DNA of 50,364 bases from a virus (Duplodnaviria > Heunggongvirae > Uroviricota > Caudoviricetes), in the IMG/VR virus record IMGVR_UViG_2563366831_000011, positions 1 through 50,364 of that record. One strand, written 5' to 3'. Below, piece after piece: positions 1 to 50,364 of the stretch (positions are counted from its first letter, which is position 1; the number at the start of each line of letters is the position of its first letter). The notes under the pieces are model-generated. The model had not been told where the DNA came from. It made no database searches and saw only the letters and a list, made by a program, of their open reading frames with translations. Both the position numbers and the translations under genes were made by a program.

Positions 1-933
1 ATGGACAACGACAAAATTGATCAACACAGCGACGAAATTGAAGTTGAGAGCGAAGAAAAAGAGCGCGGCAAAAAAATAGAAATAGATGAAGATCGACTCC
101 CCTCCCGGGCGATGGCAATTCATGAGCATATCCGCCAGGATGGTGAAAAAGAGCTGGAACGCGACGCAATGGCGCTACTGTGGTCAGCCATTGCGGCGGG
201 TCTGTCGATGGGCGCTTCGCTACTGGCAAAAGGGATATTTCATGTCGAACTGGAAGGAGTGCCAGGCAGCTTCTTACTGGAGAATCTCGGTTATACCTTT
301 GGTTTTATTATCGTCATTATGGCCCGCCAGCAATTATTTACCGAAAACACCGTGACTGCGGTACTACCCGTCATGCAAAAACCGACAATGAGCAACGTCG
401 GCTTACTTATGCGATTATGGGGCGTCGTGCTGCTGGGTAATATTCTCGGGACAGGTATTGCTGCATGGGCATTTGAATATATGCCTATCTTCAATGAAGA
501 AACTCGCGATGCATTTGTCAAAATCGGCATGGATGTGATGAAGAACACCCCCAGCGAGATGTTTGCCAACGCGATCATTTCCGGCTGGCTGATCGCCACT
601 ATGGTTTGGATGTTTCCTGCTGCGGGTGCGGCAAAGATTGTGGTGATTATATTGATGACCTGGCTTATTGCACTGGGTGACACCACCCACATCGTTGTCG
701 GTTCTGTTGAAATCCTCTATCTGGTGTTTAACGGCACGCTGCACTGGAGCGATTTCATCTGGCCCTTCGCACTACCTACTTTAGCGGGGAACATCTGCGG
801 CGGCACCTTTATCTTCGCGTTAATGAGTCATGCACAGATTCGTAACGACATGAGCAACAAGCGTAAAGCAGAAGCACGCCAAAAAGCAGAACGTGCGGAA
901 AACATTAAGAAAAATGATAAAAACCCAGCATAA
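1..933 (+). CDS. yfdC: Inner-membrane formate/nitrite transporter (FNT) family protein
   Basis: 310-aa ORF starting at window base 1; multiple hydrophobic segments; recognised from memory as E. coli YfdC, which lies next to argW. Confidence 0.8.
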   Translation: MDNDKIDQHSDEIEVESEEKERGKKIEIDEDRLPSRAMAIHEHIRQDGEKELERDAMALLWSAIAAGLSMGASLLAKGIFHVELEGVPGSFLLENLGYTFGFIIVIMARQQLFTENTVTAVLPVMQKPTMSNVGLLMRLWGVVLLGNILGTGIAAWAFEYMPIFNEETRDAFVKIGMDVMKNTPSEMFANAIISGWLIATMVWMFPAAGAAKIVVIILMTWLIALGDTTHIVVGSVEILYLVFNGTLHWSDFIWPFALPTLAGNICGGTFIFALMSHAQIRNDMSNKRKAEARQKAERAENIKKNDKNPA

Positions 934-1008
934 ATGGCGAGGGTTTAAGCAATCGAGCGGCAGCGTACTTACCCCGCAGTCCATTAGCGGGTATACTCAT
1001 GCCGCATT

Positions 1009-1083
1009 GTCCTCTTAGTTAAATGGATATAACGAGCCCCTCCTAAGGGCTAATTGCAGGTTCGATTCCTGCAGGGGACACCA
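1009..1083 (+). tRNA. argW: tRNA-Arg (anticodon CCU)
   Basis: 75-nt sequence GTCCTCTTAGTT...GGTTCGATTCCTGCAGGGGACACCA folds as a cloverleaf by eye; anticodon loop CT-CCT-AA; ends in CCA. Confidence 0.9.
1069..1083 (+). repeat. attL core: 15-bp direct repeat CTGCAGGGGACACCA (tRNA 3-prime end)
   Basis: Identical 15-mer recurs at 48661..48675; integrase lies immediately inside. Confidence 0.65.
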
Positions 1084-1178
1084 TTTATCAGTTCGCTCCC
1101 ATCCGTACCAGTCCGTAAAATCCCCTGAATATCAAGCCTTCCGTAGATTTACAGTTCGTCATGGTTCGCGTCAGATCG

Positions 1179-1244
1179 TTGACAGCCGCACTACATGACG
1201 GGTAAAAAGTGGATAAAATAATTTTACCCACCGGATTTTTACCC
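1179..1244 (+). promoter_or_regulatory. int upstream region with perfect TTGACA hexamer and three copies of 8-mer TTTTACCC (two direct, one inverted)
   Basis: TTGACA at 1179..1184; GGGTAAAA 1200..1207 inverted against TTTTACCC 1222..1229; TTTTACCC again at 1237..1244 directly before the int ATG; -10 element ambiguous. Confidence 0.35.
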
Positions 1245-2405
1245 ATGCTCACCGTTAAGCAGATTGAAGCAGCAAAGCCGAAAGAAAAACCATACCGCCT
1301 TCTCGATGGTAATGGACTGTACCTTTATGTCCCTGTATCCGGGAAAAAGGTATGGCAGCTTCGCTACAAGATTGACGGTAAGGAGAAAGTCCTAACCGTA
1401 GGAAAATATCCGCTAATGACTTTGCAGGAGGCAAGGGATAAGGCATGGACTGCGAGGAAAGACATCTCGGTTGGCATCGATCCGGTAAAGGCGAAAAAGG
1501 CTTCGTCTAACAACAATTCATTTAGTGCGATTTACAAGGAATGGTACGAGCACAAGAAGCAAGTCTGGTCAGTAGGCTATGCAAATGAACTTGCAAAAAT
1601 GTTTGATGACGACATTTTACCTATCATCGGCGGCCTTGAAATTCAGGATATTGAGCCGATGCAACTACTGGAAGTAATCCGCAGATTTGAAGATCGCGGT
1701 GCAATGGAGCGAGCCAACAAAGCCCGCAGAAGATGCGGCGAGGTTTTCCGTTACGCTATTGTCACCGGCAGGGCTAAATATAACCCGGCACCTGACCTTG
1801 CTGACGCCATGAAAGGATACCGCAAGAAGAACTTCCCGTTTCTTCCTGCAGACCAGATCCCGGCATTCAACAAAGCACTGGCAACATTTTCAGGAAGTAT
1901 CGTATCGCTCATTGCGACCAAAGTTTTACGCTACACAGCCCTAAGAACGAAAGAGCTTCGTTCCATGCTATGGAAGAACGTCGATTTTGAAAACAGGATT
2001 ATCACCATCGACGCCAGCGTGATGAAGGGACGCAAGATTCATGTGGTCCCGATGTCGGACCAGGTGGTTGAACTTCTCACTACGCTAAGCTCCATCACTA
2101 AACCAGTATCAGAGTTTGTTTTTGCCGGACGCAACGATAAGAAGAAGCCAATCTGCGAGAACGCGGTATTGCTTGTGATCAAACAAATCGGCTATGAGGG
2201 TCTGGAAAGCGGTCACGGATTCAGGCATGAATTCAGCACGATTATGAACGAGCACGAATGGCCTGCTGATGCTATTGAAGTGCAACTTGCACATGCCAAC
2301 GGCGGATCTGTGCGCGGAATTTACAACCATGCTCAGTATCTCGATAAGCGCAGAGAAATGATGCAGTGGTGGGCTGATTACATCGATGGTCGTGCAGGAG
2401 TGTAA
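1245..2405 (+). CDS. intS: Tyrosine recombinase, P4-type phage integrase
   Basis: 386 aa from MLTVKQIEAAKPKEKPYRLLDGNGLYLYV, the typical P4-type integrase N-terminus; adjacent to tRNA att site; the tracked ORF begins 12 codons upstream at 1209. Confidence 0.85.
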   Translation: MLTVKQIEAAKPKEKPYRLLDGNGLYLYVPVSGKKVWQLRYKIDGKEKVLTVGKYPLMTLQEARDKAWTARKDISVGIDPVKAKKASSNNNSFSAIYKEWYEHKKQVWSVGYANELAKMFDDDILPIIGGLEIQDIEPMQLLEVIRRFEDRGAMERANKARRRCGEVFRYAIVTGRAKYNPAPDLADAMKGYRKKNFPFLPADQIPAFNKALATFSGSIVSLIATKVLRYTALRTKELRSMLWKNVDFENRIITIDASVMKGRKIHVVPMSDQVVELLTTLSSITKPVSEFVFAGRNDKKKPICENAVLLVIKQIGYEGLESGHGFRHEFSTIMNEHEWPADAIEVQLAHANGGSVRGIYNHAQYLDKRREMMQWWADYIDGRAGV

Positions 2406-2409
2406 GCCA

Positions 2410-3441
2410 TTACGCGAATTCTTCCACGATCGCCATGCCAGTAGCACCATCACCACCGGTAAATGCCGCACCGGTAAACCCAAGGTCATACGCGCCACCA
2501 CCACCGGATCCGGGAGCTGCGCCAGCAATACCGGCCTGAGAACCCGCCCGGCCACCGCCGCCAAAATACGACGCCCCGCCGTTGCCCGTCAGAAGGCTTG
2601 AGCCTGTCTGTCCATCTGAGCCGGTACCACCGTTGATCCTGATATCTCCGGTCGCCGCCGTACCTCCGGCGCCGCCGGCGGTATTGGACACGCCTGACTT
2701 CACGCCGCCTTTCCCGCCAGGAGCTGAGAACAGGCTGGCAAACGAGGTGGCCCCACCATCTGCACCACTTACTGCGCCAACTCCGCCCTTACCACCCTTG
2801 CCGACAGTAATCGCATAAGAACTGGCAGCAGACAGGTCAACCCATACGATAATGGTCGCGCCCGCGCCGCCGCCAGCACCGGAGAAGGTTTCTGTATTGT
2901 TGTAGGCCTGGCAGCCGCCACCGCCGCCACCGGCACCTGTCAACGTTACTTTTGCATAACGGGCCAGAGGAGATCGCGTATAGGTTCCGTTTGCATAGAA
3001 AGCTTTTGGAGCGCCAAGTGAACGCCCGACAAAACCAGAGGAATCAGATATTCCGAGGTTATAACGGGCTTCATTTACCGCATCCTCACCGGCATCTTTA
3101 ATTTCTGACAGGTTATTGCTGATCTGCAGGAACGATAACAATGATCCGGCTGTCATTAAATTCGCGACAATGTCATTCGTTGACCATACGCGTGCCGTTG
3201 TTCCTTCCTGACCACGAATTACTGTCATCACGTCACCGGATACAGACGTTACGTGCATAATTTCAGAAATTGTTTTCGTGGCCGCGTCGGTTATCGTTAA
3301 TTTGAAATAACTCTGCCCAGATACAGGAGAAGGGAATAAAGCCCCCGCTCCAGTTCCCACGGTAATAACGGTAGCGGACGCACTAATACCCGCAGCGAGA
3401 ACACTCTTTGCGTTATTATTGGCTAATAGCTTCAGCGCCAT
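2410..3441 (-). CDS. Tail fibre protein with glycine-rich C-terminal domain
   Basis: 343 aa; C-terminal half is a Gly-rich repeat domain (GGGGGGCQAY...GGKGGVGAVSGADGG...AYDLGFTG) paralogous to the C-terminus of the 6914..8209 product. Confidence 0.7.
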   Translation of the reverse strand: MALKLLANNNAKSVLAAGISASATVITVGTGAGALFPSPVSGQSYFKLTITDAATKTISEIMHVTSVSGDVMTVIRGQEGTTARVWSTNDIVANLMTAGSLLSFLQISNNLSEIKDAGEDAVNEARYNLGISDSSGFVGRSLGAPKAFYANGTYTRSPLARYAKVTLTGAGGGGGGCQAYNNTETFSGAGGGAGATIIVWVDLSAASSYAITVGKGGKGGVGAVSGADGGATSFASLFSAPGGKGGVKSGVSNTAGGAGGTAATGDIRINGGTGSDGQTGSSLLTGNGGASYFGGGGRAGSQAGIAGAAPGSGGGGAYDLGFTGAAFTGGDGATGMAIVEEFA

Positions 3442-3452
3442 ATATACCCCAG

Positions 3453-3770
3453 TTAAATAATAGAATTATCAGAACGAACATCGCAGATAGTAAATGTCAC
3501 GACGCCGATGACAGTAACATCGTCCAGGGCTTCACCCTCGATCACTTCGCCATCTTCGGTAATAAGTGATCTTCCTCTCAGCTTGGCAAGCTCCGTCCCG
3601 CCGCCATGCTGTATAAGCAGTTGGCTACCCTGCTTTGGCTTCAGGGAGATATCTAGTACAACGTAACCACCAGATCGCTCGAAAACTAGCGTGTTTGGGC
3701 CGACATTGCAGATCGAGTTAACAGACAACCTTTGCTCGACGTAGTCCGTCGCTGGTGAAGGGAATCCCAT
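3453..3770 (-). CDS. Hypothetical protein, second gene of an SOS-box operon
   Basis: 105 aa from the internal start MGFPSP; its ATG overlaps the upstream stop as TAATG (translational coupling); no family recognised. Confidence 0.5.
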   Translation of the reverse strand: MGFPSPATDYVEQRLSVNSICNVGPNTLVFERSGGYVVLDISLKPKQGSQLLIQHGGGTELAKLRGRSLITEDGEVIEGEALDDVTVIGVVTFTICDVRSDNSII

Positions 3771-4009
3771 TAGATCACCCTCCCCATGTTGGCCATCATC
3801 CACAGGCGGTTTTCACTATGCTCTGCCGTTTTATCGATGAAGTAAGACTGCTCGCGAGCGATCCAGGCGTTAGCCTCCACCTCGGAAAAGTGAATGCTAC
3901 GCCGGCGCAGCGCGGTAATGAAGTCGCGGGTGTGAAGGTACTGGAACCCCTTAGAACTGCGCAATACCGACTCGCGGAATGCCTGATTGATGTCTGACTG
4001 TCGATGCAT
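3770..4009 (-). CDS. Hypothetical protein, first gene of an SOS-box operon
   Basis: 79 aa from MHRQSD; GGAGG Shine-Dalgarno 7 nt upstream of the ATG; LexA box immediately upstream. Confidence 0.5.
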   Translation of the reverse strand: MHRQSDINQAFRESVLRSSKGFQYLHTRDFITALRRRSIHFSEVEANAWIAREQSYFIDKTAEHSENRLWMMANMGRVI

Positions 4010-4026
4010 GTCTTCCCTCCGATAAA

Positions 4027-4046
4027 TACTGTTTTTATATACAGTA
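4027..4046 (-). promoter_or_regulatory. LexA (SOS) box TACTGTTTTTATATACAGTA
   Basis: Matches the CTGT-N8-ACAG consensus with flanking TA/TA; sits 18 nt upstream of the 3770..4009 start codon, overlapping the likely -10. Confidence 0.6.
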
Positions 4047-4080
4047 GTTTTATTAGAAGGGAAGCTCAAGTGGTTGACAA

Positions 4081-4758
4081 TCAGTTGCCGTACTGGTCTC
4101 TATAGTATGATTTTATTTGTGAAATTTCTGATGTTGTCTTCGAAGTTGAAAAGATAAGAACTTCCGCATAGTTAACGTTATTCGCGGCAGTCGCCGCCAG
4201 CGTTAGCGGAGCATTCTGGTAGGTAATAGACGATGCCGCGGCTACGGTTATGGTCGCGTCGTTGACATACACCGTCTCGGTGTCAGTTATCGGGTCGTAG
4301 TTCACGATCACAAGATCAATGCCTGTGGATAAGGTCACCCCTCCCTGCTGGGTTGATGACCCTGTTTTGTAATAGTAGAGCTTGTTATCTGTCTGTGCCT
4401 GTAGCCGCAGATGGGGCCCCGCGATTAAAAAGGTAGCTTGTGTGGTGTTATCTCGCTTGAAAGCGAAGGCGTAGCAATAGCCGTTTTCCGCTGTAGCAGG
4501 GTAGACATTCTCAGATGTGACGCCGCCATTTGCGGTTAGCGCACTTTTCATCGTCTTGATTCCGTTCAGCGTCGACGCTGAGATTGCAGAACCTAATGCA
4601 ATATTCATATCGCCAGCGCGGTCTGCAAGAGTTGATACTCGCCAGTCAAAATAGTGCGAAGGGTTCCACCTGGCTGTTTTATCATCGCGCTCGGTATAGG
4701 TGGACTGAATACCGCTATTAACGGCGTTTGGAACCTGTAAAAAAGTACAAATTGCCAT
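4081..4758 (-). CDS. Hypothetical tail-fibre-associated protein
   Basis: 225 aa; AAGGA SD; directly downstream of the tailspike gene on the same strand; Ser/Thr/Asn-rich, beta-rich appearance. Confidence 0.5.
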   Translation of the reverse strand: MAICTFLQVPNAVNSGIQSTYTERDDKTARWNPSHYFDWRVSTLADRAGDMNIALGSAISASTLNGIKTMKSALTANGGVTSENVYPATAENGYCYAFAFKRDNTTQATFLIAGPHLRLQAQTDNKLYYYKTGSSTQQGGVTLSTGIDLVIVNYDPITDTETVYVNDATITVAAASSITYQNAPLTLAATAANNVNYAEVLIFSTSKTTSEISQIKSYYRDQYGN

Positions 4759-4769
4759 GGGTGTATTCC

Positions 4770-6899
4770 TTATTTTCTTAGGGATTGTACGGCGTAGTTC
4801 AGCAGTACTCGTTTTGCCTGATACGCGCCGATAATTCTGGCACCTCTGGCGTTAGGATGTGGGTCTGCGGGATTTGTTGTCGAATATGCATAGCCGTTCT
4901 GAAATGCAAAATTAGAATTCTTTATGAGGTCTCTTACATTGAATCCCAGCATTTTATAGGTTGACTGGATATTATCAAAAACGCTCTCACGCTTAATGTG
5001 ATTGTCGCTATACCAGCGCTCAAGGAAAATAGGCAATTTAGGAATCGCTGATTGAACACGTTCAACTATTGCACTATATCCGTTGAGAAAATCTGTGTCA
5101 GAAAGAGCATAATCATTTTCCCCAAGATTAATAAACGCGACATCCGGCTGAAAATATTGTATCCAGTATTGCTGATAAGACGCTGTTTGATTCAGGTAAT
5201 ACTGAAATGTTGCACCTCCTCTTGCGTAACGAATGACTCTGACGCCGCCAGCAGAGTTGATGCAATTGAAGCTGATCAGGGCAGGATAGCCTGCCTGACC
5301 AGATGCGGGAGGTTCAATTTCCAGGGCGAATCGACCTGAGTTCGGCCCCAGACCCTCCACCCTAACGATTGTTATCGTTTCGCTACCCTCAGGGTTATTC
5401 GGTATTGTGGCTGTTTGCCATTCCCCTGAACCCGCCGGGCCGGTGGAACCATCGTCATTCCTGTCGGTTGCACGGAACCGGAACTGACTAGATGTTCCGG
5501 CGTCTCCGGTACCAGTAAAACCGACCTCGACAACGTCGTGCTGATAAATGGGGTTGCTGCGGGCCGAATCTTTTACGCGAAAAAACAGGTTAGTTCGTCC
5601 AGCCCACGGTACTAGAGCAAAACTCAATGGTGCACATTTTTTCCCATAGGTCTGGTTATCGACCCAGCCAGTATAAACTAACTCCATATTCAGCAGATCT
5701 CTTGACGCTGTGTTATCGTTTGACGGTGCAAAATAACCGATACCCCCATGCCCAAGATTTGCTGCAAAAAGGCTGTACATAGCGTCAATGGCACCCAATC
5801 CCCCTGTGCCTGCAGTGAGAGAGTCACCCTGACAAAAAATAGTTAGATATCCTCCTGTGTATGCCCTTTCCTGCATCGCGATCATGTAATCAAGAAGACC
5901 AGTCTCTGGCAAGCTTGATGCAGCCTGAGAACCTCCTGACCCCGGCAATAGCAATTGGTCGTCGCTTCCGAGAATAGCGAATGGCGAAGATGAGTAGCCC
6001 TTTAAAATAGAACATCCGGCATCTTCTAAAGAATCAGTAGTTAAAAAAGATGCCATCTGGTTATCGCTTCCCATTACAGATAATGGCTTGCCTGGGATAC
6101 CGTAACCATATTTGATATCTGCCCCAGCATCGCGCATTCTGTCGCTATCATTGCCGTATTCAAGGACCTGATAATCAGTGCCTATGATTACGAATTTTTC
6201 ATCTCCGTATCCACTAAGAAATCTTACCCCTGCAAATATCCACGTTGAGGGCATCTGACGTCCGGTAGGCTGCAGCGTTCCGTCAACGTTTACTACCTCA
6301 ATAGCGAGCGTGTCGTCATTGTCAGTGCGATAATAAGCATTTGACCCAACAGGAATATTTCCAGCGTCTGCATCTGCCTGCGCCGCAGCCAGCGTCGGAA
6401 ACTCGCGGATTGTCCCTGTTATGGCCGCTGTACCCGGCTGCTTTGCCTGCAATACGGCCACGCCTGCTTTGTTTTGATACTGCCATGCAGCAGAAAGCGC
6501 ATCTGGACCTTGGGCTACCCAGAATGACTGCCCTTCAGTCGTTGCGGCCAGCCCGGCAATAGTGCCATCAGGATCGCTTGAGGTTTTATAGAATGTGAAC
6601 TTATTCCGTGCATATTCAGAGGCATCATTCTTGTACTCTTCAGCCTGCGCAGCTGAACCTGCGGCTGCCGTTGCCGATTCGGATGAGGCAGCGGCCGAAG
6701 TAGCAGCACTTTGTTCGGCCGTTTCTGCTGAGTTCTTGGCAGCTTCAGCCGCAGTTGCAGCATTAATCGCTTCCTGAGTGGTGGCGCTAATATCCTGATA
6801 GCCCTGCTGGACCTCGATCAGGTACTGCTTTGCCTCTGCGGCACTCACGGACGCCTCTGCCGCGAACTGTGCCGTTTGCTGTGTGTCGGTAGTCGCCAT
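4770..6899 (-). CDS. Tailspike/tail fibre with C-terminal SGNH (GDSL-like) esterase domain
   Basis: 709 aa from MATTDTQ (AGGAAA SD; tracked ORF extends to a GTG at 6920); Ala-rich N-terminus; SGNH blocks visible: FCQGDSLTAG (block I), FINLGENDYA (block III), PADPHPNARG (block V). Confidence 0.7.
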   Translation of the reverse strand: MATTDTQQTAQFAAEASVSAAEAKQYLIEVQQGYQDISATTQEAINAATAAEAAKNSAETAEQSAATSAAASSESATAAAGSAAQAEEYKNDASEYARNKFTFYKTSSDPDGTIAGLAATTEGQSFWVAQGPDALSAAWQYQNKAGVAVLQAKQPGTAAITGTIREFPTLAAAQADADAGNIPVGSNAYYRTDNDDTLAIEVVNVDGTLQPTGRQMPSTWIFAGVRFLSGYGDEKFVIIGTDYQVLEYGNDSDRMRDAGADIKYGYGIPGKPLSVMGSDNQMASFLTTDSLEDAGCSILKGYSSSPFAILGSDDQLLLPGSGGSQAASSLPETGLLDYMIAMQERAYTGGYLTIFCQGDSLTAGTGGLGAIDAMYSLFAANLGHGGIGYFAPSNDNTASRDLLNMELVYTGWVDNQTYGKKCAPLSFALVPWAGRTNLFFRVKDSARSNPIYQHDVVEVGFTGTGDAGTSSQFRFRATDRNDDGSTGPAGSGEWQTATIPNNPEGSETITIVRVEGLGPNSGRFALEIEPPASGQAGYPALISFNCINSAGGVRVIRYARGGATFQYYLNQTASYQQYWIQYFQPDVAFINLGENDYALSDTDFLNGYSAIVERVQSAIPKLPIFLERWYSDNHIKRESVFDNIQSTYKMLGFNVRDLIKNSNFAFQNGYAYSTTNPADPHPNARGARIIGAYQAKRVLLNYAVQSLRK

Positions 6900-6913
6900 A
6901 ATTTTTCCTGTTA

Positions 6914-8209
6914 TTACCACTCGATATGCACAATGCCATCGGCGCCATCGCCGGACGGGTAAGCTATTCCGCTGAAATCAATATCGTAAGCACCACCACC
7001 GCCAGAGCCTGCTGCTTTCCCTTTCACACCGCCGGTTGCGCCGCTGCGTCCTCCGCCACCCCAGAACGAAGCCCCGCCAGAACCGGTAAGCATGTTGGTC
7101 GCAGCCTGGCCGTCATGACCAGTGCCACCCTGAATGTTGATATCGCCACCTGACGCAACACCGCCATCACCACCGGCGCTGTTCACGATGCTGGCCTTGT
7201 TGGATTTTTTTCCACCGCGGCCGAAGATGATCCCACCCAAAGAAGAGTCACCGCCGTCATTGCCCGATACGGCACCTAAAACCGCTGCACCGCCTTTGCC
7301 GACGACAACGGATAAGGTCGTTCCCGGGACAACGTCCAGCCAGCCTAAAGCTGTACCGCCAGCCCCGCCACCGCCACCGCTATAGGACTCACTTGAGGAG
7401 GACGCCTGACAACCGCTTCCGGATCCGCCTGCACCCGTCACGGTGTAACGAATGCGCGTCACCCCTGCAGGCACGACGAACGAATACGTCCCGTTGACTG
7501 CGTAAGCGATGTTTCCGTGAGGCTTCGAAAGGGAGGTTACGTTGGTTCCATCGGAGTGGATTTGCGTAACCGTTCCTGGCTTGCTGACAACTGTTGCGCC
7601 CGCCGCCCTGGTACTTAACTGAACGTAGTAAGCGCTGCCGGTGCAGTTATTTTCGATGGTCCAGTCTTTCACCCATGGAGGGAGATATAGGATCCGGTTA
7701 CCAGTTAGCGCGCCGGTGAGAATTAGCCGTGGGTTAGCAGCCTGCAGATCGGTGGCGTTAACGTTAGCCGTCGATATTGAAATGCTGGCCGCTCCGCATC
7801 CCCATGAAGGCATCCAGCCAGATGCCGTTGCATCGGTTTTTTCCGGTGCGGTGTTATTGGAGTCAATGGTGTTGAGCCACGACACCGAGTAATCGCTGGA
7901 AGGGATCACCGCACCTTTAGGGTAGCCTGAAATTGCTGTTCTGAAATCTGCGTTAAAGGGGTACCCCATCCCGGCATCCGACCATTGCAGGCGAGTGTAA
8001 AGATCATTAAAAATGCCGTTAAAGTCCTGACCCTTTGGCGGCTTACCGCCGGCAGAAAGTGCGATACGGGTCAGCGGCGGGAAACCGGAATCCATAGCCG
8101 CCAGGCCGTCGGCCAGCGTTTCAGAGGTGGAATTGACCGGGATCGTGTTTTTGTCGCCGCTCGCAGAAAATACAACCGTCAGACGTGACGGTATGGCTGA
8201 ATTATTCAA
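6914..8209 (-). CDS. Tail fibre protein with glycine-rich C-terminal domain
   Basis: 431 aa; C-terminal Gly-rich domain (GGGGGAGGTALGW...GGKGG...AYDIDFSG) paralogous to 2410..3441; follows the baseplate I-like gene. Confidence 0.7.
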   Translation of the reverse strand: MNNSAIPSRLTVVFSASGDKNTIPVNSTSETLADGLAAMDSGFPPLTRIALSAGGKPPKGQDFNGIFNDLYTRLQWSDAGMGYPFNADFRTAISGYPKGAVIPSSDYSVSWLNTIDSNNTAPEKTDATASGWMPSWGCGAASISISTANVNATDLQAANPRLILTGALTGNRILYLPPWVKDWTIENNCTGSAYYVQLSTRAAGATVVSKPGTVTQIHSDGTNVTSLSKPHGNIAYAVNGTYSFVVPAGVTRIRYTVTGAGGSGSGCQASSSSESYSGGGGGAGGTALGWLDVVPGTTLSVVVGKGGAAVLGAVSGNDGGDSSLGGIIFGRGGKKSNKASIVNSAGGDGGVASGGDINIQGGTGHDGQAATNMLTGSGGASFWGGGGRSGATGGVKGKAAGSGGGGAYDIDFSGIAYPSGDGADGIVHIEW

Positions 8210-8210
8210 T

Positions 8211-8798
8211 TCAGACCTCCTGAACGATGTTAACTTTTACCCCGGGAGGGGAAGGAAGCGCGCCGGAGCTTTGCACTATGGCCAGCTCAGATTCGGAAAG
8301 CTGGAACTCGAATACGTAGCTCATGACATGGTTTCCATCGTCACGCACGTAAGCTCGCCCACTGGCTCCGAACATGTACATCAGCATGCGATTCATGACC
8401 GGCACGGTGCAGTCGCTGATTTTCGCCATCGCTTTGCACATGATCAGCTTGCGGTATGCCTCATTGGTCAGGACGACAGTATTCGTGTCCTGTACGCCGG
8501 TATAGAAAGGTGCCTGGTTAAAGGGTTGCGGGTCGGTGAGTTCTGCCGGGGTACTGGTCGCTTCGCCAAACCCCAGAAACTGCTGGGATGGCGTCACAGT
8601 CAGCAAGCGCTCTACATCAACGATTTTACCCCAGCACATCAGCCCGTAATCACCACAGGTCTCGATGTTGAATACGAGGTCATAGAACGTGTCTATCCAG
8701 TCCTCTGGCGCTACAGAAGCGTTAAATGTGTCAATCAGTGACCGCAGGCTGGTTGAGTTCACGTACTGCGCGTAGATCGTCCAGTCGACATTATTCAC
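8211..8798 (-). CDS. Baseplate/tail protein (P2 gpI-like position)
   Basis: 195 aa; between the baseplate J-like gene and a tail fibre gene, overlapping the J stop by 8 nt. Confidence 0.5.
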   Translation of the reverse strand: MNNVDWTIYAQYVNSTSLRSLIDTFNASVAPEDWIDTFYDLVFNIETCGDYGLMCWGKIVDVERLLTVTPSQQFLGFGEATSTPAELTDPQPFNQAPFYTGVQDTNTVVLTNEAYRKLIMCKAMAKISDCTVPVMNRMLMYMFGASGRAYVRDDGNHVMSYVFEFQLSESELAIVQSSGALPSPPGVKVNIVQEV

Positions 8799-10023
8799 TT
8801 ACCGCCTCCGTTATGATGTTTGTCGCATCGAGGGTCGGTTCCTGATCTATCCCCATAGTCAGCGCACTAGACCAGGTGGTTCCGTCCAGAGAGATCTGGA
8901 CAGAAAGAACGTTCATGTTCTGTGCATCGAGCGCCTGAATGGGTCCGATATAGCGGCTGCCATAAATTCGCGCGCCGGCACGCGCCCGGGTACCTCCATC
9001 TGCGCCGGTAAAGGCATTCAGGACGACCGTTCTGATCTGCGCGTTGATATCTGACGGAAGGCCATCATTTTCCTCATATTCCACCTTGATATGAACACTC
9101 ACCGCGTCCAGCGTTTTCCACCTGTAGGTGTACTCCGGATAAGGGGCGTCATAATTTTCGGTATCCTGCACGGTCCCGGTGGTGTCACCGTTCATAACGG
9201 TGCCCGGGGGGAGTTTTTTATTGATGGCCGCTGCAATCTCAGCTACTGCCCCGCCATAAACCCCGATATAAATCGAGCTGGCCAGCAGTGTGTAATTCGT
9301 GGAACCTTTTTCGACGGAAGTCGGCTCTTTGTTGTCGATCACATAAACATCAAGCACCCCGTCGACTTCCAGGACAGCAGCCCGCACAGCCGCCGCCGTG
9401 TTGAAGGCGTTACGTGCCACTGACTGGCGACGGCGATACTCAAATGCAGATCGCCCTTCAACATTCGAGCCCGGTACACCCGCGGTCTCGTTGGTGATAC
9501 TCGACCAGCCACTTACCGCGACATAGATGTTTGTCAGCGTACCGATGGGGCAAGCTATCGGACCGGTAGTCAGGTTCTGGAACTCAATTTTTACCGTCCC
9601 GTCTGCGCCAATCGTTCCGGCCGCCAGGGACACGTACATATAACCGTTATCGTCTGTTGCATAGGACTGTGCCGGAATAACCGTTCCCGGTACGCCGGAG
9701 CATGTGGCCGTTACAACCGTACCCGCAGCAGCAATACGATCGAGGAAGTAAATCCTGCCAATGCCATCCTGAAATCTTCCGGAGGAAAAGTCCGGGTTCA
9801 TGTTGTTGACGATAGCCAGAAGCTGATCGTTCTTGTCTGCGATGATTGCAGTATCAGTGACAGCCAGTTGCCCCTGTGGCGTCTTGAGGTTCGTGCTCAT
9901 CGCCGTCCCGAATGCAGAACCAATATCTGCTATACGCCCGGCAAGAATGTCTCCCTCATCCGGAACATCAAGGCCAGTGGTGGAAAAGGTCACGGCCGGT
10001 ACCGCCGTAGAGATTGTCGTCAT
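8791..10023 (-). CDS. Baseplate J-like protein
   Basis: 410 aa from MTTISTAV (GAGGA SD); size and position fit the baseplate J/gp47 family; assignment by recalled family features. Confidence 0.6.
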   Translation of the reverse strand: MTTISTAVPAVTFSTTGLDVPDEGDILAGRIADIGSAFGTAMSTNLKTPQGQLAVTDTAIIADKNDQLLAIVNNMNPDFSSGRFQDGIGRIYFLDRIAAAGTVVTATCSGVPGTVIPAQSYATDDNGYMYVSLAAGTIGADGTVKIEFQNLTTGPIACPIGTLTNIYVAVSGWSSITNETAGVPGSNVEGRSAFEYRRRQSVARNAFNTAAAVRAAVLEVDGVLDVYVIDNKEPTSVEKGSTNYTLLASSIYIGVYGGAVAEIAAAINKKLPPGTVMNGDTTGTVQDTENYDAPYPEYTYRWKTLDAVSVHIKVEYEENDGLPSDINAQIRTVVLNAFTGADGGTRARAGARIYGSRYIGPIQALDAQNMNVLSVQISLDGTTWSSALTMGIDQEPTLDATNIITEAVSE

Positions 10024-10030
10024 TTTTTCC

Positions 10031-10387
10031 TCACAGGGTGACGCTGGAATCCAGGCCGTTGGTATCCACGATCGCAATAACGCCGGTAGTGCGGCGCGTA
10101 TCGCGGTTGTTAATCAGCGTCGGCTCAGCTCGCGCGATATAGCTCATCCGCAACGCTTCAACCTGAAGCGCGGCCGCCATGGCGCCAGTGCTGGCCTTAA
10201 CGTTAAGCAGCTCTTTGTAATTAACGCCGGTGTCTTTTTCGTAAATGCACTCGCCGCGTATAGCCAGGCATGCCGTCGCTACGTCCTGAGCGCAGGCGTA
10301 GGGGTTTTCAACCGTGGCGATATTACCCAGCTCATCAAGGACAAGATCCCAGGTGTCGGGATCGAGTTTGAGAGAGATTGTTTTCAT
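10031..10387 (-). CDS. Small baseplate protein (gpW/gp25-like position)
   Basis: 118 aa ORF immediately upstream of the J-like gene. Confidence 0.45.
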   Translation of the reverse strand: MKTISLKLDPDTWDLVLDELGNIATVENPYACAQDVATACLAIRGECIYEKDTGVNYKELLNVKASTGAMAAALQVEALRMSYIARAEPTLINNRDTRRTTGVIAIVDTNGLDSSVTL

Positions 10388-10442
10388 GGATTTCGCCCAT
10401 AAAAAAACCCAGCCGAAGCTGGGTTTGTTAAGTTGTCAATTG

Positions 10443-11447
10443 TCAGTAGCGATGCAGTGAAGGCGGCAACTCTTTGTTCTTAAGTCTTACCCATGCGGAA
10501 AGATTCGTTGGTCCGTCTGGCTCATTGATATCAACATCTCGTGTGTGGTTGATTAAAACGTCTCTCGCCATTCCGATAACATACGAAAACTCATGACCGT
10601 AGTCGTAGCATCTTCCGGAATAGTTCGATTGAATTTGTTTTAATGCCGGATACAGTTCGCGGAATAATGCCTGTGATCGGTTAGCATAATCCCACAACCA
10701 TACAAGGCTGTTTGCTTCTTTTGCAGAAAGCTCGTTGGTGCTCTTCTCTTGTTTGCCAATGAACTCACCTTCAAGTGGAACTCGAGCTGCAAGTGACAGT
10801 GCTTCGGTAAACTGCTCCTCACTGATTTCTTTGTACGAACAGCCAAAATGAGATTTCAGTGACGACCACATAGTGATCATCGCCTTCGCCTGTTTTTCTT
10901 TTGGCAGAGACTGACCGCGACTCATGACGAGTTGTTTAATAGCTTCCTGCTGTTCAGTGGTGATTTTACCCGGCAACACCTTTTTAGCTTTGCGCGGGTT
11001 AACCACATGGCCTTTAGTCCAGTACTCGTAGAGCACATCGTCACACTCTTCCTGATACTGGATTACCTTGTCGCGGATTTCAGGGCGGACTTTGTTTGGT
11101 TGAATGCTTGAAAGCCAAGCCGCAAATTTACGAAAGGCAAGACATGTCATTAACTGTTTACCGCCAGCAGAAGGTATTTCGATTTCCGAAATACCTTTGG
11201 CAAACCTCTGTTTTAACTTAACAAATTGAGCAGCCCAAACCATCCCCATACCTTCAACAACAGGCTTCATAGGAACATAAGGCTCATTGTTAATTCCAAC
11301 CAAAAAGAGATTTGTTCCGTGGAATGGAACATTGATTGTGCGATCTGCAATTGCTAAACTAGTCATATCAGTTTTCTCGTGGTTAACTGGTAATTTAGAA
11401 GCCTCAATGGTTGCAGCCATTGAGGCTTCGCTGTTTTTAGCGACCAT
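10443..11447 (-). CDS. ant: Antirepressor (P22 Ant-like)
   Basis: 334 aa from MVAKNSE (GAGGTG SD; tracked ORF starts upstream at 11489); directly downstream of an Arc-like RHH gene and divergent from an Mnt-like gene, as in P22 immI. Confidence 0.55.
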
Positions 11448-11610
11448 TCGCCACCTCTTCCCTAACACCTTTTGCCAGCAAACGAACAATTGCAGAGTTC
11501 AGAGATATACAGTCCATTTCCGCCAGGCGGCGAAGGTCTTCATTCAGCCGTGATGGAAGGCGAAGGTTGAGTTTGATATTTTTGCGCTCAGTGAAAAGTG
11601 TATCTTGCAT
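11437..11610 (-). CDS. arc: Arc-like ribbon-helix-helix repressor
   Basis: 57-aa ORF found by hand (below the ORF-track cutoff): [45 protein letters not shown]; RHH pattern similar to P22 Arc. Confidence 0.55.
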
Positions 11611-11717
11611 TATCTAATCTCCTTTATTTGGTGCCAAAGTGACACCATGAAGGCCATGATGCCACCATTGAAATCGTATGGCAATATGGCACCATGATTT
11701 TTTTTGAGAGATTTGCA
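11611..11717. promoter_or_regulatory. Divergent promoter/operator region between arc-ant and mnt
   Basis: 107-bp intergenic with repeated GGTGCCA/TGGCACC-type motifs; by analogy with P22 Pant/Pmnt. Confidence 0.4.
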
Positions 11718-12038
11718 ATGGCCGAAAAACAAGTAAAAGACTACGACAAGTTCAACCTCCGTTTTCCTGACGGAATGCGAGATGCTATAGCTGAACGAGC
11801 CAAACGAAACGGGCGCTCTATGAACTCAGAGATTGTTCAGATACTGGAAGATGCCTTGAATGCAGAAAATACACTCGGGGAAATAGCAGATAAAATTAAC
11901 AGCGTCTCGGTTCCGCTAAATGTTGATGCGCTAGTTCAACTTCAAGCCCAGGTTATCGCCATGCAAAAAGAAATACAGGAAAAGTTCAGAGAGCAGAACG
12001 AAAAGTTGAGAGAACTGCTAAACAAAAAACCCACCTGA
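11718..12038 (+). CDS. mnt: Mnt-like ribbon-helix-helix repressor
   Basis: 106 aa from MAEKQVKD; FNLRFPDGMRDAIAERAKRNGRSMNSEIVQILEDAL resembles the P22 Mnt N-terminus; coiled-coil C-terminus. Confidence 0.6.
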   Translation: MAEKQVKDYDKFNLRFPDGMRDAIAERAKRNGRSMNSEIVQILEDALNAENTLGEIADKINSVSVPLNVDALVQLQAQVIAMQKEIQEKFREQNEKLRELLNKKPT

Positions 12039-12049
12039 CGGTGGGTTTT
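12024..12049. terminator. Bidirectional intrinsic terminator
   Basis: AAAAAA-CCCACC-TGAC-GGTGGG-TTTT between convergent mnt and the lipoprotein gene. Confidence 0.55.
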
Positions 12050-12051
12050 GG

Positions 12052-12705
12052 CTAGTACATCGACTTGATCTGCGTGGTACCGTCCGGAACGCCGTACTTG
12101 CTCATTTTCCAACAGGCCTCAGCAACCTGGATTATTTGGTATCTCATTTCAGGGCCAATTCCTTCTGTTAAGCTAATGTGCTGTTTCATAAACTCAAGGG
12201 TCACGCCTTCCCTTTGGGCTGCCCCCGCCACCCGGCACATATGCCTTACCCCGGCGTCAGAATCAGCCTGCTGGTATGGGTATCGGGCCATTAGAGAATA
12301 GTAGACATTATTTAAAGTGTAAGACGCAGCATCAATCTCACGCTTGGCCATACACTCCTTACTAGCCTGACACTCAGCTTCTTTCTGTGCTGCAAATGCT
12401 TCGTTTTCTTTTCTTTCTTTTTCTCTTTTTTTATCCATCATGGAATCGAAGACATTGGCATATTTATTGTAGTAGCAGACGTTATCTTTAAGGCATTCGC
12501 TTGTGTTTTGCTCAGGAAGGTTTAATCCAGTAACGTTTTTATATATCTCTCTTAGATCGTCTACAGACTGAGTACCACCTGAATTTGTTTTGAATTTTTG
12601 CTTATCAAAGCCATGCTCTTTTTGGTATTGGATAGCCTCAGTAGGAGATAAAGCACAGCTTGATAATAAAAATACCAAGGGGATAAAATATATTTTACTT
12701 ACCAT
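12052..12705 (-). CDS. Lipoprotein, unknown function
   Basis: 217 aa; N-terminal signal peptide with lipobox LLSSC; charged coiled segment; last gene downstream of the gpV-like spike gene. Confidence 0.6.
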   Translation of the reverse strand: MVSKIYFIPLVFLLSSCALSPTEAIQYQKEHGFDKQKFKTNSGGTQSVDDLREIYKNVTGLNLPEQNTSECLKDNVCYYNKYANVFDSMMDKKREKERKENEAFAAQKEAECQASKECMAKREIDAASYTLNNVYYSLMARYPYQQADSDAGVRHMCRVAGAAQREGVTLEFMKQHISLTEGIGPEMRYQIIQVAEACWKMSKYGVPDGTTQIKSMY

Positions 12706-12706
12706 T

Positions 12707-13294
12707 TCACGGCTCCAGGGGTTCAGTTCGGCTTCCTCCTGATACTACCCCACCATGAGTATGCCCATCAACGATAGAACCGTCGACAAGCTCAAGCTGC
12801 CCGTTTGGATGGACTTTCAGGCCGTTGATGTTAACCACTCCAGGGCTCTGTATGTTTATTCCGCTTCCTGTAAACTCAGCGAACTCCGTGGGTTCATCGT
12901 TCAAACTAGCGATAGCAGTGATGTAAACAGCATCCGAGTATGAATGGCGCCGCTGAGTTGGCGGTGGTCCACTTTGCCTTGACGCTCTGACATTGGTTGT
13001 GTCTTTGTCACAGGCGATTACCAGTCCAATATCGCCAATGCGGGGAGTCATTTTTACAGCGCTGTTCCCAGCCTGATACCGAATGAAGGGGATGTCATAT
13101 ACCTCCTGACATTTAATCTCCCCCCCGGAAACGTTCGCGCCGCTCACAAGAGGTAGCACAGTCATAACGCCATCACCAACATCTTTAACCAGAACAATAT
13201 CTGCAAAAACATTGCCCTTTGATGCCGTGGCTATAAGGGACAAGATCGCGTTACCCTGACAGGAGATATCAGAAGCTTTTTGGTTAGTTGCCAT
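12707..13294 (-). CDS. Baseplate central spike protein (gpV-like)
   Basis: 195 aa from MATNQKAS (GGAGGGG SD); C-terminal HTHGG motif typical of spike tips; position in baseplate cluster. Confidence 0.5.
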   Translation of the reverse strand: MATNQKASDISCQGNAILSLIATASKGNVFADIVLVKDVGDGVMTVLPLVSGANVSGGEIKCQEVYDIPFIRYQAGNSAVKMTPRIGDIGLVIACDKDTTNVRASRQSGPPPTQRRHSYSDAVYITAIASLNDEPTEFAEFTGSGINIQSPGVVNINGLKVHPNGQLELVDGSIVDGHTHGGVVSGGSRTEPLEP

Positions 13295-14153
13295 TGCTTT
13301 CCCCTCCGATGACAGATGCCGGAGATGCCACAACAAACGTCTCCCAAAGCCCACCAGGCACTTTACAGGACAGATAGTGGGTAGTCCCCGCCTGCACCAC
13401 CCACTCGCCGCTAGCGTGTGGCAAGTCTGTTTTCAGGATGATCTTCGTATTCAATTTTAGCGCCGGTGAATAAATGCACCTAAAGTTAATCCCCATCTCA
13501 TAAAATATTGGATACCCAATAAGTCCATGCTCTGGCGAAATTAACGGAACAACTGAATCCGACGGTGTTTTGCCTGTATAAATTGTGACAGTGCCAAAAT
13601 CTATATCAACAGATATGTCATGCGCTGCCGCAATTTTTAATATTTGGATTATTGCGTTGTCATCGAAATACGGATTCCGATGCGTCGCTTTGACGTCGAC
13701 ATTGATGAATTTCAGGCCAACTTTAAAGGCAAGAGCACGAATCATATCAGCAACATCAGCATCGCCGCGAATGGACGTAGGCTCGCAGGGGATCAGGCGC
13801 TCCCTGCCGGCGGCCGCCGCGGTTATCTCAATCGGTGCGTCCGGCATCTGGTTCAGGTTAATCCTGGCAGATGTTATTGACCCGGAAAAAACACGGGTGT
13901 CGCCGGCGTAAACGACAATTGAGTTCTGTGCATACGCGATTATCTTTTGCGCGTTGGTCGTCAACTTTGACATGTTTTCCAGGGAAAGTCCCCAGAGGCT
14001 AAGTTCAAGAATCGTTCCGGTAGCGCCGCCAAATGCTGATATAGCCGCCTCACACTTGAAACCTTTAACCGTCAAGGTGTCGCCAATGTCGCCGTCAAAC
14101 GTACCGTTGGCCAGCGTGAACGATACGGTAAGCTCTCTCTCCTTGTAACTCAT
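13284..14153 (-). CDS. Tail/baseplate structural protein (hub-like)
   Basis: 289 aa; between tape measure and spike genes. Confidence 0.45.
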   Translation of the reverse strand: MSYKERELTVSFTLANGTFDGDIGDTLTVKGFKCEAAISAFGGATGTILELSLWGLSLENMSKLTTNAQKIIAYAQNSIVVYAGDTRVFSGSITSARINLNQMPDAPIEITAAAAGRERLIPCEPTSIRGDADVADMIRALAFKVGLKFINVDVKATHRNPYFDDNAIIQILKIAAAHDISVDIDFGTVTIYTGKTPSDSVVPLISPEHGLIGYPIFYEMGINFRCIYSPALKLNTKIILKTDLPHASGEWVVQAGTTHYLSCKVPGGLWETFVVASPASVIGGESNGN

Positions 14154-14455
14154 CTGCCGACCTCACTGCTCGTCGCATAATACAGCTTGAATCTGGTGCC
14201 GATTTCGTCGTAATAGGGATCGGCTGTACCTTTTGAATCAACGAAAACCAGATCGCCACTGAACCCCAGATATTTATACCGAACCAGGTAAACGCAGTTC
14301 AGGCAGAGAACACCCTGAAATATCGGCTTGTCATCGACATACAGATCGGCGTAAAACCCGGTTGAACGCTGATGTAACTTGATCGCGCAGTTCTGGCCGT
14401 CAAGCGTGACATAGACCTTTTGGGATAGTGACGGTGATAAGCTAATTTCCTGCAT
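14150..14455 (-). CDS. Tail protein, hypothetical
   Basis: 101 aa ORF in the tail operon with overlapping stop/start. Confidence 0.4.
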   Translation of the reverse strand: MQEISLSPSLSQKVYVTLDGQNCAIKLHQRSTGFYADLYVDDKPIFQGVLCLNCVYLVRYKYLGFSGDLVFVDSKGTADPYYDEIGTRFKLYYATSSEVGR

Positions 14456-14456
14456 G

Positions 14457-15296
14457 TCACATCACCTTTTCCAGAAAGTCGGAGACGGTGCTTTTTATCT
14501 GCTTAGAAACTGCAGTTGAAGAGCTGTCCCACGACTTAGAGACCGACTCGGCTGCCGAGTTAACGTTAGACACAATCGCCGCCCCAGTCGTCTGGAGAGC
14601 GTCTGATAAGGTTGTATCTGCACTTGACCAGGCATTCTTAACATCGCTCAATGTCACCTCTTTCGTCGCCCCGGTGATCACCTGCGTTGATGCTGCGGCG
14701 CCATTGTTGGTTTTCGCATTGCTGGTCGGCGGCCCTTCAATAACAGCATTTGAAAGCATGACTTCCCCGCCGTCCATGATCTCCTCGAAAGTGCAGTTAG
14801 CCATCAACAACGTCTGCCCGCGATACGAACCCACAAAGTAATCGAAGTGGGTCAGATCGTAGCTGTAATACACCGTGTCCGGCGTCTCGATGTTGTAGGT
14901 GCTGGCCGTGTTTTTCATCTCATCCAGTTTCTGAATGAAATTATTCCTGCTCAGCAGAGAGAAGTTGGTCAGGTTAGGCAGTGACCCGGAAAAAGCCGTC
15001 CACCCCTCAAGGGCAAAAATGATCCTGAGTTCAGACGGCTGTTTCACTTTGTTGTAGGACGTGTACCGGCCCTTTTCTACCGGCCCCTTAGTCACTGCCG
15101 CATCACCGTAGCGATCAACGCTAACCCAGCCGGAAGGAGAGAAAACCTCCTGCCCGGCTGCAGCCGTCAAAAGCGACTCGTCAACGGTGTTATAGGTGAT
15201 CCGGTAAGTTGGCGACAGGGCGCTGTTAAGGACGGATAACAGGCTTCCTCCCTGAATGGCGGATAGCACTGTCGAGACATTCAGAGAAAACGACAT
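14457..15296 (-). CDS. Tail protein, hypothetical
   Basis: 279 aa ORF immediately downstream of the tape measure gene. Confidence 0.45.
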   Translation of the reverse strand: MSFSLNVSTVLSAIQGGSLLSVLNSALSPTYRITYNTVDESLLTAAAGQEVFSPSGWVSVDRYGDAAVTKGPVEKGRYTSYNKVKQPSELRIIFALEGWTAFSGSLPNLTNFSLLSRNNFIQKLDEMKNTASTYNIETPDTVYYSYDLTHFDYFVGSYRGQTLLMANCTFEEIMDGGEVMLSNAVIEGPPTSNAKTNNGAAASTQVITGATKEVTLSDVKNAWSSADTTLSDALQTTGAAIVSNVNSAAESVSKSWDSSSTAVSKQIKSTVSDFLEKVM

Positions 15297-15299
15297 GAG

Positions 15300-17204
15300 T
15301 TATTGTCCTGAGTAGCCAGCCAAAAGCATGACACGGTTGTCGCCGTGCTTTTTGATGTCGCTGGTAAGCTGTTCCACGTTCTGGGCCTGGGTGGTGATTT
15401 TGGTGCCATAAAAGTTATAAACACCGCCAGCCTGACCCGGCATCGCGCGGTCTACGGCCATCCCGGCCCCGGGGCGCATTCCGGCCATGACTTTAGGGAC
15501 GTAATTTCGAGTTTCCGACGGCAGGTTATCCATGCCTTTCTTCTGGACGTTTCCGAGCCCCCAGTTATAGGAAGCAAGAGTTTTTTCCAGATCTCCGCCA
15601 GTGGCATCCATTAACCATCTTAGATATTTCGCTGCTGCCTCTGCAGACTTGTGGGGATCGTAAACATCACGACCTTTGAGCCCCATATCCTTTGCCGTGC
15701 CAGGCATGAACTGGAACAGGCCTTTGGCTCCGGCCTTCGACTCCGCAAACGGATCACCACCTGATTCAGTAGCAGCTACCGAAGACAGCAGCCCGGCAGG
15801 TAGGTCATATTTACCCTCCAGCGCACCGAACTCACCCGCCATTGCCTGCAAGAATGATTTTCCTTTAATACCCAATTTTGCTGCTTTGGCATTTAATGGG
15901 ATGTTAGGCTGGTATTGGCCTACATCCAATTTCATTGCCGTAGACAAATCCATTTGGGTATCCATCATTGCCTGCTGGTAGGCATTAGGAACAGTCCTCT
16001 GTGAGCCATTAGGAACAGCGCCGGAGTCAATTTGCCGCTGCCTTTCCTCTGCGTCTTTCTTGTTAAGGAAAAACTCTCCATTAGAGGTCCAGAAAATACC
16101 GTGATTTTGCATCCACTCCTTATTTTCCTTGCTCACTATCTTCGACAGGAGCCCGTCAATTATTGGATAGAGCGCAGTTATGGCAAAAATGAGACCACCC
16201 GGACCACTTAGCGCAAACGCAATCCCTCTAAACCATGATGCAACCTTTAAAGCAAGCAACGCGACAATAACATTCTTCCACCCTCCCACTGCGTCGGCTG
16301 CATCATTGGCTGCAGCCGCCACGTCTTTGATGGCGCCGAAAAACGCATCAATACCGGCTTTCATCTCTTTAGGGTGAGATTTCATCCAGTCAGATAAGTC
16401 ACGAAGTACGCCATTGAACTCGCGCACATACGGGATCAGGAAGGTATAAAACTGGTTTTTTGTGGTATCAAGGTTCTGGTTTAATTCAGCCCATGCGGCT
16501 GTAAATTCCTTTGCGCCTTTGGTTGAGGCGTCTGTAATGCCGGAGCTTTTAGTCAGGCGATCAACGTCAGGCAGGAATTGCCCTTCCTGGTTGCGCTGGT
16601 TGATAGCATCATCAATACCTACCAACTGAAGAATCTGACGGCGGATATCTGGATCGGTAACCTTCCTTGCCGAATCCAGTATTTTCCTGAACGTGGTTTG
16701 TGCTGAGTCGTCCCTGATATTGAAAGAATCATGGGTCAGTGAATTAAGCCGGATTGCAGCTTCCTGCACTGGCGTATCGTACACCCCGACCTTAGCCAGT
16801 TGCTTTGCGTTCTGAAACCCCTGCAATGCTGCACTTATTTTCTCGACAGAACTACCGGCCGCCTCTGCCGCCTTGCCCACGCCGTCAAGCTCTTTGGCTG
16901 TCATCCCCAAAGATTTAGCCTGAATGGACAACTCCATTAGCCCTGAGGTAGTGCTTTTCACAAAGCTCATCAGGCCGCCGGCAGTGACGGTAACGCCAGT
17001 CAGTGCCAGCAATTCCGTCTTTATGCTGCCGAAGAATGCTGCTGCCTTTTTCCCCTGCTCCGCCATTTCCTTGGCAGTTTTTTTGGCATCTTCGCGCTGC
17101 TTTTTCAGGTCATCACTGACTTCCTGCTGGCCTTTGCGGAACTGAGAAGTATCAAGGCCCAGCGTAACCAGGAGGGCGTCAATTACCGTTGCTGCCATGA
17201 TCAC
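15300..17204 (-). CDS. Tail tape measure protein with lytic transglycosylase (SLT) domain
   Basis: 634 aa; helical N-terminal part; C-terminal SLT signature VAATESGGDPFAESKAGAKGLFQFMPGTA. Confidence 0.75.
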   Translation of the reverse strand: MIMAATVIDALLVTLGLDTSQFRKGQQEVSDDLKKQREDAKKTAKEMAEQGKKAAAFFGSIKTELLALTGVTVTAGGLMSFVKSTTSGLMELSIQAKSLGMTAKELDGVGKAAEAAGSSVEKISAALQGFQNAKQLAKVGVYDTPVQEAAIRLNSLTHDSFNIRDDSAQTTFRKILDSARKVTDPDIRRQILQLVGIDDAINQRNQEGQFLPDVDRLTKSSGITDASTKGAKEFTAAWAELNQNLDTTKNQFYTFLIPYVREFNGVLRDLSDWMKSHPKEMKAGIDAFFGAIKDVAAAANDAADAVGGWKNVIVALLALKVASWFRGIAFALSGPGGLIFAITALYPIIDGLLSKIVSKENKEWMQNHGIFWTSNGEFFLNKKDAEERQRQIDSGAVPNGSQRTVPNAYQQAMMDTQMDLSTAMKLDVGQYQPNIPLNAKAAKLGIKGKSFLQAMAGEFGALEGKYDLPAGLLSSVAATESGGDPFAESKAGAKGLFQFMPGTAKDMGLKGRDVYDPHKSAEAAAKYLRWLMDATGGDLEKTLASYNWGLGNVQKKGMDNLPSETRNYVPKVMAGMRPGAGMAVDRAMPGQAGGVYNFYGTKITTQAQNVEQLTSDIKKHGDNRVMLLAGYSGQ

Positions 17205-17402
17205 TCTCCGCTGCTATGGCTCTGTTGGTGTTATCCACGGTCATTATTTCTATCAGCCACCACATATCCTGAACGCTGTATACCGTGTCCAGTTCGTGGA
17301 GTGTCGCCATTTTCCCGGAGATCACCGCGGCGATGGTGCGCGGTACATTCGCATACTGTATGAAGCCGCGATCTGAATCTTCCGGGACGGATAGGGGAAT
17401 TT

Positions 17403-17879
17403 CTAACTTGCGGTGGCTGCTACAAAAGCGATATGGAGTTTGAAGGCTTCGATTTTCAGGCGCGACCAGGTGCTGATTTCTTCGATCTGACCTTCGTCAA
17501 CAAGCGCTGTTTCGATACCATTACCGCCGAGGAATTTCACGCAGCCAAGCAACTCATCAAGCAGAGGCTTTGACTGTGCGAACGGAACTTTAGCCAGTGA
17601 AGTGATACCCCACTGAGCGAGTCCGGCCATACCGCTGGCCATCACGCTTTCGTACAGCTCGCGAGCTTCTGCGTTATCCTCGGCTGGGGCCGGCGCCACC
17701 GCAGCACCGATGGCCATCATCATATTGTCGGGAACGGTAACGCCGGCGCCAATCACGGCACACGCCAGGCGGATCGCCCACTCTTCGGCCTTTCTCGCCG
17801 GCATTTCGGTGATTTTGAACTGCTTACCCTTGTCACGGTTATCTGCTTCAACCGTGAATACGATGCTTTTACGAGCCAT
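17403..17879 (-). CDS. Tail assembly chaperone-like protein
   Basis: 158 aa gene just upstream of the tape measure gene; the -1 frame stays open across its stop into the tape measure start. Confidence 0.4.
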   Translation of the reverse strand: MARKSIVFTVEADNRDKGKQFKITEMPARKAEEWAIRLACAVIGAGVTVPDNMMMAIGAAVAPAPAEDNAEARELYESVMASGMAGLAQWGITSLAKVPFAQSKPLLDELLGCVKFLGGNGIETALVDEGQIEEISTWSRLKIEAFKLHIAFVAATAS

Positions 17880-17915
17880 TTTTGTTTCCTGAATGAGTTA
17901 TCTGGCAATAAATAA

Positions 17916-17962
17916 GCCCACCGTAGTGGGCCATTCAAAAACCACGAATTTGTGGTTTTCAT
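17916..17962 (-). terminator. Tandem hairpins downstream of rha copy 1
   Basis: AAAACCAC-GAATTT-GTGGTTTT and GCCCAC-CGTA-GTGGGC followed by T-rich tracts on the minus strand. Confidence 0.45.
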
Positions 17963-18516
17963 GATTCGGTAAGCGCACCAGGAAAACCGGGCAATGCCAA
18001 CTGACCTTGCTTGTCCAGTTGCTCAATGCGTGAAAGTAGCTGTGGCTTCTTCTCTTTCCCCCACCGGCGCAACAGACGACCAGACATACTGGCAACATCC
18101 TTCTCTTTAAGGAACTCCAGCATGACGGCGTTACGCTCTTCTTCAAACTGGCGCCGCCCAACCTGAAGCATCGCGTACATCCAGTTGAAGGCGTTGATGT
18201 AGGCGATCTTGATACGCATCGCCTCTTTTTTGGTGTAGGACATAACCAGAAGCATCAATCCATCTTTGCGGAGGCGATAGAACTTCTGCGGCTTTCCGTT
18301 CTGCAACTCATTGTTTTTATAGCAAACCTCAAAATTGAGTTTTGTATCGAACTCTTCCGGGCATGCCTTAATAGTCTTTTCGATATCACGAATGACGTTG
18401 TCAGGACGTTTCCCAAATGCCTTCGCCACCATAAACGAGTCAGTTACCGGGTCGTTGTCAGCAACAAAAATGAGGTCACGGAAATCAAGTCCGTTAATAA
18501 CTGTTGGGTATGACAT
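17959..18516 (-). CDS. rha: Rha-family phage regulatory protein (moron copy 1)
   Basis: 185 aa; recalled Rha-family N-terminal domain; inserted between tail tube and chaperone genes and flanked by terminators. Confidence 0.65.
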   Translation of the reverse strand: MSYPTVINGLDFRDLIFVADNDPVTDSFMVAKAFGKRPDNVIRDIEKTIKACPEEFDTKLNFEVCYKNNELQNGKPQKFYRLRKDGLMLLVMSYTKKEAMRIKIAYINAFNWMYAMLQVGRRQFEEERNAVMLEFLKEKDVASMSGRLLRRWGKEKKPQLLSRIEQLDKQGQLALPGFPGALTES

Positions 18517-18526
18517 TGCGGTATTT

Positions 18527-18616
18527 CCTTTAGAAAGATGAGCCTGTTCGCACAGAAATGCCGCCCCGAGAAGGTCCGCACCTATACGGCATTTCTCAGG
18601 CTCAGCTTTCTGAAAG
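18527..18616. repeat. Conserved Rha leader element, copy A
   Basis: About 85 percent identical to 31848..31937; contains inverted repeat GAGCCTG...AGAAATGCCG...CGGCATTTCT...CAGGCTC. Confidence 0.7.
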
Positions 18617-18661
18617 ACTCGGGAGTTAAATGCGCTGCGACGCGCAGGAGGTTTATTTCTG

Positions 18662-18690
18662 GTATAAAAAAGCCCGGACTTGGCCGGGCT
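18662..18690 (-). terminator. Intrinsic terminator after the tail tube gene
   Basis: Minus strand AGCCCGGCCAAGTCCGGGCT followed by TTTTTT. Confidence 0.6.
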
Positions 18691-18696
18691 GATTGT

Positions 18697-19140
18697 TTAC
18701 GCTGAGTAGTCTGCCGGGGTGACAGTTTCCCACTGGATAAGTCCAGTTACCGGCTGAAGAACACGGCCGGCAGACGGCATGCGGCGTGCGCGCTGCAGGA
18801 TACCGTTAGTCATGATGTACTTTTTACCCAGCGACGGCAGGATCACAGTCCCATTGACACGCAGCACAGACCGCGTGGTCATCTGCGTGGTTTGCCAGTT
18901 GTCGATGTACTTAATCGACGGGGATGATGCCGCCAGATGGAAAGTCCACGGCAGATCACCATAAACAAAACCACCCAGCAGTTTACCGTCAGCAGTACGC
19001 TGGTACTCTGCCATGTCGGTATCACCCATTTCGAAGATGTTTTGTGCTTCGAACTGTTCCAGGTTAAACCCTGACGGGTAGAGCTCAGCGATTACCAGCT
19101 CAATGATGGCGTCAGCCGCCGTAATATTTTGACCGGCCAT
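18697..19140 (-). CDS. Tail tube protein
   Basis: 147 aa gene immediately downstream of the sheath gene, the typical sheath-tube order. Confidence 0.55.
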   Translation of the reverse strand: MAGQNITAADAIIELVIAELYPSGFNLEQFEAQNIFEMGDTDMAEYQRTADGKLLGGFVYGDLPWTFHLAASSPSIKYIDNWQTTQMTTRSVLRVNGTVILPSLGKKYIMTNGILQRARRMPSAGRVLQPVTGLIQWETVTPADYSA

Positions 19141-20621
19141 TACTGCACCTCCGTGCTGTTAACGGTGATACCCTGGATGATCCCGCCGTCGGTGTACCAG
19201 AAGTAAACCGTTGGCTTGGTACGCGCGGCGCGCATTGCCGGGGTGAACGGGCCGATGTAGACGTAATACCCTTCAGCCATAAGCGAATCCGTAACATCGA
19301 CGCCAGCGATGGCGTTAATCTGGTCGATCTGCGACTGGTCAAGATCGGTGCCCGCCGTCATGCCACCCCACGCCCTGAATTGCTCAATGGTCGGCTTCAT
19401 GCACGACTCAATGCGAGCTTTTCCGGCTGCTGCGTAGGGCAGATTGCTCGCCTGCTGGAACAGCGCAACGAGAGCCGCCTGCAACTGAGCATTTACCCAT
19501 ACCTGACCAGCCCATGCGTCAAGCCAGGCATAATCACCGGTAATAGAGCCGGGTGCCCACTGGTTGGTTTCGACGGCATTCGAGGCATAGTTGCCGTAGA
19601 AGTTATAACCGTTGGCCTTGGCCGCCTCGTAATCAGTATCGTTACTGATCATCGGCAACAGGCCGGACACCTGACGACCATTCAGCGAACAGCGCCCATT
19701 GGCCTGCGTGAAGTTCAGCGCGGCCACAAACCCCATCGCATTTGCTGCGTGGTTCGGGTAACCATACACCGGGCAGGTATCGTTATAGGCGTAGGTGTTG
19801 ATGATGTCGTACACCAGTGCATTCGAGCTGCCCGCCACGATTGCCGTTCCTGATGCGTCCCATGGGACATAGGCAAAGCGGTGGTTCTGGCTGTTTGTCC
19901 AGAGCGCAAACGCATTAGCCTGGTCTTTGGTGACAGCGAACGTCGTGGAGAATGTTACCCAGTCCTGCTCTTTGGCCAGAATGGCAGTAAAGATATCGTC
20001 AACCACTGCCGGCGCCGCACCCTGAGAGATCACCGCGCCGGTCGCTTCGGTCAGTTTCAGACCCGTAGCAAGCGTACCTTCATCGGCAAAGGTAATGGTG
20101 CTATCCACGCCCGTGGTGGCAGAGGTGATGATGAATTTCTTCAGCACGCTATCCCAGGTCACTACAACCGAGGAGCCAATGCCGGTTTCAATCAGCTCTG
20201 CCGCGTTATCAAAACTGGTGGCGCCGCTGAGGTTGATAGCCGCAGAAGTCTCCTCCGTGCCGTCAACTGTCAGAGTCAACGTACCAGAAAGCAACTTGAG
20301 CTGTGCCAGCGTGGTCGCTGCGTGCGATCCGGAACGAAGGAATGCCGCCACTGCTGCGGTATTGAATCGGCTAAAATACAGCTTGCCAGGCATCTGTGTT
20401 TTACCGGTGAATGCGGCGAAATACAGCACCGCGGCGGTGTACTCAATCGACGCGCTGCCGAAGTACGCCTTTACCTCATCCGCACTGGAAAATGAGGGTA
20501 CTGCACCAACCGGCGCATATGCGCTGTCGGTCAGGAACAGGCCATTGAGATCAATAGCTGTCCCTGTCGCCTTCAGTACGCCGGGAAGCATCTGGGCGAT
20601 TTTTGATAGCGAAATTGCCAT
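19140..20621 (-). CDS. Contractile tail sheath protein
   Basis: 493 aa; size and position typical of myovirus sheath proteins. Confidence 0.7.
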   Translation of the reverse strand: MAISLSKIAQMLPGVLKATGTAIDLNGLFLTDSAYAPVGAVPSFSSADEVKAYFGSASIEYTAAVLYFAAFTGKTQMPGKLYFSRFNTAAVAAFLRSGSHAATTLAQLKLLSGTLTLTVDGTEETSAAINLSGATSFDNAAELIETGIGSSVVVTWDSVLKKFIITSATTGVDSTITFADEGTLATGLKLTEATGAVISQGAAPAVVDDIFTAILAKEQDWVTFSTTFAVTKDQANAFALWTNSQNHRFAYVPWDASGTAIVAGSSNALVYDIINTYAYNDTCPVYGYPNHAANAMGFVAALNFTQANGRCSLNGRQVSGLLPMISNDTDYEAAKANGYNFYGNYASNAVETNQWAPGSITGDYAWLDAWAGQVWVNAQLQAALVALFQQASNLPYAAAGKARIESCMKPTIEQFRAWGGMTAGTDLDQSQIDQINAIAGVDVTDSLMAEGYYVYIGPFTPAMRAARTKPTVYFWYTDGGIIQGITVNSTEVQ

Positions 20622-20624
20622 TTA

Positions 20625-21176
20625 TTATTTCTCCGGAGGAAATCTCACGTCGACTGGCTGCGATATCACATCTGCGCCTGTCATAAACTGCTGAGGAACG
20701 CTGACGACAATCAGCGGGTTTGCGTGGAATTCAAGCGTCCAGCGGGATTCCCACTGCTTCTCGCCGTTGATCATCGATGTTTGCCGCGGGGGGCCGGAAT
20801 AAAGCGGTACCAGGACATTCGCGTTTTCCCTGAACCAGGTACATGCGAATTCTGAGCGGGCGATGCGCGAAAAGATGGTGGCATTGTTTTGCGCCTGATC
20901 TCCGTAGAAATCGAGCTGACATTGCCATTCATCAACGCGGCGAAGTTCTGCCCGCCCGTAATCGCTAACGCCGTCATACTCGTAATTGACAGCACTGGTT
21001 GAGAGGTCCGTCAGAAAAAGCGGCGTCATAGTAATGAAACCGCCTTTCGGCATGGGGGTCTGATTTTGCTGAGTCTGCGTGATCTCTGAATCCGGGAAGA
21101 GGACAGAAAGGAAATCGCCAGTCGCCTTAAACAGATCGCTTTCAGTGACCTGCAGGCCTACGTCAATTGTTGACAT
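20625..21176 (-). CDS. Virion protein (tail completion/neck), hypothetical
   Basis: 183 aa ORF between head and tail modules. Confidence 0.4.
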   Translation of the reverse strand: MSTIDVGLQVTESDLFKATGDFLSVLFPDSEITQTQQNQTPMPKGGFITMTPLFLTDLSTSAVNYEYDGVSDYGRAELRRVDEWQCQLDFYGDQAQNNATIFSRIARSEFACTWFRENANVLVPLYSGPPRQTSMINGEKQWESRWTLEFHANPLIVVSVPQQFMTGADVISQPVDVRFPPEK

Positions 21177-21526
21177 GCGATAACCCTCGTCCAGTCCGGC
21201 CAGATTTCAGGCACATCCACGACCAGCCACGTTTCATTGCCGATAACGAACTTATCGCCGCCCTGCTGCCGATCCCTGTTAACCCCGCACCAGTTGCCAT
21301 CCGTCCAGATACTGACCAGCACACCCTGGATATTCATGTTATCCATGTGCCTGATATCAGCCTGACTCAGCGCCTGCTTTTGCACCATCATCGTTACCGG
21401 CGGCGCGAAGCCCGGAGAAGTCGAGTAATCCGGGTTTTTGATTGGTCCGATCGAGCGGTAAATCTGCGCCTCGACGCGAGGATTAACCGCGCTAATGGCG
21501 CTTCGCACTATGGAATGAAGATTCAC
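21158..21526 (-). CDS. Virion protein, hypothetical
   Basis: 122 aa ORF in the head-tail joining region. Confidence 0.4.
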   Translation of the reverse strand: MNLHSIVRSAISAVNPRVEAQIYRSIGPIKNPDYSTSPGFAPPVTMMVQKQALSQADIRHMDNMNIQGVLVSIWTDGNWCGVNRDRQQGGDKFVIGNETWLVVDVPEIWPDWTRVIACQQLT

Positions 21527-22086
21527 TCTTTCACCTCGTAGTCGACCGAGTTCAGCATGTGGGCCGAGTCGATTAACGGGTCATTAAACCCTTTTTTGTC
21601 GACCGTGCTTTTTGCGTTCGGCGGCTCAGAAAAGGCGATGATTGACGACTGAATCTGCCCCTTGATCCGCTCCCCCATCAGCGCCAGGCTTTTGCGGGCG
21701 TCAAAATCGTTTGCCTTCATGAGTTTCCCGAGCTCTCCGACCCACTCCGGACCATGTTCAGAAATGGTCTTCCTGAAGTACGGCCGGGATGGGATCGTAA
21801 CGATATGCTCGGGTATCATTACTGACTGCGCGAAATTGGCCTTTGATGGCTTTGCGAAGCGCGAAACACCGTCACGGCGAACGTAAAAGTTCAAATCCCG
21901 GGTATGCGCCGGGATTTTTACAGTGCCGCCAAATTCGTTAGTGGCTGCCACAAGTGCTACCGGCGTCCCGTCCGGGTACTTATCCCCCTCAAGGAAGCCC
22001 ACCTTCAAATCATCGCCAGAGGACAGCCCCTTTGCGATCGACTGCAGGTGCTCCATCAGCTTATCGCCGCCTGACATTCCATCCAT
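21523..22086 (-). CDS. Head-tail connector-like protein, hypothetical
   Basis: 187 aa ORF, overlapping stop/start with neighbours. Confidence 0.4.
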   Translation of the reverse strand: MDGMSGGDKLMEHLQSIAKGLSSGDDLKVGFLEGDKYPDGTPVALVAATNEFGGTVKIPAHTRDLNFYVRRDGVSRFAKPSKANFAQSVMIPEHIVTIPSRPYFRKTISEHGPEWVGELGKLMKANDFDARKSLALMGERIKGQIQSSIIAFSEPPNAKSTVDKKGFNDPLIDSAHMLNSVDYEVKE

Positions 22087-22088
22087 AG

Positions 22089-22532
22089 CTACCTCCAGAT
22101 GAATGAACGACGGTTATAATGGCCCGGGTACATTGAAGGGGATGAGCCAGGGACATAAAAACCTGTCCTGTAAGGCTTCGTGGCTTCCCAGTAAGCTGAC
22201 CCGTAAGTAGTCTGCTTATACCACCAGGAGCTTTCGCTTGAGGGCCCTGCGTCAGCTGATACTGACACTGACCCCTCAGATGCGCTTGCCACACGGCCAA
22301 CCAGACCAGAAGCCTTTTCGCCGTTTACGCCTGAATTCAGCGCCGCAATGTGCGCAACCAGCATGTTCAGGAAAAGAGCCCGGATAGAGATATCTTTTAC
22401 CGGGCTGCTGTCCGTGTTATTCAGGTAAATCGTTGCCTCCGTGAAGTACGCATTAAGTAGCGTATTACTTACGGCATCGAACTCCGGATAACGCTCACGA
22501 AATGCGGCAACATCAAAGACAACGATCGCCAT
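22089..22532 (-). CDS. Head-tail joining protein, hypothetical
   Basis: 147 aa ORF downstream of the capsid gene. Confidence 0.4.
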
Positions 22533-22858
22533 TATTTTTTGTCCGCCTTCTCAACGCCCGGGGCCGGGTTGTTCTGATCCAGACCTTCCAGACCGGTTTT
22601 CTCCGAAGCGTTTTCATTCGCTTTCGCCTGGGCGCTGCTGGTTTTCGCTTGGGCAAACACCAGCTCTTTGCGAACATAGGGCTGATCAGCATGTACGGCC
22701 AGCCACGCCTCAAAGGCTTCCTTGTCCACGTTTTCGGTCAGGCCGTAGCCGCCGACAACGATAGAGGAGTTGGAGCCGTTAAGCTCCACTTTGTACTCGC
22801 CCTGCTCCAGGATCAGGCCGTTCGGCAGTTTGCATCCTACAGTTACTGTTTCGGCCAT
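22532..22858 (-). CDS. Small virion protein, hypothetical
   Basis: 108 aa ORF immediately downstream of the major capsid gene. Confidence 0.4.
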
Positions 22859-22859
22859 G

Positions 22860-23897
22860 TTACACCCCGATCATGCTGGCGATGCCCAGCGGTTGACGAA
22901 TGATTGCACCCCAGGTGCCACCGGATTTTTTCTGCCGCCAGGAAGACTCTTCTACCACGACAGCGTGCGCGCGCATCTTCTCGGTGAATGCTGCGTAAGC
23001 GGTGTCCTGCTCACCCAGACGCTCAACAATCAGTTGCACCAGCTCGCCTGAGGCGGTGCTGTATTCAACAGCGGTTTCGATACGCATGTTCGGGAAGTTT
23101 TTCTTCAGCTGATCGGTGACGTTCACGTTGTACTGGTTCGTCTTGGTCAGGTTGACTTCCATTTCCGGCGACATGCCGAGCACCATGCGATCGGTACGCT
23201 CTACGAGGCCTTTGGTCTGAGATACCAGCTGCTTATAGAGGCGACCGGAAATGTCGTCATATACAGCCTGCCCGTCTTTCGTTGCCCAGGTAACGCCACC
23301 GCCGGAACCAGTCGCCGCCGGAGTAACCGAAGCGCTCAGAGACGGATCGTTGAGCAGACCGTAGTTTTCCAGCCCGGCGATGCCGTAGAAGTAGGACTTG
23401 TTCTGGAACTTGTTCAGCACAAGCGCAGAGGCCACGTTGAGTTCGGCGGCATAGCCGATACGCCCGGCGCCATACATGTCCAGCTCGCGCTCACCCCAGC
23501 GGGTGTGAGTCTGATAATGGAACGACTGGCGCGGTACCCAGTTGACGTTGGCAGACGTCATGCCGTTGTTGTTGAAGTCGCCGTAAGCGCTGGTTTCACC
23601 AGTCGACTCGACGATCGGGAACTGCGAGGTCAGCGTGGTCCAGTCGCCTTTTTTCACTTCACCGATAATCTCTGCGGCCTTCATCGGCGTTACGAGAACG
23701 CGGATAAGTTCCGGATCGACGTAGTTAGTGAAGTAGGCCGGGATGCCGGCGTTATTCGCAGTGACCATTTGCGGCTGGGCATCCATCGCCAGCGCGAAAT
23801 TCTCCGCAAACTCCGGCTTCAGGTAGTCCTTCGCGCCGGGCAGCACAATGCCATATTTCCCGCTGGCTGCGGCGTAGTGTCGCTGAAATTCGTTCAT
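22860..23897 (-). CDS. Major capsid protein (E-like family)
   Basis: 345 aa; position after the scaffold-like and decoration-like genes; size typical of E-family capsid proteins. Confidence 0.6.
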
Positions 23898-24379
23898 TAC
23901 TTGCTCCAGGTGCTGATTTTGACCAGCTCGCCAGCGTCACAATCGCTTGCGGCATAGAATGCGGTCTCGATAAAACCGGCCACGGTCGCGCCGGCTGCGG
24001 CGACTTGCACCTCACCGGTGGTCAGGGATGCAAAAACCTTCTGCCCGCGGGTGGCAGCGGTTGACGTTTTGGCCCAGAAGTCACCGGCAACCATCAGGGT
24101 GATTTCGCGTCCGGGCTGGATAAGCATGGATGCCTGGCCCAGCCAGATGGTGATCGAGGCCTGACCGTCACGATGGACAAAGCCAGACGGAACACCGCTA
24201 CCGGCATTGGAAGCCACACCGTCAACGTCCCAGGCGAAGCGGCCGACAGTCAGGCCGTCCTCGCCAGCAACCAGAGCTCCCTCGCCGGCCTGATAGGTCG
24301 CGTGAGGGTTGGTGCCAGCAAAGGCCCCTTCGACGCCGGGGGCCGGATACTGGTTAATTCGTGTCTGAAAACCTGCCAT
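23897..24379 (-). CDS. Head decoration/accessory protein, hypothetical
   Basis: 160 aa Gly/Ala-rich ORF directly upstream of the major capsid gene. Confidence 0.4.
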
Positions 24380-24380
24380 G

Positions 24381-25553
<1,173 letters not shown>

Positions 25554-26381
25554 TCAATCCTGTTTTAAAAGCCCTGGAATGACAGCCTCCCAGGTGCAAC
25601 GACAATTTGGTAATTCGCCTGGCATGATGTGCTCGCCATCAATGAGCATCCCTTCCGAGAGATCGAACAGCTTGCCATTGGCTTTCACATGGGACTGGCG
25701 AGGCTTTTTACCTGCATGGGAGTGCTTCCATATTCCCTGGGTAATGCCGAGCGCCTGCTGTCGCGCAGACTGAACGACTGAGGTAGCCTTGTTGTTCTGA
25801 TCTCGGGCAATGAACGCCGCACGGCGCCGGGTAATCCCGTATCGCTTCTGGAGTTCATCGGTGAGATAGGACAAGTCGCGCCCACGCGCTACCGACCGCA
25901 TAACCAGCCCTTCCACCTCGGTGAAATACTTCTCGGGGATGGATCTGATAAGGCCGACGTTCTCGGCGATGGTCGCCTGAAGAGCGTTATTCATCTGCGA
26001 GGTCATCTTGAACTCGACAGTAAACCCCGCATCTTTGAAGGCTGTGGCCAGTGACGCATCCGCGTTTTTCATGGCGTCGTTAGCGAATCTGTCGGCCAGC
26101 TTTTGCGCCATGTCATCAAACCGCCGCGTCCAGCGCTTAGCCAGTTTCTGCATGGCATTCCGCATCATCACTGCAGGCGATGCATCCATGGCGACAGCCG
26201 CGCCGCTGGCCCGATAGTTTGCCGACAGCCAGTAGACAACAGATGCCTGCATTTCCTGCACCTGCTTATCAAGCTGTCGGCGGTACCATGCTTCGACGCC
26301 AGCGTTAGGATGAACCGCCCTTATCGTCAGGGTCTGTTTCTTCCTCTTCGTCGTAGTCGTCTTCGATTTCGAGGTCATCAT
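25554..26381 (-). CDS. Head morphogenesis protein (Mu F / SPP1 gp7-like)
   Basis: 275 aa; recalled minor head protein family features; N-terminus overlaps the portal gene end by 77 nt, so the true start may be internal. Confidence 0.6.
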   Translation of the reverse strand: MMTSKSKTTTTKRKKQTLTIRAVHPNAGVEAWYRRQLDKQVQEMQASVVYWLSANYRASGAAVAMDASPAVMMRNAMQKLAKRWTRRFDDMAQKLADRFANDAMKNADASLATAFKDAGFTVEFKMTSQMNNALQATIAENVGLIRSIPEKYFTEVEGLVMRSVARGRDLSYLTDELQKRYGITRRRAAFIARDQNNKATSVVQSARQQALGITQGIWKHSHAGKKPRQSHVKANGKLFDLSEGMLIDGEHIMPGELPNCRCTWEAVIPGLLKQD

Positions 26382-27825
26382 TCAGGTCCAGAGAGTGATA
26401 GGGAGAGTCCGGGTCATCGGCGATTTTTTCGCGGACTTCGTTGCCAGAGAGCACGCTGGCGGCCACATAGACAGCGTCCGTGTCAGCGTCTACTTTGCGA
26501 ATTTCCGCCCGCTCTTTAGCGCTCATTTCGTACAGCGGCTCAAAGTCGAAGGTTATGCCATCGTCAATGTCGCCGAACTCAGAGAGCTGAATGATGTCCA
26601 TCACGCGCTTCAGGTTGTCTTTAAAAACAGACTGCTGCAGGGCGTGAATGTAGTCGTAGAAAACGCGAATTTCGCCGTCAGACGTTGCGTTAAGGCCATT
26701 TGGAGTAATGCCCAGTAGTTTGACGAGCGGGATGCTCGAAACCGCTGACATGTGCTCCTGCGACTGTGCCTGCAGGGCATCTAGGCCGTTAAGCGGGGCG
26801 TTAACGAACTCAACCGTTTCTGGCTGGGTAGGGTTGTTGTCTTTTGCGAATGCGCCACGGTTATCACGGCATCGGTTGAAGACATCAAGCCTTGCCAGAA
26901 GACTATCTGCCCCACCGCCCTGCAGAATCGTGCTCATATTTGTTCCGATTACCGGAACTGAGAACGAGTGGATCATGTCGCTGACGCTGTCGCGGGTGCG
27001 AAGCCAGTTATTGACGTATGGCTCGGCAATCTGCGAAAGAGACAGGCCGCGGAAGTTATACGATGCTTTCAGCAGATCAGGCACCTGCCGCGAGACGAAA
27101 TCAATCATCCGGCTTGCATGTACGGTCCGGCCCATGACAAACCACTGAGTCGGCTTGTAGAAATCCGGGCTCAGCGGGTTGTCGGAGTTATAAATCCCCG
27201 GATAGGTCCAGATGGGCTCAATAACCCTGAACCCCTGCAGGCTGCCTTTCGTGATTTTCTTGTCGCTCATGAAGAGCTTCGATTGCAGCTCGTTGTCGTC
27301 CATCCATGCGGAGATTCCCCGCGGCGAACGAACGTCGATGTAAATCTGGCCACCGCCAAAGTAACCATCGTGTTCTGCGGCTTCTTTAAAGCGCTCGCGC
27401 ACCTTAAACCGCTTCATGGCCTCTTCAAGTTTTCTTACCCGATCCGCCTTGTCTTCATCGCCGACAGTTTTGAGCTTTATCCATTTGCGGGTCATTTCCT
27501 CCGCGATGGTGCCGACCATCTTGCGATATTCAGGCTTCTGCGCCAGCGTGGCCAGATACGGGTATCCGGGGAAGCTATCAAAGTCGCCGTAGCCGTAGCC
27601 GCCATACGCAGCATTGAGAGCATCGTAAGGCGTGGAGTCCATTGCCAGAATGGCGCTTTTGATAGCCTCGGGGATCACCCCTTTCGGCGGCTCGTAGCGC
27701 TGAAACTCTCTTTTCGGTAATGCGCGGACTTCGGCCACGGCCTCTGGCCTGATCCCGACCTTCGGTGCTTCAGGTTCTTTTGCCGGCTCAGGCGCGGCGA
27801 CTTCTTTCTTTTTAAACCACCACAC
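26305..27825 (-). CDS. Portal protein
   Basis: 506 aa ORF immediately downstream of the terminase large subunit; acidic C-terminal tail. Confidence 0.65.
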   Translation of the reverse strand: MWWFKKKEVAAPEPAKEPEAPKVGIRPEAVAEVRALPKREFQRYEPPKGVIPEAIKSAILAMDSTPYDALNAAYGGYGYGDFDSFPGYPYLATLAQKPEYRKMVGTIAEEMTRKWIKLKTVGDEDKADRVRKLEEAMKRFKVRERFKEAAEHDGYFGGGQIYIDVRSPRGISAWMDDNELQSKLFMSDKKITKGSLQGFRVIEPIWTYPGIYNSDNPLSPDFYKPTQWFVMGRTVHASRMIDFVSRQVPDLLKASYNFRGLSLSQIAEPYVNNWLRTRDSVSDMIHSFSVPVIGTNMSTILQGGGADSLLARLDVFNRCRDNRGAFAKDNNPTQPETVEFVNAPLNGLDALQAQSQEHMSAVSSIPLVKLLGITPNGLNATSDGEIRVFYDYIHALQQSVFKDNLKRVMDIIQLSEFGDIDDGITFDFEPLYEMSAKERAEIRKVDADTDAVYVAASVLSGNEVREKIADDPDSPYHSLDLNDDLEIEDDYDEEEETDPDDKGGSS

Positions 27826-29502
27826 TTAAATTCTCCTGAGTTGATTCGGGTCGATAACCATCGGCTGCGGGCCGGAAATCAGGTTGTCGTCGATTGCGTC
27901 CATCCAGGTATCGAGGATGTCGTCGTTATCGTGACTGTCATCAGCGGAGAAAGCAGCGCATTCCGTCATCGCCGTCAGCACCCACTCCGTTGAGCCTGCG
28001 ATCGTGCCATCCTCGTAGAAGATGCTGGAAAGCTTCTGTCCGTCTTCGGTGTGCGTCGCGGGGACAAACACTTTCCCGGTTTTGATTTGGGGGATGACGT
28101 TAAGGCAGCGAACGAGCTTGTTCTGTCCGGTTCCGCGCGGGATTTCCCTCACCGGGATGGCGAGTTGCCCTGGGGTCTGACTACGTTTTTTCAGCGTGGT
28201 GATGAGGCCCTGTCCGGCTTGCTTCTCTTCAATGGCCATGTGGCGGAGCGGCATAACCCGCATGGAGCCAGACAGGCGCCATTTTTCCCAAACCTCTTCC
28301 GCTTTCTTCAGGAGGTCTTCCGGGTCCCACCGGCCGCGAACGACGTCGATGATGTACAGATTCCCGTCCACGCCCATGCCAGCCAGCGTAAACACGGTGT
28401 AATCCAGCCAGTCCTCTACCTTCCCGCTGTTCGTATCGACATACACGGCACGGTGCGTAAGCTTCGGCAGCGTGGTGTACGTTCTGAACCAGCTGGTGTC
28501 GATAATCCCGCCAGTCAGCGCCATCGGGTTTTGCTGGTATTGCGACAGGAAGGTGTAGCGGTCCTTTTCCCACAGCTGCAGGAGGTCGTTAACGTCTTCC
28601 ATCTGCGGCCAGTAGGACCAGTAGCGAACGCCGCCAACGACCACAGAATCGGTATCTTTTACCGTTTCCCAGCAAAGCGAACGCCATGGCTCATCGAGCG
28701 ACTGGATGTACTTCTCGTCGATCATGGCCGGTATGGCGACATGGTGAAACGGCACGCCCATTCCGCCGGCAAGCATGAAGCCCGTTGCGTCGTCGGTGTG
28801 CAGGCGCTGCTGGATGCTCACAAACGGAGTCGGGTGCTCTTTCGACTTATCGCCGCGGCGTGATCGAATGGTGTTTACCAGCAGCGTATTCGCGCTTTTG
28901 CGTCGGGACTCGCTGAGCATGTCCACCGGCTTGTTGTAGTCGTCCAGCATCACCATGCCGGAGAACTCAGGTCCGTAGTATCCACCACGACCACCGGTGA
29001 TTTGCCCGTTGCTTGAGCGCGATACCGTCTGGCCTATAGAGCGCCCTCGCTCGTCCTTTATCTCCCACTCTTCTGCCTGGTTGACACCAAACGAGCAGGG
29101 CCAGAACTCCTGATATTCACGGCTGGCGATAATGTCGCGGGTGCGCCGGCTGTTACGCTTTACCAGCGTGTCAGCAAAAGAGATATTCAGGTTGCGAAAG
29201 CGTTTGAGCCGCTTCTCCTGCACCAGGGCGTTGACATACGCCGGGAAGTGAATGGAGAAGAACTCTGTTTTCGTACCGCCAGGGGGGATGTTGATAATCA
29301 GGTTTCGCGGGACAAGGCGCCCGGCAAGCAGATCATCAATTTTCGAAGCCATCAGGCGGTGATGCCAGTTAACCAGCAGCCGATCGCCCTGAATCAGCTC
29401 GAACCATATCCGGGTGAAGTTCAGGAATGACTTCGTGGACTTTGAACGGATGATCACGCGCTCCGGGAATGACAGGTCATCCCATTCGATAATTCCGCTC
29501 AT
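27826..29502 (-). CDS. Terminase large subunit
   Basis: 558 aa; P-loop-like NIPPGGTKTE; size and position between small subunit and portal. Confidence 0.8.
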   Translation of the reverse strand: MSGIIEWDDLSFPERVIIRSKSTKSFLNFTRIWFELIQGDRLLVNWHHRLMASKIDDLLAGRLVPRNLIINIPPGGTKTEFFSIHFPAYVNALVQEKRLKRFRNLNISFADTLVKRNSRRTRDIIASREYQEFWPCSFGVNQAEEWEIKDERGRSIGQTVSRSSNGQITGGRGGYYGPEFSGMVMLDDYNKPVDMLSESRRKSANTLLVNTIRSRRGDKSKEHPTPFVSIQQRLHTDDATGFMLAGGMGVPFHHVAIPAMIDEKYIQSLDEPWRSLCWETVKDTDSVVVGGVRYWSYWPQMEDVNDLLQLWEKDRYTFLSQYQQNPMALTGGIIDTSWFRTYTTLPKLTHRAVYVDTNSGKVEDWLDYTVFTLAGMGVDGNLYIIDVVRGRWDPEDLLKKAEEVWEKWRLSGSMRVMPLRHMAIEEKQAGQGLITTLKKRSQTPGQLAIPVREIPRGTGQNKLVRCLNVIPQIKTGKVFVPATHTEDGQKLSSIFYEDGTIAGSTEWVLTAMTECAAFSADDSHDNDDILDTWMDAIDDNLISGPQPMVIDPNQLRRI

Positions 29503-29503
29503 A

Positions 29504-29989
29504 TCAGTCCAGCCCTTCTAACCTTCCCTCCAGCTTCTGCTGGGCCTTCGCATAGTCTTCAGCGGTGTACGTCACCTGATTCAGTGGGCCGCCGTCTTTA
29601 CCGGTCAGCTCGACCTTTTGCTTGTTGCTGTAGGCGTCGCCAACCTCTTTTGCAGCCTGCTCCAGTAACTGAGCTGTCATGCCGAGGTTTTTCATACCTT
29701 CGGCAGTCGTAGACATTCGCTGAAGGACGCGCAGGCGGTAGGCTTTATTGGCGATCGGAATGTCGGAGATTTCGTTGAGGAAGCGGTCGCGGGTAAGGTT
29801 GAAAAGTTCGACCCATTTTTGAGCCAGACCTTTCCCTGCCACCTTTGTCGGGTCATGCGATGCCACCTGCTGGCGCGTTACCTGAACCTTGAATTCTTTT
29901 TGTACGGACTCGACGATTTGGGATGGCGTATCAAAGCATGCAAGCTCTTGAATGATAAAGGCTCTCACTTCTGGTTTTAGTGCAGCCAT
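29504..29989 (-). CDS. Terminase small subunit (putative)
   Basis: 161 aa ORF directly upstream of the large terminase gene; family recalled, not verified. Confidence 0.45.
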   Translation of the reverse strand: MAALKPEVRAFIIQELACFDTPSQIVESVQKEFKVQVTRQQVASHDPTKVAGKGLAQKWVELFNLTRDRFLNEISDIPIANKAYRLRVLQRMSTTAEGMKNLGMTAQLLEQAAKEVGDAYSNKQKVELTGKDGGPLNQVTYTAEDYAKAQQKLEGRLEGLD

Positions 29990-30019
29990 AACTCACCATC
30001 CGTATAAAGCAGTATAAAA

Positions 30020-30688
30020 TCACGCCAGCTTAAGCATGCACGTCCCGCACGCTCTGGCAACATCGATATGAGCAACCTCCGCCGGCCTGTTCGCAGCATC
30101 CACCATTTCCTGCACGTCTTTGCTGGCGCCGTAACGCCGGACAACTCCGACGAATTCCTCGACGTCGTGGCCGCGAAGTTTGAGCACCGGCATACCGGTC
30201 TCTTTGTTGAATTTCGGCGCGCCATAGTCATCGGTAGCCTGGGCGATGTGGTAAAGCTCATGCTCTACCAGTGCGCAGAACTCCAGATCGTTGCATTGCT
30301 CGCAGTAGTCAGCAGCCAGGGTGATGATGAACTTCGGTATGCGTCCGAACCATTCATGCATCTGCTGCTCCATTCTGGCTTTCTGCCAGCCACCGGCGCG
30401 CATCATTACCTGCTCACACTGGCCCAGCACAATGCGGCCGCTTTTGGCGAATGAGCCAGAGGCCCACATGAACGCGACATCAGCATCGAGCAAGTGCGCA
30501 TGGTCAGGGTTATGGATTCGGCCATCTTCGGAGAGGATGTTCTGATTTACCCATTCGCCGATTTCGGCAGCAGGGATCAGCCGGGTATAAGGCAGCCAGT
30601 TTTCGCCAGTGAAGTTGACGGGAGGGTATGGTCTGCGATTGTCATTTCCAGCCATACAGAATAATCCTCTGGGTTGCTTTGATGCCAT
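30020..30688 (-). CDS. HExxH-motif protein (putative zinc metallopeptidase-like), unknown function
   Basis: 222 aa; HELYH motif and flanking Cys clusters (CEQCNDLEFC, CGTC); first gene of the packaging operon. Confidence 0.4.
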   Translation of the reverse strand: MASKQPRGLFCMAGNDNRRPYPPVNFTGENWLPYTRLIPAAEIGEWVNQNILSEDGRIHNPDHAHLLDADVAFMWASGSFAKSGRIVLGQCEQVMMRAGGWQKARMEQQMHEWFGRIPKFIITLAADYCEQCNDLEFCALVEHELYHIAQATDDYGAPKFNKETGMPVLKLRGHDVEEFVGVVRRYGASKDVQEMVDAANRPAEVAHIDVARACGTCMLKLA

Positions 30689-30828
30689 TTCGGTAATTTC
30701 GACACCGCAGTACCCGTAAACTCACATAAAACTCTGTCAATGATACAAAAAGGCATCATTTGCAGAACTTTATAAAATTATTGAACGCCTCTTTCGGTAC
30801 CTACCTTTGTCTGCCGGCATGGATGTGC

Positions 30829-30848
30829 TTGTCTCTTATAAGAGACAA
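30829..30848. promoter_or_regulatory. Perfect 20-bp palindrome TTGTCTCTTATAAGAGACAA
   Basis: Self-complementary over all 20 positions; lies in a 620-bp noncoding island. Confidence 0.5.
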
Positions 30849-30890
30849 AGACTGCTCAGAAGCTATTAAGACTCACTATTAGGAAGGGCT

Positions 30891-30930
30891 TGTCCAACAC
30901 GTTGGACACTCAATAGTGGCGAGTATAGAA
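30891..30930 (+). promoter_or_regulatory. Inverted repeat TGTCCAAC-AC-GTTGGACA overlapping a candidate sigma70 promoter
   Basis: 8-2-8 inverted repeat sharing the GTTGGACA motif with the ori iterons; TTGGAC, 16-bp spacer, TATAGA. Confidence 0.4.
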
Positions 30931-31041
30931 CGAAAAATAACCGTTCAAGGCCTTTAATGTTACACGAGTAGGAACAGCCACAGGAGGAATAAGTTACACA
31001 ATAGAAATCAGACTTCGCCCAATAATCAAAAAGGAGAATAA

Positions 31042-31158
31042 ATGTTGAAAATCAGTTTGTTTAGAACAATCGTCAATCACAAAATAACCTTCGCTGTCAT
31101 CTGCTTCCTTTTGAGCCTGATTCACTTCTACTTAACCGGCTCGCCTCTATCTTTCTAA
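31042..31158 (+). CDS. Small hydrophobic peptide (38 aa), hypothetical
   Basis: AAGGAG Shine-Dalgarno 7 nt upstream of the ATG; product MLKISLFRTIVNHKITFAVICFLLSLIHFYLTGSPLSF is mostly hydrophobic; opposite strand to the flanking late genes. Confidence 0.3.
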   Translation: MLKISLFRTIVNHKITFAVICFLLSLIHFYLTGSPLSF

Positions 31159-31311
31159 TCCTCGATTAATCCAAATTTCACTGCCATAATGCCGACATTC
31201 TCTGCCATTGTTGGCTCCGTTTATCCGTTAAAAGGGATATCAGTTAAGTTATCCCGTGCAGGGTATAAGCCATTATCAAGCCCCCCGTAGATAGGCTTTG
31301 TAATGACATCT

Positions 31312-31836
31312 TCAATTAATCAGCAGTTCAGGCTGTGTCACCTGCAAGATGTATTCATGCTCGACAGCCAGGACACGCTTCTCTTTCTTCCGTTCGTTCA
31401 TTAACCGACTGCCGATCGTACCTTTCAGCTTTGAGCGTGTTTCTTTGATGGCGTAGCGGTGCTGCATTTCTTCGCCAATTGCCATGCGGCGGCTCAGTTG
31501 CTCTGCCATCCAGTTGAATGCTGCGATATAGCTCTCCTTGATTGCCGCAGCAGCTTTCCCGGTGAACCCCATCACAACCATGATCCAGCCATCTTTCGTC
31601 AGGCTGTACATCGGGCGAACCTTGCCCTGCTCATCGATATAATCAGCCGACGCAAAATTGCGTTGGCTAAACTCACGCGAGCAATCAGCCTTAACCTGCT
31701 CGATTTTCCTGAGAACATCACCGTGTCGCTTGCCGAAGTACTTGGCAATTTTTCTGGATGTGGTAACGACCTCTCCGTTTTTGGCTTGCACCATTTCTCG
31801 GAAGTCGAAGGCTGGAATAACTGAATGATTATTCAT
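31312..31836 (-). CDS. rha: Rha-family phage regulatory protein (moron copy 2)
   Basis: 174 aa from MNNHSVI (tracked ORF starts at 31872); paralogous to 17959..18516; shared C-terminal AFNWM motif. Confidence 0.65.
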   Translation of the reverse strand: MNNHSVIPAFDFREMVQAKNGEVVTTSRKIAKYFGKRHGDVLRKIEQVKADCSREFSQRNFASADYIDEQGKVRPMYSLTKDGWIMVVMGFTGKAAAAIKESYIAAFNWMAEQLSRRMAIGEEMQHRYAIKETRSKLKGTIGSRLMNERKKEKRVLAVEHEYILQVTQPELLIN

Positions 31837-31847
31837 AGCGTCTTTAC

Positions 31848-31937
31848 CTTTTAGAAAGTGAGCCTGTCTCACAGAAAAGCCGCCCGAGAGAGGTCGCCAC
31901 CTATAACGGCATTTCTCAGGCTCGCTTACTGAAAGGC
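31848..31937. repeat. Conserved Rha leader element, copy B
   Basis: About 85 percent identical to 18527..18616, same position relative to the rha start codon. Confidence 0.7.
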
Positions 31938-31977
31938 TCTCGTGAATATGCGCGTGAGATGCGCATTTACTGCGGAC

Positions 31978-32003
31978 ATAAAAAAGCCCCGCATCGCGAG
32001 GCT
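31978..32003 (-). terminator. Intrinsic terminator after Rz
   Basis: Minus strand AGCCTCGCG-ATG-CGGGGCT followed by TTTTTT. Confidence 0.55.
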
Positions 32004-32034
32004 CATTAAATGGACTTTGTGATTTGCAAAAAAA

Positions 32035-32472
32035 TTATTTCAGGCATTGCGCCCTGATGTATTCCTGCAGGTAGTTGACCTGTGCGGTTATCTTGTCGAT
32101 TCCACTTCGGAGACGGTAATAATTGAGTTCAGCATCTGCTGTAAGTCTTGGGCTTTCTCCATCGCCCATGCTGCTGGCTCTGGTCGTTGATTTTGCACAG
32201 GTGGCGGCGACTTGCAGGCGCTTACGCCCAGAAGAAACATCAGCACGGAGACTTTCGATAGTCGCGTTAGCATCAGCAAGCTCCTTTGTATATCTGGCGT
32301 CGAGTTCTGCTACGTCACGTTGACGCTTCTGCATGTCAGCGATGATGGATGTGGCTTTGTCGCGCTGGGCTTTGTAGGCGATGGCGTTATCACGGTAATG
32401 ATTAACAGCCCATAACAGGCAGACGATGATGCAGATAACCAGAGCGGAGATAATCGCGGTGACTCTGCTCAT
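32035..32472 (-). CDS. Rz: Spanin inner-membrane subunit Rz
   Basis: 145 aa; N-terminus [19 protein letters not shown] matches lambda Rz from memory; follows endolysin. Confidence 0.8.
32088..32279 (-). CDS. Rz1: Spanin outer-membrane lipoprotein Rz1 (embedded in Rz, +1 frame)
   Basis: 63-aa embedded ORF with lipobox LLGVSAC followed by a Pro-rich segment. Confidence 0.65.
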
Positions 32473-32945
32473 GCCTCAATCTCTCTGACCGTTCCGCCTG
32501 CTTCTTTGAATTTTGAAATCAGACTGTCAGCCTTATGCTCGAACTGACCATAACCAGCGCCCGGCAATGAAGCCCAGATATTGCTGCAACGGTCGATTGC
32601 CTGACGAATATCACCGCGGTCAATCATCGGTAAAGCGCCACGCTCTTTAATCTGTTGCAGTGCCACAGCGTCCTGGCTTTTCGGAGAGAAGTCTTTCAGG
32701 CCAAGCTGCTTGCGGTAGGCATCCCACCAACGGGAAAGAAGCTGGTAGCGTCCGGCGGCTGTTGATTTGAGTTTGGGGTTTAGCGTGACAAGTTTGCGAG
32801 GGTGATCGGAGTAATCAGTGAATAGCTCTCCGCCAACAATGACGTCATAACCATGATTTCTGGTTTTCTGACGTCCGTTATCAGTTCCCTCTGACCACGC
32901 CAGCATATCGAGGAACGCCTTACGTTGATTATTGATTTCCACCAT
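32469..32945 (-). CDS. R: Endolysin (lambda R-type lytic transglycosylase)
   Basis: 158 aa; [49 protein letters not shown] is near-identical to lambda R as recalled. Confidence 0.9.
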
Positions 32946-33252
32946 CTTCTACTCCGGCTTTTTTAGCAGCGAAGCGTTTGATAAGCGAACCAATCGAGTC
33001 AGTACCGATGTAGCCGATGAACACGCTCGTTATATAAGCGAGATTGCTACTTAGTCCGGCGAAGTCGAGAAGGTCACGAATGAACCAGGCGATAATGGCG
33101 CACATCGTTGCGTCGATTACTGTTTTTGTAAACGCACCGCCATTATATCTGCCGCGAAGGTACGCCATTGCAAACGCAAGGATTGCCCCGATGCCTTGTT
33201 CCTTTGCCGCGAGAATGGCGGCTAACAGGTCATGTTTTTCTGGCATCTTCAT
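32929..33252 (-). CDS. S: Holin (lambda S-type, class I) with dual-start motif
   Basis: 107 aa; [39 protein letters not shown] is near-identical to lambda S as recalled; Met1-Lys2-Met3 dual start. Confidence 0.9.
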
Positions 33253-33366
33253 GTCTTAGCCCCAATAAGGGGATTTGCTCTATTTATTTAGGAATAAGGT
33301 CGATTACTGATAGAACAAATCCAGGCTACTGTGTTTAGTAATCAGATTTGTTCGTGACCGATATGC

Positions 33367-33404
33367 ACGGGCAAAACGGCAGGAGGCTGTTAGCGCGACC
33401 TCCT
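33367..33404 (-). terminator. Hairpin with T-tract between tRNAs and the lysis genes (tR-prime-like)
   Basis: Minus strand GGAGGTCGCGCTAACAGCCTCC followed by TGCCGTTTTG. Confidence 0.35.
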
Positions 33405-33494
33405 GCCACCCGCTTTCACGAAGATCATGTGTAGAAGGCCGCAGCGTAACTATCACTGATGAATTCAGGATAGCCAGTGGCTACGGCTCAGTTA

Positions 33495-33570
33495 TGGTGC
33501 TGTTTAACGGACTTGAACCGCTACCCATTCGCTTACAAGGCGACCGCTCTACCATTGGAGCTAAAACAGC
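33495..33570 (-). tRNA. tRNA-Thr (anticodon UGU), phage-encoded
   Basis: 76 nt; perfect 7-bp acceptor stem, 4-bp D stem, anticodon loop CTTGTAA, T-loop TTCAAGT, discriminator A then CCA (folded by eye). Confidence 0.75.
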
Positions 33571-33575
33571 ATGTT

Positions 33576-33650
33576 TGGCGGGACAGCGTGGACTCGAACC
33601 ACGATAAGAAGGTTAACAGCCTTCCGTAATGACCTTTATACGACTGACCC
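33576..33650 (-). tRNA. tRNA-Asn-like (anticodon GUU), possibly degenerate
   Basis: 75 nt; 5-bp anticodon stem with loop CTGTTAA, T-stem and TTCGAGT loop, terminal CCA; one mismatch each in acceptor and D stems. Confidence 0.45.
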
Positions 33651-33713
33651 AAATAAAAAAAGCCACCGTTGCAACTTAAGAGTCACTAATGGCAGCTTAC
33701 CTTCTAATTATGG

Positions 33714-34232
33714 CTAAATGGATAATTGCATGTCAAGGCTTTTAACAGCAACATGCTTAACTTTCTCAACACGTTTACGCATTTTAAAAGCATTTTGCAT
33801 TGGCTGGTATAAAACAAATAATGACGCTTTCAGGATGTCGTCAATTTCGTTTCTACAGGTTGCCAGTGAAGGTTTTCTCCATCCCTCGCCACCACGTCCA
33901 CACATCTTGCGTGGCTTTGCAGTCGCGTGATAGTAGGATGCAATTGCTCGCTTAGATGAACCATGAGCGTAGTAGCTTAGGAGGATGCCAAAGGCTTTCT
34001 TGTCAATGTACATGACGGAATCGACGACCTGAGAAATCAACATTCCATCGTCATCATTACACATTGGCCTTGTCATAACTCTTCCCGGCTCTACGCTCTC
34101 CATGAACTTCGCTATTACGCTGCTCATGCGCTTTTCCAGACGACCTGAATAAACCCATGCGCCCCACAGTTCAAGCCAGCCATTCAGCCACTCATGCTGT
34201 TCTTTGGTGAGGTTTAGTTCTCTTATGCCCAC
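33714..34232 (-). CDS. Q: Late antiterminator Q (non-lambda type)
   Basis: 172 aa; WGAW...[12 protein letters not shown]...[10 protein letters not shown] pattern recalled from 933W-type Q proteins; located between the nin genes and the lysis cassette. Confidence 0.6.
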
Positions 34233-34894
34233 GCGCCTTCTCCCTGTACCTGAATCAATGTGAGGTTTCCGCAGAACACTGCGCCGGTATCGATATACAT
34301 CTGGTTGGCAAATTTGAGTGGTTTCACTGCTGGCGTATGACCAAAGATGAACGTGTCCACGCCTTTGATTTCTTTCACGATCCCGTCTTGTGAGTTGCCG
34401 ATTCGTTCGCGGTTCCAGATTACCTGCTGAGGATCAACTGGCTTTCCAAATTCGTATTCGTTACAAGGATAATCGGCGTGGCAGATGACATATTTTTTAC
34501 CTTTGCTCACCAGTTCGATGATTAACGGAAGTTCTTCTGCTTTATGGGCAAGAGCTTTAGCCAGAATCTCTTTGTCGTAATCGAGATTGAAGAACCAGCC
34601 ACCGCCATTAAGCAGCCAGTGATTAACGTTTCCACGCTCTGATAAGCCATCAATCATCATTTGCTCATGGTTTCCACGTACAGCTCTGAACCAGGGGAAT
34701 GTGATTAATTCCAGGCATTCAACGTTCTCTGCACCACGATCAACCAAATCGCCCACCGAGATAAGCAGGTCTTTTTTGTTGTCGAATCCAATCGTATCCA
34801 GTTTGTTCATCAGGTTCGTGTAGCATCCGTGCAGATCGCCAACTACCCAAATATTTCGGTATTTGCTGCCATCAATTCTTTCGTAGATATTCAT
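34223..34894 (-). CDS. Ser/Thr protein phosphatase (lambda PPase/NinI-like)
   Basis: 223 aa; metallophosphatase motifs GDLHG, GDLVDRG, GNHE; position upstream of Q. Confidence 0.85.
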
Positions 34895-35502
34895 GCAGCC
34901 TCACTTCTGCTGTTTCGCAGTTTTTTAAGTTTCTGTTGATACTCCGCCTTGATGGTCCTGCACTCTTCGACAGTCCAGCGATGGCGGTTATGGTTTGATT
35001 CGATTTCGTCTACTGCTTCCTGCCCGATGCGGTTAATCAGTTCGACGCGATACGGAACGAGATTTCCGCTTTTGTGCTGGTTGCACACCACGCATTGCTT
35101 GTGAATATTGCGTTCATCAAATCGGAGTTGAGGCGCCGCAGCAGTTGTCCGGTAATGCCCGGCATCCCACTGAGCAGACGTGAGCGTTCCGCACGAGATA
35201 CATGGTAAGTCGCGGTCTCTTTCTCTGATGAAGGCGTTTACGGCTTGTTGGGCTTGTTTAATCCAGTAACTGCGGGGCTTTAAGGCGAGTTTTCGAATCT
35301 TAAGTTTATCTTTCTGTTTCTGATCCTCTCGTCGTCGTTTCTTCTCTGCTGCTTTTTCCGCTTTTTCGCGTTCTTTACTTCGTCGTTCGAGTGCTATCTT
35401 GGTTCCACACTCTGGAGAGCACCACCACTGATTAGCGAATGCAGGGTGAAACCATTCCCGACATTCATCGTTTTTACATCGTCTTCGCGCTGGTTTAGCC
35501 AT
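34891..35502 (-). CDS. ninG: Recombination endonuclease NinG (Rap)
   Basis: 203 aa; Cys-rich N-terminus and basic middle region typical of lambda NinG as recalled; position. Confidence 0.8.
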
Positions 35503-35671
35503 CGTCTTCTTCCTCGTACATTGAGCTATTCGGATCGCTCATCAGTTCTGCGCAGCAGTGCTCACACACGTGAACTTCCAGCACATGCAGCTTCTGACCG
35601 CAGTTAGCGCACGTTAAAGCCCGCTCGACGCTTTCTTTCTGGTATTGGAGGGATTGGGATGGGCTAAGCAT
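35495..35671 (-). CDS. ninF: NinF-like small zinc-binding protein
   Basis: 58-aa ORF found by hand: [44 protein letters not shown]...; overlaps the ninG start by 8 nt. Confidence 0.55.
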
Positions 35672-36029
35672 TATTGGCGTCCTGCATCATGAGAAAGACA
35701 ATCATGGCGGCGCGGAGGGAATTTTCATGTATAGCTCGCTTAGATTTACAGTAGGCCACACCGCGTGCACCCCACTCGTCTTCATCGAGATTGATAATGC
35801 TAATCCTGTATTTTTCAATAATCGGCCATGCGTCTGCTGGGTTTGCGCATGGGTTAAAGGATCCGCGCTCAACTTCTACTTCAACTGCGTCTCCGTTTAC
35901 AATGTCTCCCTCAAATGAGACAAACACCATATCGCCATTCTCACCTTCTTTGTAATCCGGTGATCCGTTATGAATGGCTTCGAATACCGCCACGTTAATT
36001 TCAAAATCACTTAACTGTGAATAATCCAT
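35664..36029 (-). CDS. NinX-like hypothetical protein
   Basis: 121 aa from MDYSQLS (GAGGAA SD); sits between ninE-like and ninF-like genes as NinX does in P22. Confidence 0.4.
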   Translation of the reverse strand: MDYSQLSDFEINVAVFEAIHNGSPDYKEGENGDMVFVSFEGDIVNGDAVEVEVERGSFNPCANPADAWPIIEKYRISIINLDEDEWGARGVAYCKSKRAIHENSLRAAMIVFLMMQDANNA

Positions 36030-36031
36030 TG

Positions 36032-36208
36032 TCATTTCCTCGCACGATTTCTTAGCCACCGGATATCCCACAGGTGAGCAGTGTAATTGAATGTTTTCAC
36101 ATCAGATTCTTTTGGGATTGGCTTGGGTTTATTTCTGGAGCGCTTCGTTGGAAGGTATTTGCAGTTTTCGCAGATGATGTCGGTGATACTTCGTCGCTGT
36201 CGTCTCAT
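36032..36208 (-). CDS. ninE: NinE-like small protein
   Basis: 58 aa [34 protein letters not shown]...; ATG overlaps the ninB stop (ATGA). Confidence 0.5.
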
Positions 36209-36615
36209 TCGTACCTCCTGTCGGTAAATCTGACACCCTGACCAATAGCCCATGCTGTCGTGTACTCAATCAGACTTGCCATACGCTTCACGCTCATCTG
36301 CGCGCTGCTTTCGCGAATGTTGACGTATTCGCCTTCAAGGCCTGGCAAAACATCAGCTTCCTGTTTTGTTGCCACTGCATGACCGCTGATCAACAAAACC
36401 TTCCATTGTTCCGGTTTTAACCATTTGCCGCACCATTGAACCTGACGTGCGATATCCGCCAGCATCGCGTGAAATTTTGCGTTCTGATCAAGGTTGCGCT
36501 TGTAGTCAATAATGCGGATGGTGACTGGCTTGTCTTTATCGAGTGGTGTTGCGAGGATGGCGTTGATTGCGGCTTGCTGTTGTTGCTTAGTTCGGAGGAA
36601 TATTGTTTGCTTCAC
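36205..36615 (-). CDS. ninB: NinB (Orf) recombination mediator
   Basis: 136 aa; recalled lambda NinB features; position at the start of the nin region. Confidence 0.75.
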
Positions 36616-36626
36616 TGAACACTCCT

Positions 36627-36818
36627 TTATTTTTTATGCCTGTAACCCCATTCTTCCAGCAACCTTGCGGCGTACCACCCAAGAAACAAAGGAAAGAACA
36701 TTACAATGAGATATTCCCCGCCACGGTCAATGTTCGAAATTGACCAGATTACGATGTAACCAGTGCAGAACAGGAATATTACAAACCCCAAAAAGCTACT
36801 TCGTCGACTCATGCTCAC
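36627..36818 (-). CDS. Small membrane protein, hypothetical
   Basis: 63 aa with two hydrophobic segments. Confidence 0.3.
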   Translation of the reverse strand: MSMSRRSSFLGFVIFLFCTGYIVIWSISNIDRGGEYLIVMFFPLFLGWYAARLLEEWGYRHKK

Positions 36819-37078
36819 TCCTTCACTTTGATTCCAGCGGCGCGGATAGCCTCTACATCGCTTTCGTATTGCGATTCTGCACCTGAGTCATAGCCAATGT
36901 GATAATCACCGGGAAGTGGGCCTTTCTTTGGCTTTTGCAGCTCAATCTCGATAGCTGCTCGCGATGCCTGCCACGCTTGCCAATACATCTCAACCATATT
37001 GGCGTATATTTTATTTTTAGGATCACATCCGGTGTAATTTTCAAACCATTCTTCAAACTGCTTTCTTGATTCGTCCAT
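36815..37078 (-). CDS. Hypothetical protein
   Basis: 87 aa ORF with overlapping stop/start to neighbours. Confidence 0.4.
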   Translation of the reverse strand: MDESRKQFEEWFENYTGCDPKNKIYANMVEMYWQAWQASRAAIEIELQKPKKGPLPGDYHIGYDSGAESQYESDVEAIRAAGIKVKE

Positions 37079-37095
37079 CGATACTTACCCTCAGT

Positions 37096-37302
37096 TCAAC
37101 TCACAAAACGCCACGCCATTTTTGCTACAGCGACAGGCGCAACACCGATAATCACCCAGACAAATGCAGCGCCAAACAACGTATACCATGGGTCTTTACC
37201 GTCATTCACAAGACGAATGTAGCTATGCAGAACAATAAAAAACGTCAGAAGAATCCATCCAACGCCAACGAATTTGAGTGCGACGAGCATAAACTCAACC
37301 AC
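37096..37302 (-). CDS. Small membrane protein, hypothetical
   Basis: 68 aa, two predicted transmembrane helices. Confidence 0.35.
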   Translation of the reverse strand: MVEFMLVALKFVGVGWILLTFFIVLHSYIRLVNDGKDPWYTLFGAAFVWVIIGVAPVAVAKMAWRFVS

Positions 37303-37377
37303 GATTTACTCTCCCCCAAATAAAAAGGCCTGCGATTACCAGCAGGCCTGTTATTAGCTCAGTGATGTAGATGGTCA

Positions 37378-38829
37378 TCAGAATCCTCCTTTCTTCTTGG
37401 ACTGCGGTTCCTCGCGTTCACGGCGGCGCATTTCAGCAGACTGTTGGTCTGTGTCATAAATAGCGCCATTTGCCTGAATGCAATACACCGTGCCGGTATT
37501 GCCATGACGATTGAGACGAAGGATTAGTTCGGTTTCACCAGGTGGAACACTGTCATCAAAAGCACCTTCACGATGGATCCCCACCCAATAATCGCAATCC
37601 TGTTCAATCTGCCCTGTATCTCGTGAGTCACTTGGTAGTGGGCGTTTATTGGTTCGGCTTTCCAGTGCGCGGTTAAGCTGCGTCAGAAGCACAACAACGC
37701 AATCAAGCTCTTTGGCAAGGTTCTTCAGTCCTTTGGTGATCATGCCGTAAGCAAGGTCGTTGCGATCGGCCTTCTCAGCGGTCATTAGTGTCAGGTAATC
37801 GACCAGAATCATGCCAACACATCCTTTTTCTCGCTTGATTCGACGGCTTTCGCTGACGATTTGAGCCAGAGATAATCCCGGCGTGTCGTCGATGTAAAGC
37901 ATGTCGATTTCACTCAAGCGATTGGCTGTTTCGATCGCCCTGTTGAAGTCACCATCGTAATCACCCTGATAGCCGTCATCAGCGTCATTTGTCGCCGGAA
38001 GGTAAAAAATATTCGGGTTAACACCTGACTTCTGTCCTACCAGTTTTTCCAGTATCTGATCACCTGGCATTTCAAGGCTGAACATCAAAGCGGGCTTTTT
38101 CTCATGCACTGCGCAATTGATTGCCATCTGGCTGTATAGCGTCGTTTTCCCCATCTTAGGGCGAGCGCCAATGACAAACAGAGAGCCTTTCACCAGACCT
38201 TTCGGTGACAGCATCCTGTCCAGCGATGGGATCCCTGTGCTCATTCCCCGTTGTTCGCCTGATGGGTCAAATCGCTTCTCAAGGTCGCTAACCCAGTCTT
38301 CCATGACCTCACCAAATGAGCGAAGGCCGCGACGCGATCCGGTTTTTGCATGGTCTGTCAGTTGCGTGAAAATCGCCTGAATAGCTTCGTACTTCTGCAT
38401 TGCAGTCATTCCGTTGCGGGAATAGAGCAATTCCGTCGCTTCAGTCATGCGGTTGATGGCGTAGCGTTCCATTGCGGTTTCACGAACCTGCATTGCATAG
38501 GCAACGATGTTTGCTGCGCTTGGCGTGTTCTTTGCGATCTCAGCGATATAAGCAAAACCGCCAACAGACGCCGTTAACGATTTACGCTCCAGTTCATCGA
38601 AAAGCGTCAGGCCATCTACTGGCTTTTGCTCACGGTGCATTCTGGTTATTTCTTCGAAAAGGATTTTGTGTGGTCGGCTGTAAAATGAATCAGGCTTCAG
38701 CATCGCCAGAACTTTCTGGACGCGCTCACTGCTGTCATCATCCAGAAGCAATCCACCAATCACCGCCTGCTCTGCCTCGATGCTATGGGGCGGCGCATAA
38801 AAATTATCGGTCATCGTGTTCACCCTCAC
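37378..38829 (-). CDS. Replicative DNA helicase (DnaB-like)
   Basis: 483 aa; N-terminal PHSIEAEQAVIGGLLLD DnaB signature; Walker A GARPKMGKT; directly downstream of the initiator. Confidence 0.85.
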   Translation of the reverse strand: MRVNTMTDNFYAPPHSIEAEQAVIGGLLLDDDSSERVQKVLAMLKPDSFYSRPHKILFEEITRMHREQKPVDGLTLFDELERKSLTASVGGFAYIAEIAKNTPSAANIVAYAMQVRETAMERYAINRMTEATELLYSRNGMTAMQKYEAIQAIFTQLTDHAKTGSRRGLRSFGEVMEDWVSDLEKRFDPSGEQRGMSTGIPSLDRMLSPKGLVKGSLFVIGARPKMGKTTLYSQMAINCAVHEKKPALMFSLEMPGDQILEKLVGQKSGVNPNIFYLPATNDADDGYQGDYDGDFNRAIETANRLSEIDMLYIDDTPGLSLAQIVSESRRIKREKGCVGMILVDYLTLMTAEKADRNDLAYGMITKGLKNLAKELDCVVVLLTQLNRALESRTNKRPLPSDSRDTGQIEQDCDYWVGIHREGAFDDSVPPGETELILRLNRHGNTGTVYCIQANGAIYDTDQQSAEMRRREREEPQSKKKGGF

Positions 38830-39694
38830 GAACTTTCAGGTAGGTATTATCGTTAAGCAGGAAATCAAATCCCTTTTTGTGCCAGACGGTTCCGCGCTGA
38901 TGGTTTGGGCGCTCTTCGAACATCCATCGGCAATTTTCGCCTACGTAGCTCAAATAATTTCTCCAGTCCTGCATCGTGAAACCATGCCCGTCAAGCTGTC
39001 GGGTTATCACTCCGGCTTTGCGCCAGAACGTTCGGATCTGGTTTTTACGCTTGTCATTCAGTGCGCGGATTCTTGGCGCTTCAGGAAGGATTTCGTGGTA
39101 AGCATCGACAACATCCTGACAGCTGACGGAAGGTTTTTTCTTGTCAGACTTTTTGTCTGCTGTGGCACTCTCTAATACGTCAGTATTAGAGATATTATTT
39201 ATATTATTGTTTATGGACAACCGTTGGACAACCGTTGGACAATCTCCGCTGAGAGGCGCGCCATTACTGGTGTTTGCGTTGGACAACCGTTGGACAACCG
39301 TTGGACAATTTTTTGCCTGAAAATCGTCATATTTAACGATTGTAAACAGGCTAAATTTCTTCCCCATCGAGCAAATATTAAGCATCCCTTTCGACTCAAA
39401 AGTCCGTAATAAGCTCCGAACTTTGTTGTCGGGGATGAATGTTTCTCTGACCAGCGACGGGCGTCCAGTTATCATCTGACCGCGATCAACAGTTATCGGC
39501 CCGATATCCGTATTGACGACAGTAGATTCGTGATTAGCCTTGAGGATTAAGTGAAGCCAAAGATGTACTGCCTGAGAGTCCTTATAGAGCCTGCTGTCCA
39601 TAAACTGGCGGTGTATAGAGACATACCCCATACTGGATGCCTCCTGATGTTGTACAGGGTTATGCCTGTAATCAGCTAACTTAACGACGCCCAT
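38804..39694 (-). CDS. Replication initiator (lambda O-like organiser) with internal origin
   Basis: 296 aa; AGGAG SD; iteron arrays lie inside the coding sequence and encode repeated CPTVVQRLS peptides. Confidence 0.7.
   Translation of the reverse strand: MGVVKLADYRHNPVQHQEASSMGYVSIHRQFMDSRLYKDSQAVHLWLHLILKANHESTVVNTDIGPITVDRGQMITGRPSLVRETFIPDNKVRSLLRTFESKGMLNICSMGKKFSLFTIVKYDDFQAKNCPTVVQRLSNANTSNGAPLSGDCPTVVQRLSINNNINNISNTDVLESATADKKSDKKKPSVSCQDVVDAYHEILPEAPRIRALNDKRKNQIRTFWRKAGVITRQLDGHGFTMQDWRNYLSYVGENCRWMFEERPNHQRGTVWHKKGFDFLLNDNTYLKVREGEHDDR
39214..39308. repeat. Origin iterons: two clusters of three TGGACAACCGT repeats, followed by an AT-rich tract
   Basis: Repeats at 39214..39242 and 39280..39308; AT-rich sequence immediately after; inside the initiator gene as for lambda ori. 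Confidence 0.7.
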
Positions 39695-39842
39695 GTTTCA
39701 CTCCTGCTTTGGCTAGTCTGTAAACACCAACAAGGCGCTCTGCGAACGCCCTGTTATTTGCTGCGGCTACCACTAATCCCTCAGGTGAATCAGGGTGTCG
39801 AATCTCTTCTTTTTCCTGGTATTTCTTACGACGTTTTGTCAT
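39681..39842 (-). CDS. Small basic hypothetical protein
   Basis: 53 aa from MTKRRKKYQ with AGGGG SD, between cII-like and the initiator gene. Confidence 0.3.
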   Translation of the reverse strand: MTKRRKKYQEKEEIRHPDSPEGLVVAAANNRAFAERLVGVYRLAKAGVKHGRR

Positions 39843-39876
39843 AATTACCCCTGTGGATTGATCCAGTCTTTCTACA

Positions 39877-40155
39877 TCAGGCCTCAAAACTGTTGCAGCA
39901 GTCTTGAGGCTTTTCTTTTGTCAGCACCATGGCTACTTTCTTTGCCAGCTCTGCTAATTCCTCGTCTTCAACCCCCCACTCCAGCACAGCCAGAAGCATG
40001 GCCATCTTTGGGATAAAGCTGTCTTTCCATCGCGAAATTTGCGATTCATTAATCCCTAATGCATCAGCAACCTTTCGCTGACCACGTACAGCAATTCGAT
40101 TCAGGATGTTGCTTGTAATTGCATTCGCTTTCTTGCGAGTACTTGTAAGTTGCAT
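39877..40155 (-). CDS. cII: CII-like transcriptional activator
   Basis: 92 aa from MQLTSTRKK (AAGGA SD); central ESQISRWK...MLLAVLEWGV matches the lambda CII HTH region as recalled; divergent C-terminus. Confidence 0.65.
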   Translation of the reverse strand: MQLTSTRKKANAITSNILNRIAVRGQRKVADALGINESQISRWKDSFIPKMAMLLAVLEWGVEDEELAELAKKVAMVLTKEKPQDCCNSFEA

Positions 40156-40234
40156 ATGTAAGTATTTCCTTAGATAACAATTGATTGAATGTATGCAAAT
40201 AAATGCATACACCATAGGTGTGGTTTAATTTGAT

Positions 40235-40266
40235 GCCCTTTTTCAGGGCGGGGATGGGTAAGAGCG
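40235..40266 (-). promoter_or_regulatory. nutR (boxA CGCTCTTA, boxB GCCCTGAAAAAGGGC)
   Basis: Both boxes read directly on the minus strand between cro and cII. Confidence 0.7.
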
Positions 40267-40273
40267 GGGTTAT

Positions 40274-40483
<210 letters not shown>

Positions 40484-40500
40484 TTAGTACATGCAACTAT

Positions 40501-40564
40501 TATCACCGCCAGAGGTAAAATAGTCAACACGCACGGTGTTAGATATTTATCCCTTGCGGTGATA
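40501..40564. promoter_or_regulatory. Right operator oR1-oR2-oR3 with pR/pRM
   Basis: TATCACCGCCAGAGGTA (40501..40517), CAACACGCACGGTGTTA (40525..40541), TATCCCTTGCGGTGATA (40548..40564) match lambda oR. Confidence 0.85.
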
Positions 40565-40571
40565 GATTTAA

Positions 40572-41288
<717 letters not shown>

Positions 41289-41345
41289 TAGGAAGTAAGT
41301 TTTATGTTGACGGCACAGTCAACTTGGCATAGATTAATTAAACCA

Positions 41346-41406
41346 AGCCCAGCCCCGTTCGCAGACAATTGTTAATATCTGCATAACGGCTCTGGGCTAT
41401 TTTTTT
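41346..41406 (+). other. Compound stem-loop with U-tract between cI and the NYN-like gene
   Basis: AGCCCAGCC...GGCTCTGGGCT enclosing inner hairpin GCAGA..TCTGC, followed by ATTTTTTT. Confidence 0.35.
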
Positions 41407-41415
41407 GGGACTCTT

Positions 41416-42273
41416 ATGAAGAAAGCAGCAATTTTAATTGATGCGGGTTTTTTCATGCAGCGTGTTCATGCTACGCATCGTAAACACTTCGCCGAGCATG
41501 AACTGACTGCGCAATGCATAATGAAAGTAATATGGTCAATGGTTCTTTCCCATCTTAATGGAAAACGTCAATCACAAGAACGTAGGGAACCGCTTGAGCT
41601 TTATAGAATTTACTTCTATGACTGTCCACCACTCGACATTCAAACACGCCTTCCACTTCCTGAGCATGGCAATAAGACGCCTGGTCGCAAGAATTTCAAA
41701 CTCGAAAAATCATATATTCTGAGAACGGAGCTGCATGAAGAGTTAAGAAAAACTCGAAAAACAGCCTTAAGATTAGGGAATCTTGTTGATAATAAGCGAT
41801 GGCAACTAACTACATTCTCCCTTGATGCTCTGATGAAAGGAACGAAAAAATGGGATGAACTGACAAATGATGATTTTTACTATGACATCAAACAAAAACA
41901 AGTTGATATCAAGCTAGGGATGGATATCACGACTTTAGCTTATGAAAAACTTGTTGATGTAATTGTCCTTGTTGCTGGGGACTCAGACTTTGTGCCTGCC
42001 GCCAAACACGCCAGAATTAAAGGTATTGATTTTATTCTTGATCCACTAAGACAGAATGTTACCCCATCACTGTCAGAGCACATTGATGGAGTTCAGTCAT
42101 ACAGCTTGATATCAGGACTTGCCGATGCTTTACATGTTGAGCCAGACCCGGCACCTGACTGGTGGGAAGATCGAAAAAAAGGCAAGCCTAGAGGAAAAAA
42201 CAATAGCGGTAAACGCAGGTATGGAAACACTCAAGCTGAGTCTGCAAAGAAACATCAAAGAAATAAACGATAA
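41416..42273 (+). CDS. NYN/PIN-like putative ribonuclease in the rex slot
   Basis: 285 aa; N-terminal AAILIDAGFF and VIVLVAGDSDFVPAAKHARIKGIDF match NYN-domain acidic motifs; basic Lys/Arg-rich C-terminal tail; same strand as cI, upstream of oL/pL. Confidence 0.55.
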   Translation: MKKAAILIDAGFFMQRVHATHRKHFAEHELTAQCIMKVIWSMVLSHLNGKRQSQERREPLELYRIYFYDCPPLDIQTRLPLPEHGNKTPGRKNFKLEKSYILRTELHEELRKTRKTALRLGNLVDNKRWQLTTFSLDALMKGTKKWDELTNDDFYYDIKQKQVDIKLGMDITTLAYEKLVDVIVLVAGDSDFVPAAKHARIKGIDFILDPLRQNVTPSLSEHIDGVQSYSLISGLADALHVEPDPAPDWWEDRKKGKPRGKNNSGKRRYGNTQAESAKKHQRNKR

Positions 42274-42282
42274 TCCCATCAA

Positions 42283-42308
42283 CCCGGCCACCGAGCCGGG
42301 TTTTCTTT
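42283..42308 (+). terminator. Intrinsic terminator (t-imm-like) after the NYN-like gene
   Basis: CCCGGC-CACCGA-GCCGGG followed by TTTTCTTT. Confidence 0.6.
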
Positions 42309-42463
42309 GCCTCACGATCGCCCCACCTAAAAACACATAACCAATTGTATTTATTTTAAAATTAATAGGTGCAACTCACTAAACAACGCAATTCTGATCT
42401 CTCGATCACCTCCCAAGCCACACAACCCTGCAAAAAATAAATCTATATAAAAAACATACAGAT

Positions 42464-42526
42464 AACCATCTGCGGTGATAAATTATCTCTGGCGGTGTTG
42501 ACACAAATACCACTAGCGGTGATACT
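42464..42526 (+). promoter_or_regulatory. Left operator oL1-3 and promoter pL
   Basis: Three TATCACCGC-type operator sites; -35 TTGACA at 42498..42503 and -10 GATACT at 42521..42526, as in lambda pL. Confidence 0.8.
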
Positions 42527-42565
42527 AAACACATCAGCAGGACGTACTAACCACCATGAAGGTGA

Positions 42566-42596
42566 CGCTCTTAAAAATTAAGCCCTGAAGAAGGGC
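42566..42596 (+). promoter_or_regulatory. nutL (boxA CGCTCTTAAAAATTAA, boxB GCCCTGAAGAAGGGC)
   Basis: Both boxes read directly downstream of pL. Confidence 0.8.
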
Positions 42597-42767
42597 AGCA
42601 TTCAAAGCAGAAGGCTTTGGGGTGTGGTGAAGGGTTCATGGATGGGAATATGTCGCACGTAAAGCGGCGAGGCCTGCGGAACTATTGCCGAATTGAAGTC
42701 GGCCGAAGCAGGTCGAAATGGGTCTCCCACCTACCACACCACCAAAGCTAACTGACAGGAGATGAAC

Positions 42768-42896
42768 ATGAAACATAACGAACACTTTATGGCTTGGTTG
42801 AAGTCAATGCGTGATGAAGCAAAGCGTCCTGAAACAACAATGACGCGAATCGTGGAAATCTTCTCCTGCATCAGCAAGTACGCAACCTGCCAATAA
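42768..42896 (+). CDS. Small hypothetical protein (42 aa) inserted between nutL and N
   Basis: Uses the GGAG SD that serves N in lambda; product MKHNEHFMAWLKSMRDEAKRPETTMTRIVEIFSCISKYATCQ; followed by hairpin GGCCCC-GCTGA-GGGGCC. Confidence 0.4.
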   Translation: MKHNEHFMAWLKSMRDEAKRPETTMTRIVEIFSCISKYATCQ

Positions 42897-42937
42897 CTGT
42901 CGGCCCCGCTGAGGGGCCATTTATCTAAGGATGATAT

Positions 42938-43270
42938 ATGGACTCTCAAACACGCCGCCGCGAACGTCGCGCAGAGAAACAGGCTCAATGGAAAGCAGCA
43001 AATCCCCTGTTGGTTGGGGTAAGCGCAAAACCAGTTAACCGCCCTATTCTCTCGCTGAATCGCAAACCGAAATCACGAGTAGAAAGCGCACTGAATCCGA
43101 TAGACCTTACGGTGCTGGCTGAATACCACGAACAGATTGAAAGCAACCTGCAGCGTATTGAGCGCAAGAATCAGCGCACATGGTACAGCAAGCCACGCAG
43201 TGAAATGGGGGTGACTTGCTCAGGCCGCCAGAAGCAACGCGGAAAATCAATTCCAGCTTATTACGATTGA
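42938..43270 (+). CDS. N: Antitermination protein N
   Basis: 110 aa; MD.QTRRRERRAEKQAQWKAANPLLVGVSAKPVNRPILSLNRKPKSRVESALNPIDLTVLAEYH matches lambda N as recalled; AAGGA SD. Confidence 0.9.
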   Translation: MDSQTRRRERRAEKQAQWKAANPLLVGVSAKPVNRPILSLNRKPKSRVESALNPIDLTVLAEYHEQIESNLQRIERKNQRTWYSKPRSEMGVTCSGRQKQRGKSIPAYYD

Positions 43271-43278
43271 GGTGAGCC

Positions 43279-43416
43279 ATGCTCAAGAAAGTCAAACGCC
43301 GACTTTACAAGGAAGGTAGATATTCATGCCAGTTGCCAAAATGCGACACAACAAAATGGAGTGTCGATGATTGGTGTAACTGGATAGATAGATACGGAAC
43401 TTGGTGGGATAAATAA
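43279..43416 (+). CDS. Small Cys/Trp-rich hypothetical protein
   Basis: 45 aa MLKKVKRRLYKEGRYSCQLPKCDTTKWSVDDWCNWIDRYGTWWDK with GAGGTGAG SD. Confidence 0.3.
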   Translation: MLKKVKRRLYKEGRYSCQLPKCDTTKWSVDDWCNWIDRYGTWWDK

Positions 43417-43540
43417 CAGGTAACTTAAGCGTATTTACTTTCGCGGCAAACCACATATTTGAGGTGAGATATGGAAGAAGAATTTGAAGAGTTCGAAGAG
43501 CATCCTCAGGATGTGATGGAACAATACCAGGACTATCCGT

Positions 43541-43631
43541 ATGACTATTGATACAAATCAATGGTGTGGACAATACGAACGACGGCAATGATTGCCAGAG
43601 AACTTGGTAAACAGAATAACAAGGCTGCCTG
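43541..43631 (+). pseudogene. ral: ral (restriction alleviation) remnant with internal deletion and frameshift
   Basis: Begins MTIDTNQWCGQ like lambda Ral, stops after 16 codons; the Ral C-terminus IRTTAMIARELGKQNNKAA is encoded in another frame ending at 43631. Confidence 0.5.
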
Positions 43632-43768
43632 ATGGTGGCCTTTATTTTTGGCATAAACAACAGAATAAACACTGCACTGTGTATTCATTCCAACGAGTGA
43701 ATACACGGAGCAATGTCGCTCGTAACTAAACAGGAGCCGACTTGTTCTGATTATTGGAAATCTTCTTT

Positions 43769-43795
43769 GCCCTCCAGTGTGAGGGCAATTTTTTT
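43769..43795 (+). terminator. Intrinsic terminator-like hairpin in the pL operon
   Basis: GCCCTC-CAGTGT-GAGGGC followed by AATTTTTTT. Confidence 0.45.
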
Positions 43796-43807
43796 GACGG
43801 AGGATAT

Positions 43808-44776
43808 ATGAGTGAAGTAACAGATTTAGTTGTTATTGAAAAAGCAAATGCAATGACTGTATTTCAGTCTGCCGACCAGATTGAAGAAATCCTTCAAAAG
43901 GTTGAACGTGAAGTTATGTCCTTTGTGCCTGATATCACAACGGCAAAGGGCAGAAAGGAGATCGCTTCTCTGGCGTATAAAGTTGCGCAGACGAAAACAT
44001 ATCTCGATGGTCTTGGCAAAGACCTTGTTGCTGAACTGAAGGAAATTCCAAAGCTAATTGATGCTAACCGCAAGACAGTGCGCGATCGCCTTGATGAACT
44101 GAAAGCCAAGGCGCGCCAGCCTCTTACTGATTATGAGGAAGAACAGGCGCGGATTAAAGCCGAAGAAGAAGCTAAGGCAGCAGCTGAAGCTCTCGCAAAG
44201 CAAATTGAGTCTGACCATGAAATAGCTATTTTGATGGATCGCGAATTTGACCGCCAAAGAGAAGAGGCAAGACTCAAAGCGGAGCAGGAAAAGCGAGAGC
44301 ATGAAGAACGCTTAAAAAGAGAAGCTGAAGAGAAAGCCAGAGCAGAAGCCGAAGCAAAGGCAAAAGCCGAAATTGAAGCAGCAGCAAGGCGAGAAGCAGA
44401 AGCTAAGGCCGCAGCGGAACGTGCAGAGCGTGAACGCATTGAAGCCGAGCAGCGAGCACAGCGCGAAGCAAAAGAGGCAGCAGAACGAGCTGAAAGAGAA
44501 AAGCAGGCAGCAATTGAAGCAGAACGCAGAAAAGCACAGGAGGAGGCTGAACGAATCCGTCGCGATGCTGAAGCAAAAGAGCAAGCCAGAATAGCAGAAG
44601 AAAAAAGAATCAAGGAAGAAGAAGAGCGTAGAGCAAAGGATAAAGCTCACCGGAAAGAAGTAAATAACAAAATACTTGCTGACCTTATCAAGGTTGGTGC
44701 ATCAGAAGATGTTGCTAAAAATATCATAACAGCCATCGTAAAAGGCGAAGTATTCGCAACAAAAATAACCTACTAA
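43808..44776 (+). CDS. Coiled-coil protein rich in Glu/Lys/Ala/Arg repeats, unknown function
   Basis: 322 aa from MSEVTD (GGAGG SD); long central run of AEAKAKAE/REAEEKAR-type repeats. Confidence 0.55.
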   Translation: MSEVTDLVVIEKANAMTVFQSADQIEEILQKVEREVMSFVPDITTAKGRKEIASLAYKVAQTKTYLDGLGKDLVAELKEIPKLIDANRKTVRDRLDELKAKARQPLTDYEEEQARIKAEEEAKAAAEALAKQIESDHEIAILMDREFDRQREEARLKAEQEKREHEERLKREAEEKARAEAEAKAKAEIEAAARREAEAKAAAERAERERIEAEQRAQREAKEAAERAEREKQAAIEAERRKAQEEAERIRRDAEAKEQARIAEEKRIKEEEERRAKDKAHRKEVNNKILADLIKVGASEDVAKNIITAIVKGEVFATKITY

Positions 44777-44800
44777 TAAAACCAACATAAGGAACCACCC

Positions 44801-44932
44801 ATGATTTACGCAATCGCGGGAGGCGCTCGCATGGGTGCCTTCCAACTAAATGAATCTTTACTTGAACGAATCACCCGTAAATTACGTGACGGATGGAAAA
44901 GAGTTGAGGTCTTATTATGCGCAATGAAATAG
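44801..44932 (+). CDS. Small hypothetical protein (43 aa)
   Basis: AAGGA SD; part of a chain of overlapping short ORFs. Confidence 0.3.
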   Translation: MIYAIAGGARMGAFQLNESLLERITRKLRDGWKRVEVLLCAMK

Positions 44933-45069
44933 CCATAAATCATCAGATGCTTCGTGCTGCACAAAACAAAGCAGTAATAGCCAGATTTATTGGTGATTCC
45001 AAAATGTGGTTTGAAGCAAATAAAGCGATGAAATCAGCTATCAACCTTCCGTGGTATCGCAGGAAATGA
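44917..45069 (+). CDS. Small hypothetical protein (50 aa)
   Basis: Overlapping short ORF in the early-left operon. Confidence 0.3.
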   Translation: MRNEIAINHQMLRAAQNKAVIARFIGDSKMWFEANKAMKSAINLPWYRRK

Positions 45070-45224
45070 GTTTTACAGATAACTGGTCAGACGAAGAATT
45101 CATTCGTCAGATGAAAGATTTAATCGGTAACGAAGGAGATATTCATGTCACTTGCAACCACAGTGAAGGAGAGCAAGTTACAGAGACGCATGTACACGCA
45201 GAAAGCTCTCTGGTATCGCCATAA
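45066..45224 (+). CDS. Small acidic hypothetical protein (52 aa)
   Basis: ATG overlaps the upstream stop (ATGA); acidic composition. Confidence 0.3.
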   Translation: MSFTDNWSDEEFIRQMKDLIGNEGDIHVTCNHSEGEQVTETHVHAESSLVSP

Positions 45225-45325
45225 TGGTGACCGCGAAGGAATGCGGGTATGCCTTAATTTGTCCCGAGTCGAAGTATTAAATCAGCGTTATTTCCTTGGG
45301 CCGTGTCCATTCTGAGATCAAACAT

Positions 45326-45931
45326 ATGAGCAAAGAATTTTATGCAAGGCTGGCAGCCATTCAGGAGAATCTGAACGCGCCAAAGAATCAGTACAACTCA
45401 TTCGGTAAATATAAATACAGAAGCTGCGAAGACATTCTTGAAGGCGTTAAGCCGTTACTGAATGGTCTGTTTTTATCAATCAGCGATGAAGTTGTGTTGA
45501 TTGGTGATCGGTATTACGTGAAAGCCACGGCAACTATTACCGATGGCGAAAACAGTCATACGGCAACCGCTCTTGCACGAGAGGAAGAAAGCAAGAAAGG
45601 AATGGATTCTGCACAAGTTACGGGAGCTACAAGCTCTTATGCACGCAAGTATTGCCTCAATGGTTTGTTCGGCATTGATGATGCGAAAGATGCAGATACC
45701 GACGAGCATAAACATCAGCAGAACGCAGCAGCAAAGCAATCAAAACCATCACCTACACCTGAACAGGTTCTAAAAGCATTCACTGACGCAGCAATGCAGA
45801 AAAACACCGTAGAAGAGCTTAAACAGGCGTTCGCCAAAGCGTGGAAGATGCTCGAAGGCACACCGGAGCAGCACAAAGCGCAGGACGTTTACAACATCAG
45901 ACGAGACGAATTAGAAGGAGCGGCTGCTTAA
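45326..45931 (+). CDS. Single-strand annealing protein (Erf-like)
   Basis: 201 aa from MSKEFYARLAAIQ; motif SYARKYCLNGLFGIDD recalled as Erf-family-like; immediately upstream of an SSB gene. Confidence 0.5.
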   Translation: MSKEFYARLAAIQENLNAPKNQYNSFGKYKYRSCEDILEGVKPLLNGLFLSISDEVVLIGDRYYVKATATITDGENSHTATALAREEESKKGMDSAQVTGATSSYARKYCLNGLFGIDDAKDADTDEHKHQQNAAAKQSKPSPTPEQVLKAFTDAAMQKNTVEELKQAFAKAWKMLEGTPEQHKAQDVYNIRRDELEGAAA

Positions 45932-46314
45932 TGGCACATTCGATTACTGTAAGACTAAACAAGCCCGCAAGAGAGTTTCAGACCGGGGAAAATATCGGAT
46001 TCAACATCCGTGCTGGCGTTCAGTATTACGATCGCCAGACAAAAAAGAAAGAATGGACAAACTACAGCGCCGTTGTATTTGCCAAGCCGGGAGCGCAAGC
46101 GGATTACTATCGTAGCGTTCTGGTTGAAGGAGGCATTGTAGAAATTACCGGAGAAAACATCAGGGTTGATGTTTATCAGGGGCAAAATGGTCAATCAATC
46201 ACTCTTGAATTACTGAATGCAAAGATTGGATTTGCAACTTCAGGAAACAGCCAACAGCAGCAAAGTAGCAATCATCAAAATCATCCTGAATACGACGATT
46301 CAATTCCCTTCTAG
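45931..46314 (+). CDS. ssb: Single-stranded DNA-binding protein (phage SSB)
   Basis: 127 aa from MAHSITV; Gln-rich linker and acidic C-terminal tip DDSIPF, the hallmark SSB tail. Confidence 0.6.
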   Translation: MAHSITVRLNKPAREFQTGENIGFNIRAGVQYYDRQTKKKEWTNYSAVVFAKPGAQADYYRSVLVEGGIVEITGENIRVDVYQGQNGQSITLELLNAKIGFATSGNSQQQQSSNHQNHPEYDDSIPF

Positions 46315-46337
46315 ATTAGCAAAATAAGGATTCCATT

Positions 46338-46631
46338 ATGCCAGCGCCTCTGTATGGTGCGGATGACCCGCGCCGCTGTTCCGGCAATTCCGTATCGGAG
46401 GTGCTGGATAAATTCAGAAAAAACTACGATCGGATAATGTCGCTACCGCAGGAAACGAAAGAGGAAAAGGAATTTCGTCACTGTATATGGCTTGCAGAGA
46501 AAGAAGAACGCGAGCGAATTTACCAGACATCAATCCGACCATTCCGCAAAGCCACATATACCCACTTCCCTGAAATTGACCCGCGCCTGCGTAATTACCG
46601 CTCACGCTATGGCGCTATCAGTAATGACTGA
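46338..46631 (+). CDS. Hypothetical protein
   Basis: 97 aa with AAGGA SD. Confidence 0.4.
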   Translation: MPAPLYGADDPRRCSGNSVSEVLDKFRKNYDRIMSLPQETKEEKEFRHCIWLAEKEERERIYQTSIRPFRKATYTHFPEIDPRLRNYRSRYGAISND

Positions 46632-46932
46632 GGAATTAACAATGAAAACAATGAAGCTGAACATCGACCTCGGAAAATACGTTATTACCGGAACCAAACA
46701 CGACCTGATTCTTAGCGAAAGAGGAATTATCAAAGAAGGTGAGAATGCAGGGAAAGAAACACTAAGCCGTATCGGTTATTACAGCAAGTTTGAGCATCTG
46801 GTTAAAGAGTTATGTAACCGTGAAATCCTGTTATCTCAGGCGCAGACGCTACAGGATATTCAGCAGCATATCGAAACTTTAGGTATGTCACTTAGCATGG
46901 CTATTGACCAGTTCGTGGAGAGTAAATCATGA
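46624..46932 (+). CDS. Hypothetical protein
   Basis: 102 aa from MTEELTM, overlapping the upstream stop by 8 nt. Confidence 0.4.
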
Positions 46933-47096
46933 GAGGACTTGCATACAATCCCGGCATTCTTCCGGCAGAAATGATTATTCGCCAACGCGTAAAGCCAATG
47001 CCATCGAGAGAGGAATTGCTTAAGAGAAAGAGTTTCGGTTCTGTTAATGACAACAAATATCTGAATGCGATGTTGCGCAAAGGAGGCAACCGGTGA
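46929..47096 (+). CDS. Small hypothetical protein (55 aa)
   Basis: ATGA start/stop overlap with the upstream gene. Confidence 0.3.
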
Positions 47097-47176
47097 CTGG
47101 ACATGCAGCGATCCTCGACATGTGCTGTGGCAGCCGCATGTTCTGGTTAGATAAGAATGACGAACGGGCGAGATAA
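47093..47176 (+). pseudogene. Possible DNA methyltransferase remnant
   Basis: Short GTG-initiated frame [27 protein letters not shown]; DMCCGS resembles a methyltransferase motif I; truncated after 27 codons. Confidence 0.2.
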
Positions 47177-47226
47177 GCGATCGGTTAAGTGCTATAGTAA
47201 TGCGCTTTTGTATTTATGGAGTGAAT

Positions 47227-47925
47227 ATGAAAAATATCCTACTGGCATCATTGTTAGTGGCATCGCCGGGTGCATTTGCAGCCAGCTTTGACTGCCAAAA
47301 GGCTTCGACAGCAATCGAACATAAAATCTGCGATAACGAACGTCTGTCAAAATTAGACGAACAGCTTAGCTCTGCCTATTCTAGTGCCCTCAAAGAAAAC
47401 CCAGAGAACGCAGACACCCTAAAAATGGTTCAACGTCAGTGGGTAAATATGCGTGGAAAACTCACTGATAATAAGGCTCTGGAGCTGGCTTATCTTATCC
47501 AAATTAATGGCCTCAAAGGTTTGGGGAGTTCAGTCAGCGTAACAGCGGCCAATGAGATACCCACGTCGACGCAGAAACATTCTGAAGAGCAGGAAGAAAC
47601 AAGTAAGGCAGAAGTTAAGTCGGTCAAGAACGGCAATAAGCTAACCTTAGAGTCATTCCGAGCTAAATATGTAGAAGTAGATGGTGAGTATTACAGCACG
47701 ACATCCATTCCTAGAGGCAGTTCGTTCTTGTTCACTTGCGCCAGTCGTATTGCTGATGACCAAGTGAATGTTTGGAAGAAACATGCAGCCAAAGAGGGCA
47801 AAATCGACCTATTCTTTGAGGTTGAGAATCACTTACACACTGCTATGTTGAACGCCAATTTCCAGAAGTTGAATTCAGACCCTGCCAAAAGAGGTATTTG
47901 TAATCTGATTAACGCAGTGCCGTAA
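47227..47925 (+). CDS. Secreted LprI-like (DUF1311-type) protein
   Basis: 232 aa from MKNILLASLLVASPGAFA (signal peptide, GGAG SD); then FDCQKASTAIEHKICDNERLSKLDEQLSSAY resembling the recalled DUF1311 pattern. Confidence 0.55.
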   Translation: MKNILLASLLVASPGAFAASFDCQKASTAIEHKICDNERLSKLDEQLSSAYSSALKENPENADTLKMVQRQWVNMRGKLTDNKALELAYLIQINGLKGLGSSVSVTAANEIPTSTQKHSEEQEETSKAEVKSVKNGNKLTLESFRAKYVEVDGEYYSTTSIPRGSSFLFTCASRIADDQVNVWKKHAAKEGKIDLFFEVENHLHTAMLNANFQKLNSDPAKRGICNLINAVP

Positions 47926-47934
47926 GTAAATTTA

Positions 47935-47963
47935 GGGCCACAGTTGTGGCCTTAAATATTTTT
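47935..47963 (+). terminator. Intrinsic terminator
   Basis: GGGCCACA-GT-TGTGGCC followed by T-rich tract. Confidence 0.5.
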
Positions 47964-48161
47964 TCAGCCTTTTCTTATTTGTAATAAGCAGTACTTAGTA
48001 GTGCTTATAAAACAGAATAAAAAACATATGACTTTGGCGATTACCCAGTAAAGATATTCGAAATAAATGTAAATATCGGCAATGAATAACAATCCTCGCA
48101 TTCGCGGGGATTTCTTTTATCTGAACTCGCTACGGCGGGTTTTGTTTTATGGAGATGATAA

Positions 48162-48329
48162 ATGCACTTCCGAGTCACAGGTGAATGGAATGGAGAGCCA
48201 TTCGACAGGGTTATCGAAGCAGAGGACATCAACGACTGCTATAACCACTGGATGATATGGGCGCAGATAGCGCATGCAGACGTAACCAATATTCGAATTG
48301 AAGAACTGAAAGAACACCAAGCCGCCTGA
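48162..48329 (+). CDS. Small hypothetical protein (55 aa)
   Basis: GGAGATGATAA region upstream of the ATG; followed by an intrinsic terminator. Confidence 0.35.
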   Translation: MHFRVTGEWNGEPFDRVIEAEDINDCYNHWMIWAQIAHADVTNIRIEELKEHQAA

Positions 48330-48341
48330 TGGCGGTTTTTT
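48321..48341 (+). terminator. Intrinsic terminator
   Basis: GCCGCC-TGAT-GGCGG followed by TTTTTT. Confidence 0.55.
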
Positions 48342-48352
48342 ATTGCCTGATT

Positions 48353-48369
48353 TGCAGGTTCGATTCCCT
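48353..48369 (+). other. Fragment matching the argW T-arm (TTGCAGGTTCGATTCC)
   Basis: 16-nt identity to tRNA positions 1054..1069, upstream of the excisionase-like gene; non-overlapping with the attR core. Confidence 0.5.
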
Positions 48370-48386
48370 ATTCGGAGATAGCACTC

Positions 48387-48587
48387 ATGCAACACGAACT
48401 ACAGCCTGATTCACTGGTTGATTTGAAATTCATCATGGCCGATACTGGCTTCGGTAAAACCTTCATCTACGACCGGATTAAGTCCGGCGACCTGCCAAAA
48501 GCCAAAGTTATCCACGGACGAGCAAGATGGTTATATCGTGACCATTGTGAATTCAAAAATAAGCTCTTAAGCCGCGCTAATGGGTAA
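48387..48587 (+). CDS. torI: AlpA/TorI-family excisionase (recombination directionality factor)
   Basis: 66 aa; FIYDRIKSGDLPKAKVIHGRARWL fits the AlpA winged-helix pattern; recalled as the KplE1 TorI sequence; lies between tRNA-derived repeats at the prophage end. Confidence 0.6.
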   Translation: MQHELQPDSLVDLKFIMADTGFGKTFIYDRIKSGDLPKAKVIHGRARWLYRDHCEFKNKLLSRANG

Positions 48588-48660
48588 AATAGCGGGTAAA
48601 ATATTTCTCACATCTAAAAAATATCATTCCAATCAACCCCCTGCCGCGCCAAGTAGATGT

Positions 48661-48675
48661 CTGCAGGGGACACCA
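48661..48675 (+). repeat. attR core: 15-bp direct repeat CTGCAGGGGACACCA
   Basis: Exact copy of the tRNA 3-prime end at 1069..1083. Confidence 0.65.
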
Positions 48676-49116
48676 GATACCCTTCAAACGAAATCTACCT
48701 TCACCCCGTAAAAGATGGGTTTGGCAGCACACTTGCCTTATATCTACTCATTTTTACTGCAACAGGTTGAAATCTCAGCACTGTCAGAAAGCGCTGATGA
48801 CTAAACAGCCCTGGGCCGGGCGATGTAACCATCACACAGAATCCTGATAGCGAAATATGGCGTGACTCGATACTTCACTCCGCAATGCATTCCTTGATGA
48901 ATTCGCAGGACCGTGATACACGGGACAGGTCACTGAATGACGACAATGTCCTGGAAATCAGCGAACCGCGCATCTGAAGTACATTTGAGCGACTGTACCA
49001 GAACATGAATGAGGCGTTTGGATTAGGCGATTATTAGCAGGGCTAAGCATTTTACTATTATTATTTTCCGGTTGAGGGATATAGAGCTATCGACAACAAC
49101 CGGAAAAAGTTTACGT

Positions 49117-50364
49117 CTATATTGCTGAAGGTACAGGCGTTTCCATAACTATTTGCTCGCGTTTTTTACTCAAGAAGAAAATGCCAAATAGCAACATCAG
49201 GCAGACAATACCCGAAATTGCGAAGAAAACTGTCTGGTAGCCTGCGTGGTCAAAGAGTATCCCAGTCGGCGTTGAAAGCAGCACAATCCCAAGCGAACTG
49301 GCAATTTGAAAACCAATCAGAAAGATCGTCGACGACAGGCGCTTATCAAAGTTTGCCACGCTGTATTTGAAGACGGATATGACACAAAGTGGAACCTCAA
49401 TGGCATGTAACAACTTCACTAATGAAATAATCCAGGGGTTAACGAACAGCGCGCAGGAAAGGATACGCAACGCCATAATCACAACTCCGATAAGTAATGC
49501 ATTTTTTGGCCCTACCCGATTCACAAAGAAAGGAATAATCGCCATGCACAGCGCTTCGAGTACCACCTGGAATGAGTTGAGATAACCATACAGGCGCGTT
49601 CCTACATCGTGTGATTCGAATAAACCTGCATAAAAGACAGGAAAAAGTTGTTGATCAAAAATGTTATAGAAAGACCACGTCCCCACAATAAATATGACGA
49701 AAACCCAGAAGTTTCGATCCTTGAAAACTGCGATAAAATCCTCTTTTTTTACCCCTCCCGCATCTGCCGCTACGCACTGGTGATCCTTATCTTTAAAACG
49801 CATGTTGATCATCATAAATACAGCGCCAAATAGCGAGACCAACCAGAAGTTGATATGGGGACTGATACTAAAAAATATGCCGGCAAAGAACGCGCCAATA
49901 GCATAGCCAAAAGATCCCCAGGCGCGCGCTGTTCCATATTCGAAATGAAAATTTCGCGCCATTTTTTCGGTGAAGCTATCAAGCAAACCGCATCCCGCCA
50001 GATACCCCAAGCCAAAAAATAGCGCCCCCAGAATTAGACCTACAGAAAAATTGCTTTGCAGTAACGGTTCATAAACGTAAATCATAAACGGTCCGGTCAA
50101 GACCAGGATGAAACTCATACACCAGATGAGCGGTTTCTTCAGACCGAGTTTATCCTGAACGATGCCGTAGAACATCATAAATAGAATGCTGGTAAACTGG
50201 TTGACCGAATAAAGTGTACCTAATTCCGTCCCTGTCAACCCTAGATGTCCTTTCAGCCAAATAGCGTATAACGACCACCACAGCGACCAGGAAATAAAAA
50301 AGAGAAATGAGTAACTGGATGCAAAACGATAGTACGCATTTCTGAATGGAATATTCAGTGCCAT
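49117..50364 (-). CDS. cscB: Sucrose:proton symporter-like MFS transporter
   Basis: 415 aa; many hydrophobic helices; N-terminus MALNIPFRNAYYRFASSYSFLFFISWSLWW recognised from memory as CscB/LacY family; start codon at the last three bases of the window. Confidence 0.8.
   Translation of the reverse strand: MALNIPFRNAYYRFASSYSFLFFISWSLWWSLYAIWLKGHLGLTGTELGTLYSVNQFTSILFMMFYGIVQDKLGLKKPLIWCMSFILVLTGPFMIYVYEPLLQSNFSVGLILGALFFGLGYLAGCGLLDSFTEKMARNFHFEYGTARAWGSFGYAIGAFFAGIFFSISPHINFWLVSLFGAVFMMINMRFKDKDHQCVAADAGGVKKEDFIAVFKDRNFWVFVIFIVGTWSFYNIFDQQLFPVFYAGLFESHDVGTRLYGYLNSFQVVLEALCMAIIPFFVNRVGPKNALLIGVVIMALRILSCALFVNPWIISLVKLLHAIEVPLCVISVFKYSVANFDKRLSSTIFLIGFQIASSLGIVLLSTPTGILFDHAGYQTVFFAISGIVCLMLLFGIFFLSKKREQIVMETPVPSAI

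Follow-up and report, generated by a model that had tools for sequence, protein, structure and literature searches.

Lambdoid phages of the Myoviridae are an established class, that of the SfV-like phages (PMC3603311; PMC3636060). At argW, the int/xis/att module of the cryptic E. coli K-12 element KplE1 (CPS-53) is functional and has conserved counterparts in HK620, Sf6 and CUS-3, which are active phages, and its published core has 16 nt, CTGCAGGGGACACCAT (PMC2951348). The window analysed here, i.e. the whole stretch of 50,364 nucleotides, most likely holds one complete temperate phage genome of 47.6 kb in argW, a lambdoid myovirus that is built from four known modules.

The argW gene (tRNA-Arg(CCU), 1009-1083, plus strand) was recognised by ARAGORN and, with 63 bits, by the Rfam tRNA model, and the phage attL core restores the 3' end of the gene. 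This core, CTGCAGGGGACACCA, forms a 15-bp direct repeat (D16) at 1069-1083 (attL) and 48661-48675 (attR), giving an element of 47,607 bp, so that the full-length mosaic prophage for which an earlier note had proposed positions 1069-48675 has exactly these ends. The core is the same as in K-12 and Sf6 and equals the first 15 nt of the KplE1 core, base 16 departing at attR. The attL arm region (1084-1244, plus strand) overlaps the intS promoter and hardly differs from K-12 attL or from the int side of attP in Sf6, and the published arm-type IntS and TorI sites, with the function assigned to them, fall into this region (PMC2951348); the attR arm with its core (48588-48675) can be aligned with its K-12 counterpart and, in Sf6, with the xis side of attP. 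The tyrosine integrase IntS (386 aa, 1245-2405, plus strand) has a conserved catalytic region and is 98% identical to IntS of K-12, 97% to Int of Sf6 and 85% to Int of the Klebsiella phage RCIP0114, and the recombination directionality factor (excisionase) TorI (48387-48587, plus strand) matches K-12 TorI and Sf6 gp18 in 66 of 66 residues. The suggested match of integrase, excisionase and att core to the K-12 element is thereby borne out. An argW-like fragment upstream of torI was considered as a second att site and rejected, as it belongs to a module conserved in K-12 and Sf6.

DNA identity to K-12 MG1655 is 97.2% over window positions 1-2377 (yfdC, argW, intS) and 96.2% over 48337-48675 (torI, attR). 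With the att site, 15 nt of the core, IntS and TorI in common, the prophage could be thought of as the complete ancestral form of CPS-53/KplE1, and KplE1 as a deletion derivative, and the earlier note had in fact spoken of a relative of the cryptic element. However, the K-12 argW locus matches only 1,648 of the 47,607 nt, all of them in the recombination module, and this module is common to unrelated phages (PMC2951348). The KplE1 interior (yfdGH, yfdL-N, yfdP-T) is 82-97% identical to SfV and has no counterpart in the window, and the virion proteins of the window gave no BLASTP match in SfV. Such a descent conflicts with these results and is the least probable of the readings considered, and the kinship with the cryptic element does not hold beyond recombination.

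The single phage genome that is favoured here consists of a first module for recombination (IntS/TorI/att of the HK620/Sf6/CUS-3/KplE1 type), a second one for lambda-type CI/Cro/OR/OL immunity with a NYN-domain gene in place of rexAB, a third one with early and late functions of the Sf6/HK620 type (N, cII/cIII, an O-like initiator and a DnaB-like helicase, and further nin genes, a phage-21-type Q, two tRNAs and lambda-type S/R/Rz/Rz1), and a fourth one for a Klebsiella-lineage virion with contractile tail (PDP110_P1/RCIP0114 type, distantly E217/PB1-like), to which a P22 immI-like antirepressor cassette and tail fibres with an esterase also belong. It may have arisen by homologous recombination between an Sf6-like lambdoid phage resident in argW of E. 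coli and a Klebsiella-type myovirus that already had a homologous IntS/TorI module, with one junction inside the last ~25 nt of intS and the other between the lysis cassette and terS. The C-terminal 8 residues of IntS, YIDGRAGV in the window, follow RCIP0114 (YIDGRAVQ) rather than K-12 (WLDEKVE), and this places a recombination junction within the 3' end of intS. In RCIP0114, diverged IntS and TorI (75.7% and 78.7% nt identity) adjoin the same virion module, and relatives with a replaced integrase keep an IntS 3' remnant. The zone of the other junction, where the virion module meets the lambdoid lysis module, covers 30020-31872, with a putative phage metallopeptidase (30020-30688; Pfam PhageMetallopep) and a second Rha-family regulator (31312-31872; Pfam Phage_pRha), both on the minus strand. 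Therein, 30024-31006 is 99.3% identical to PDP110_P1, Sf6-like sequence restarts at 31199 and 32042, and ~1.2 kb at the junction (31007-32041, with the Rha gene) is matched contiguously by no single relative compared.

G+C is ~54-58% in most of the virion half versus 43-50% in the early half, and this sharp shift, which is also one of ancestry, might betray two elements (a tandem or nested pair of prophages, or a prophage with a satellite) or an assembly chimera, all the more as the relatives in AMR2684 and 2023CK-01482 adjoin a second integrase-bearing element. The window, however, has a single att pair and one copy of each essential function, with no second integrase, repressor, terminase or lysis set, and the argW-like fragment is part of a conserved module and not an att site. 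The order of lysis genes, metallopeptidase and terS recurs in PDP110_P1 and in the circular record CP141750, and the junction of int and tail fibres is contiguous in SW07096, which makes anything but one phage very unlikely.

The immunity switch (40274-41288) is 97.8% identical to lambda at the nucleotide level (lambda 37223-38362). Cro (40274-40474, minus strand) matches its lambda counterpart in 66 of 66 residues and CI (40575-41288, plus strand) in 233 of 237, the substitutions being T3A, K70N, R129K and D138G; in CI, the QAG cleavage site is that of lambda, as are the Ser and Lys positions. OR1-OR2-OR3 (40501-40564, within the switch), OL2, OL3 and nutL (42581-42597, plus strand) are exact, and OL1 has one mismatch (OL3-OL2-OL1/pL, 42464-42524, plus strand); homoimmunity with lambda is predicted. 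Between nutL and N lies a leader of the Sf6/MB15 type with a small ORF (in 42464-43270, plus strand). The antiterminator N (42938-43270, plus strand) is 98% identical to Sf6 N and 92% to lambda N (98/107), and a description of cI, cro, N, S and R as near-lambda thus applies to CI, Cro, the holin S (32929-33252, minus strand; 106/107) and the endolysin R (32469-32945, minus strand; 154/158), but N is nearer to Sf6. Lambda homology ends at 41292 and restarts at 42281, around a gene that lies exactly where lambda has rexA-rexB, with the cI stop codon on one side and the immunity terminator/OL on the other. It encodes a LabA-like NYN-domain protein of 285 aa, a predicted RNase (41416-42273, plus strand; Pfam NYN, 6.8e-9), with weak HEC-09 and NYN matches in PADLOC, and the cassette recurs with 99.6% identity in 73 of 5,426 E. 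coli genomes and also in Stx2a and other phages. Neither rexAB nor lambda O/P or lambda Q was found in the window by comparison with lambda.

The early and late genes have equal lengths and 94-100% aa identity to those of the live phage Sf6 or the MB15 argW prophage. In the delayed-early pL operon (43279-48330, plus strand; equal lengths, 96-100%), there are, besides small ORFs, genes for a TolA-like coiled-coil protein (43754-44776), cIII (44801-44932), kil (44917-45069), an Erf recombinase (45296-45931; Pfam ERF), SSB (45841-46314; PHROG SSB), the anti-RecBCD protein Abc2 (46338-46631) and a secreted LprI/DUF1311-domain protein (47200-47925; Pfam LprI), and a lambda orf55-like segment that matches lambda (48086-48349) lies on the same strand. 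On the minus strand, nutR (40234-40250) has one mismatch to lambda, and a cII-type activator (within 39877-40250) is Sf6-like with 90% identity. The O-like initiator (38804-39694) and the DnaB-like helicase (37378-38829) are 99% identical to, and as long as, Sf6 gp43 and gp44, with no similarity to lambda O or P, and origin iterons TGGACAACCGT (repeat family D2) are found at 39214-39320, in line with the Sf6 rep_origin annotation. The late antiterminator gene and the nin region together (33714-37323, minus strand) comprise NinI phosphatase (34223-34894; 95% to lambda), NinG (34891-35502; 97% to lambda), NinF, NinX-like, NinE and NinB-like genes and the late antiterminator Q of the phage-21/Sf6 type (33714-34232; Pfam Phage_antitermQ; equal in length and 99% identical to Sf6 gp59). 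A phage-borne tRNA-Thr(UGU)/tRNA-Asn(GUU) pair (33495-33650, minus strand; ARAGORN, Rfam) sits directly downstream of the late promoter, the same pair being in the same position in Sf6, and Rz (32035-32472) with the embedded Rz1 (32088-32279), both on the minus strand, are 94-98% identical to those of Sf6 and MB15.

The virion genes from terS to the baseplate, all on the minus strand, are equal in length and 95-100% identical on the protein level to those of PDP110_P1, the AMR2684 prophage and CP141750, except for terS (89%) and for the tape measure and some inner-baseplate proteins (67-87%). For the head and packaging genes (20625-29989), lengths are identical in these three and aa identity is 89-100%: TerS/DUF2280 (29504-29989; 89%) is followed by the PHROG-assigned TerL (27826-29502), portal (26305-27825), head morphogenesis protein (25554-26252), protease/scaffold (24381-25550), cement protein (23897-24379), major capsid protein (22860-23897) and neck/terminator and head-completion genes (20625-22858). 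Sheath, capsid, portal and wedge proteins match solved structures of the Pseudomonas phages E217 and Pa193. The contractile tail sheath (19140-20621; PHROG 205 'tail sheath'; Pfam DUF3383) matches E217 gp31 (PDB 8env/8fuv/8fvg) with E=2e-22, and sheath and tail tube (18697-19140; Pfam E217_Gp32) are 100% identical to the relatives. After a tail assembly chaperone (17403-17879; PHROG 1932), the inner baseplate and tape measure block (12707-17204; PHROG 196, 349, 1830 and 2013; lengths equal or close to the relatives) encodes a tape measure with a lytic transglycosylase domain (15300-17204), a baseplate protein (14457-15296), plug (14150-14455) and hub (13284-14153), with names from PHROG and the PGAP annotation of the AMR2684 orthologues, and a protein without assigned function (12707-13354). 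The wedge genes (8211-10387; PHROG 587, 6 and 120; 99-100% to the relatives) encode a gp25-like protein (10031-10387), a baseplate J/gp47 family protein (8791-10077) and a DUF2612 protein (8211-8798), with PDB matches to E217 gp44, Pa193 gp45 and XM1 gp16. The sheath, tube and baseplate genes of myovirus type that had been noticed before are hence confirmed by PHROG, Pfam and PDB, and the virion would have a contractile tail.

The tail-fibre/receptor-binding cassette (2410-8209, minus strand; Pfam Gly_rich_2 and Lipase_GDSL, PHROG tail-fibre families) consists of a Gly-rich fibre (2410-3441), small ORFs (3453-4069), a protein without assigned function (4081-4758), a fibre with a C-terminal SGNH/GDSL esterase domain (4770-6920) and a second Gly-rich fibre (6914-8209). 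The argW prophage of SW07096 is 96.5% identical to window positions 1-6413, yet its virion module is unrelated. Into the baseplate operon, a P22 immI-like module is inserted (10443-12038), with the antirepressor Ant (10443-11489, minus strand; Pfam P22_AR_N, P22_AR_C), Arc (11437-11610, minus strand; Pfam Arc) and a divergent Arc/Mnt-like repressor (11694-12038, plus strand; Pfam); it is ~97% identical in nucleotides to the ant region of phage JLK-2012 and Stx phages and was not found in PDP110_P1 or the CP141750 circle. Further accessory genes on the minus strand encode a predicted lipoprotein of 217 aa with the lipobox LSSC (12052-12705), which matched only PHROG 26209 ('unknown') and nothing in Pfam or PADLOC, and a Rha/ORF11CD3 regulator (17959-18516; Pfam Phage_pRha, ORF11CD3).

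All ORFs with a counterpart in Sf6, PDP110_P1 or the circular relative have the same or nearly the same length, and in no gene with a comparator among functional relatives was a frameshift, premature stop, IS element or truncation found. The prophage had been said to appear complete, which agrees with this, and as there is no lesion it is probably inducible. Module identities, gene integrity and junctions are established at the level of sequence comparison; from intact ORFs it does not follow that promoters, packaging signals and inter-module interactions work in this combination. A recently immobilised, defective prophage, in which the new combination or subtle regulatory or missense changes block induction, packaging or assembly, is rather unlikely but deserves consideration in view of the four CI substitutions, the OL1 mismatch and the junction zone that lacks a single contiguous relative. 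The searched set of 5,426 complete E. coli genomes and 50,697 phage records did not contain the exact module combination, and as no entry in it carries 80% or more of either half at a single location, the exact mosaic has never been seen as a virion. Besides the lack of lesions, it speaks against a defect that the same order across the lysis/terS junction is viable in PDP110_P1 and excises in the CP141750 circle, and that the att arms, IntS and TorI agree with those of functional systems. In an intact phage, CI on OR and OL would keep the prophage silent, with the NYN gene driven from the cI transcript. SOS-activated RecA would trigger CI autocleavage, for which CI retains the cleavage site and the catalytic residues, antitermination by N from pL would then extend to torI, and TorI and IntS together with host factors would excise the genome at the 15-bp core. 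Its replication from the iteron origin would be the task of the O-like and DnaB-like proteins, and Q would switch on a single long late operon from lysis over terminase to the tail fibres.

The combination of lambdoid regulation with a contractile tail had been regarded as an unusual pairing, but lambdoid Myoviridae are well known, and the same virion module is joined to lambdoid early genes in the coliphage PDP110_P1, which forms plaques (bioRxiv 10.1101/2023.11.22.567924), and in Klebsiella prophages as well. The sewage isolate RCIP0114 likewise joins lambdoid early genes to the virion module, with ~91-96% DNA identity in the latter, and has a module of the IntS/TorI type. The CP141750 circle matches the prophage in the chromosome of its own strain at 100% identity and is permuted at the int end, as an excised and circularised phage should be. 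As live phages closely related to it have been isolated before, and as all of its module types are known, the prophage is an ordinary member of a recognised class.

The DNA between 1069 and 48675 is a lambdoid myovirus, apparently complete and probably inducible, that forms a new mosaic within a known group and resides in argW, the gene of tRNA-Arg(CCU) (1009-1083, recognized by ARAGORN and Rfam). A repeat search found the att core as a direct repeat, CTGCAGGGGACACCA, at 1069-1083 and 48661-48675 (family D16), which agrees exactly with the ends assigned to the prophage before and defines an insert of 47,607 bp. The duplicated core is CTGCAGGGGACACCA(T), of which 15 of 16 nt are repeated, and the tRNA 3' end is regenerated in argW; the core of KplE1 has been published as 16 nt, and CTGCAGGGGACACCA constitutes its first 15 nt (PMC2951348). 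The integrase gene intS (1245-2405, + strand) adjoins attL, reads away from the tRNA and has its promoter inside the attL arm, and torI (48387-48587, + strand), which encodes the recombination directionality factor (RDF), is found at the opposite end, where it adjoins attR. This placement at opposite ends uncouples the transcription of the two genes, as is characteristic of the KplE1/HK620/Sf6-type module. An alignment showed that the attL and attR arms are nearly base-for-base like those of K-12 and like both sides of the Sf6 attP. IntS has 98% identity to its K-12 and 97% to its Sf6 counterpart, with an invariant tyrosine-recombinase RHR...Y catalytic region in the alignment, and TorI is identical to its K-12 counterpart in all 66 residues. 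HK620, Sf6 and CUS-3, which are viable phages, have the IntS/TorI module in conserved form (PMC2951348).

The T-arm sequence of argW recurs as a 16-nt copy, TTGCAGGTTCGATTCC, at 48352-48367, some 300 bp inward of attR and directly before torI. This could be taken as a second att site or as a sign of tandem integration, an idea that was rejected since the copy has the same position upstream of torI in K-12 and Sf6; because it is conserved in both, it is part of the module, and it may be left over from an earlier att region that derived from the tRNA and was longer.

The earlier note had seen in the integrase, excisionase and att sequences a match to the cryptic K-12 element at argW, CPS-53/KplE1, and this is borne out by IntS, TorI and the 15 nt of common core. 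That the prophage is a possibly inducible relative of that element was also suggested, and here the comparison speaks against it. When the window was compared by BLASTN with positions 2465000-2480000 of MG1655, two blocks only were found, one at 1-2377 (yfdC, argW, the attL arm and intS; 97.2% identity) and one at 48337-48675 (torI and attR; 96.2% identity), so that DNA of the K-12 locus amounts to 1,648 of the 47,607 nt of the prophage, all of it belonging to the recombination module. What is alike is argW, the same core stretch, IntS, TorI and both att arms, whereas nothing else is common: the interior of KplE1 is SfV-like, with gtr genes and yfdK-T, and KplE1 has no repressor (PMC2951348). 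No match to these interior genes (yfdG-I gtr, yfdK-T) was found in the window outside the recombination module. The KplE1 interior (yfdGH, yfdL-N, yfdP-T) is 82-97% identical at the nucleotide level to Shigella phage SfV, which makes KplE1 what is left of an SfV-like lambdoid myovirus with an Sf6-type IntS/TorI module. Judged by these alignments, KplE1 is not a decayed copy of the window phage, and the window prophage is not a full-length KplE1. The chromosomal surroundings are in part those of K-12, as the left flank gene yfdC encodes a protein with 99% identity to that of K-12; the right flank (49117-50364, - strand) encodes an oligosaccharide/sucrose MFS transporter of the csc regulon, like in strain MB15, at the place where K-12 has dsdC/dsdX. 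The csc region is a known alternative gene content beside argW.

The virion half (2410-30688) could be assigned by PHROG, Pfam and PGAP orthologues. It encodes the packaging and head proteins TerS (DUF2280), TerL, portal (DUF1073), a head-morphogenesis protein, protease/scaffold (DUF2213), cement and major capsid protein, together with neck proteins, sheath (DUF3383), tube, chaperone and a tape measure protein with a lytic transglycosylase domain, a baseplate with plug, hub, gp25-like wedge, J-family wedge and a DUF2612 protein, and three tail fibre proteins, one with a C-terminal SGNH/GDSL esterase domain. Proteins typical of myoviruses are thereby present, from sheath, tube and tape measure to baseplate hub and the gp25-like and J/gp6-like wedge proteins. 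The best solved-structure matches of sheath, major capsid, portal and baseplate wedge are proteins of the Pseudomonas myoviruses E217 and Pa193 (E=1e-10 to 1e-35), and homology therefore gives the reading of a contractile tail a sound basis; the tube protein had no match in the PDB by sequence and was assigned by Pfam E217_Gp32 and gene position. The sheath, tube and baseplate genes of myovirus type that the earlier note had recognized are thus confirmed, and the phage would be expected to form particles with a contractile tail. A micrograph was found neither of this phage nor of its relative PDP110_P1, and the related Klebsiella prophage ST15-VIM1phi2 has likewise been put in the Myoviridae by homology (Bleriot et al., PMC7371120).

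When the whole halves were searched by megablast in 5,426 E. coli genomes and 50,697 phage records, not one record reached 80% coverage of either half, and as no identical prophage was found, relatives were compared module by module. The virion proteins are mostly 95-100% identical, with equal ORF lengths, to those of phage PDP110P1 (OZ035751) and of E. coli prophages with the same virion module, which are present in only 5 of the 5,426 complete genomes (AMR2684, 20KM2222, 2023CK-01482/-01687 and strain 126). The blocks are collinear from terS (DUF2280) through the DUF1073 portal, DUF2213, the DUF2184-type capsid, the DUF3383 sheath, the SLT tape measure and baseplate J, with 85-99% (mostly 94-98%) nucleotide identity, and by collinearity and ORF lengths the prophage belongs to the temperate myoviruses of the PDP110_P1/RCIP0114 type. 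That relatives are active is shown by three lines of evidence. PDP110_P1 forms plaques and is specific for E. coli with a K55 Klebsiella-type capsule (bioRxiv 10.1101/2023.11.22.567924), RCIP0114 is a sewage isolate that carries an integrase (PMC11434222), and a 47,948-bp circular "plasmid unnamed4" of strain 2023CK-01482 (NZ_CP141750.1) is 100% identical to that strain's own chromosomal prophage and permuted at the integrase end, and by this permutation it is an excised phage genome that was deposited as a plasmid. In the chromosome of 2023CK-01482 (NZ_CP141749.1, 3850500-3900400) and in AMR2684, the prophage adjoins a second integrase-bearing element with yfdR/S/T genes, which suggests tandem prophages.

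Among the window genes that have a comparator, none showed a frameshift, a premature stop, an IS element or a truncation, and the inactivating lesions in essential genes that the earlier note had named as the point that would count against it are thus absent from these genes. With a single pair of cores, 47,607 bp between them and comparator genes free of lesions, the view that this is a full-length prophage of about 47.6 kb at argW stands. Going by the gene content, it can be considered rather likely, if not assured, that the prophage is inducible.

The regulatory half is largely of the Sf6/HK620 type, and the prophage has 11,941 nt in common with Sf6. The O-like initiator (296 aa), the DnaB-like helicase (483 aa) and the phage-21-type Q (172 aa) are each 99% identical to Sf6, and further values are 90% for cII, 100% for cIII, 98% for Kil, 97% for Abc2 and 94-98% for Rz/Rz1; Erf (211 aa) is 98% identical to that of the MB15 argW prophage. 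Those early-half genes have the same lengths as their counterparts in the live phage Sf6 or in the MB15 prophage, and ninG, which carries IS911 in Sf6, is uninterrupted. The origin iterons (39214-39320) lie inside the O-like gene, as annotated in Sf6, and a tRNA-Asn/tRNA-Thr pair follows Q, again like in Sf6; three tRNAs were all that an Rfam scan returned above threshold.

The immunity switch is that of lambda. The cro-OR-cI block (40153-41292) has 97.8% nucleotide identity, Cro is identical in 66 of 66 residues, and CI in 233 of 237, with the substitutions T3A, K70N, R129K and D138G, none of which lies inside the unchanged helix-turn-helix; the residues for cleavage (Ala-Gly) and catalysis (Ser/Lys) are as in lambda. 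OR1-3, OL2, OL3 and nutL are exact and OL1 has one mismatch, so that lambda-type CI and Cro are combined with lambda operators at OR and OL, as in the imm-lambda group. High identities were found also for S (106/107), R (154/158), NinG (196/204) and NinI (210/223). The near-lambda character that had been noted for cI, cro, N, S and R therefore holds for all of them except N, which has 98 of 107 residues in common with lambda and is nearer to Sf6 N (98%). With divergent cI/cro, antitermination by N and Q, a nin region and S-R-Rz/Rz1 upstream of the virion genes, the prophage is lambdoid; it falls outside the genus Lambdavirus, as it matches lambda in 5,207 of 47,607 nt (11%), with no lambda head or tail gene among the matches. 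The ICTV genus criterion is about 70% nucleotide similarity over the genome, and a member would also have a virion module of the lambda siphovirus type. An essentially wild-type lambda CI/Cro switch may thus control an E217-like contractile-tail virion in a naturally occurring, inducible phage, and if this is true, the phage is homoimmune with lambda yet a myovirus by morphology; from the repressor and operators, homoimmunity would be expected. The interval between nutL and N (42600-42937) is about 180 nt longer than in lambda and contains a small ORF of about 45 codons, then a hairpin. That this might be a novel insertion was rejected, because the MB15 argW prophage has the same leader and the nutL-N spacing of Sf6 is similar.

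Between cI and the immunity terminator/OL, the place of rexA-rexB is taken by a single ORF of 285 aa (41416-42273, + strand) with an NYN domain, which characterizes LabA-like predicted nucleases; homology to lambda ends 4 nt past the cI stop codon and returns at the end of rexB. This lambda cI/cro/NYN cassette is common: 73 of 5,426 E. coli genomes have it at 99.6% identity, and it occurs also in some 48 phages that convert for Stx2a and in 2B8, ev099, E212 and EC.P3. The gene is elsewhere annotated merely as hypothetical or NYN, and in strain 98218 it is split or frameshifted. PADLOC, applied to ten accessory proteins, returned two weak matches only (HEC-09 and NYN), both on the NYN protein, and no characterized NYN gene in the rex slot was found in the literature. 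The protein is presumably co-transcribed with cI in lysogens, and a tentative idea, to be held with some doubt, is that it acts as an uncharacterized nuclease in prophage exclusion or abortive infection. As a candidate for a new lysogen-expressed defence or exclusion gene it is the most promising loose end of this analysis.

Several other genes appear as accessory. A P22 immI-like cassette is inserted in the middle of the baseplate operon (10443-12038) and encodes Ant (P22_AR_N/C domains), Arc and, divergently, an Arc/Mnt-like repressor; its presence therefore predicts a second, antirepressor-based control layer over lambda CI. Its nucleotide sequence is about 97% identical to the ant region of phage JLK-2012 and of Stx phages; AMR2684 has a diverged version, and neither PDP110_P1 nor the CP141750 circle has one. 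The variable slot between this cassette and the baseplate genes contains the gene of a predicted lipoprotein of 217 aa with the lipobox LSSC (12052-12705, - strand), for which no Pfam or PADLOC match was found and PHROG 26209 (function unknown) alone was returned; it may serve superinfection exclusion or another accessory role. A Rha-family regulator with an ORF11CD3 domain (17959-18516, - strand) is encoded between tube and tail chaperone, where relatives have a KilA-N gene, and a second, different Rha-family regulator (31312-31872, - strand) between lysis cassette and terS, and both sites have the appearance of accessory-gene hot spots. The pL operon encodes, close to its torI end, a secreted protein of 241 aa (47200-47925, + strand) that has an evident signal peptide and a lysozyme-inhibitor-like LprI/DUF1311 domain and was found in none of the fetched relatives.

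The mosaic is also visible in the base composition, with about 54-58% G+C over most of the virion half versus 43-50% in the early half. IntS follows the E. coli proteins up to its last 8 residues, where it changes from the K-12/Sf6 to the RCIP0114 type (3' part of intS, 2272-2405), and an 87-bp IntS 3' remnant occurs at the same place in E. coli relatives that have another integrase (19612-19698 of NZ_CP141750.1 and 2616-2702 of another fetched relative). This tail type and the remnants together mark the end of int as a recurrent recombination junction. The simplest reading would be that an argW-resident E. coli lambdoid phage and a myovirus of Klebsiella lineage recombined within int, with a second crossover that would have to be placed between the lysis genes and terS.

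Elsewhere at argW, prophages combine the same module with different virions. Those of SW07096 and 98218 combine IntS/TorI and the same tail-fibre cassette with another virion module; SW07096 is 96.5% identical to positions 1-6413, and the 98218 prophage also carries the lambda cI/cro/NYN cassette. A relationship of their virion module to that of the window was rejected, as there were no BLASTP matches except for the tail fibres. Prophages of this type are found at argW in many E. coli genomes with mostly hypothetical annotation, and some PGAP labels in this third virion module look doubtful ("anti-CBASS Acb1 family", "NUDIX hydrolase", "ubiquitin-activating E1 FCCH domain"). The MB15 argW prophage carries a P22-like virion, and the argW IntS/TorI module is thus now seen on at least three unrelated E. 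coli virion chassis, the P22-like podovirus, the SW07096/98218 type and the Klebsiella-type myovirus.

None of these results challenges current understanding, and the main value of the prophage is that of a clean worked example of modular phage evolution, in which one recombination junction can be mapped within the last codons of int and virion modules are seen to move between Klebsiella and Escherichia phages. Because PDP110_P1 targets Klebsiella-type capsules on E. coli, such a virion exchange is relevant to work on host range and capsule tropism. A myovirus with lambda immunity would also be practical to use for genetic work.

In comparison with known phages, the prophage is like lambda in the CI, Cro, S, R, NinG and NinI genes and in the OR, OL, nutL and nutR sites (92-100% identical), but it has no lambda head or tail genes, rexAB, O/P, lambda Q, lambda int/xis or exo/bet/gam. 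It is like the P22-like Lederbergvirus group (Sf6, HK620, CUS-3, MB15 prophage) in argW attachment, in IntS/TorI (96-97% nucleotide identity) and in N, cII, cIII, kil, the O-like/DnaB-like replication genes, Q, tRNA-Asn/Thr and S/R/Rz/Rz1 (94-100% at the amino acid level, cII 90%), whereas Sf6 has a P22-like podovirus virion, 434-type immunity and the oac conversion gene in place of the myovirus virion and lambda immunity. E217 and Pa193, which are PB1-like, are only distantly related in sequence to the virion proteins; they are virulent, have genomes of about 66 kb and are not known to have lambdoid regulation. The pairing of lambdoid genes with a contractile tail had been called unusual, which can no longer be upheld: lambdoid phages with contractile tails have been recognized since SfV (PMC3603311; PMC3636060), and the same virion module already occurs with lambdoid early genes in isolated phages. 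The SfV-like lambdoid Myoviridae (SfV, SfI, SfII, SfIV) are similar in lambdoid regulation and layout, contractile tail, tRNA-site integration and mosaic halves (PMC3603311; PMC3636060), but the SfV head is HK97-like and its tail Mu-like, and 29 window virion proteins gave no match to SfV ORFs (BLASTP, E<1e-3), which places the prophage outside the SfV-like class and led to rejection of a kinship with its Mu-like tail.

Among the closest is PDP110_P1, by which 27.2 of 47.6 kb are covered, including the module from terS to baseplate, lambda-type S/R, phage-21-type Q and nin genes, but this phage and the related E. coli prophages differ in the integrase/xis module and integration site, the repressor and immunity (CI 65-70% identical), the replication genes and the distal tail fibre; the IntS 3' remnant alone is kept by the E. 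coli prophages and was not seen in PDP110_P1. The record of the latter is labelled "Lambdavirus PDP110P1" (unclassified Lambdavirus), and as its sheath, tube and baseplate genes are of myovirus type and it shares little with lambda beyond regulatory and lysis genes, this label appears to be wrong. The Klebsiella phage RCIP0114 (OR532908) and Klebsiella prophages such as ST15-VIM1phi2.1 and ST899-OXA48phi17.1 have the same virion module (about 86-96% nucleotide identity), and RCIP0114 is also arranged like the window prophage beside its tail fibres, with an integrase of the IntS type, an RDF of the TorI type and an att of the argW type. Its int (75.7% nt, 85% aa) and torI (78.7% nt) are, however, less similar than those of K-12 (96-97%), and it differs in early region, immunity, lysis genes (SAR endolysin) and its host Klebsiella. 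Specific to the window is thus the combination of E. coli IntS/TorI, lambda cI/cro/NYN and Sf6-type replication with the virion of a Klebsiella-type myovirus.

Follow-up and report, generated by a model that had tools for sequence, protein, structure and literature searches.

Multi-adhesin phages such as G7C (gp63.1) have an adsorption apparatus in which an SGNH/GDSL-type esterase spike is joined by further fibres. In the simple myovirus Pam3, a cyanophage, the short one-protein fibre gp24 (PDB 7YFW/7YPX) is encoded beside the baseplate wedge genes and carries a C-terminal TNF-like beta-sandwich together with a glycine-rich (polyglycine-type) domain, and receptor recognition is carried out by this TNF-like plus polyglycine ('TG') class of domain (PMC9608196). 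Pam3 gp24 needs a dedicated chaperone, gp25, encoded just downstream. The fibre TFP_Y of the lytic Klebsiella phage SCNJ1-Y binds LPS and triggers ejection, and its host-range mutations lie in the glycine-rich domain (PMC12671077, which also cites G7C). Polyglycine-II lattices with variable receptor- or ligand-binding loops are also found in gp38 of Salmonella phage S16, an adhesin that sits as its own protein at the tip of a long fibre, and in the TG domain of the animal receptor kinases ALK and LTK. Furthermore, small LexA-controlled genes are known near prophage ends, including the dinI-antirepressor genes of Gifsy phages and tum of phage 186 (PMC3121763).

The window analysed here is the whole stretch of 50,364 nt of the IMG/VR virus record IMGVR_UViG_2563366831_000011, and the features discussed are listed in Table 1. 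Considered as a whole, the region is probably best explained as the end of a temperate, contractile-tailed argW prophage that serves host recognition, with three receptor-binding proteins encoded in one minus-strand gene string, and its terminal fibre probably is native to another myovirus lineage, that of Klebsiella phage Chronis and E. coli fM51a. An esterase spike combined with further fibres, predicted here from the genes, is the arrangement of the G7C-type phages. The integrase, a homologue of which bears the PGAP label 'prophage integrase IntS', and the terminal fibre gene are convergent, and 4 nt separate their stop codons. From 8209 to 2410 the genes are separated by gaps of 11 nt or overlap, including the 11 nt between the SOS pair and the terminal fibre downstream of it, and there was no terminator-like site between genes, indicating a single transcription string. 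Transcription of the terminal fibre would come from late read-through as well as from the SOS promoter.

Table 1. Positions of the features at the integration end of the window and in the adjoining tail genes
Feature	Position	Strand	Basis or remark
yfdC	1..933		
tRNA-Arg(CCT), argW, integration site (attL side)	1009..1083	+	ARAGORN; Rfam tRNA
IntS-type tyrosine integrase	1209..2405	+	Pfam Phage_integrase, Phage_int_M, Arm-DNA-bind_3
Terminal fibre, 343 aa, final gene of operon	2410..3441	-	PHROG tail-fibre families; PF21722
Terminal fibre TG domain, aa 141-343	2413..3021	-	Pam3 profile match; AF2; Foldseek
Terminal fibre N-terminal anchor, aa 1-140	3022..3441	-	Match to PDB 8jov fibre N-terminus
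UmuD'/HumD-like protein, 105 aa	3453..3770	-	PHROG 3469 'UmuD-like', 3.8e-46
79-aa protein, first gene after LexA box	3770..4009	-	PHROG 3893; PGAP homologues
LexA (SOS) box TACTGTATATAAAAACAGTA	4027..4046	-	Sequence; 17 nt upstream of 79-aa gene start
225-aa accessory gene	4081..4758	-	PHROG 19416, function unknown
SGNH/GDSL esterase tailspike, 716 aa as listed	4770..6920	-	Pfam GDSL, PHROG 14987, GDS motif
Approximate recombination junction	6655..6680	.	Left, 1-6668, Chronis-type argW prophage; right, window-type (E217-like) tail
Baseplate-proximal fibre, 431 aa	6914..8209	-	PHROG 12796 'tail fiber protein', full length, 1.9e-178; PF21722
431-aa fibre TG domain, aa 226-431	6917..7534	-	PF21722; 49% identity to 343-aa domain
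431-aa fibre anchor, aa 1-133	7811..8209	-	Conserved with tail module
DUF2612 baseplate wedge protein	8211..8798	-	Pfam PF11041, 5e-50
Baseplate J-like protein	8791..10077	-	Pfam PF04865; PHROG 6

The initial annotation had described two ORFs, those of the 343-aa and 431-aa fibres, as sharing a long Gly-rich C-terminal domain but differing in their N-terminal parts, and both statements were borne out. BLASTP aligned residues 141–340 of the 343-aa fibre with residues 226–430 of the 431-aa fibre, a domain of approximately 200 aa, with 101 of 205 residues identical (49%) and a composition-adjusted E of 1e-22. The local alignment score of the pair was 527, against 112 ± 11 in 1000 composition-preserving shuffles (z 36.5), whereas the N-terminal parts were similar only at shuffle level (z −0.45) and are unrelated. 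Gly–Gly pairs made up 48 of the 98 identical columns. Nevertheless, identity was 39.7% in the 126 columns without Gly in either protein, and together with the shuffle result this speaks against a similarity of low-complexity Gly alone and for true homology. Both proteins matched nearly all of the 226-position Pfam model PF21722 (Gly_rich_2) with 51.6 bits (cut-off 24.3). In an alignment of 36 sequences with a mean column identity of 40%, Gly occupied 14 of the 16 invariant columns, the other two being R140 and E341, and the mismatches between the two window fibres in the pairwise alignment were concentrated between the Gly motifs. We propose that the variable loop tips between these conserved motifs are the receptor contacts, and by analogy with the described fibres the TG tips of both proteins may use them to bind LPS or an outer-membrane receptor.

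Profile matches and the predicted fold place the shared C-terminus in the Pam3 gp24 class of receptor-binding domains, TNF-like with a polyglycine part. The profile of the terminal fibre's TG domain matched the Pam3 fibre (7yfw/7ypx) over the whole domain (E 3e-8); the profile search alone recovered Pam3, which single-sequence PDB searches did not. The AF2 model of the 343-aa protein had a pLDDT above 90 across residues 141–343, and its best Foldseek matches were the Bxb1 tail tip and the Pam3 fibre, followed more weakly by the ALK/LTK TG domains; neither these kinases nor S16 gp38 showed homology to the fibres at sequence level. The 431-aa fibre would adopt the same fold, considering its 49% identity and its Pfam match. 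Similar to Pam3 gp24, the 431-aa fibre is a short one-protein fibre beside baseplate wedge genes, but the N-terminal docking domains of Pam3 gp24 and the window fibres are unrelated, and Pam3 has one fibre type whereas the window has two TG fibres. No gp25-like or Tfa-like chaperone was found among the fibre neighbours: the spike follows the 431-aa fibre, and the opposite-strand integrase follows the 343-aa fibre. The most relevant functional precedent is TFP_Y, an enterobacterial fibre likened here by its description as Pam3-gp24-like, with TNF-like and glycine-rich parts, though SCNJ1-Y is lytic and has one such fibre.

The two fibres differ in how they would be mounted. The N-terminal approximately 130 aa of the 431-aa fibre are predicted to be an anchor specific to the window tail type; the first 133 aa were 72–73% identical to those of Klebsiella phage fibres with a different, more diverged Gly_rich_2 C-terminus. 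Next to this gene, the DUF2612 protein weakly matched the baseplate wedge or triplex proteins gp17 of 7kh1 and gp45 of E217 (8env). The anchor of the terminal fibre aligned instead with the N-terminal approximately 105 residues of a 'putative tail fiber protein' that is present as 18 chains in the virion assembly PDB 8jov, which we take to be the portal–tail complex of Ralstonia phage GP4 (E 2.5e-7; profile 1.8e-9); the remainder of that protein is unrelated. The same anchor was 58% identical to the tailspike N-terminus in Chronis-type prophages, and its homologues carried Gly_rich_2, Gp53-like_C, Collar or Phage_fiber C-termini. Several C-terminal types were observed with the anchor of either window fibre. 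Substitutions between the terminal fibre and its orthologues in other prophages were mostly synonymous (synonymous to nonsynonymous 13:4, 22:3, 14:4 and 34:3), and the gene is under purifying selection.

Between the fibres, the esterase tailspike, the 225-aa ORF and the SOS operon were found as initially annotated, with Pfam GDSL matches for the spike and a perfect LexA box for the operon. The spike, which probably starts at the ATG at 6899, consists of an Ala-rich helical N-terminus (aa 1–95), a conserved neck segment (aa 96–225) common to all spikes compared, and the esterase body. Its GDSL match was borderline and spanned residues 556–697 only (PF00657, 25.0 bits, cut-off 23.6; PF13472, 32.0 bits, slightly under the cut-off of 32.9), the motif CQGDSLTAG with the block I GDS(L) nucleophile lies at residue 365, and PGAP labels its homologues 'SGNH/GDSL hydrolase family protein'. 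No solved esterase spike with a sequence match was found. The spike may deacetylate O-antigen, as reported for relatives. The 225-aa gene travels with the spike body, co-occurring with it in the E. coli Chronis-type argW prophage L071 and in Klebsiella phages, and its product had close homologues only (74–92% identity). Its AF2 model was poor (pLDDT 52), and Foldseek matched it to lectin-like jelly rolls (E about 1e-4), tentatively suggesting a concanavalin-A-like or LamG-like lectin fold. The accessory genes behind other spikes were not alike by BLAST or Pfam.

The 20-nt palindromic box TACTGTATATAAAAACAGTA, presumably identical to the E. coli umuDC operator, recurred at the corresponding position of 10 related loci with 0–4 mismatches. 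The sigma-70 scan scored no promoter at the box, and an SOS promoter is suggested by the box and its conservation. Both true SOS genes are shorter than the ORFs listed mechanically; PHROG 3893 aligned to residues 21–99 of the longer ORF, and the PGAP homologues measure 240 nt, giving 79 aa. The stop codon of the 79-aa gene overlaps the start codon of the UmuD'-like gene (ATGA). The 105-aa product begins at the residue matching the UmuD cleavage site (MGFPSPATDYVEQR), as P1 HumD does, but lacks the SGDSM catalytic-serine segment, its conserved part being the N-terminal arm GFPSPAxDYVEQR alone. It scored 48.5 bits against NCBIfam HumD (NF051876), far under the cut-off of 120, and had no match to Pfam Peptidase_S24, although PGAP labels its homologues 'S24/S26 family peptidase'. 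A role of the 79-aa protein as an antirepressor, as in the Gifsy phages and phage 186, was unsupported: the CI of this prophage, with HTH and Peptidase_S24 domains, is cleavable, and thus an antirepressor is not needed. A defence function of the small SOS genes was likewise considered and rejected, PADLOC returning no matches.

Comparison with related prophages showed that the locus is a mosaic. Window positions 1–6668, containing argW, int, the terminal fibre, the SOS pair, the 225-aa gene and the spike body, were colinear in one piece with L071, which has a different baseplate, at 91.9% identity (blastn). On the other side, positions 6247–10426 matched another prophage (L004) at 95.6%, and positions 7971–10427 matched Klebsiella phages at 95.5%; the mosaic boundaries coincide with domain borders. 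The terminal fibre gene was found at 94–98% nucleotide identity, at the int-proximal end, in prophages of four tail types (window-type, L003-type, lambda-like and Chronis-type), and in most of 55 IMG/VR loci it lay within about 0–2.4 kb of the end of the contig, that is, of the predicted prophage region. Among IMG/VR contigs, which may include duplicates or be truncated where the prophage ends, 5 of 42 phages with a window-type baseplate carried the terminal fibre, and 24 of 24 close Chronis-type tails had the spike anchor as well as the terminal fibre anchor. Klebsiella phages RCIP0114 and ST15-VIM1phi2.1, whose tails are the closest relatives, have no terminal fibre. The SOS pair was present in 31 of the 42 window-type phages, 28 window-type loci carrying it without the terminal fibre, and by these counts it has occupied that position for longer and is more widespread there. 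Considering the colinearity of positions 1–6668 with a Chronis-type prophage and the distribution of 24/24 against 5/42, we propose that one recombination in the tailspike gene imported the terminal fibre. A single crossover in the conserved neck segment would have brought in the spike body, the 225-aa gene, the SOS pair, the terminal fibre, int and attP together as one block. A swapped-in block of DNA from a different phage is ordinary phage mosaicism.

This scenario replaces the history given in the initial annotation, in which one fibre gene was doubled here, one copy changed its N-terminal domain, and cargo was inserted between the copies later. That two homologous C-terminal domains lie within 5.8 kb of each other and point the same way would suit such a local duplication, and domain swapping is clearly frequent in both fibre genes. 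Nevertheless, blastn found no nucleotide similarity between the two genes beyond GGN-type runs of at most 23 nt, and many relatives elsewhere are closer to the 343-aa TG domain than its neighbour is: domains from Serratia, Klebsiella and further hosts, attached to unrelated N-termini, were 58–67% identical to it, the 431-aa fibre ranking just 25th among its relatives with 49%. Furthermore, the nearest tail relatives carry the spike and the SOS pair without the distal fibre, and prophages of other tail types contain the distal fibre and its flanks at 92–98% identity. As a prophage with another baseplate type is colinear over all of positions 1–6668, the 'cargo' was not inserted between duplicates, and we regard local duplication as highly improbable. 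The fibres thus appear to be old paralogues at domain level, while their origin by duplication within the present genome is not supported. The term host-range cassette remains apt insofar as the region is a receptor-binding module that behaves as exchangeable, though not as regards a history of duplication and insertion.

Whether the imported fibre functions on the present virion is more evenly balanced. We lean slightly towards the terminal fibre being a linked passenger here, yet a genuine second fibre in the tails to which it is native. The competing explanation, to which we give somewhat less than an even chance, is that it works as a second or third receptor-binding protein of this virion, forming a branched adhesin with a wider host range, its anchor docking on a site common to many tail types, such as the tailspike neck. 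The ORF is intact and under purifying selection, it occurs with all four tail types named above, and nearly all loci have the neck segment in the spike upstream of it, including a lambda Stf–spike chimera. In addition, window-type tails bear terminal fibres of at least three C-terminal types (the window, L004 and L070; L052 and L054; L010, L041 and L043), which may mean use on the present baseplate. However, the neck segment is equally present in phages without a terminal fibre (L001, L002 and L008), and its co-occurrence with the fibre is therefore uninformative on docking. That the gene is linked to int/attP and the spike body is enough to explain its spread without any function, only 5 of 42 window-type tails have it, and the spike swapped its anchor on entering the window tail type while the terminal fibre kept its own. 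With regard to a shared adaptor, the 172-aa protein encoded before the spike in Chronis-type tails was not similar to the 431-aa fibre's N-terminus, and the wedge and J proteins of the two tail types gave no cross-hits at E 1e-5.

Other roles have been weighed for the genes around the LexA box. The box, the 79-aa gene, the serine-less UmuD'-like gene and the terminal fibre, whose anchor is conserved and whose tip can be exchanged, could form a self-contained mobile host-range cassette, whose SOS-made fibre would be independent of the late operon and mount on several tails, for example via the spike neck; we consider this unlikely, though if it were true, a single recombination would re-target myovirus-type and lambda-like phages alike. 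It is very improbable that the 343-aa protein is an SOS-induced, non-virion product with a role at the lysogen level, such as receptor masking or action on neighbouring cells. Its gene is the third after a conserved perfect LexA box, across an 11-nt gap, and P22-like argW phages keep lysogenic-conversion genes at the int-adjacent position; however, the protein has no secretion signal, its N-terminus is homologous to virion fibre anchors, and throughout its native tail type it accompanies a spike with the same anchor. The terminal fibre was also seen without the SOS pair, straight after a side-tail-fibre gene, and this too speaks against a lysogen role. Least probable of all the readings considered is that the 79-aa protein and the UmuD'-like protein assist the assembly of TG fibres as chaperones, by analogy with Pam3 gp25. 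The pair directly precedes the terminal TG fibre, and other chaperone candidates are absent, but the pair with the same LexA box also follows the tailspike of a P22-like podovirus argW prophage that lacks a TG fibre, the window-type loci with the pair but no terminal fibre point the same way, and the 105-aa protein's N-terminal arm is that of UmuD'/HumD.

The analysis bears on annotation, since genes that bear the label 'glycine-rich domain-containing protein' in prophages of E. coli and Klebsiella encode receptor-binding fibres of the Pam3 gp24 type, and some automatic gene calls cut off their anchor domain. The breakpoints lie at domain borders, namely the fibre anchors and the conserved tailspike neck, and the junctions between anchor and tip are natural swap points where the host range of phages or tailocins is to be engineered. 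A fibre with a foreign anchor on the window baseplate would be a simple case of module incompatibility after recombination. Because one crossover in the neck moves everything from the spike body, the accessory gene and the SOS pair to the second fibre, int and attP, host range and integration site would change in a single step. The region is a clean and sharply delimited illustration of the way in which temperate enterobacterial phages remodel their adsorption machinery.

The two-fibre region comprises the last six genes of a minus-strand late string, which runs from 2410 to beyond 30 kb and belongs to a temperate contractile-tail phage with a DUF3383 sheath, an E217_Gp32-like tube, an E217_GP41-like hub, baseplate J and a DUF2612 wedge. 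The six genes overlap or lie 11 nt apart, the sole exception being a 71-nt gap (4010–4080) 5′ of the 79-aa gene, and no terminator-like site was found between them. This gap contains, just upstream of the 79-aa gene, a perfect LexA box (TACTGTATATAAAAACAGTA, 4046–4027) that ten related loci retain in the equivalent place. The tailspike, the 225-aa ORF and the SOS operon lie between the fibres as initially annotated, the box backing the term SOS operon. As listed, the tailspike starts at a GTG (6920) that overlaps the end of the fibre gene; the ATG at 6899, at whose equivalent homologues begin (MATTDTQQ...), is the more likely start. Farther along, an immI-like island (10405–12038) splits the tail string between hub/baseplate and sheath-initiator/J genes, a layout also shown by locus L010, and a phage-borne tRNA-Thr(TGT) and tRNA-Asn(GTT) pair lies on the minus strand inside the prophage (33495–33650).

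Features of the fibre module, its surroundings and compared prophage or phage loci
Feature	Locus	Position	Strand	Remark
yfdC	window	start of window		precedes argW
tRNA-Arg(CCT), argW	window	1009–1083		
IntS-type integrase	window	1209–2405		next after argW
343-aa (terminal, distal) fibre	window	2410–3441	minus	
105-aa UmuD′-like ORF	window	3453–3770	minus	
79-aa ORF	window	3770–4009	minus	
225-aa ORF	window	4081–4758	minus	post-spike gene
GDSL tailspike	window	4770–6920	minus	likely start 6899
431-aa (proximal) fibre	window	6914–8209	minus	
Terminator-like hairpin	window	10426–10405		strong; immI-like island
P22-type antirepressor Ant	window	10443–11489		immI-like island
Small Arc/Mnt-like ORFs	window	11437–11610; 11694–12038		immI-like island
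IntS-type integrase 3′-end remnant/counterpart	window; L003; L004; L070; L007	2317–2405; 6001–6093; 4001–4093; 2866–2952; 8866–9000		
Other post-spike 225–267-aa genes	L010; L006; L008; L014; L002	7590–8363; 10709–11509; 8643–9446; 5027–5764; 2812–3564		
Intact 343-aa ORF	L006; L007; L071	9005–10036; 9005–10036; 5005–6036		

The initial annotation held that the two fibres share a Gly-rich C-terminal domain and differ in their N-terminal parts, and both statements were borne out. The common domain of ~200 aa is 49% identical (BLASTP, composition-adjusted E 1e-22), and the N-termini resembled each other no more than shuffles did. The local alignment score of the pair was 527 versus 112 ± 11 in shuffles (z 36.5), both fibres matched Pfam PF21722 (Gly_rich_2) well above threshold, and identity was 39.7% in columns without glycine on either side, by which pairwise alignment ruled out mere low-complexity glycine similarity, indicating true homology rather than shared composition. 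A 36-sequence profile of the 343-aa protein matched the cyanophage Pam3 tail fibre (7yfw, 7ypx) across the whole C-terminal domain (E 3e-8). In its AlphaFold model, residues 141–343 had pLDDT above 90, and the best Foldseek matches were the mycobacteriophage Bxb1 tail tip and the Pam3 fibre, then the TNF-like/glycine-rich domains of ALK and LTK. The Pam3 domain is a TNF-like sandwich whose strands run on into a lattice of glycine-rich motifs, with conserved glycines as stem and variable distal loop tips as proposed receptor binders (PMC9608196). In a Klebsiella phage, a fibre of this TNF-like plus glycine-rich (TG) class attaches to LPS and sets off DNA ejection, and the mutations that alter its host range lie in the glycine-rich domain (PMC12671077). 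In the 36-sequence alignment, glycine occupies 14 of the 16 invariant columns; the two copies in the window differ mainly between glycine motifs, consistent with tips of different specificities.

Over its first ~105 residues, the 343-aa protein shares homology with the N-terminal part of the tail fibre in PDB 8jov, a solved virion assembly in which that fibre is present in 18 copies. In the protein database, N-terminal docking domains (anchors) of this type (75–99% identity) carry C-termini of at least four kinds (Gly_rich_2, Gp53-like_C, Collar, and Collar plus Phage_fiber), and the TG domain of the 343-aa type also occurs on P2-like (DUF3751) N-termini. Residues 1–133 of the 431-aa fibre are 72–73% identical to fibres of Klebsiella phages RCIP0114 and ST15-VIM1phi2.1, which share 95.5% nucleotide identity with the window in the baseplate yet carry another, more diverged Gly_rich_2 C-terminus. 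Since anchors and tips were found in other combinations, both genes encode classic anchor-plus-exchangeable-tip fibres. The RefSeq/PGAP annotation of several E. coli genomes gives the terminal fibre as 272 aa, whereby the conserved anchor is lost; the 343-aa ORF is intact in 3/3 loci (L006, L007 and the E. coli fM51a prophage, L071).

Local duplication followed by cargo insertion had been proposed for this host-range cassette. The host-range module proved real and the fibres are domain-level paralogues; the duplication and insertion did not hold. No nucleotide similarity was found between the two fibre genes beyond short GGN runs, and the TG domain of the 343-aa protein is 58–67% identical to domains on unrelated fibres, the neighbouring copy ranking 25th at 49%. 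In the Klebsiella phages whose tails are closest to this one, fibre, spike, LexA-box pair and integrase follow in that order, the distal fibre being absent. At 96.4–98.4% identity (17–37 differences per 1,032 nt, most of them synonymous), the distal gene occurs in prophages with tails of other kinds, including one with an L003-type baseplate (PDP110P2), one with a Chronis-type tail at dacD and a lambda-like siphovirus at argW of E. coli ECSD228, in which it stands directly after a side-tail-fibre/spike chimera. We propose that the module was instead built through recombination between phage lineages. The ECSD228 locus (L005) holds an intact 1246-aa ORF (10095–13835), unannotated or pseudogenised by PGAP, in which a lambda Stf-type N-terminus is fused to the neck segment of the tailspikes and to a large unrelated body; the terminal TG fibre comes immediately after it, and then intS.

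Window positions 1–6668 matched the argW prophage of E. coli fM51a at 91.9% in one unbroken alignment spanning yfdC, argW, int, the terminal fibre, the SOS pair, the 225-aa gene and the spike body, and extending to about residue 85–95 of the spike. The fM51a baseplate differs from that of the window: its J is a 472-aa protein of the E1_FCCH type and its wedge has 234 aa, as also seen in Klebsiella phage Chronis, Pantoea phage PdC23 and Yersinia vB_YenM phages. The fM51a spike starts with an anchor 58% identical to that of the terminal fibre. To the right of ~6668, the window matches phages with its own E217-like tail (window type; PDP110P1 from 6247, Klebsiella phages from 7971), and the junction falls in the spike neck segment (residues 96–225) common to all spikes compared. 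Two unbiased IMG/VR samples were taken, by window-type and by Chronis-type wedge. Of 42 phages that carry the wedge protein of this window and extend at least 4.5 kb downstream of it, the SOS pair was present in 31, the terminal fibre in only 5 and a set of two TG ORFs in 2, whereas an anchor-bearing spike and an anchor-bearing terminal fibre were both present in all 24 close Chronis-type phages (wedge at least 90% identical). The Chronis-type apparatus thus includes the terminal fibre as a constant component, and the window type has imported it sporadically. At least one anchor-bearing adhesin was found in 43/43 Chronis-type relatives. The exact two-TG arrangement also occurs in PDP110P1 (L004) and in E. 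coli AMR2684 and relatives (L070), where the intS 3′-end remnant still lies beside the cassette, next to another integrase. Such remnants of the 3′ end of the IntS-type integrase gene have moved along with the terminal fibre cassette into prophages using other integrases, as traces of the recombination by which the cassette was transferred.

The first residue of the 105-aa protein coincides with the UmuD cleavage point (GFPSPATDYVEQR); having no catalytic-serine segment and a score far under the HumD cut-off, it is best regarded as UmuD′-like and not as a demonstrable HumD. The pair that it forms with the 79-aa protein, behind the same LexA box, also follows the tailspike of a P22-like argW prophage without a TG fibre, so a role as fibre chaperone was rejected. 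The prophage carries a cleavable CI, so an SOS antirepressor role of the LexA-box unit is not required for induction here, and PADLOC gave no defence-system match at its small genes. This unit (window 3453–4046; L001–L011) is conserved near the integrase, at the int-proximal end of P22-like, E217-like, Chronis-type and other-tail prophages. In ST15-VIM1phi2.1 (L002, MK448228.1), the 'retron-type reverse transcriptase' at 778–2705 is a group II intron-encoded protein; the intron (Rfam RF02005 D1-D4 at 2428–2653, 183 bits; RF00029 at 778–852) sits between the conserved LexA box (2705–2686) and the 79-aa gene homologue. The 225-aa gene accompanies the spike body wherever it moves, and a weak model of its product hints at lectin-type jelly rolls. 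Genes of 225–267 aa follow 6 of the 11 tailspikes compared; they show no likeness to one another by BLAST or Pfam, but their products all end in a similar short motif (e.g. LSDTELSAAY, TSEISQIKSYY) and could serve as accessory or carbohydrate-binding subunits specific to their spikes.

The proximal fibre, with its tail-specific anchor, is almost certainly mounted on the virion. The terminal fibre gene, under purifying selection overall, would be co-transcribed with the SOS pair across the 11-nt gap and, presumably, by read-through from the late genes as well. Because its anchor is that of a different baseplate type and was kept when the spike gained a new N-terminus on moving into the window-type tail, we lean slightly towards the terminal fibre being a linked passenger in this chimera. 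Docking on a shared site is an alternative of nearly equal probability, as the terminal fibre recurs with window-type tails bearing three different tips, while a portable SOS-driven fibre cassette functional on several tail types seems improbable.

Every component of the fibre module is from an already described family. Judging from these families, the esterase spike would bind and deacetylate the O-antigen, the TG fibre or fibres would then use their loop tips to engage the LPS core or a receptor in the outer membrane, and this engagement would trigger the baseplate.

Follow-up and report, generated by a model that had tools for sequence, protein, structure and literature searches.

Why should a prophage with a RecA-cleavable repressor carry a pair of genes behind a canonical LexA box in its tail-fibre region, and what might these genes do? 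The question arises from a 50,364-nucleotide stretch of viral DNA (IMG/VR record IMGVR_UViG_2563366831_000011, hereafter the window), for which a first-pass annotation described an SOS box driving two translationally coupled small genes. Positions 1-1100 of the window (yfdC and tRNA-Arg) are 100% identical to E. coli strains, and the host is therefore E. coli, whose K-12 reference carries umuDC. The prophage occupies argW and has its integrase gene at 1209-2405. The repressor gene (40575-41288), which we take to be near-identical to lambda cI, encodes HTH_3 and Peptidase_S24 domains with the AG site, serine and lysine all intact, in agreement with the earlier description of a RecA-cleavable cI.

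The elements that had been described for the putative operon, namely the CTGT-N8-ACAG box over a promoter, the GGAGG Shine-Dalgarno (SD) sequence and the 79-aa ORF running into a 105-aa ORF, were all recovered, and all are on the minus strand (Table 1). The overlap of the two genes reads TAATG, where the ATG of ORF2 at 3770 lies within ATCTAATGGG, and the final codons of ORF1 (AAC ATG GGG AGG GTG) encode an SD sequence, GGGGAGGG, for ORF2. The location was also correctly assigned to the tail-fibre region, as tail-fibre-like genes flank the module and the downstream one matches tail-fibre PHROGs.

Table 1. Coordinates of the LexA-controlled module and its neighbours in the window.
Feature	Position	Strand	Remarks
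Upstream 225-aa gene	stop at 4081	minus	No function assigned
Intergenic spacer, 71 nt	4080 to 4010	minus	Between the 225-aa gene and ORF1
-35 hexamer TTGAGC	4064..4069	minus	Putative; 17 nt upstream of TACTGT
-10 hexamer TACTGT	4041..4046	minus	Putative; equals left arm of LexA box
LexA (SOS) box TACTGTATATAAAAACAGTA	4027..4046	minus	20-nt palindrome; coding-strand reading
SD sequence GGAGGG of ORF1	4015..4020	minus	5 nt before the ATG at 4009
ORF1, 79 aa, small winged-helix protein	3770..4009	minus	phrog_3893; AF2 model
ORF2, 105 aa, short UmuD'/HumD-like protein	3453..3770	minus	By homology; starts at the UmuD Gly25 equivalent
343-aa glycine-rich tail-fibre-like gene	2410..3441	minus	Gly_rich_2 domain and tail-fibre PHROGs

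To judge the operator we considered how often such a site is found by chance. The exact pattern TACTGT-N8-ACAGTA has a single match in the 50 kb of the window and is absent from all of 100 dinucleotide shuffles, and the box is the sole perfect CTGT-N8-ACAG match in the window. When two mismatches were allowed the LexA pattern was not above chance (mean of 1.0 per shuffle), and therefore only the exactness of the box is informative. Indeed, the box is identical at 20/20 positions to the E. coli umuDC operator, and TACTGTATATAAAAACAGTA is given as the box of umuD and sbmC (PMC3009722, Table 4). The resemblance extends further upstream. In E. coli K-12 the region upstream of umuD contains ATTGATAGCC, then TTGATCTGC, then 14 nt followed by TACTGTATATAAAAACAGTA, with the ATG 27 nt further on, and the promoter in the window is colinear with this arrangement, including both the ATTGATAGCC and TTGATCTGC blocks. 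The same blocks were found in the same order in ten aligned upstream regions, which comprised E. coli umuDC, the window, Klebsiella, Escherichia and Cronobacter phages, an IncX3 plasmid and three metagenomic viral contigs. The -35 hexamer is TTGATC in E. coli umuDC and in most relatives and TTGAGC in the window; we read TTGAGC as -35 and TACTGT as -10 because of their spacing and their homology to the umuDC promoter. The consensus LexA box thus overlaps the inferred -10, in keeping with membership of the SOS regulon, and LexA bound there would be expected to cover both the -10 and the transcription start. Judged by these alignments, the promoter and operator of the module come from a umuDC-type operon.

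Conservation of this arrangement was assessed in 80 loci containing ORF1, which were recovered by a scan of viral contigs. The CTGT and ACAG arms are perfect in 60 of the 80 and carry one mismatch in 9, while the box has been lost from the remaining 11 (a loss that we count against the reading proposed below). Where the arms are kept the 8-nt spacer between them varies, with 16 different forms among the 80 loci. TTGATC is positioned exactly 17 nt upstream of the box in 55/80 loci, the ORF1 SD sequence is kept in relatives as GGAGGG or GGAGG, and the 4-nt overlap between the genes (TAATG, TGATG or TAGTG) is retained in about 73/80. Beyond the -35 the sequence is unrelated between loci, and this boundary is therefore the edge of a mobile cassette. 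With the window as reference, dN/dS was 0.155 for ORF1 (73 loci) and 0.086 for ORF2 (66 loci). Both are real genes under purifying selection.

The first-pass annotation placed neither protein in a known family. For ORF2 this must be revised. Searches against PHROGs matched it to phrog_3469, annotated 'UmuD-like' (2.8e-46), and to phrog_811 (5.2e-11); among PDB sequences it matched UmuD' (1i4v, 1.4e-5), with residue 2 of ORF2 on UmuD Gly25; and its tblastn matches include P1 humD and N15 gp26. The NCBIfam HumD profile also matched (4.6e-13), with ORF2 residues 1-101 covering profile positions 1-121 of 129, at a score of 49.2 bits against a curated equivalog cut-off of 120; ORF2 is therefore a member of a divergent subfamily rather than a HumD equivalog. 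By sequence and fold, ORF2 is a UmuD'/HumD homologue. Its predicted structure is the S24-type beta-fold of UmuD', which is also that of repressor C-terminal domains, and it keeps the arm GFPSPAxDYxE, a hallmark of UmuD'/HumD that is absent from cI and LexA. The protein is acidic (pI about 4.5). The UmuD'-like family as a whole is large, with 1847 clusters at 90% identity in a family profile search.

Two features of ORF2 bear directly on what it could do. First, its N-terminus, M-GFPSPATDYVEQR, aligns to UmuD 25-37. Gly25 is the first residue left in UmuD after RecA-assisted self-cleavage, so that ORF2 is in effect 'born processed', like P1 HumD, and since no residues precede this glycine there is no Ala/Cys-Gly cleavage site. 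Second, when ORF2 was aligned to UmuD, HumD, N15 gp26 and two relatives from coliphages, a 12-residue deletion was evident in ORF2 and its close relatives; it covers UmuD 57-68, the nucleophile Ser60 among them. A Ser-Lys catalytic dyad was accordingly not found in ORF2, and Pfam Peptidase_S24 gave no match to it at E<=1. Seven divergent short forms differ at the Lys97 position and share the N-terminal arm MGFPSPAxDxxE without change, and the arm is also invariant in 32 homologues. A large UmuD'-like subfamily has lost its protease loop; its promoter and operator are still almost those of host umuDC, and the conserved ORF1 gene consistently precedes it.

For ORF1 the earlier statement stands in that no characterised relative was found. 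The protein matched phrog_3893 (8.3e-39), a family without assigned function, and searches of Pfam (at E<=1), NCBIfam, PADLOC and PDB sequences returned nothing. Its AF2 model is confident (pLDDT 90.2), and the predicted order of elements, H-b-b-H-H-b-b, is that of a winged helix. The third helix of the model, EVEANAWIARE, has a net acidic charge, an uncommon property in helices that recognise DNA, and the protein overall is basic (pI about 10). We also considered ORF1 as a small SOS protein of the DinI/ImpC type, and rejected this assignment on the predicted winged-helix order and the lack of any DinI-family match in Pfam at E<=1. The remote-homology searches and structure prediction that the first-pass annotation had proposed yielded a UmuD'-like protein and a winged-helix model, and not the ordinary tail-fibre chaperones that it had named among the outcomes that would refute it.

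For ORF1, an exhaustive search of 1.8 billion representatives revealed only 74 cluster representatives at 50% identity, and all of the clusters that were looked up are from Enterobacterales; in several clusters and databases the protein bears the transferred name 'DNA polymerase V'. A tblastn search against an annotated-phage collection (E<=1) gave 56 records, all of the same family. ORF1 is directly upstream of UmuD'-like genes of both the short and the long form. The tight coupling of the genes, their fixed adjacency and the opposite charges of their products suggest an ORF1-ORF2 complex, and ORF1 is probably a binding partner or adaptor of ORF2.

The module is not peculiar to this prophage. 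Phages of five genera share the layout of box, SD sequence, 79-80-aa ORF1 and, next to it, an MGFPSPA... gene; among them are the coliphages mEp390 (in which ORF1 is unannotated), Flotzy and HK140, as well as Klebsiella P7641, Cronobacter phiES15, Erwinia Midgardsormr38 and Pantoea AH07. Among Escherichia, Klebsiella, Cronobacter, Erwinia and Pantoea phages the identity of ORF1 to that of the window falls to 28-51%. The pairing is also present at four loci in Enterobacter genomes and is widespread in Klebsiella prophages, and of 5426 complete E. coli genomes that were examined, 161 contain the cassette, some of them as many as four times. In fact, the module extends well beyond phages: tblastn with ORF1 gave 969 plasmid records, mostly of conjugative IncX3 plasmids, and further pairs were found on an IncFIB Salmonella plasmid and on Citrobacter and Pantoea plasmids. 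In IncX3 plasmids an ORF1 of 34% identity is preceded by TACTGTATATGCATACAGCT and followed by a UmuD'-like gene of the long type (MGFPSPATDY...). Here the module belongs to the backbone of carbapenemase plasmids, and in most IncX3 plasmids it has been broken by ISKox3 and IS26; the UmuD'-like gene is usually cut by IS26, and in NDM plasmids ISKox3 has removed the promoter. LexA boxes are present at orthologous loci in the five genera and on plasmids, as would be expected of SOS regulon members.

Several of these loci are homologous to the module in its entirety (box, ORF1 and UmuD'-like gene), for example HK140_027/028, Flotzy CDS0036/0037, phiES15_051/052, Midgardsormr38 ORF33/34 and the 'DNA polymerase V' plus 'S24 family peptidase' pairs of the IncX3 backbone. 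The annotation of their genes goes no further than 'hypothetical protein' or a transferred name, and our literature searches found no functional study of them, nor any work on ORF1 or on the short UmuD' form. The modules of HK140, IncX3 and IncFIB carry a long, HumD-length UmuD'-like protein, unlike the short form encoded by ORF2.

Individual parts of the module have better-known counterparts. HumD of phage P1 is, like ORF2, an orphan, pre-truncated UmuD' homologue that starts with M-GFPSPA and is encoded by a temperate phage without umuC; humD too is in an accessory region, with an annotated LexA site about 20 nt upstream, and in the P1 record HumD is described as a protein that 'functionally complements E. 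coli UmuD''. For HumD, PMC11541004 cites McLenigan et al. 1999. Orphan UmuD-like proteins are likewise encoded by P7, N15 (gp26, with the box TACTGTATAAAAAAACAGTT upstream), phiKO2 and HK639. There are also clear differences. HumD is 128-129 aa in length and keeps the active-site loop, with the serine retained in P1, whereas ORF2 at 105 aa is without the loop; ORF2 is 35% identical to HumD, lacks 12 residues that include Ser60, and scores below the HumD equivalog cut-off. Neither P1 nor N15 has a 79-aa gene upstream of its UmuD' homologue. Comparison with E. coli umuDC gives a similar picture: the module shares the identical LexA operator, the colinear -35/-10 and upstream blocks, and a homologous UmuD C-terminal domain, but it is without umuC, without the 24-residue UmuD pro-peptide and without the catalytic loop, and the unrelated 79-aa ORF separates the promoter from the start at the Gly25 equivalent. 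A LexA-controlled orphan UmuD' is already known from P1 humD and N15 gp26; ORF1 appears to be uncharacterised.

These precedents also show that the first-pass annotation overstated the case in calling such a cassette unexpected, since LexA boxes precede humD and gp26 and UmuD'-like genes are common at the tail-fibre/att end of lambdoid phages. In the window the cassette is one gene from the int end, between the 225-aa gene and the 343-aa tail-fibre-like gene, and in many relatives it is the last gene before att/int. Accessory genes of lambdoid phages are usually found at this position. The 343-aa gene starts 11 nt past the ORF2 stop codon, and our scan found no minus-strand terminator-like site after that stop, the only minus-strand site being inside ORF1; the gene is possibly co-transcribed with the module. 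It is kept in RothC and some E. coli prophages and is missing from many others, in which att/int is directly next, and it does not belong to the conserved module.

Taken together, the reading that we favour, with moderate confidence, is that the module supplies an SOS-induced, pre-activated UmuD' mimic and a partner protein that act through host UmuC and RecA. The components of this reading are not equally secure: the identity and regulation of the module are well supported, and we hold them with high confidence, while the Pol V step, which derives from homology, is tentative and falls somewhat short of probable. The module would be a self-contained, SOS-inducible accessory cassette (a 'moron') descended from a umuDC-type operon. 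In an uninduced lysogen, host LexA on the umuDC-identical operator over the -10 would keep the operon off; DNA damage would remove LexA and turn it on together with host umuDC, and both genes would be translated as a coupled pair. ORF2, which starts at the residue exposed by RecA-assisted self-cleavage of UmuD and retains the S24 beta-fold, would need no activation and could not cleave itself, since the Ser60 loop is lost. It could then serve as a ready UmuD'-like subunit for host UmuC and RecA*, so that translesion synthesis on damaged DNA of the phage or the host could begin without slow UmuD cleavage, and basic ORF1 would be made in fixed proportion with acidic ORF2 as its partner. As no terminator-like site was found by the scan between the 225-aa gene and the module promoter, late-operon transcription in lytic growth may also run through the cassette. 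There is no umuC in the window, and none adjoins the module in about 15 neighbourhoods inspected; any Pol V role would therefore depend wholly on a host gene. Against this reading, ORF2 falls far short of the HumD cut-off and has no Pfam Peptidase_S24 match. The 12 residues absent from it are kept in UmuD', and their loss may have cost the protein its UmuD' activity. Moreover, HumD works without ORF1 in P1 and N15, and the conserved presence of ORF1 thus hints at a function beyond the supply of UmuD'.

These same observations give some room to a different reading, which we consider unlikely, in which a non-catalytic S24-fold ORF2 together with ORF1 is a modulator of SOS or RecA* or a dominant-negative decoy. 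Such a decoy, by no means probable, would bind host UmuD, LexA, a cI C-terminal domain or the RecA filament, and would tune or shut off SOS or mutagenesis with no activation of Pol V. The deletion of the catalytic loop, the lack of umuC in any neighbourhood inspected and the conserved extra partner would all be consistent with this, as would the divergent gene for a DinI-like RecA modulator that adjoins the module in mEp390, Flotzy and HK140. UmuD/UmuD' heterodimers, furthermore, form preferentially. On the other hand, the invariant GFPSPAxDYxE arm points specifically to UmuD'/HumD and not to cI or LexA, and the related HumD is annotated in the P1 record as complementing UmuD'. In its broader form, to which we assign an equally small chance, ORF1 and ORF2 would be a two-component SOS effector of mobile elements, namely prophages of at least five enterobacterial genera and IncX3/IncFIB plasmids, with a role other than Pol V activation. 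For example, winged-helix and S24-fold dimerisation subunits could together make a regulator that resembles LexA or cI and is not cleaved, or they could act as a decoy of RecA*/UmuD; after damage has been sensed, such a complex might return the SOS response to its resting state, turn it to another course, or exert control over nearby prophages.

The first-pass annotation had instead suggested a trans-acting antirepressor, by analogy with the LexA-controlled ones of Gifsy/Fels prophages and phage 186 Tum. On this reading ORF1 or ORF2 would bind a phage repressor, as 186 Tum, Gifsy GfoA/GftA or N15 AntC do, and this prophage or one that shares its host cell would be induced. There is a real parallel, as 186 tum, Gifsy dinI-gfoA/gftA and N15 antC all encode LexA-repressed small proteins outside the immunity region, and the present module follows the logic of the Gifsy dinI-antirepressor operons (PMC3121763); there the small proteins are paired with a paralogue of the SOS protein DinI, as here with one of UmuD'. 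The fold of ORF2, being that of repressor C-terminal domains, and the occurrence of up to four copies in some E. coli genomes would also suit an antirepressor. However, the cI of this prophage is itself self-cleaving, with cleavage site and dyad intact, and the module is frequent on IncX3 and IncFIB plasmids, whose inspected stretches have no annotated cI repressor of the prophage type. Nor was any sequence relation to known LexA-controlled antirepressors detected: ORF1 has no Pfam Ant or DinI domain, and no record of N15, the phage that encodes AntC, is among its 56 matches at E<=1, although N15 is present in the phage collection. The ancestry of the operon, finally, is that of umuDC. We therefore regard an antirepressor as improbable. 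Its companion suggestion, an SOS-induced toxin-antitoxin or anti-phage defence pair, is highly improbable, for despite the overlapping two-gene operon in a prophage accessory position and the uncharacterised ORF1, there was no PADLOC match for ORF1, ORF2 or the upstream gene, the folds (winged helix and UmuD'-like beta-fold) are not toxin-like, and the umuDC ancestry is clear. The module is thus probably neither an antirepressor nor a toxin system.

The interest of the module lies mainly in the uncharacterised and consistently linked ORF1 and in the loss of the catalytic loop. Orphan, LexA-controlled UmuD' proteins on phages and plasmids are a known and little-studied possible route by which these elements may influence SOS mutagenesis, with a bearing on the evolution of antibiotic resistance. 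Should ORF1 prove not to be a cofactor in this pathway, the locus would be an ordinary HumD-type accessory gene; should it be a new cofactor of Pol V or of the SOS response, a classic pathway would gain a genuine, if modest, component.

The module consists of the LexA-boxed promoter, ORF1 (the 79-aa predicted winged-helix protein) and the UmuD'-like ORF2, and its upstream region differs at some loci. One sub-lineage, about 11 loci in the IMG/VR set of 80, retains the SD and both ORFs but has a GC-rich sequence (for example, upstream ...GGGTATCCCTACCGCGACATTTATCGGAGGG) in place of the -35 element and LexA box. In another 6-7 loci ACAG of the box is changed to CCAG. Judging from these upstream sequences, the hold of LexA on expression of the box-less or CCAG copies may have been lost or weakened. 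In the E. coli HK022-like phages mEp390, Flotzy and HK140, a DinI-like gene lies divergent from the ORF1/UmuD'-like operon, and together they make up a small SOS island adjoining attP. The mEp390 annotation leaves out ORF1 and gives a spurious opposite-strand ORF instead.

Many records of the ORF1 family, in NCBI and UniRef (P0308, P0314, P0345 and others) and for ORF33 of Erwinia phage Midgardsormr38, call this protein 'DNA polymerase V', which looks like name transfer from the neighbouring gene; the 79-aa protein resembles neither UmuC nor UmuD. In some genomes that lack the UmuD'-like gene, the ORF1 C-terminus is joined to serine invertase fragments, which are either HTH_7 or the last part of the resolvase domain (P0117, P0118 and P0019; loci L013, L018, L050 and L054; Escherichia phage vB_EcoS-733R5). 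These fusions look like products of recombination, at the junction ...MANMGR / ...MAEMERE, between the cassette and a cin/gin/pin-type tail-fibre invertase gene.

An acidic tail with a Pro-Val-Ile end, which E. coli UmuD lacks, is present on the UmuD'-like proteins of phages and plasmids, as in P1 HumD (...SGEFDDCPVI) and the protein of Klebsiella phage P7641 (...EDDDDYPVI); the copy in ORF2 of the window is degenerate (...VRSDNSII). This tail resembles the C-terminal tail of SSB, DFDDDIPF, a likeness suggesting by analogy that it may be a partner-docking motif.

Downstream, a tail-fibre-like gene starts 11 nt past the ORF2 stop codon. Beyond ORF2 the terminator scan detected nothing terminator-like, and transcription from the SOS promoter could therefore extend into this gene. 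The C-terminal domain of its product is similar to the C-terminus of a 431-aa protein encoded elsewhere in the window. The gene follows the cassette in RothC and many E. coli prophages and is missing in others.

Features of the prophage outside the two-gene operon
Feature	Position in window	Strand	Product
Glycine-rich tail-fibre-like gene	2410-3441	minus	343 aa, Gly_rich_2 domain at C-terminus
Gene for protein with similar C-terminus	6914-8209		431 aa
tRNA-Thr(tgt) and tRNA-Asn(gtt) genes	33495-33650	minus	
NYN nuclease-domain gene	41416-42273	plus	285 aa

The prophage also encodes two tRNAs and, directly after cI, a NYN nuclease-domain protein (Pfam NYN, 6.8e-9; weak PADLOC matches to HEC-09 and NYN). 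The latter gene occupies the place of rexA/rexB downstream of cI in lambda, and may be a defence gene expressed in the lysogen.

The SOS module is also found in the IncX3 plasmid backbone, for example in NZ_MN565271.1 and CP067528.1. In blaNDM IncX3 plasmids its promoter and LexA box have been replaced by ISKox3 and the UmuD'-like gene is truncated by IS26. Therefore, the 'delta-umuD' of these plasmids is the leftover of a two-gene operon.

Follow-up and report, generated by a model that had tools for sequence, protein, structure and literature searches.

A modular tail fibre with a predicted Ape1-type SGNH esterase domain from a temperate myovirus resident at argW in Escherichia coli

The locus at positions 4770 to 6899 of the DNA analyzed here (50,364 nucleotides, referred to below as the window) raises the question of what an SGNH-type hydrolase domain does at the end of a phage tail protein, and on which substrate it may act. 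The gene is complete, lies on the minus strand (4770..6899) and encodes 709 residues, with its ATG at 6899-6897, its stop codon at 4772-4770, and an AGGA ribosome-binding site 8 nt 5' of the ATG, just past the stop codon of the preceding tail-fibre gene. The list of open reading frames and the translation bear out the position and length given by a first-pass annotation of the window, in which the strand had been left unstated. Close homologues (93-96% identical), likewise 709 residues long and annotated by NCBI as 'SGNH/GDSL hydrolase family protein', are found in Klebsiella pneumoniae, K. variicola, and K. quasipneumoniae and, in a few cases, in E. coli; with such annotated relatives, the protein (hereafter the SGNH fibre) is one more representative of an established type. 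Our favored answer, to which we assign a probability of about three in four, is that it is a receptor-binding tail fibre of the virion, bearing an Ape1-type O-acetylesterase and belonging to a temperate myovirus that resides at argW of E. coli.

Positions 1-1100 of the window contain yfdC and a tRNA-Arg(CCT) gene, argW (1009-1083), and are 100% identical to E. coli chromosomes; an integrase gene follows argW on the plus strand (1209-2405), and a 16-bp copy of the 3' part of the tRNA recurs at 48352-48367. From the argW flank, the integrase, and the repeat, it follows that the window is essentially one prophage of ~47 kb inserted at argW of E. coli. A contractile tail is indicated by its structural genes, among them those for the sheath, a tape measure that contains a transglycosylase domain, the hub of the baseplate, baseplate J, and DUF2612. 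The nearest relatives are temperate Klebsiella phages, for example RCIP0114, ST899-OXA48phi17.1, and ST15-VIM1phi2.1, to which 55-67% of the first 25 kb is 91-95% identical at the DNA level. The relatives of this phage come almost all from Klebsiella, though the flank (yfdC) is that of E. coli.

On the minus strand, the genes for baseplate J and DUF2612 are followed by those for a 431-residue Gly-rich fibre, the SGNH fibre, and a protein of 225 residues, and past the latter by a 99-residue open reading frame, a UmuD-like one, and a second Gly-rich fibre-like one, with the plus-strand integrase gene coming next. The location of the gene after baseplate J, DUF2612, and a tail fibre, together with 220 N-terminal residues in common with annotated tail fibres, upholds the earlier reading of the product as a tail protein. 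The upstream fibre gene (6914..8209, minus strand) matches the tail-fibre family PHROG 12796 (E 1.9e-178) and, through its Gly-rich C-terminal domain, Pfam Gly_rich_2 (E 1.7e-13); within this module, its product is predicted to be the second protein for receptor binding. The second Gly_rich_2 (PF21722) fibre-like open reading frame, of 343 residues (2410-3441, minus strand), lies beyond the UmuD-like gene and adjoins the integrase gene; module exchange may have left it behind as a spare or remnant. A search of NCBIfam returned no family for the SGNH fibre or its neighbors.

The N-terminal third of the SGNH fibre has the features of an exchangeable part. The Ala-rich, fibre-like N-terminus noticed in the first pass is evident in residues 1-100, which contain 26-38% Ala, and the Ala/Ser/Glu-rich region (residues 1-97; 6609..6899, minus strand) is presumed, from its composition, to form the helical attachment and a part of the shaft. 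It is followed by a conserved adaptor module (residues 98-220; 6240..6608, minus strand) ending ...GTLQPTGRQMPSTW, and residues 1-219 match tail-fibre families in a PHROG search (PHROGs 38670, 31000, and 19652). The N-terminal 220 residues, including the adaptor, are 82-93% identical across proteins whose C-termini are wholly different (P0101-P0120, 31% coverage); these C-termini comprise other SGNH types, a SASA-type esterase, and domains without a Pfam match. To judge from these proteins, the end of the adaptor (...GTLQPTGRQMPSTW) is the exchange point for C-terminal modules. In the DNA, nt 590-654 of the gene contain a mosaic junction, which coincides with the motif ...IPVGSNAYYRTDNDDTLAIEVVNVDGTLQPTGRQMPS; this motif is also present in the tested Klebsiella fibre 164_08 and in distant homologues.

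The adaptor leads into a neck (residues 221-329; 5913..6239, minus strand), in which a regular-expression search detects a hairpin-like motif (hydrophobic-x-hydrophobic-hydrophobic-G-[S/T]-D-x-Q) three times, the copies being at residues 236, 273, and 307 and having a spacing of 34-37 residues. Similar D-x-x-G hairpin-like motifs are seen in the distant homologues and in fibre 164_08. When residues 221-709 were first modeled with AlphaFold2 (AF2) from only 22 aligned sequences, most of them close homologues, the pLDDT was 39.9 and the model was discarded, the neck residues having a pLDDT below 50 in it. Since residues 1-329 are without a confident model, a trimeric fibre architecture is an assumption.

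The C-terminal 380 residues carry the predicted hydrolase. All three blocks listed in the first-pass annotation are present, GDSLT at residues 358-362, GENDYA at 593-598, and DPHPN at 679-683, and to these can be added the Gly-Gly of block II at residues 561-562 (RGGAT), which was absent from that list. A search with SGNH/GDSL hidden Markov models, which the annotation had proposed as a check, is positive: Pfam Lipase_GDSL matches with an E value of 2.6e-5 and 24.9 bits, above its cut-off of 23.6 bits, and Lipase_GDSL_2 with an E value of 2e-7 and 32.1 bits, 0.8 bit below its cut-off of 32.9. The two models cover residues 549-690 only, because block I lies ~200 residues upstream of block II. 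Aligned homologues of 20-37% identity all retain D359, S360, T362, G561, G562, N595, and H681, and at least 90% of them retain D679. The Pfam scores and this conservation argue that the motif set is more than a chance occurrence. A full-library search with residues 221-709 retrieved 27 clusters (50% identity) at E <=1e-3 among 1.84 billion representatives, a number small enough to define the Ape1-type subfamily as a narrow one.

The catalytic residues are distributed over two segments. The first part of the SGNH domain (residues 330-389; 5733..5912, minus strand), delimited by the AF2 model and a profile alignment with 4K3U, contains block I and a GHGGIGY motif common to Ape1, with the predicted nucleophile Ser360 encoded at 5820-5822. 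The second part (residues 551-709; 4773..5249, minus strand), delimited by the Pfam matches at 549-690, the invariant columns, and a pLDDT of ~90, contains block II (G561/G562, 5214-5219), block III (N595 in GENDYA, 5115-5117), and block V (DPHPN, with D679 at 4863-4865 and H681 at 4857-4859). From the conserved positions, it is probable that Ser360, His681, and Asp679 constitute the catalytic triad and that Gly562 and Asn595 form the oxyanion hole. The spacing in block V is D-P-H throughout the family, as against the canonical D-x-x-H, which is represented in Neisseria gonorrhoeae Ape by D366 and H369 (PMC6174289); Ape1 of Campylobacter jejuni aligns at this position with D-V-H.

A second AF2 model, computed for residues 330-709 from an alignment enriched with the homologues of 20-37% identity, has a pLDDT of 85.1 and a pTM of 0.87. 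It displays the three-layer alpha/beta/alpha fold of an SGNH esterase domain, so that fold and family match are both present and the earlier assignment of this domain is sustained by structure prediction also. Between blocks I and II, the model places a jelly-roll beta-sandwich of ~160 residues (residues ~390-550; 5250..5732, minus strand; all-beta, with approximate boundaries), resembling a carbohydrate-binding module (CBM) and matched weakly by Foldseek to CBM4, 11, 16, 29, and 61 (E ~1e-4). The best Foldseek matches in the PDB are Ape1 of C. jejuni (8GKD and 8GLD) and of N. meningitidis (4K3U), with E values of ~1e-18 and TM scores of 0.67-0.75; 313-318 residues are aligned in total, with the beta-sandwich matched to the second Ape1 domain. 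Searched as a single sequence against the PDB, the fibre gives a marginal CE3 match alone (2VPT, E 0.028), whereas the family profile detects 4K3U (E 6.5e-7) and 8GKD/8GLD (E 7e-7 to 1e-4), the alignment to 4K3U spanning GDS...GxGGIG, block II, and block III and pairing G561, G562, and N595 of the fibre with GINGAQ and GTNE of Ape1. In Ape, a CBM35-like domain occupies residues 104-221, after Ser80 (PMC6174289); Ape1 and the modeled fibre are thus alike in having a CBM35-like beta-sandwich between blocks I and II. The model supports a catalytic domain that is split in the manner of Ape1, with a CBM-like insert between blocks I and II.

The description of the protein as a tailspike with a C-terminal SGNH esterase is therefore correct as to the tail protein and the SGNH domain, but not as to the tailspike, the protein being a modular fibre without a beta-helix. 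A beta-helix tailspike or depolymerase was considered separately and rejected: no beta-helix or pectate-lyase family of Pfam matches at E <=1, residues 330-709 are modeled as alpha/beta plus beta-sandwich, and residues 221-329 are too short.

Fibres of this class, including Ape1-like ones, have already been described in Klebsiella prophages (PMC12115436, Viruses 2025; PMC13123978, PLoS Biol 2026), and among the enzymatic receptor-binding domains of K. pneumoniae prophages, the SGNH type is the commonest (PMC13123978). The SGNH fibre is an ordinary member of this class described in 2025-2026. It differs from the two active K. pneumoniae prophage fibres in type, 164_08 being SASA-like and 174_38 7C82-like, whereas the fibre of the window is Ape1-type. 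Peptides of the 709-residue protein have no match among the partial sequences contained in the supplements of that work (PMC13123978), a negative of little weight given their truncation. It differs further from the Klebsiella prophage fibres in residing in an E. coli chromosome, and an Ape1-type C-terminus occurs in 2 of 5,426 complete E. coli genomes; as a Klebsiella-type esterase fibre living in E. coli, this copy by itself contributes little novelty. Further SGNH proteins of phage tails are represented by the tail fibre of Klebsiella phage Sin4, Proteus phage Mydo, Gp09 of SFP21A (9LNA), and hydrolases and minor tail proteins of Gordonia, Arthrobacter, and Rhodococcus phages. For this group, the two-domain model is matched over its whole length by structures predicted in BFVD (TM ~0.63-0.70, E 1e-13 to 1e-17), indicating that the architecture is widespread among phage tail proteins. 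Identity to the SGNH fibre is 10-19%, and the hosts and fibre scaffolds are different.

In the proposed action of the SGNH fibre, the N-terminal 220 residues would serve as an exchangeable attachment and shaft module, followed by the repeat-containing neck and the 380-residue esterase. The fibre would bind an O-acetylated surface glycan, either capsule or O-antigen, with the inserted beta-sandwich helping to hold it. Ser360, activated by His681 and Asp679, would then attack the acetyl ester to form an acetyl-enzyme, the oxyanion being stabilized by Gly562 and Asn595, and hydrolysis of the acetyl-enzyme by water would leave the polysaccharide deacetylated and not cut. Deacetylation may in this way allow the phage to work through the glycan layer, or to be released from it, towards the cell surface. 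We infer catalytic activity, a glycan substrate, incorporation into the virion, and a role in infection from the features described above. Phage G7C is a virulent podovirus of the N4-like group. Its gp63.1 (PDB 4QNL), whose deacetylation of O-antigen is a requirement for infection, as cited in PMC13123978, offers a precedent for the deacetylase mechanism; there is, however, no detectable sequence similarity between gp63.1 and the SGNH fibre, and the structural match is limited to the SGNH core and does not extend to the two-domain, Ape1-like arrangement. The suggestion of the first-pass annotation that the phage recognizes an O-acetylated surface polysaccharide agrees with what is reported for related fibres (PMC13123978).

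One alternative is that the domain does not turn over its ligand to any purpose in infection, but acts as a binding-only, lectin-like module for glycan recognition. The predicted CBM-like insert would suit such carbohydrate binding, and sequence is reported to be a poor guide to the activity of receptor-binding proteins from prophages (PMC13123978, PLoS Biol). Yet the strict conservation of the catalytic and oxyanion residues, with Asp679 kept in at least 90% of homologues as distant as 20-37% identity, is unexpected for a pure binding role, and both SGNH fibres assayed, 164_08-KL2 and 174_38-KL55 of Klebsiella prophages, were active on p-nitrophenyl acetate (PMC13123978). We give this alternative a slim chance, and the O-acetylesterase fibre is preferred.

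The likeness to Ape1 itself suggests another substrate, since the closest structural relative of the esterase domain acts on peptidoglycan, and not on capsule or lipopolysaccharide. The domain could have kept the Ape1 function and de-O-acetylate the MurNAc of peptidoglycan, so that the lytic transglycosylase of the phage cuts the wall during DNA injection. Such a role would be in keeping with the best structural and sequence-profile matches, which are authentic O-acetyl-peptidoglycan esterases, and with the transglycosylase domain of the tape-measure protein, an enzyme of the type that is blocked by O-acetylation (PMC6174289). However, E. coli peptidoglycan is without O-acetylation (PMC6174289), the esterase domain would be borne at the tip of a fibre outside the cell, remote from the periplasm, and the surroundings of the gene contain a phage tail module instead of the patA/patB cluster for peptidoglycan O-acetylation. 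Compared with Ape1 (4K3U/4K7J of N. meningitidis; 8GKD/8GLD of C. jejuni), moreover, the sequence identity is just 11-15% and the esterase domain is fused to a 330-residue phage fibre. Ape is reported to be relatively promiscuous in its substrates (PMC6174289), and the fold therefore does not fix the substrate. Because E. coli lacks the modification, the domain is placed at the outer end, and patA/patB are absent, a peptidoglycan esterase is unlikely, and we leave only a very small probability to it. In view of the tail-module context and the unacetylated peptidoglycan of E. coli, the SGNH fibre is regarded as Ape1-like in its predicted chemistry and is not classed as a peptidoglycan esterase. 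To the idea that the product is not a virion protein but a conversion enzyme, secreted or expressed in the lysogen, or else an O-acetyltransferase of the SGNH type, that modifies the surface glycan of the lysogen itself, we attach next to no weight.

The only feature for which no earlier report was found is the gene directly downstream of the SGNH fibre (4081..4758, minus strand), which encodes the conserved 225-residue protein and is recognized as a partner by synteny and homologous open reading frames. In both E. coli fM51a and Klebsiella phage ST405-OXA48phi1.2, it comes next after the SGNH fibre. Homologues of the partner also follow fibre homologues of the 24-37% identical group on an environmental sipho-like contig (BLASTP E 3e-19) and on a contig with a P2-like baseplate (hhalign E 8.6e-8), and a weak candidate is found on a contig with a T7-type terminase domain (E 0.0016); a fourth locus with a fibre homologue is devoid of it. 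The corresponding open reading frames on other contigs, of ~225-250 residues (L002, 8079-8783; L003, 2409-3158; L004, 7356-8081), are situated directly downstream of Ape1-type SGNH fibres. Partner-type open reading frames recur in very different phage backgrounds. The 225-residue protein has no match in Pfam (with each member of the alignment searched singly), in NCBIfam, or in the PDB (with the single sequence and the alignment profile). Its C-terminal motif is, in our own impression and without support from any search, reminiscent of LamG/ConA-like domains.

The partner is possibly a part of the same receptor-binding module, and might be dedicated to assembly or serve in binding, as a distal adhesin or an additional subunit. 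Near-identical catalytic domains are present in K. pneumoniae, K. variicola, K. quasipneumoniae, and E. coli, so that an acetylated glycan found across genera could be the target. On this basis, it may be speculated that the Ape1-type fibre and the partner form an obligate two-gene receptor-binding module directed to an acetylated glycan common to these genera, and not to a K-type-specific capsule, a proposal that we hold as tentative and, in this full form, rather doubtful. The Ape1-type subfamily with its conserved partner gene nevertheless makes a reasonable target for biochemistry. Esterase fibres are emerging as a main alternative to depolymerases by which temperate phages that infect Klebsiella and related bacteria cope with capsule and O-antigen, and they bear on host-range prediction, the design of phage therapy, and the interpretation of serotype data.

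Several other genes of the prophage deserve mention. An anti-repressor, Ant (10443-11489, minus strand), and a divergent Arc-like regulator (11694-12038, plus strand) are located within the block of baseplate genes. Genes for tRNA-Thr (TGT) and tRNA-Asn (GTT) are carried by the prophage at 33495-33650 (minus strand). Finally, a 285-residue NYN-domain protein (41416-42273, plus strand) is encoded next to a CI-like repressor (40575-41288), and may be the product of an accessory (moron) or defence gene.

Follow-up and report, generated by a model that had tools for sequence, protein, structure and literature searches.

The window, i.e., the whole stretch of 50,364 nucleotides analysed here, carries what is by its sequence a complete and intact P22 immI-type cassette with mnt, arc, sar-like and ant elements (10405-12049, both strands), consisting of genes, a control region and a terminator at each end. 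This cassette is mobile and probably functional. We consider it quite probable that it represents a working, horizontally acquired immI-type "ant moron" that would endow a lambda-immune E. coli prophage of the myovirus type with the two-part immunity of P22. The sequence-only reading of this DNA had described an mnt-like gene divergent from a pair formed by an arc-like gene and ant, and we recovered all of these genes where it had placed them. The homology to P22 immI holds gene by gene and also in topology, with mnt divergent and arc-ant running in the same direction as the late operon. In the arc-ant spacer, a sar-like antisense RNA element that is absent from the earlier description is a further match to the P22 immI layout.

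Genes of the immI-Type Cassette

The HMM search called for in the sequence-only reading recovered P22_AR_N and P22_AR_C in Ant and Pfam Arc in both RHH proteins. Ant, encoded on the minus strand, scored 135 bits against PF10547 (P22_AR_N, cutoff 30.7) and 102 bits against PF10548 (P22_AR_C, cutoff 22.4), and matched PHROG 245 "anti-repressor Ant" at 6e-109. An alignment with P22 Ant covers 315 aa at 56% identity (E 6e-121); the C-terminal ~100 residues are nearly identical in the two proteins and the N-terminal half only about 40% identical. A PDB sequence search with Ant returned no solved relative, and NCBIfam held no equivalog for Ant, the Arc-like protein or the lipoprotein described below.

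The Ant-like identity and both Pfam domains of the previously described 334-aa protein were thus recovered, but its length (10443-11447, from ATG 11447, as also in RefSeq-style annotation) is probably over-extended by 27 codons. The open reading frame itself extends as far as TTG 11489. The alignment with P22 Ant begins at residue 28 of the 334-aa form, and one public gene call (locus L014) likewise gives a protein of 307 aa. Since the arc-ant spacer contains a sar-like antisense RNA gene, ant probably starts at ATG 11366 and spans 10443-11366, with a probable product of 307 rather than 334 aa.

The first gene of the arc-ant operon (11437-11610, minus strand) encodes an Arc-like RHH protein of 57 aa and is preceded by AAGGAG 5' of its ATG. 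The protein matched the PHROG Arc-like repressor family and passed the Pfam Arc cutoff of 20.4 by a narrow margin (22.1 bits); identity amounts to 30% with P22 Arc and 64% with the counterpart in the KP12 allele. Its PDB matches were weak (E 0.12) and were all Arc repressor chains. The mnt-like gene lies on the opposite strand, 107 bp away (11718-12038, plus strand), and encodes an RHH repressor of 106 aa that scored 73 bits against Pfam Arc and matched PDB 1MNT at 1.4e-7. The RHH part shares 50% of its residues with P22 Mnt, and a heptad-like sequence suggests a C-terminal helical extension.

Two other functional assignments were considered for these genes. A PADLOC scan returned no match for Ant, the Arc-like protein or the lipoprotein and only marginal ones for the Mnt-like protein (E 0.002-0.007); with no meaningful match, we rejected a reading as a defence system or toxin-antitoxin pair. 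An SOS-controlled antirepressor was likewise rejected because a search for LexA boxes (CTGT-N8-ACAG, one mismatch allowed) between 9670 and 15268 found none near the module.

Control Region and Antisense Element

The shared operator-like region that the sequence-only reading had proposed between the divergent genes (11611-11717, 107 bp) indeed contains a cluster of repeats. A motif search located four copies of TGGTGNCA, one on the plus strand (11629-36) and three on the minus strand (11640-47, 11660-67, and 11687-94). These represent a third of the sites in the 50-kb window (4 of 12), all within 66 bp, and they include one 19-bp imperfect palindrome. In other alleles of the module, this position is occupied by three to four copies of a different motif particular to the allele. 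The region also contains a candidate Pant on the minus strand (TTGCCA 11684-79, 17 nt, TGgCATCAT 11661-56), a weak match with CATCAT as -10, and a weak, overlapping candidate Pmnt on the plus strand. A promoter scan found five matches for 3.7 expected from shuffles, i.e., no enrichment; its top match was rejected as Pant because it overlaps the arc start codon. We infer both the assignment of the Mnt-like and Arc-like proteins to particular repeats and the use of these promoters.

The sar-like element, a putative antisense RNA of about 70 nt (11366-11438, plus strand), was delineated from Rfam, folding and covariation. The RNA would be complementary to the ribosome-binding site and start codon of ant, and at the end of the element a 14-bp hairpin (11398-11429) precedes a T-run that is present on the antisense strand only. 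The full-length Rfam sar model (RF00262) matched 11366-11432(+) with 29.5 bits and an E-value of 0.0023, below the gathering score of 43, and for this reason we call the element sar-like and do not treat it as a curated RF00262 member. Its predicted fold has an energy of -30.9 kcal/mol (z -5.65), and compensatory changes affect 7 of the 14 stem pairs across eight alleles. A candidate antisense promoter, Psar, lies within the first ant codons (11332-11360, plus strand; TTGATT, 17 nt, TAAACT), in register with the annotated Psar of P22 (GTGTTA-17-TATACT, P22 15097-15125), and this register is maintained across Ant-type and Rha-type alleles. The sar-like RNA would be expressed from it. Other Rfam matches (STnc370, ctRNA_pGA1, sroH, and others) were dismissed, being far below threshold and reflecting terminator hairpins.

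It could be argued that the cassette has lost its function and is decaying in the prophage that carries it along. Some P22-like phages do contain degraded ant morons (PMC2629481), and in one related locus (L021) the proposed ant start codon reads ATA. We nevertheless regard this explanation as very improbable. All three open reading frames are intact, conservation extends to the hairpin, the repeats and the ribosome-binding sites, and at least one other genome locus (L011) carries the cassette at 100% identity. Over positions 10403-12045 the cassette shares 97-98% identity with one that Stx phages carry between their tail genes L and K, most of the changes being synonymous. In the comparison with one of them, phage 2851, arc and the sar spacer are identical, the mnt-like gene has two synonymous differences only, and ant has 31 synonymous and 7 non-synonymous differences; from these counts, ant is under clear purifying selection.

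Position Within the Late Operon

The window contains a single minus-strand late operon and a Q antiterminator. The gene downstream of the cassette (10031-10387, minus strand) encodes a baseplate wedge or sheath-initiator protein (P2 gpW/T4 gp25-like; PHROG 120 at 5e-29), and PF10934 Sheath_initiator weakly matched products identical to this protein. On the upstream side, the gene at 12707-13294 (minus strand) is tentatively assigned to a gpV-like spike, based on a weak PF18352 match (22 bits, below the cutoff of 26.1) and on its position after a hub gene that matches PF22759. The placement of the module between V and W thus stands as far as the junction between spike-like and wedge genes is concerned, but mnt is not directly beside V, an open reading frame with a lipobox (12052-12705) being intercalated between them.

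This minus-strand gene encodes a predicted lipoprotein of 217 aa (lipobox LLSSC) that matched PHROG 26209, a family of unknown function, at 7e-148 and had no match in Pfam, PADLOC or NCBIfam. It is a separate cargo of the spike-wedge island, outside immI, and occurs in relatives with or without an antirepressor module. At the DNA level, neither the phage collection nor the complete E. coli genomes contained a match to this gene; the exact lipoprotein sequence is common in draft assemblies.

The cassette is bracketed by two hairpins. The first, found by terminator scan 3' of ant and directly upstream of the wedge gene, is an intrinsic terminator on the minus strand (10405-10426) with a 9-bp stem and a T-run. 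This terminator marks the left joint of the variable segment: a stretch of about 39 bp surrounding it is shared by nearly every related locus irrespective of cargo, and the match to the Stx-phage cassette begins at 10403. The second (12026-12049), located between the convergent mnt and lipoprotein genes, is a predicted two-way terminator, in agreement with the bidirectional terminator of the sequence-only reading: the scan detected it on the minus strand, and on the plus strand the stem is followed by four T and then GGCT. It forms the right joint, the backbone similarity of relatives restarting at 12022-12024 and the Stx-phage match stopping at 12045.

This bracketing, within a late operon, would fit a mainly transcriptional present-day role of the cassette, with the terminators, convergent mnt transcription and the RHH repressors tuning late transcription from the hub and spike genes into the wedge, J and fibre genes, and Ant being of little consequence. 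A similar role, in adjusting the amount of tailspike, has been suggested for the ant moron of P22 (PMC2629481). We find this explanation unlikely: relatives have a 461-bp gap or unrelated cargo at the same site, and the purifying selection on ant, together with the recurrence of Ant or Rha/KilA effectors at the junction, indicates that the effector matters.

Distribution and Variability of the Junction

Sequences similar to the cassette were detected in 1255 of the 5426 complete E. coli genomes. No place in these 5426 genomes covered at least 80% of positions 9800-13400; the exact arrangement is absent from them because the DNA of the lipoprotein gene has no match there. A scan of the genome collection with the wedge protein gave one confirmed locus (Raoultella), and our survey of related loci therefore rests on IMG/VR contigs. 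Among the 79 loci of this survey, which is biased towards near-identical wedge proteins, the gap between the spike and wedge genes ranged from 461 to 5286 bp, with variable content, and 36 loci harboured an antirepressor module at the junction, either of the Ant type (16) or of the Rha/KilA type (20). The synteny comparison suggested in the sequence-only reading gave the same picture: relatives whose wedge and J genes are 96-99% identical hold other content at this junction. The spike-wedge junction is a cargo hotspot.

As in morons, the content is present or absent between conserved flanks, with terminators at both joints. A single cassette, bounded by two terminator hairpins, moves en bloc and seems to have been exchanged among late operons of podoviruses, siphoviruses and viruses of the myovirus type. 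Each antirepressor allele examined has its own operator repeats. Going further, one may tentatively imagine that the spike-wedge junction of a widespread enterobacterial lambdoid lineage of the myovirus type is a dedicated "second immunity" locus, although we would give this somewhat less than an even chance. In this scheme, a conserved chassis (mnt, arc, the sar-like hairpin, the antisense promoter, and the first few effector codons) would drive interchangeable effectors, either a P22-type Ant or Rha plus KilA, with operator repeats specific to each allele. The alleles would then be immI specificities deciding which co-resident or superinfecting lambdoid phages, lambda-immune ones included, induce or overrun each other.

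Lambda Immunity and Proposed Mode of Action

The lambda immunity that the sequence-only reading attributed to the prophage was confirmed at the protein level, the product of cI (40575-41288, plus strand) being identical to the lambda repressor 3BDN at 232 of 236 residues. Homologues of CII and N adjoin cI, and the minus-strand gene at 40274-40474 encodes a protein that we take, from its sequence, to be lambda Cro. CI is the presumed target of Ant.

On the basis of its homology with P22, the system could operate as follows. In the lysogen, the Mnt-like protein, produced from its own promoter, would bind the TGGTGNCA repeats and keep the divergent arc-ant promoter shut. Upon infection of a cell lacking a matching Mnt, arc-ant would be transcribed briefly, and Ant would bind CI-type repressors non-covalently and inactivate them, the targets being the lambda CI of the phage itself and/or the repressors of resident lambdoid prophages. 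Expression would end when Arc closes the arc-ant promoter and when the sar-like RNA of ~70 nt, begun inside the first ant codons, blocks ant translation. The latter block would also cover the Q-antiterminated late transcripts that read through to the wedge, J and fibre genes.

The action of this Ant on the prophage's own CI is uncertain. Two papers, both citing Susskind & Botstein 1975 for lambda CI, report that the repressors of the phages lambda, 21 and L are targets of P22 Ant (PMC3121763; PMC3064807). On the other hand, the Ant homologue of the Stx phage Phi24B, which has a P22-like C-terminal domain, produced no measurable relief of CI repression (PMC3064807). Alternatively, the module could be an inter-phage weapon or cross-talk device whose Ant hits the repressors of other prophages and not its own lambda CI, so that competitors are induced or induction is coupled; Mnt would then protect only against superinfecting phages with the same allele. 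The broad target range of P22 Ant, its dispensability for the lytic and lysogenic pathways and for induction in P22, and its proposed role in coupling prophage induction (PMC3121763) fit this possibility. Cells with several such prophages are also common, up to seven places per E. coli genome matching this region, and a single site harbours many alleles that differ in their operator repeats, as diversifying specificity predicts. The reported inactivation of lambda CI by P22 Ant (PMC3121763; PMC3064807) speaks against it. All in all, we view a restriction to foreign repressors as conceivable rather than likely; it is moreover not mutually exclusive with a role against the phage's own repressor, and the sequence has no feature that distinguishes the targets.

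If the ant moron is active as we propose, the immunity of the prophage would not be defined by lambda CI alone: the prophage could be induced by any incoming phage whose ant is unrepressed and has the appropriate range, and the present phage could in turn lift the immunity of other lambdoid lysogens. This would bear on prophage induction and gene flow in E. coli strains with multiple prophages, including those with Stx phages, whose cassette is nearly identical. Current concepts would be unchanged, since both this mechanism and the arrangement as a "moron in the late operon" have been familiar from P22 for decades.

Comparison With Known Systems

The cassette shares with P22 immI (mnt-arc-sar-ant) its four components and their order and orientation, both P22_AR domains in Ant, RHH genes flanking a short divergent control region, and an antisense hairpin and promoter in the P22 sar register. 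It is also embedded in the late operon, arc-ant being oriented like the late genes; this location is not unusual, since immI canonically lies there in P22. The operators are unrelated, TGGTGNCA repeats here contrasting with the Oarc and Omnt palindromes of P22. Furthermore, this phage combines a contractile-tail structural module with lambda immC, whereas P22 has c2, and the neighbouring cargo is a lipoprotein gene on the late strand instead of sieA.

In P22-like phages, the immI region within the late operon varies and has been called the "ant moron" (PMC8022706; PMC2629481). As in epsilon34, CUS-3, HK620 and others (PMC2629481), we observed an insert in the late operon that varies greatly and is under its own regulation, often containing ant with or without arc and mnt in those phages, and many alternative contents at one syntenic site. 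In contrast, the site is the spike-wedge junction of a baseplate operon of the myovirus type, and not the interval between the ejection-protein genes and the tailspike gene as in podoviruses, and Rha/KilA effectors take the place of Ant in about half of the antirepressor alleles.

There is also a resemblance to LexA-controlled antirepressors such as GfoA/GfhA of Gifsy, AntC of N15 and Tum of 186 (PMC3121763), in which a small protein inactivates a prophage repressor by binding and can also reach other prophages in trans. Those proteins come from different families and are turned on by the SOS response through a LexA box, whereas RHH repressors and probably an antisense RNA are used here, with no LexA box nearby.

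Antirepressor cassettes of this type are common and already annotated in many other phages. In particular, the cassette located between L and K in Stx-converting and other lambdoid E. coli phages (phage 2851, YYZ-2008, 1717, and O157:H7 prophages), annotated as "phage antirepressor Ant; Arc family DNA-binding protein x2", is essentially the same DNA. It sits in a lambda-type siphovirus tail operon, unlike the present one, and the flanks are unrelated except for a similar terminator hairpin. The comparison offers a natural example of module exchange, with one cassette in three tail architectures and two kinds of effectors on one regulatory chassis.

An immI-Type Module Between the Spike and Wedge Genes

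Throughout 10031-13294 the long ORFs all lie on the minus strand, with the single exception of a 106-aa ORF on the plus strand. The spike-like gene (12707-13294, minus), whose sole Pfam match is a weak hit to PF18352 below the cutoff, comes after a hub gene matching PF22759 and is directly followed by a 217-aa ORF (12052-12705, minus; PHROG 26209, unknown function) predicted to encode a lipoprotein with the lipobox LLSSC. Then come the plus-strand 106-aa mnt-like ORF (11718-12038), a 57-aa arc-like ORF (11437-11610, minus), the long minus-strand ant ORF ending at 10443, and a wedge or sheath-initiator gene (10031-10387, minus; PHROG 120, weak PF10934), with a Baseplate_J gene after it.

Both defining domains of the P22 antirepressor, P22_AR_N (135 bits) and P22_AR_C (102 bits), are present in the long ORF, which also matches PHROG 245 ("anti-repressor Ant", 6e-109). 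Its identity to P22 Ant is 56% overall, near-complete across the last ~100 residues and only ~40% in the N-terminal half. Both small ORFs pass the Pfam Arc model. The 106-aa protein clearly belongs to the Arc/Mnt family of ribbon-helix-helix (RHH) proteins (73 bits); its RHH part is 50% identical to that of P22 Mnt, and it hits PDB 1MNT at 1.4e-7. The 57-aa protein lies just above the cutoff (22.1 versus 20.4 bits), is 30% identical to P22 Arc and finds only Arc chains, weakly, in the PDB. PADLOC models gave no match to the module. The observation is confirmed, with E-values that leave no room for chance. The interpretation of the sequence-only reading, an immI-type module in a lambda-immunity prophage, is supported, with some corrections.

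One of these concerns ant, which had been read as a 334-aa Ant-like gene; its identity as an antirepressor stood, its length probably not. The P22 Ant alignment begins at residue 28 of this ORF, corresponding to ATG 11366, which leaves a spacer of 70 nt after the arc stop (68 nt in P22). The upstream ATG is wholly absent in several alleles, and one public gene call, at the related locus L014, gives 307 aa. Against the short start, ATG 11447 is preceded by a reasonable Shine-Dalgarno sequence. In the related locus L021 (IMGVR_UViG_3300045988_029238, ~5020), an otherwise identical allele has ATA at the equivalent of 11366, the P22-homologous ant start. This may reflect a sequencing error or an inactivating mutation, or may hint at use of the upstream ATG. 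We consider a start at 11366 and a 307-aa product to be quite probable.

A sar-Like Element and Candidate Operators

A 14-bp hairpin (11398-11429) lies in the arc-ant spacer; only on the antisense strand does a T-run follow it. The Rfam sar model aligned over its full length to 11366-11432(+), with a score of 29.5 bits (E 0.0023) that is under the gathering score of 43. The predicted RNA of ~74 nt folds at -30.9 kcal/mol (z = -5.65), and 7 of the 14 stem pairs show compensatory changes among eight different alleles, P22 included. The best promoter-like element on the antisense strand falls, in all alleles, in the exact register of the annotated P22 Psar; here the candidate is TTGATT-17-TAAACT (11332-11360, antisense to ant). 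From these sequence features we conclude that the spacer holds a sar-like element.

In the 107-bp mnt-arc intergenic region, four copies of TGGTGNCA fall within 66 bp; only 12 copies occur in the entire 50-kb window, versus 6 expected by chance. Two of the four are arranged as an imperfect palindrome of 19 bp immediately upstream of the arc ribosome-binding site. A promoter scan, in which consensus matches were weak and which as a whole was without enrichment over shuffles, gave a candidate arc-ant promoter, TTGCCA-17-TGgCATCAT (11684-11656, minus), whose spacer and -10 are overlapped by one TGGTGNCA repeat. The palindrome lies downstream of this candidate, a placement like that of the mnt operator in P22. 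Other alleles have at the same place three to four copies of a motif of their own, for example TGGTNCTA in alleles of the type of Klebsiella phage KP12 and the related locus L009, and CCCCACGGTGGGG palindromes, reminiscent of the P22 mnt operator, in those of the L010 type. Such a pattern would be expected of distinct repressor/operator specificities, in which any pairing of protein and repeat is putative.

The Host Prophage

The E. coli prophage adjoins tRNA-Arg(CCU), beside which lies the integrase gene. Its early region is of lambdoid type. All but 4 of 236 repressor positions agree with lambda CI (PDB 3BDN), and CII- and N-like genes flank the pair that the repressor gene forms with a divergent 66-aa ORF, which we take to be lambda Cro. 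The minus-strand late genes (Q antiterminator, lysis, terminase, major head protein, tail sheath, tape measure, hub, spike, wedge, J and fibres) make up a single long late operon; the phage has a contractile tail, and its structural genes are of E217/Pam3 type. Lambda immunity is thus borne out, and the module lies within the late operon.

Directly downstream of cI, in the place of lambda rexA/rexB, a 285-aa ORF (41416-42273, plus; PHROG 5783) has weak NYN-nuclease-like matches (TIGR00288, 29.7 bits; marginal PADLOC NYN and HEC-09) and may be a lysogen-expressed defence gene. A Rha-family regulator gene (17959-18516, minus; TIGR02681, 88.9 bits; PF09669 and PF10549 on identical products), a second antirepressor-like gene among the structural genes, sits in the tail operon between tail-tube-region genes and the tape-measure chaperone and is conserved in Klebsiella relatives. 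Between the Q gene and the lysis genes, close behind the former, tRNA-Thr(TGT) and tRNA-Asn(GTT) (33495-33650, minus) hold the position that tRNA and stx genes occupy in Stx phages. Between small ORFs of the tail-fibre region lies a perfect palindrome resembling a LexA box, CTGTTTTTATATACAG (4029-4044); nowhere else in the window does CTGT-N8-ACAG occur without a mismatch. The right end (48300-50364), a 99.8% match to E. coli chromosomes, includes torI (response regulator inhibitor TorI in the annotation there) and a gene for an MFS transporter, which suggests that the prophage adjoins remnants of another prophage at the same tRNA-Arg site.

A Mobile Cassette at a Cargo Hotspot

Window 10403-12045 is 97-98% identical to a cassette found in Stx-converting phages and in other lambdoid phages of E. 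coli, and annotations of O157:H7 prophages routinely include it. Of 5426 complete E. coli genomes, 1255 have sequence matching this region, in up to 7 places per genome. In phage 2851, an Stx phage, tail genes L and K flank the cassette, which there too is co-directional with the tail genes. The two copies show 53 differences, 38 of them in ant (31 synonymous, 7 non-synonymous); arc and the spacer are identical. The cassette is under purifying selection.

The site has a sharp mosaic joint at 10391-10427 and 12022-12715. The wedge/J side shares 96-99% identity with Klebsiella phages as far as 10391-10427, whereas for the spike/hub side the identity to these phages is just 70-78%, and in assemblies sharing the spike side similarity starts again at 12022-12024. 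These limits identify the two terminator hairpins as the joints; nearly all relatives conserve the ~39 bp around the left one. Across 9000-14200, an E. coli assembly locus (L011) shows 100% identity to the window.

Synteny supports insertion at this site: relatives vary in content between spike and wedge. Among 79 IMG/VR loci having both genes, the gap ranged from 461 to 5286 bp and held a P22-type Ant module in 16, a Rha/KilA module in 20 and, in 43, cargo without antirepressor (lipoprotein, 262-aa secreted ORF or small membrane ORF). RHH genes were detectable in 33 of the 36 antirepressor-module loci, and the allele of the window occurred in only two of the 79. Rha and KilA genes stand behind a homologous mnt-arc-hairpin chassis in KP12 (8364-10530) and in the related loci L018, L031, L034 and others. 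Because the Rha/KilA and Ant alleles have in common the arc gene, hairpin, ribosome-binding site, first few codons and antisense -10, one regulatory chassis serves different effectors. The annotated Rha N-terminus, "MVSKNSEAPLAATFGAS", is probably translated hairpin, which would make it over-extended in the way of the 334-aa Ant.

The lipoprotein gene had no Pfam, PADLOC or NCBIfam match, and its DNA was absent from the phage collection and complete E. coli genomes; an identical lipoprotein occurs in 403 blocks of the public assembly collection. In relatives its slot is taken by the 262-aa signal-peptide ORF or the small membrane ORF. It may be a superinfection-exclusion-type cargo gene, at a position equivalent to that of P22 sieA beside immI.

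Discussion

This is an ordinary kind of module, and a common one in E. coli; Villafane et al. named such units "ant moron" and described ten types in sixteen genomes (PMC2629481). A limited literature search found no paper on the hotspot of this lineage. What is new is modest: lambda immC joined to a myovirus-type baseplate operon as host backbone, the spike-wedge junction as the equivalent hotspot of the lineage, the sar-like element with the corrected ant start, and one chassis common to Ant and Rha/KilA effectors.

The topology is that of P22, in whose annotated genome immI lies between late genes 16 and 9, with mnt on the opposite strand, arc-ant co-directional with the late genes, and sar as a 69-nt antisense RNA with its promoter within the first ant codons and its end in the arc-ant spacer. 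A LexA box was not found near the module, and an SOS-triggered antirepressor of the Gifsy/N15 kind is ruled out on that ground. By homology with P22, Mnt would keep Pant closed in the lysogen. In an infected cell without matching Mnt, transient Ant would inactivate CI-type repressors by binding. Reported targets of P22 Ant are the P22, L, lambda and 21 repressors, which it inactivates (PMC3121763 and PMC3064807, both of which cite Susskind & Botstein 1975), so it is reasonable to suppose that the Ant of the window could act on the resident lambda CI. Against this stands the low identity (~40%) of its N-terminal half to P22 Ant. Phi24B Ant, in which the P22-like C-terminus is kept, gave no measurable relief of CI repression (PMC3064807), and P22 Ant is dispensable for P22's own cycle (PMC3121763). 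Later, Arc would repress the promoter and the sar-like RNA would stop ant translation, a shut-off that would hold also during read-through of Q-modified polymerase to the wedge, J and fibre genes.
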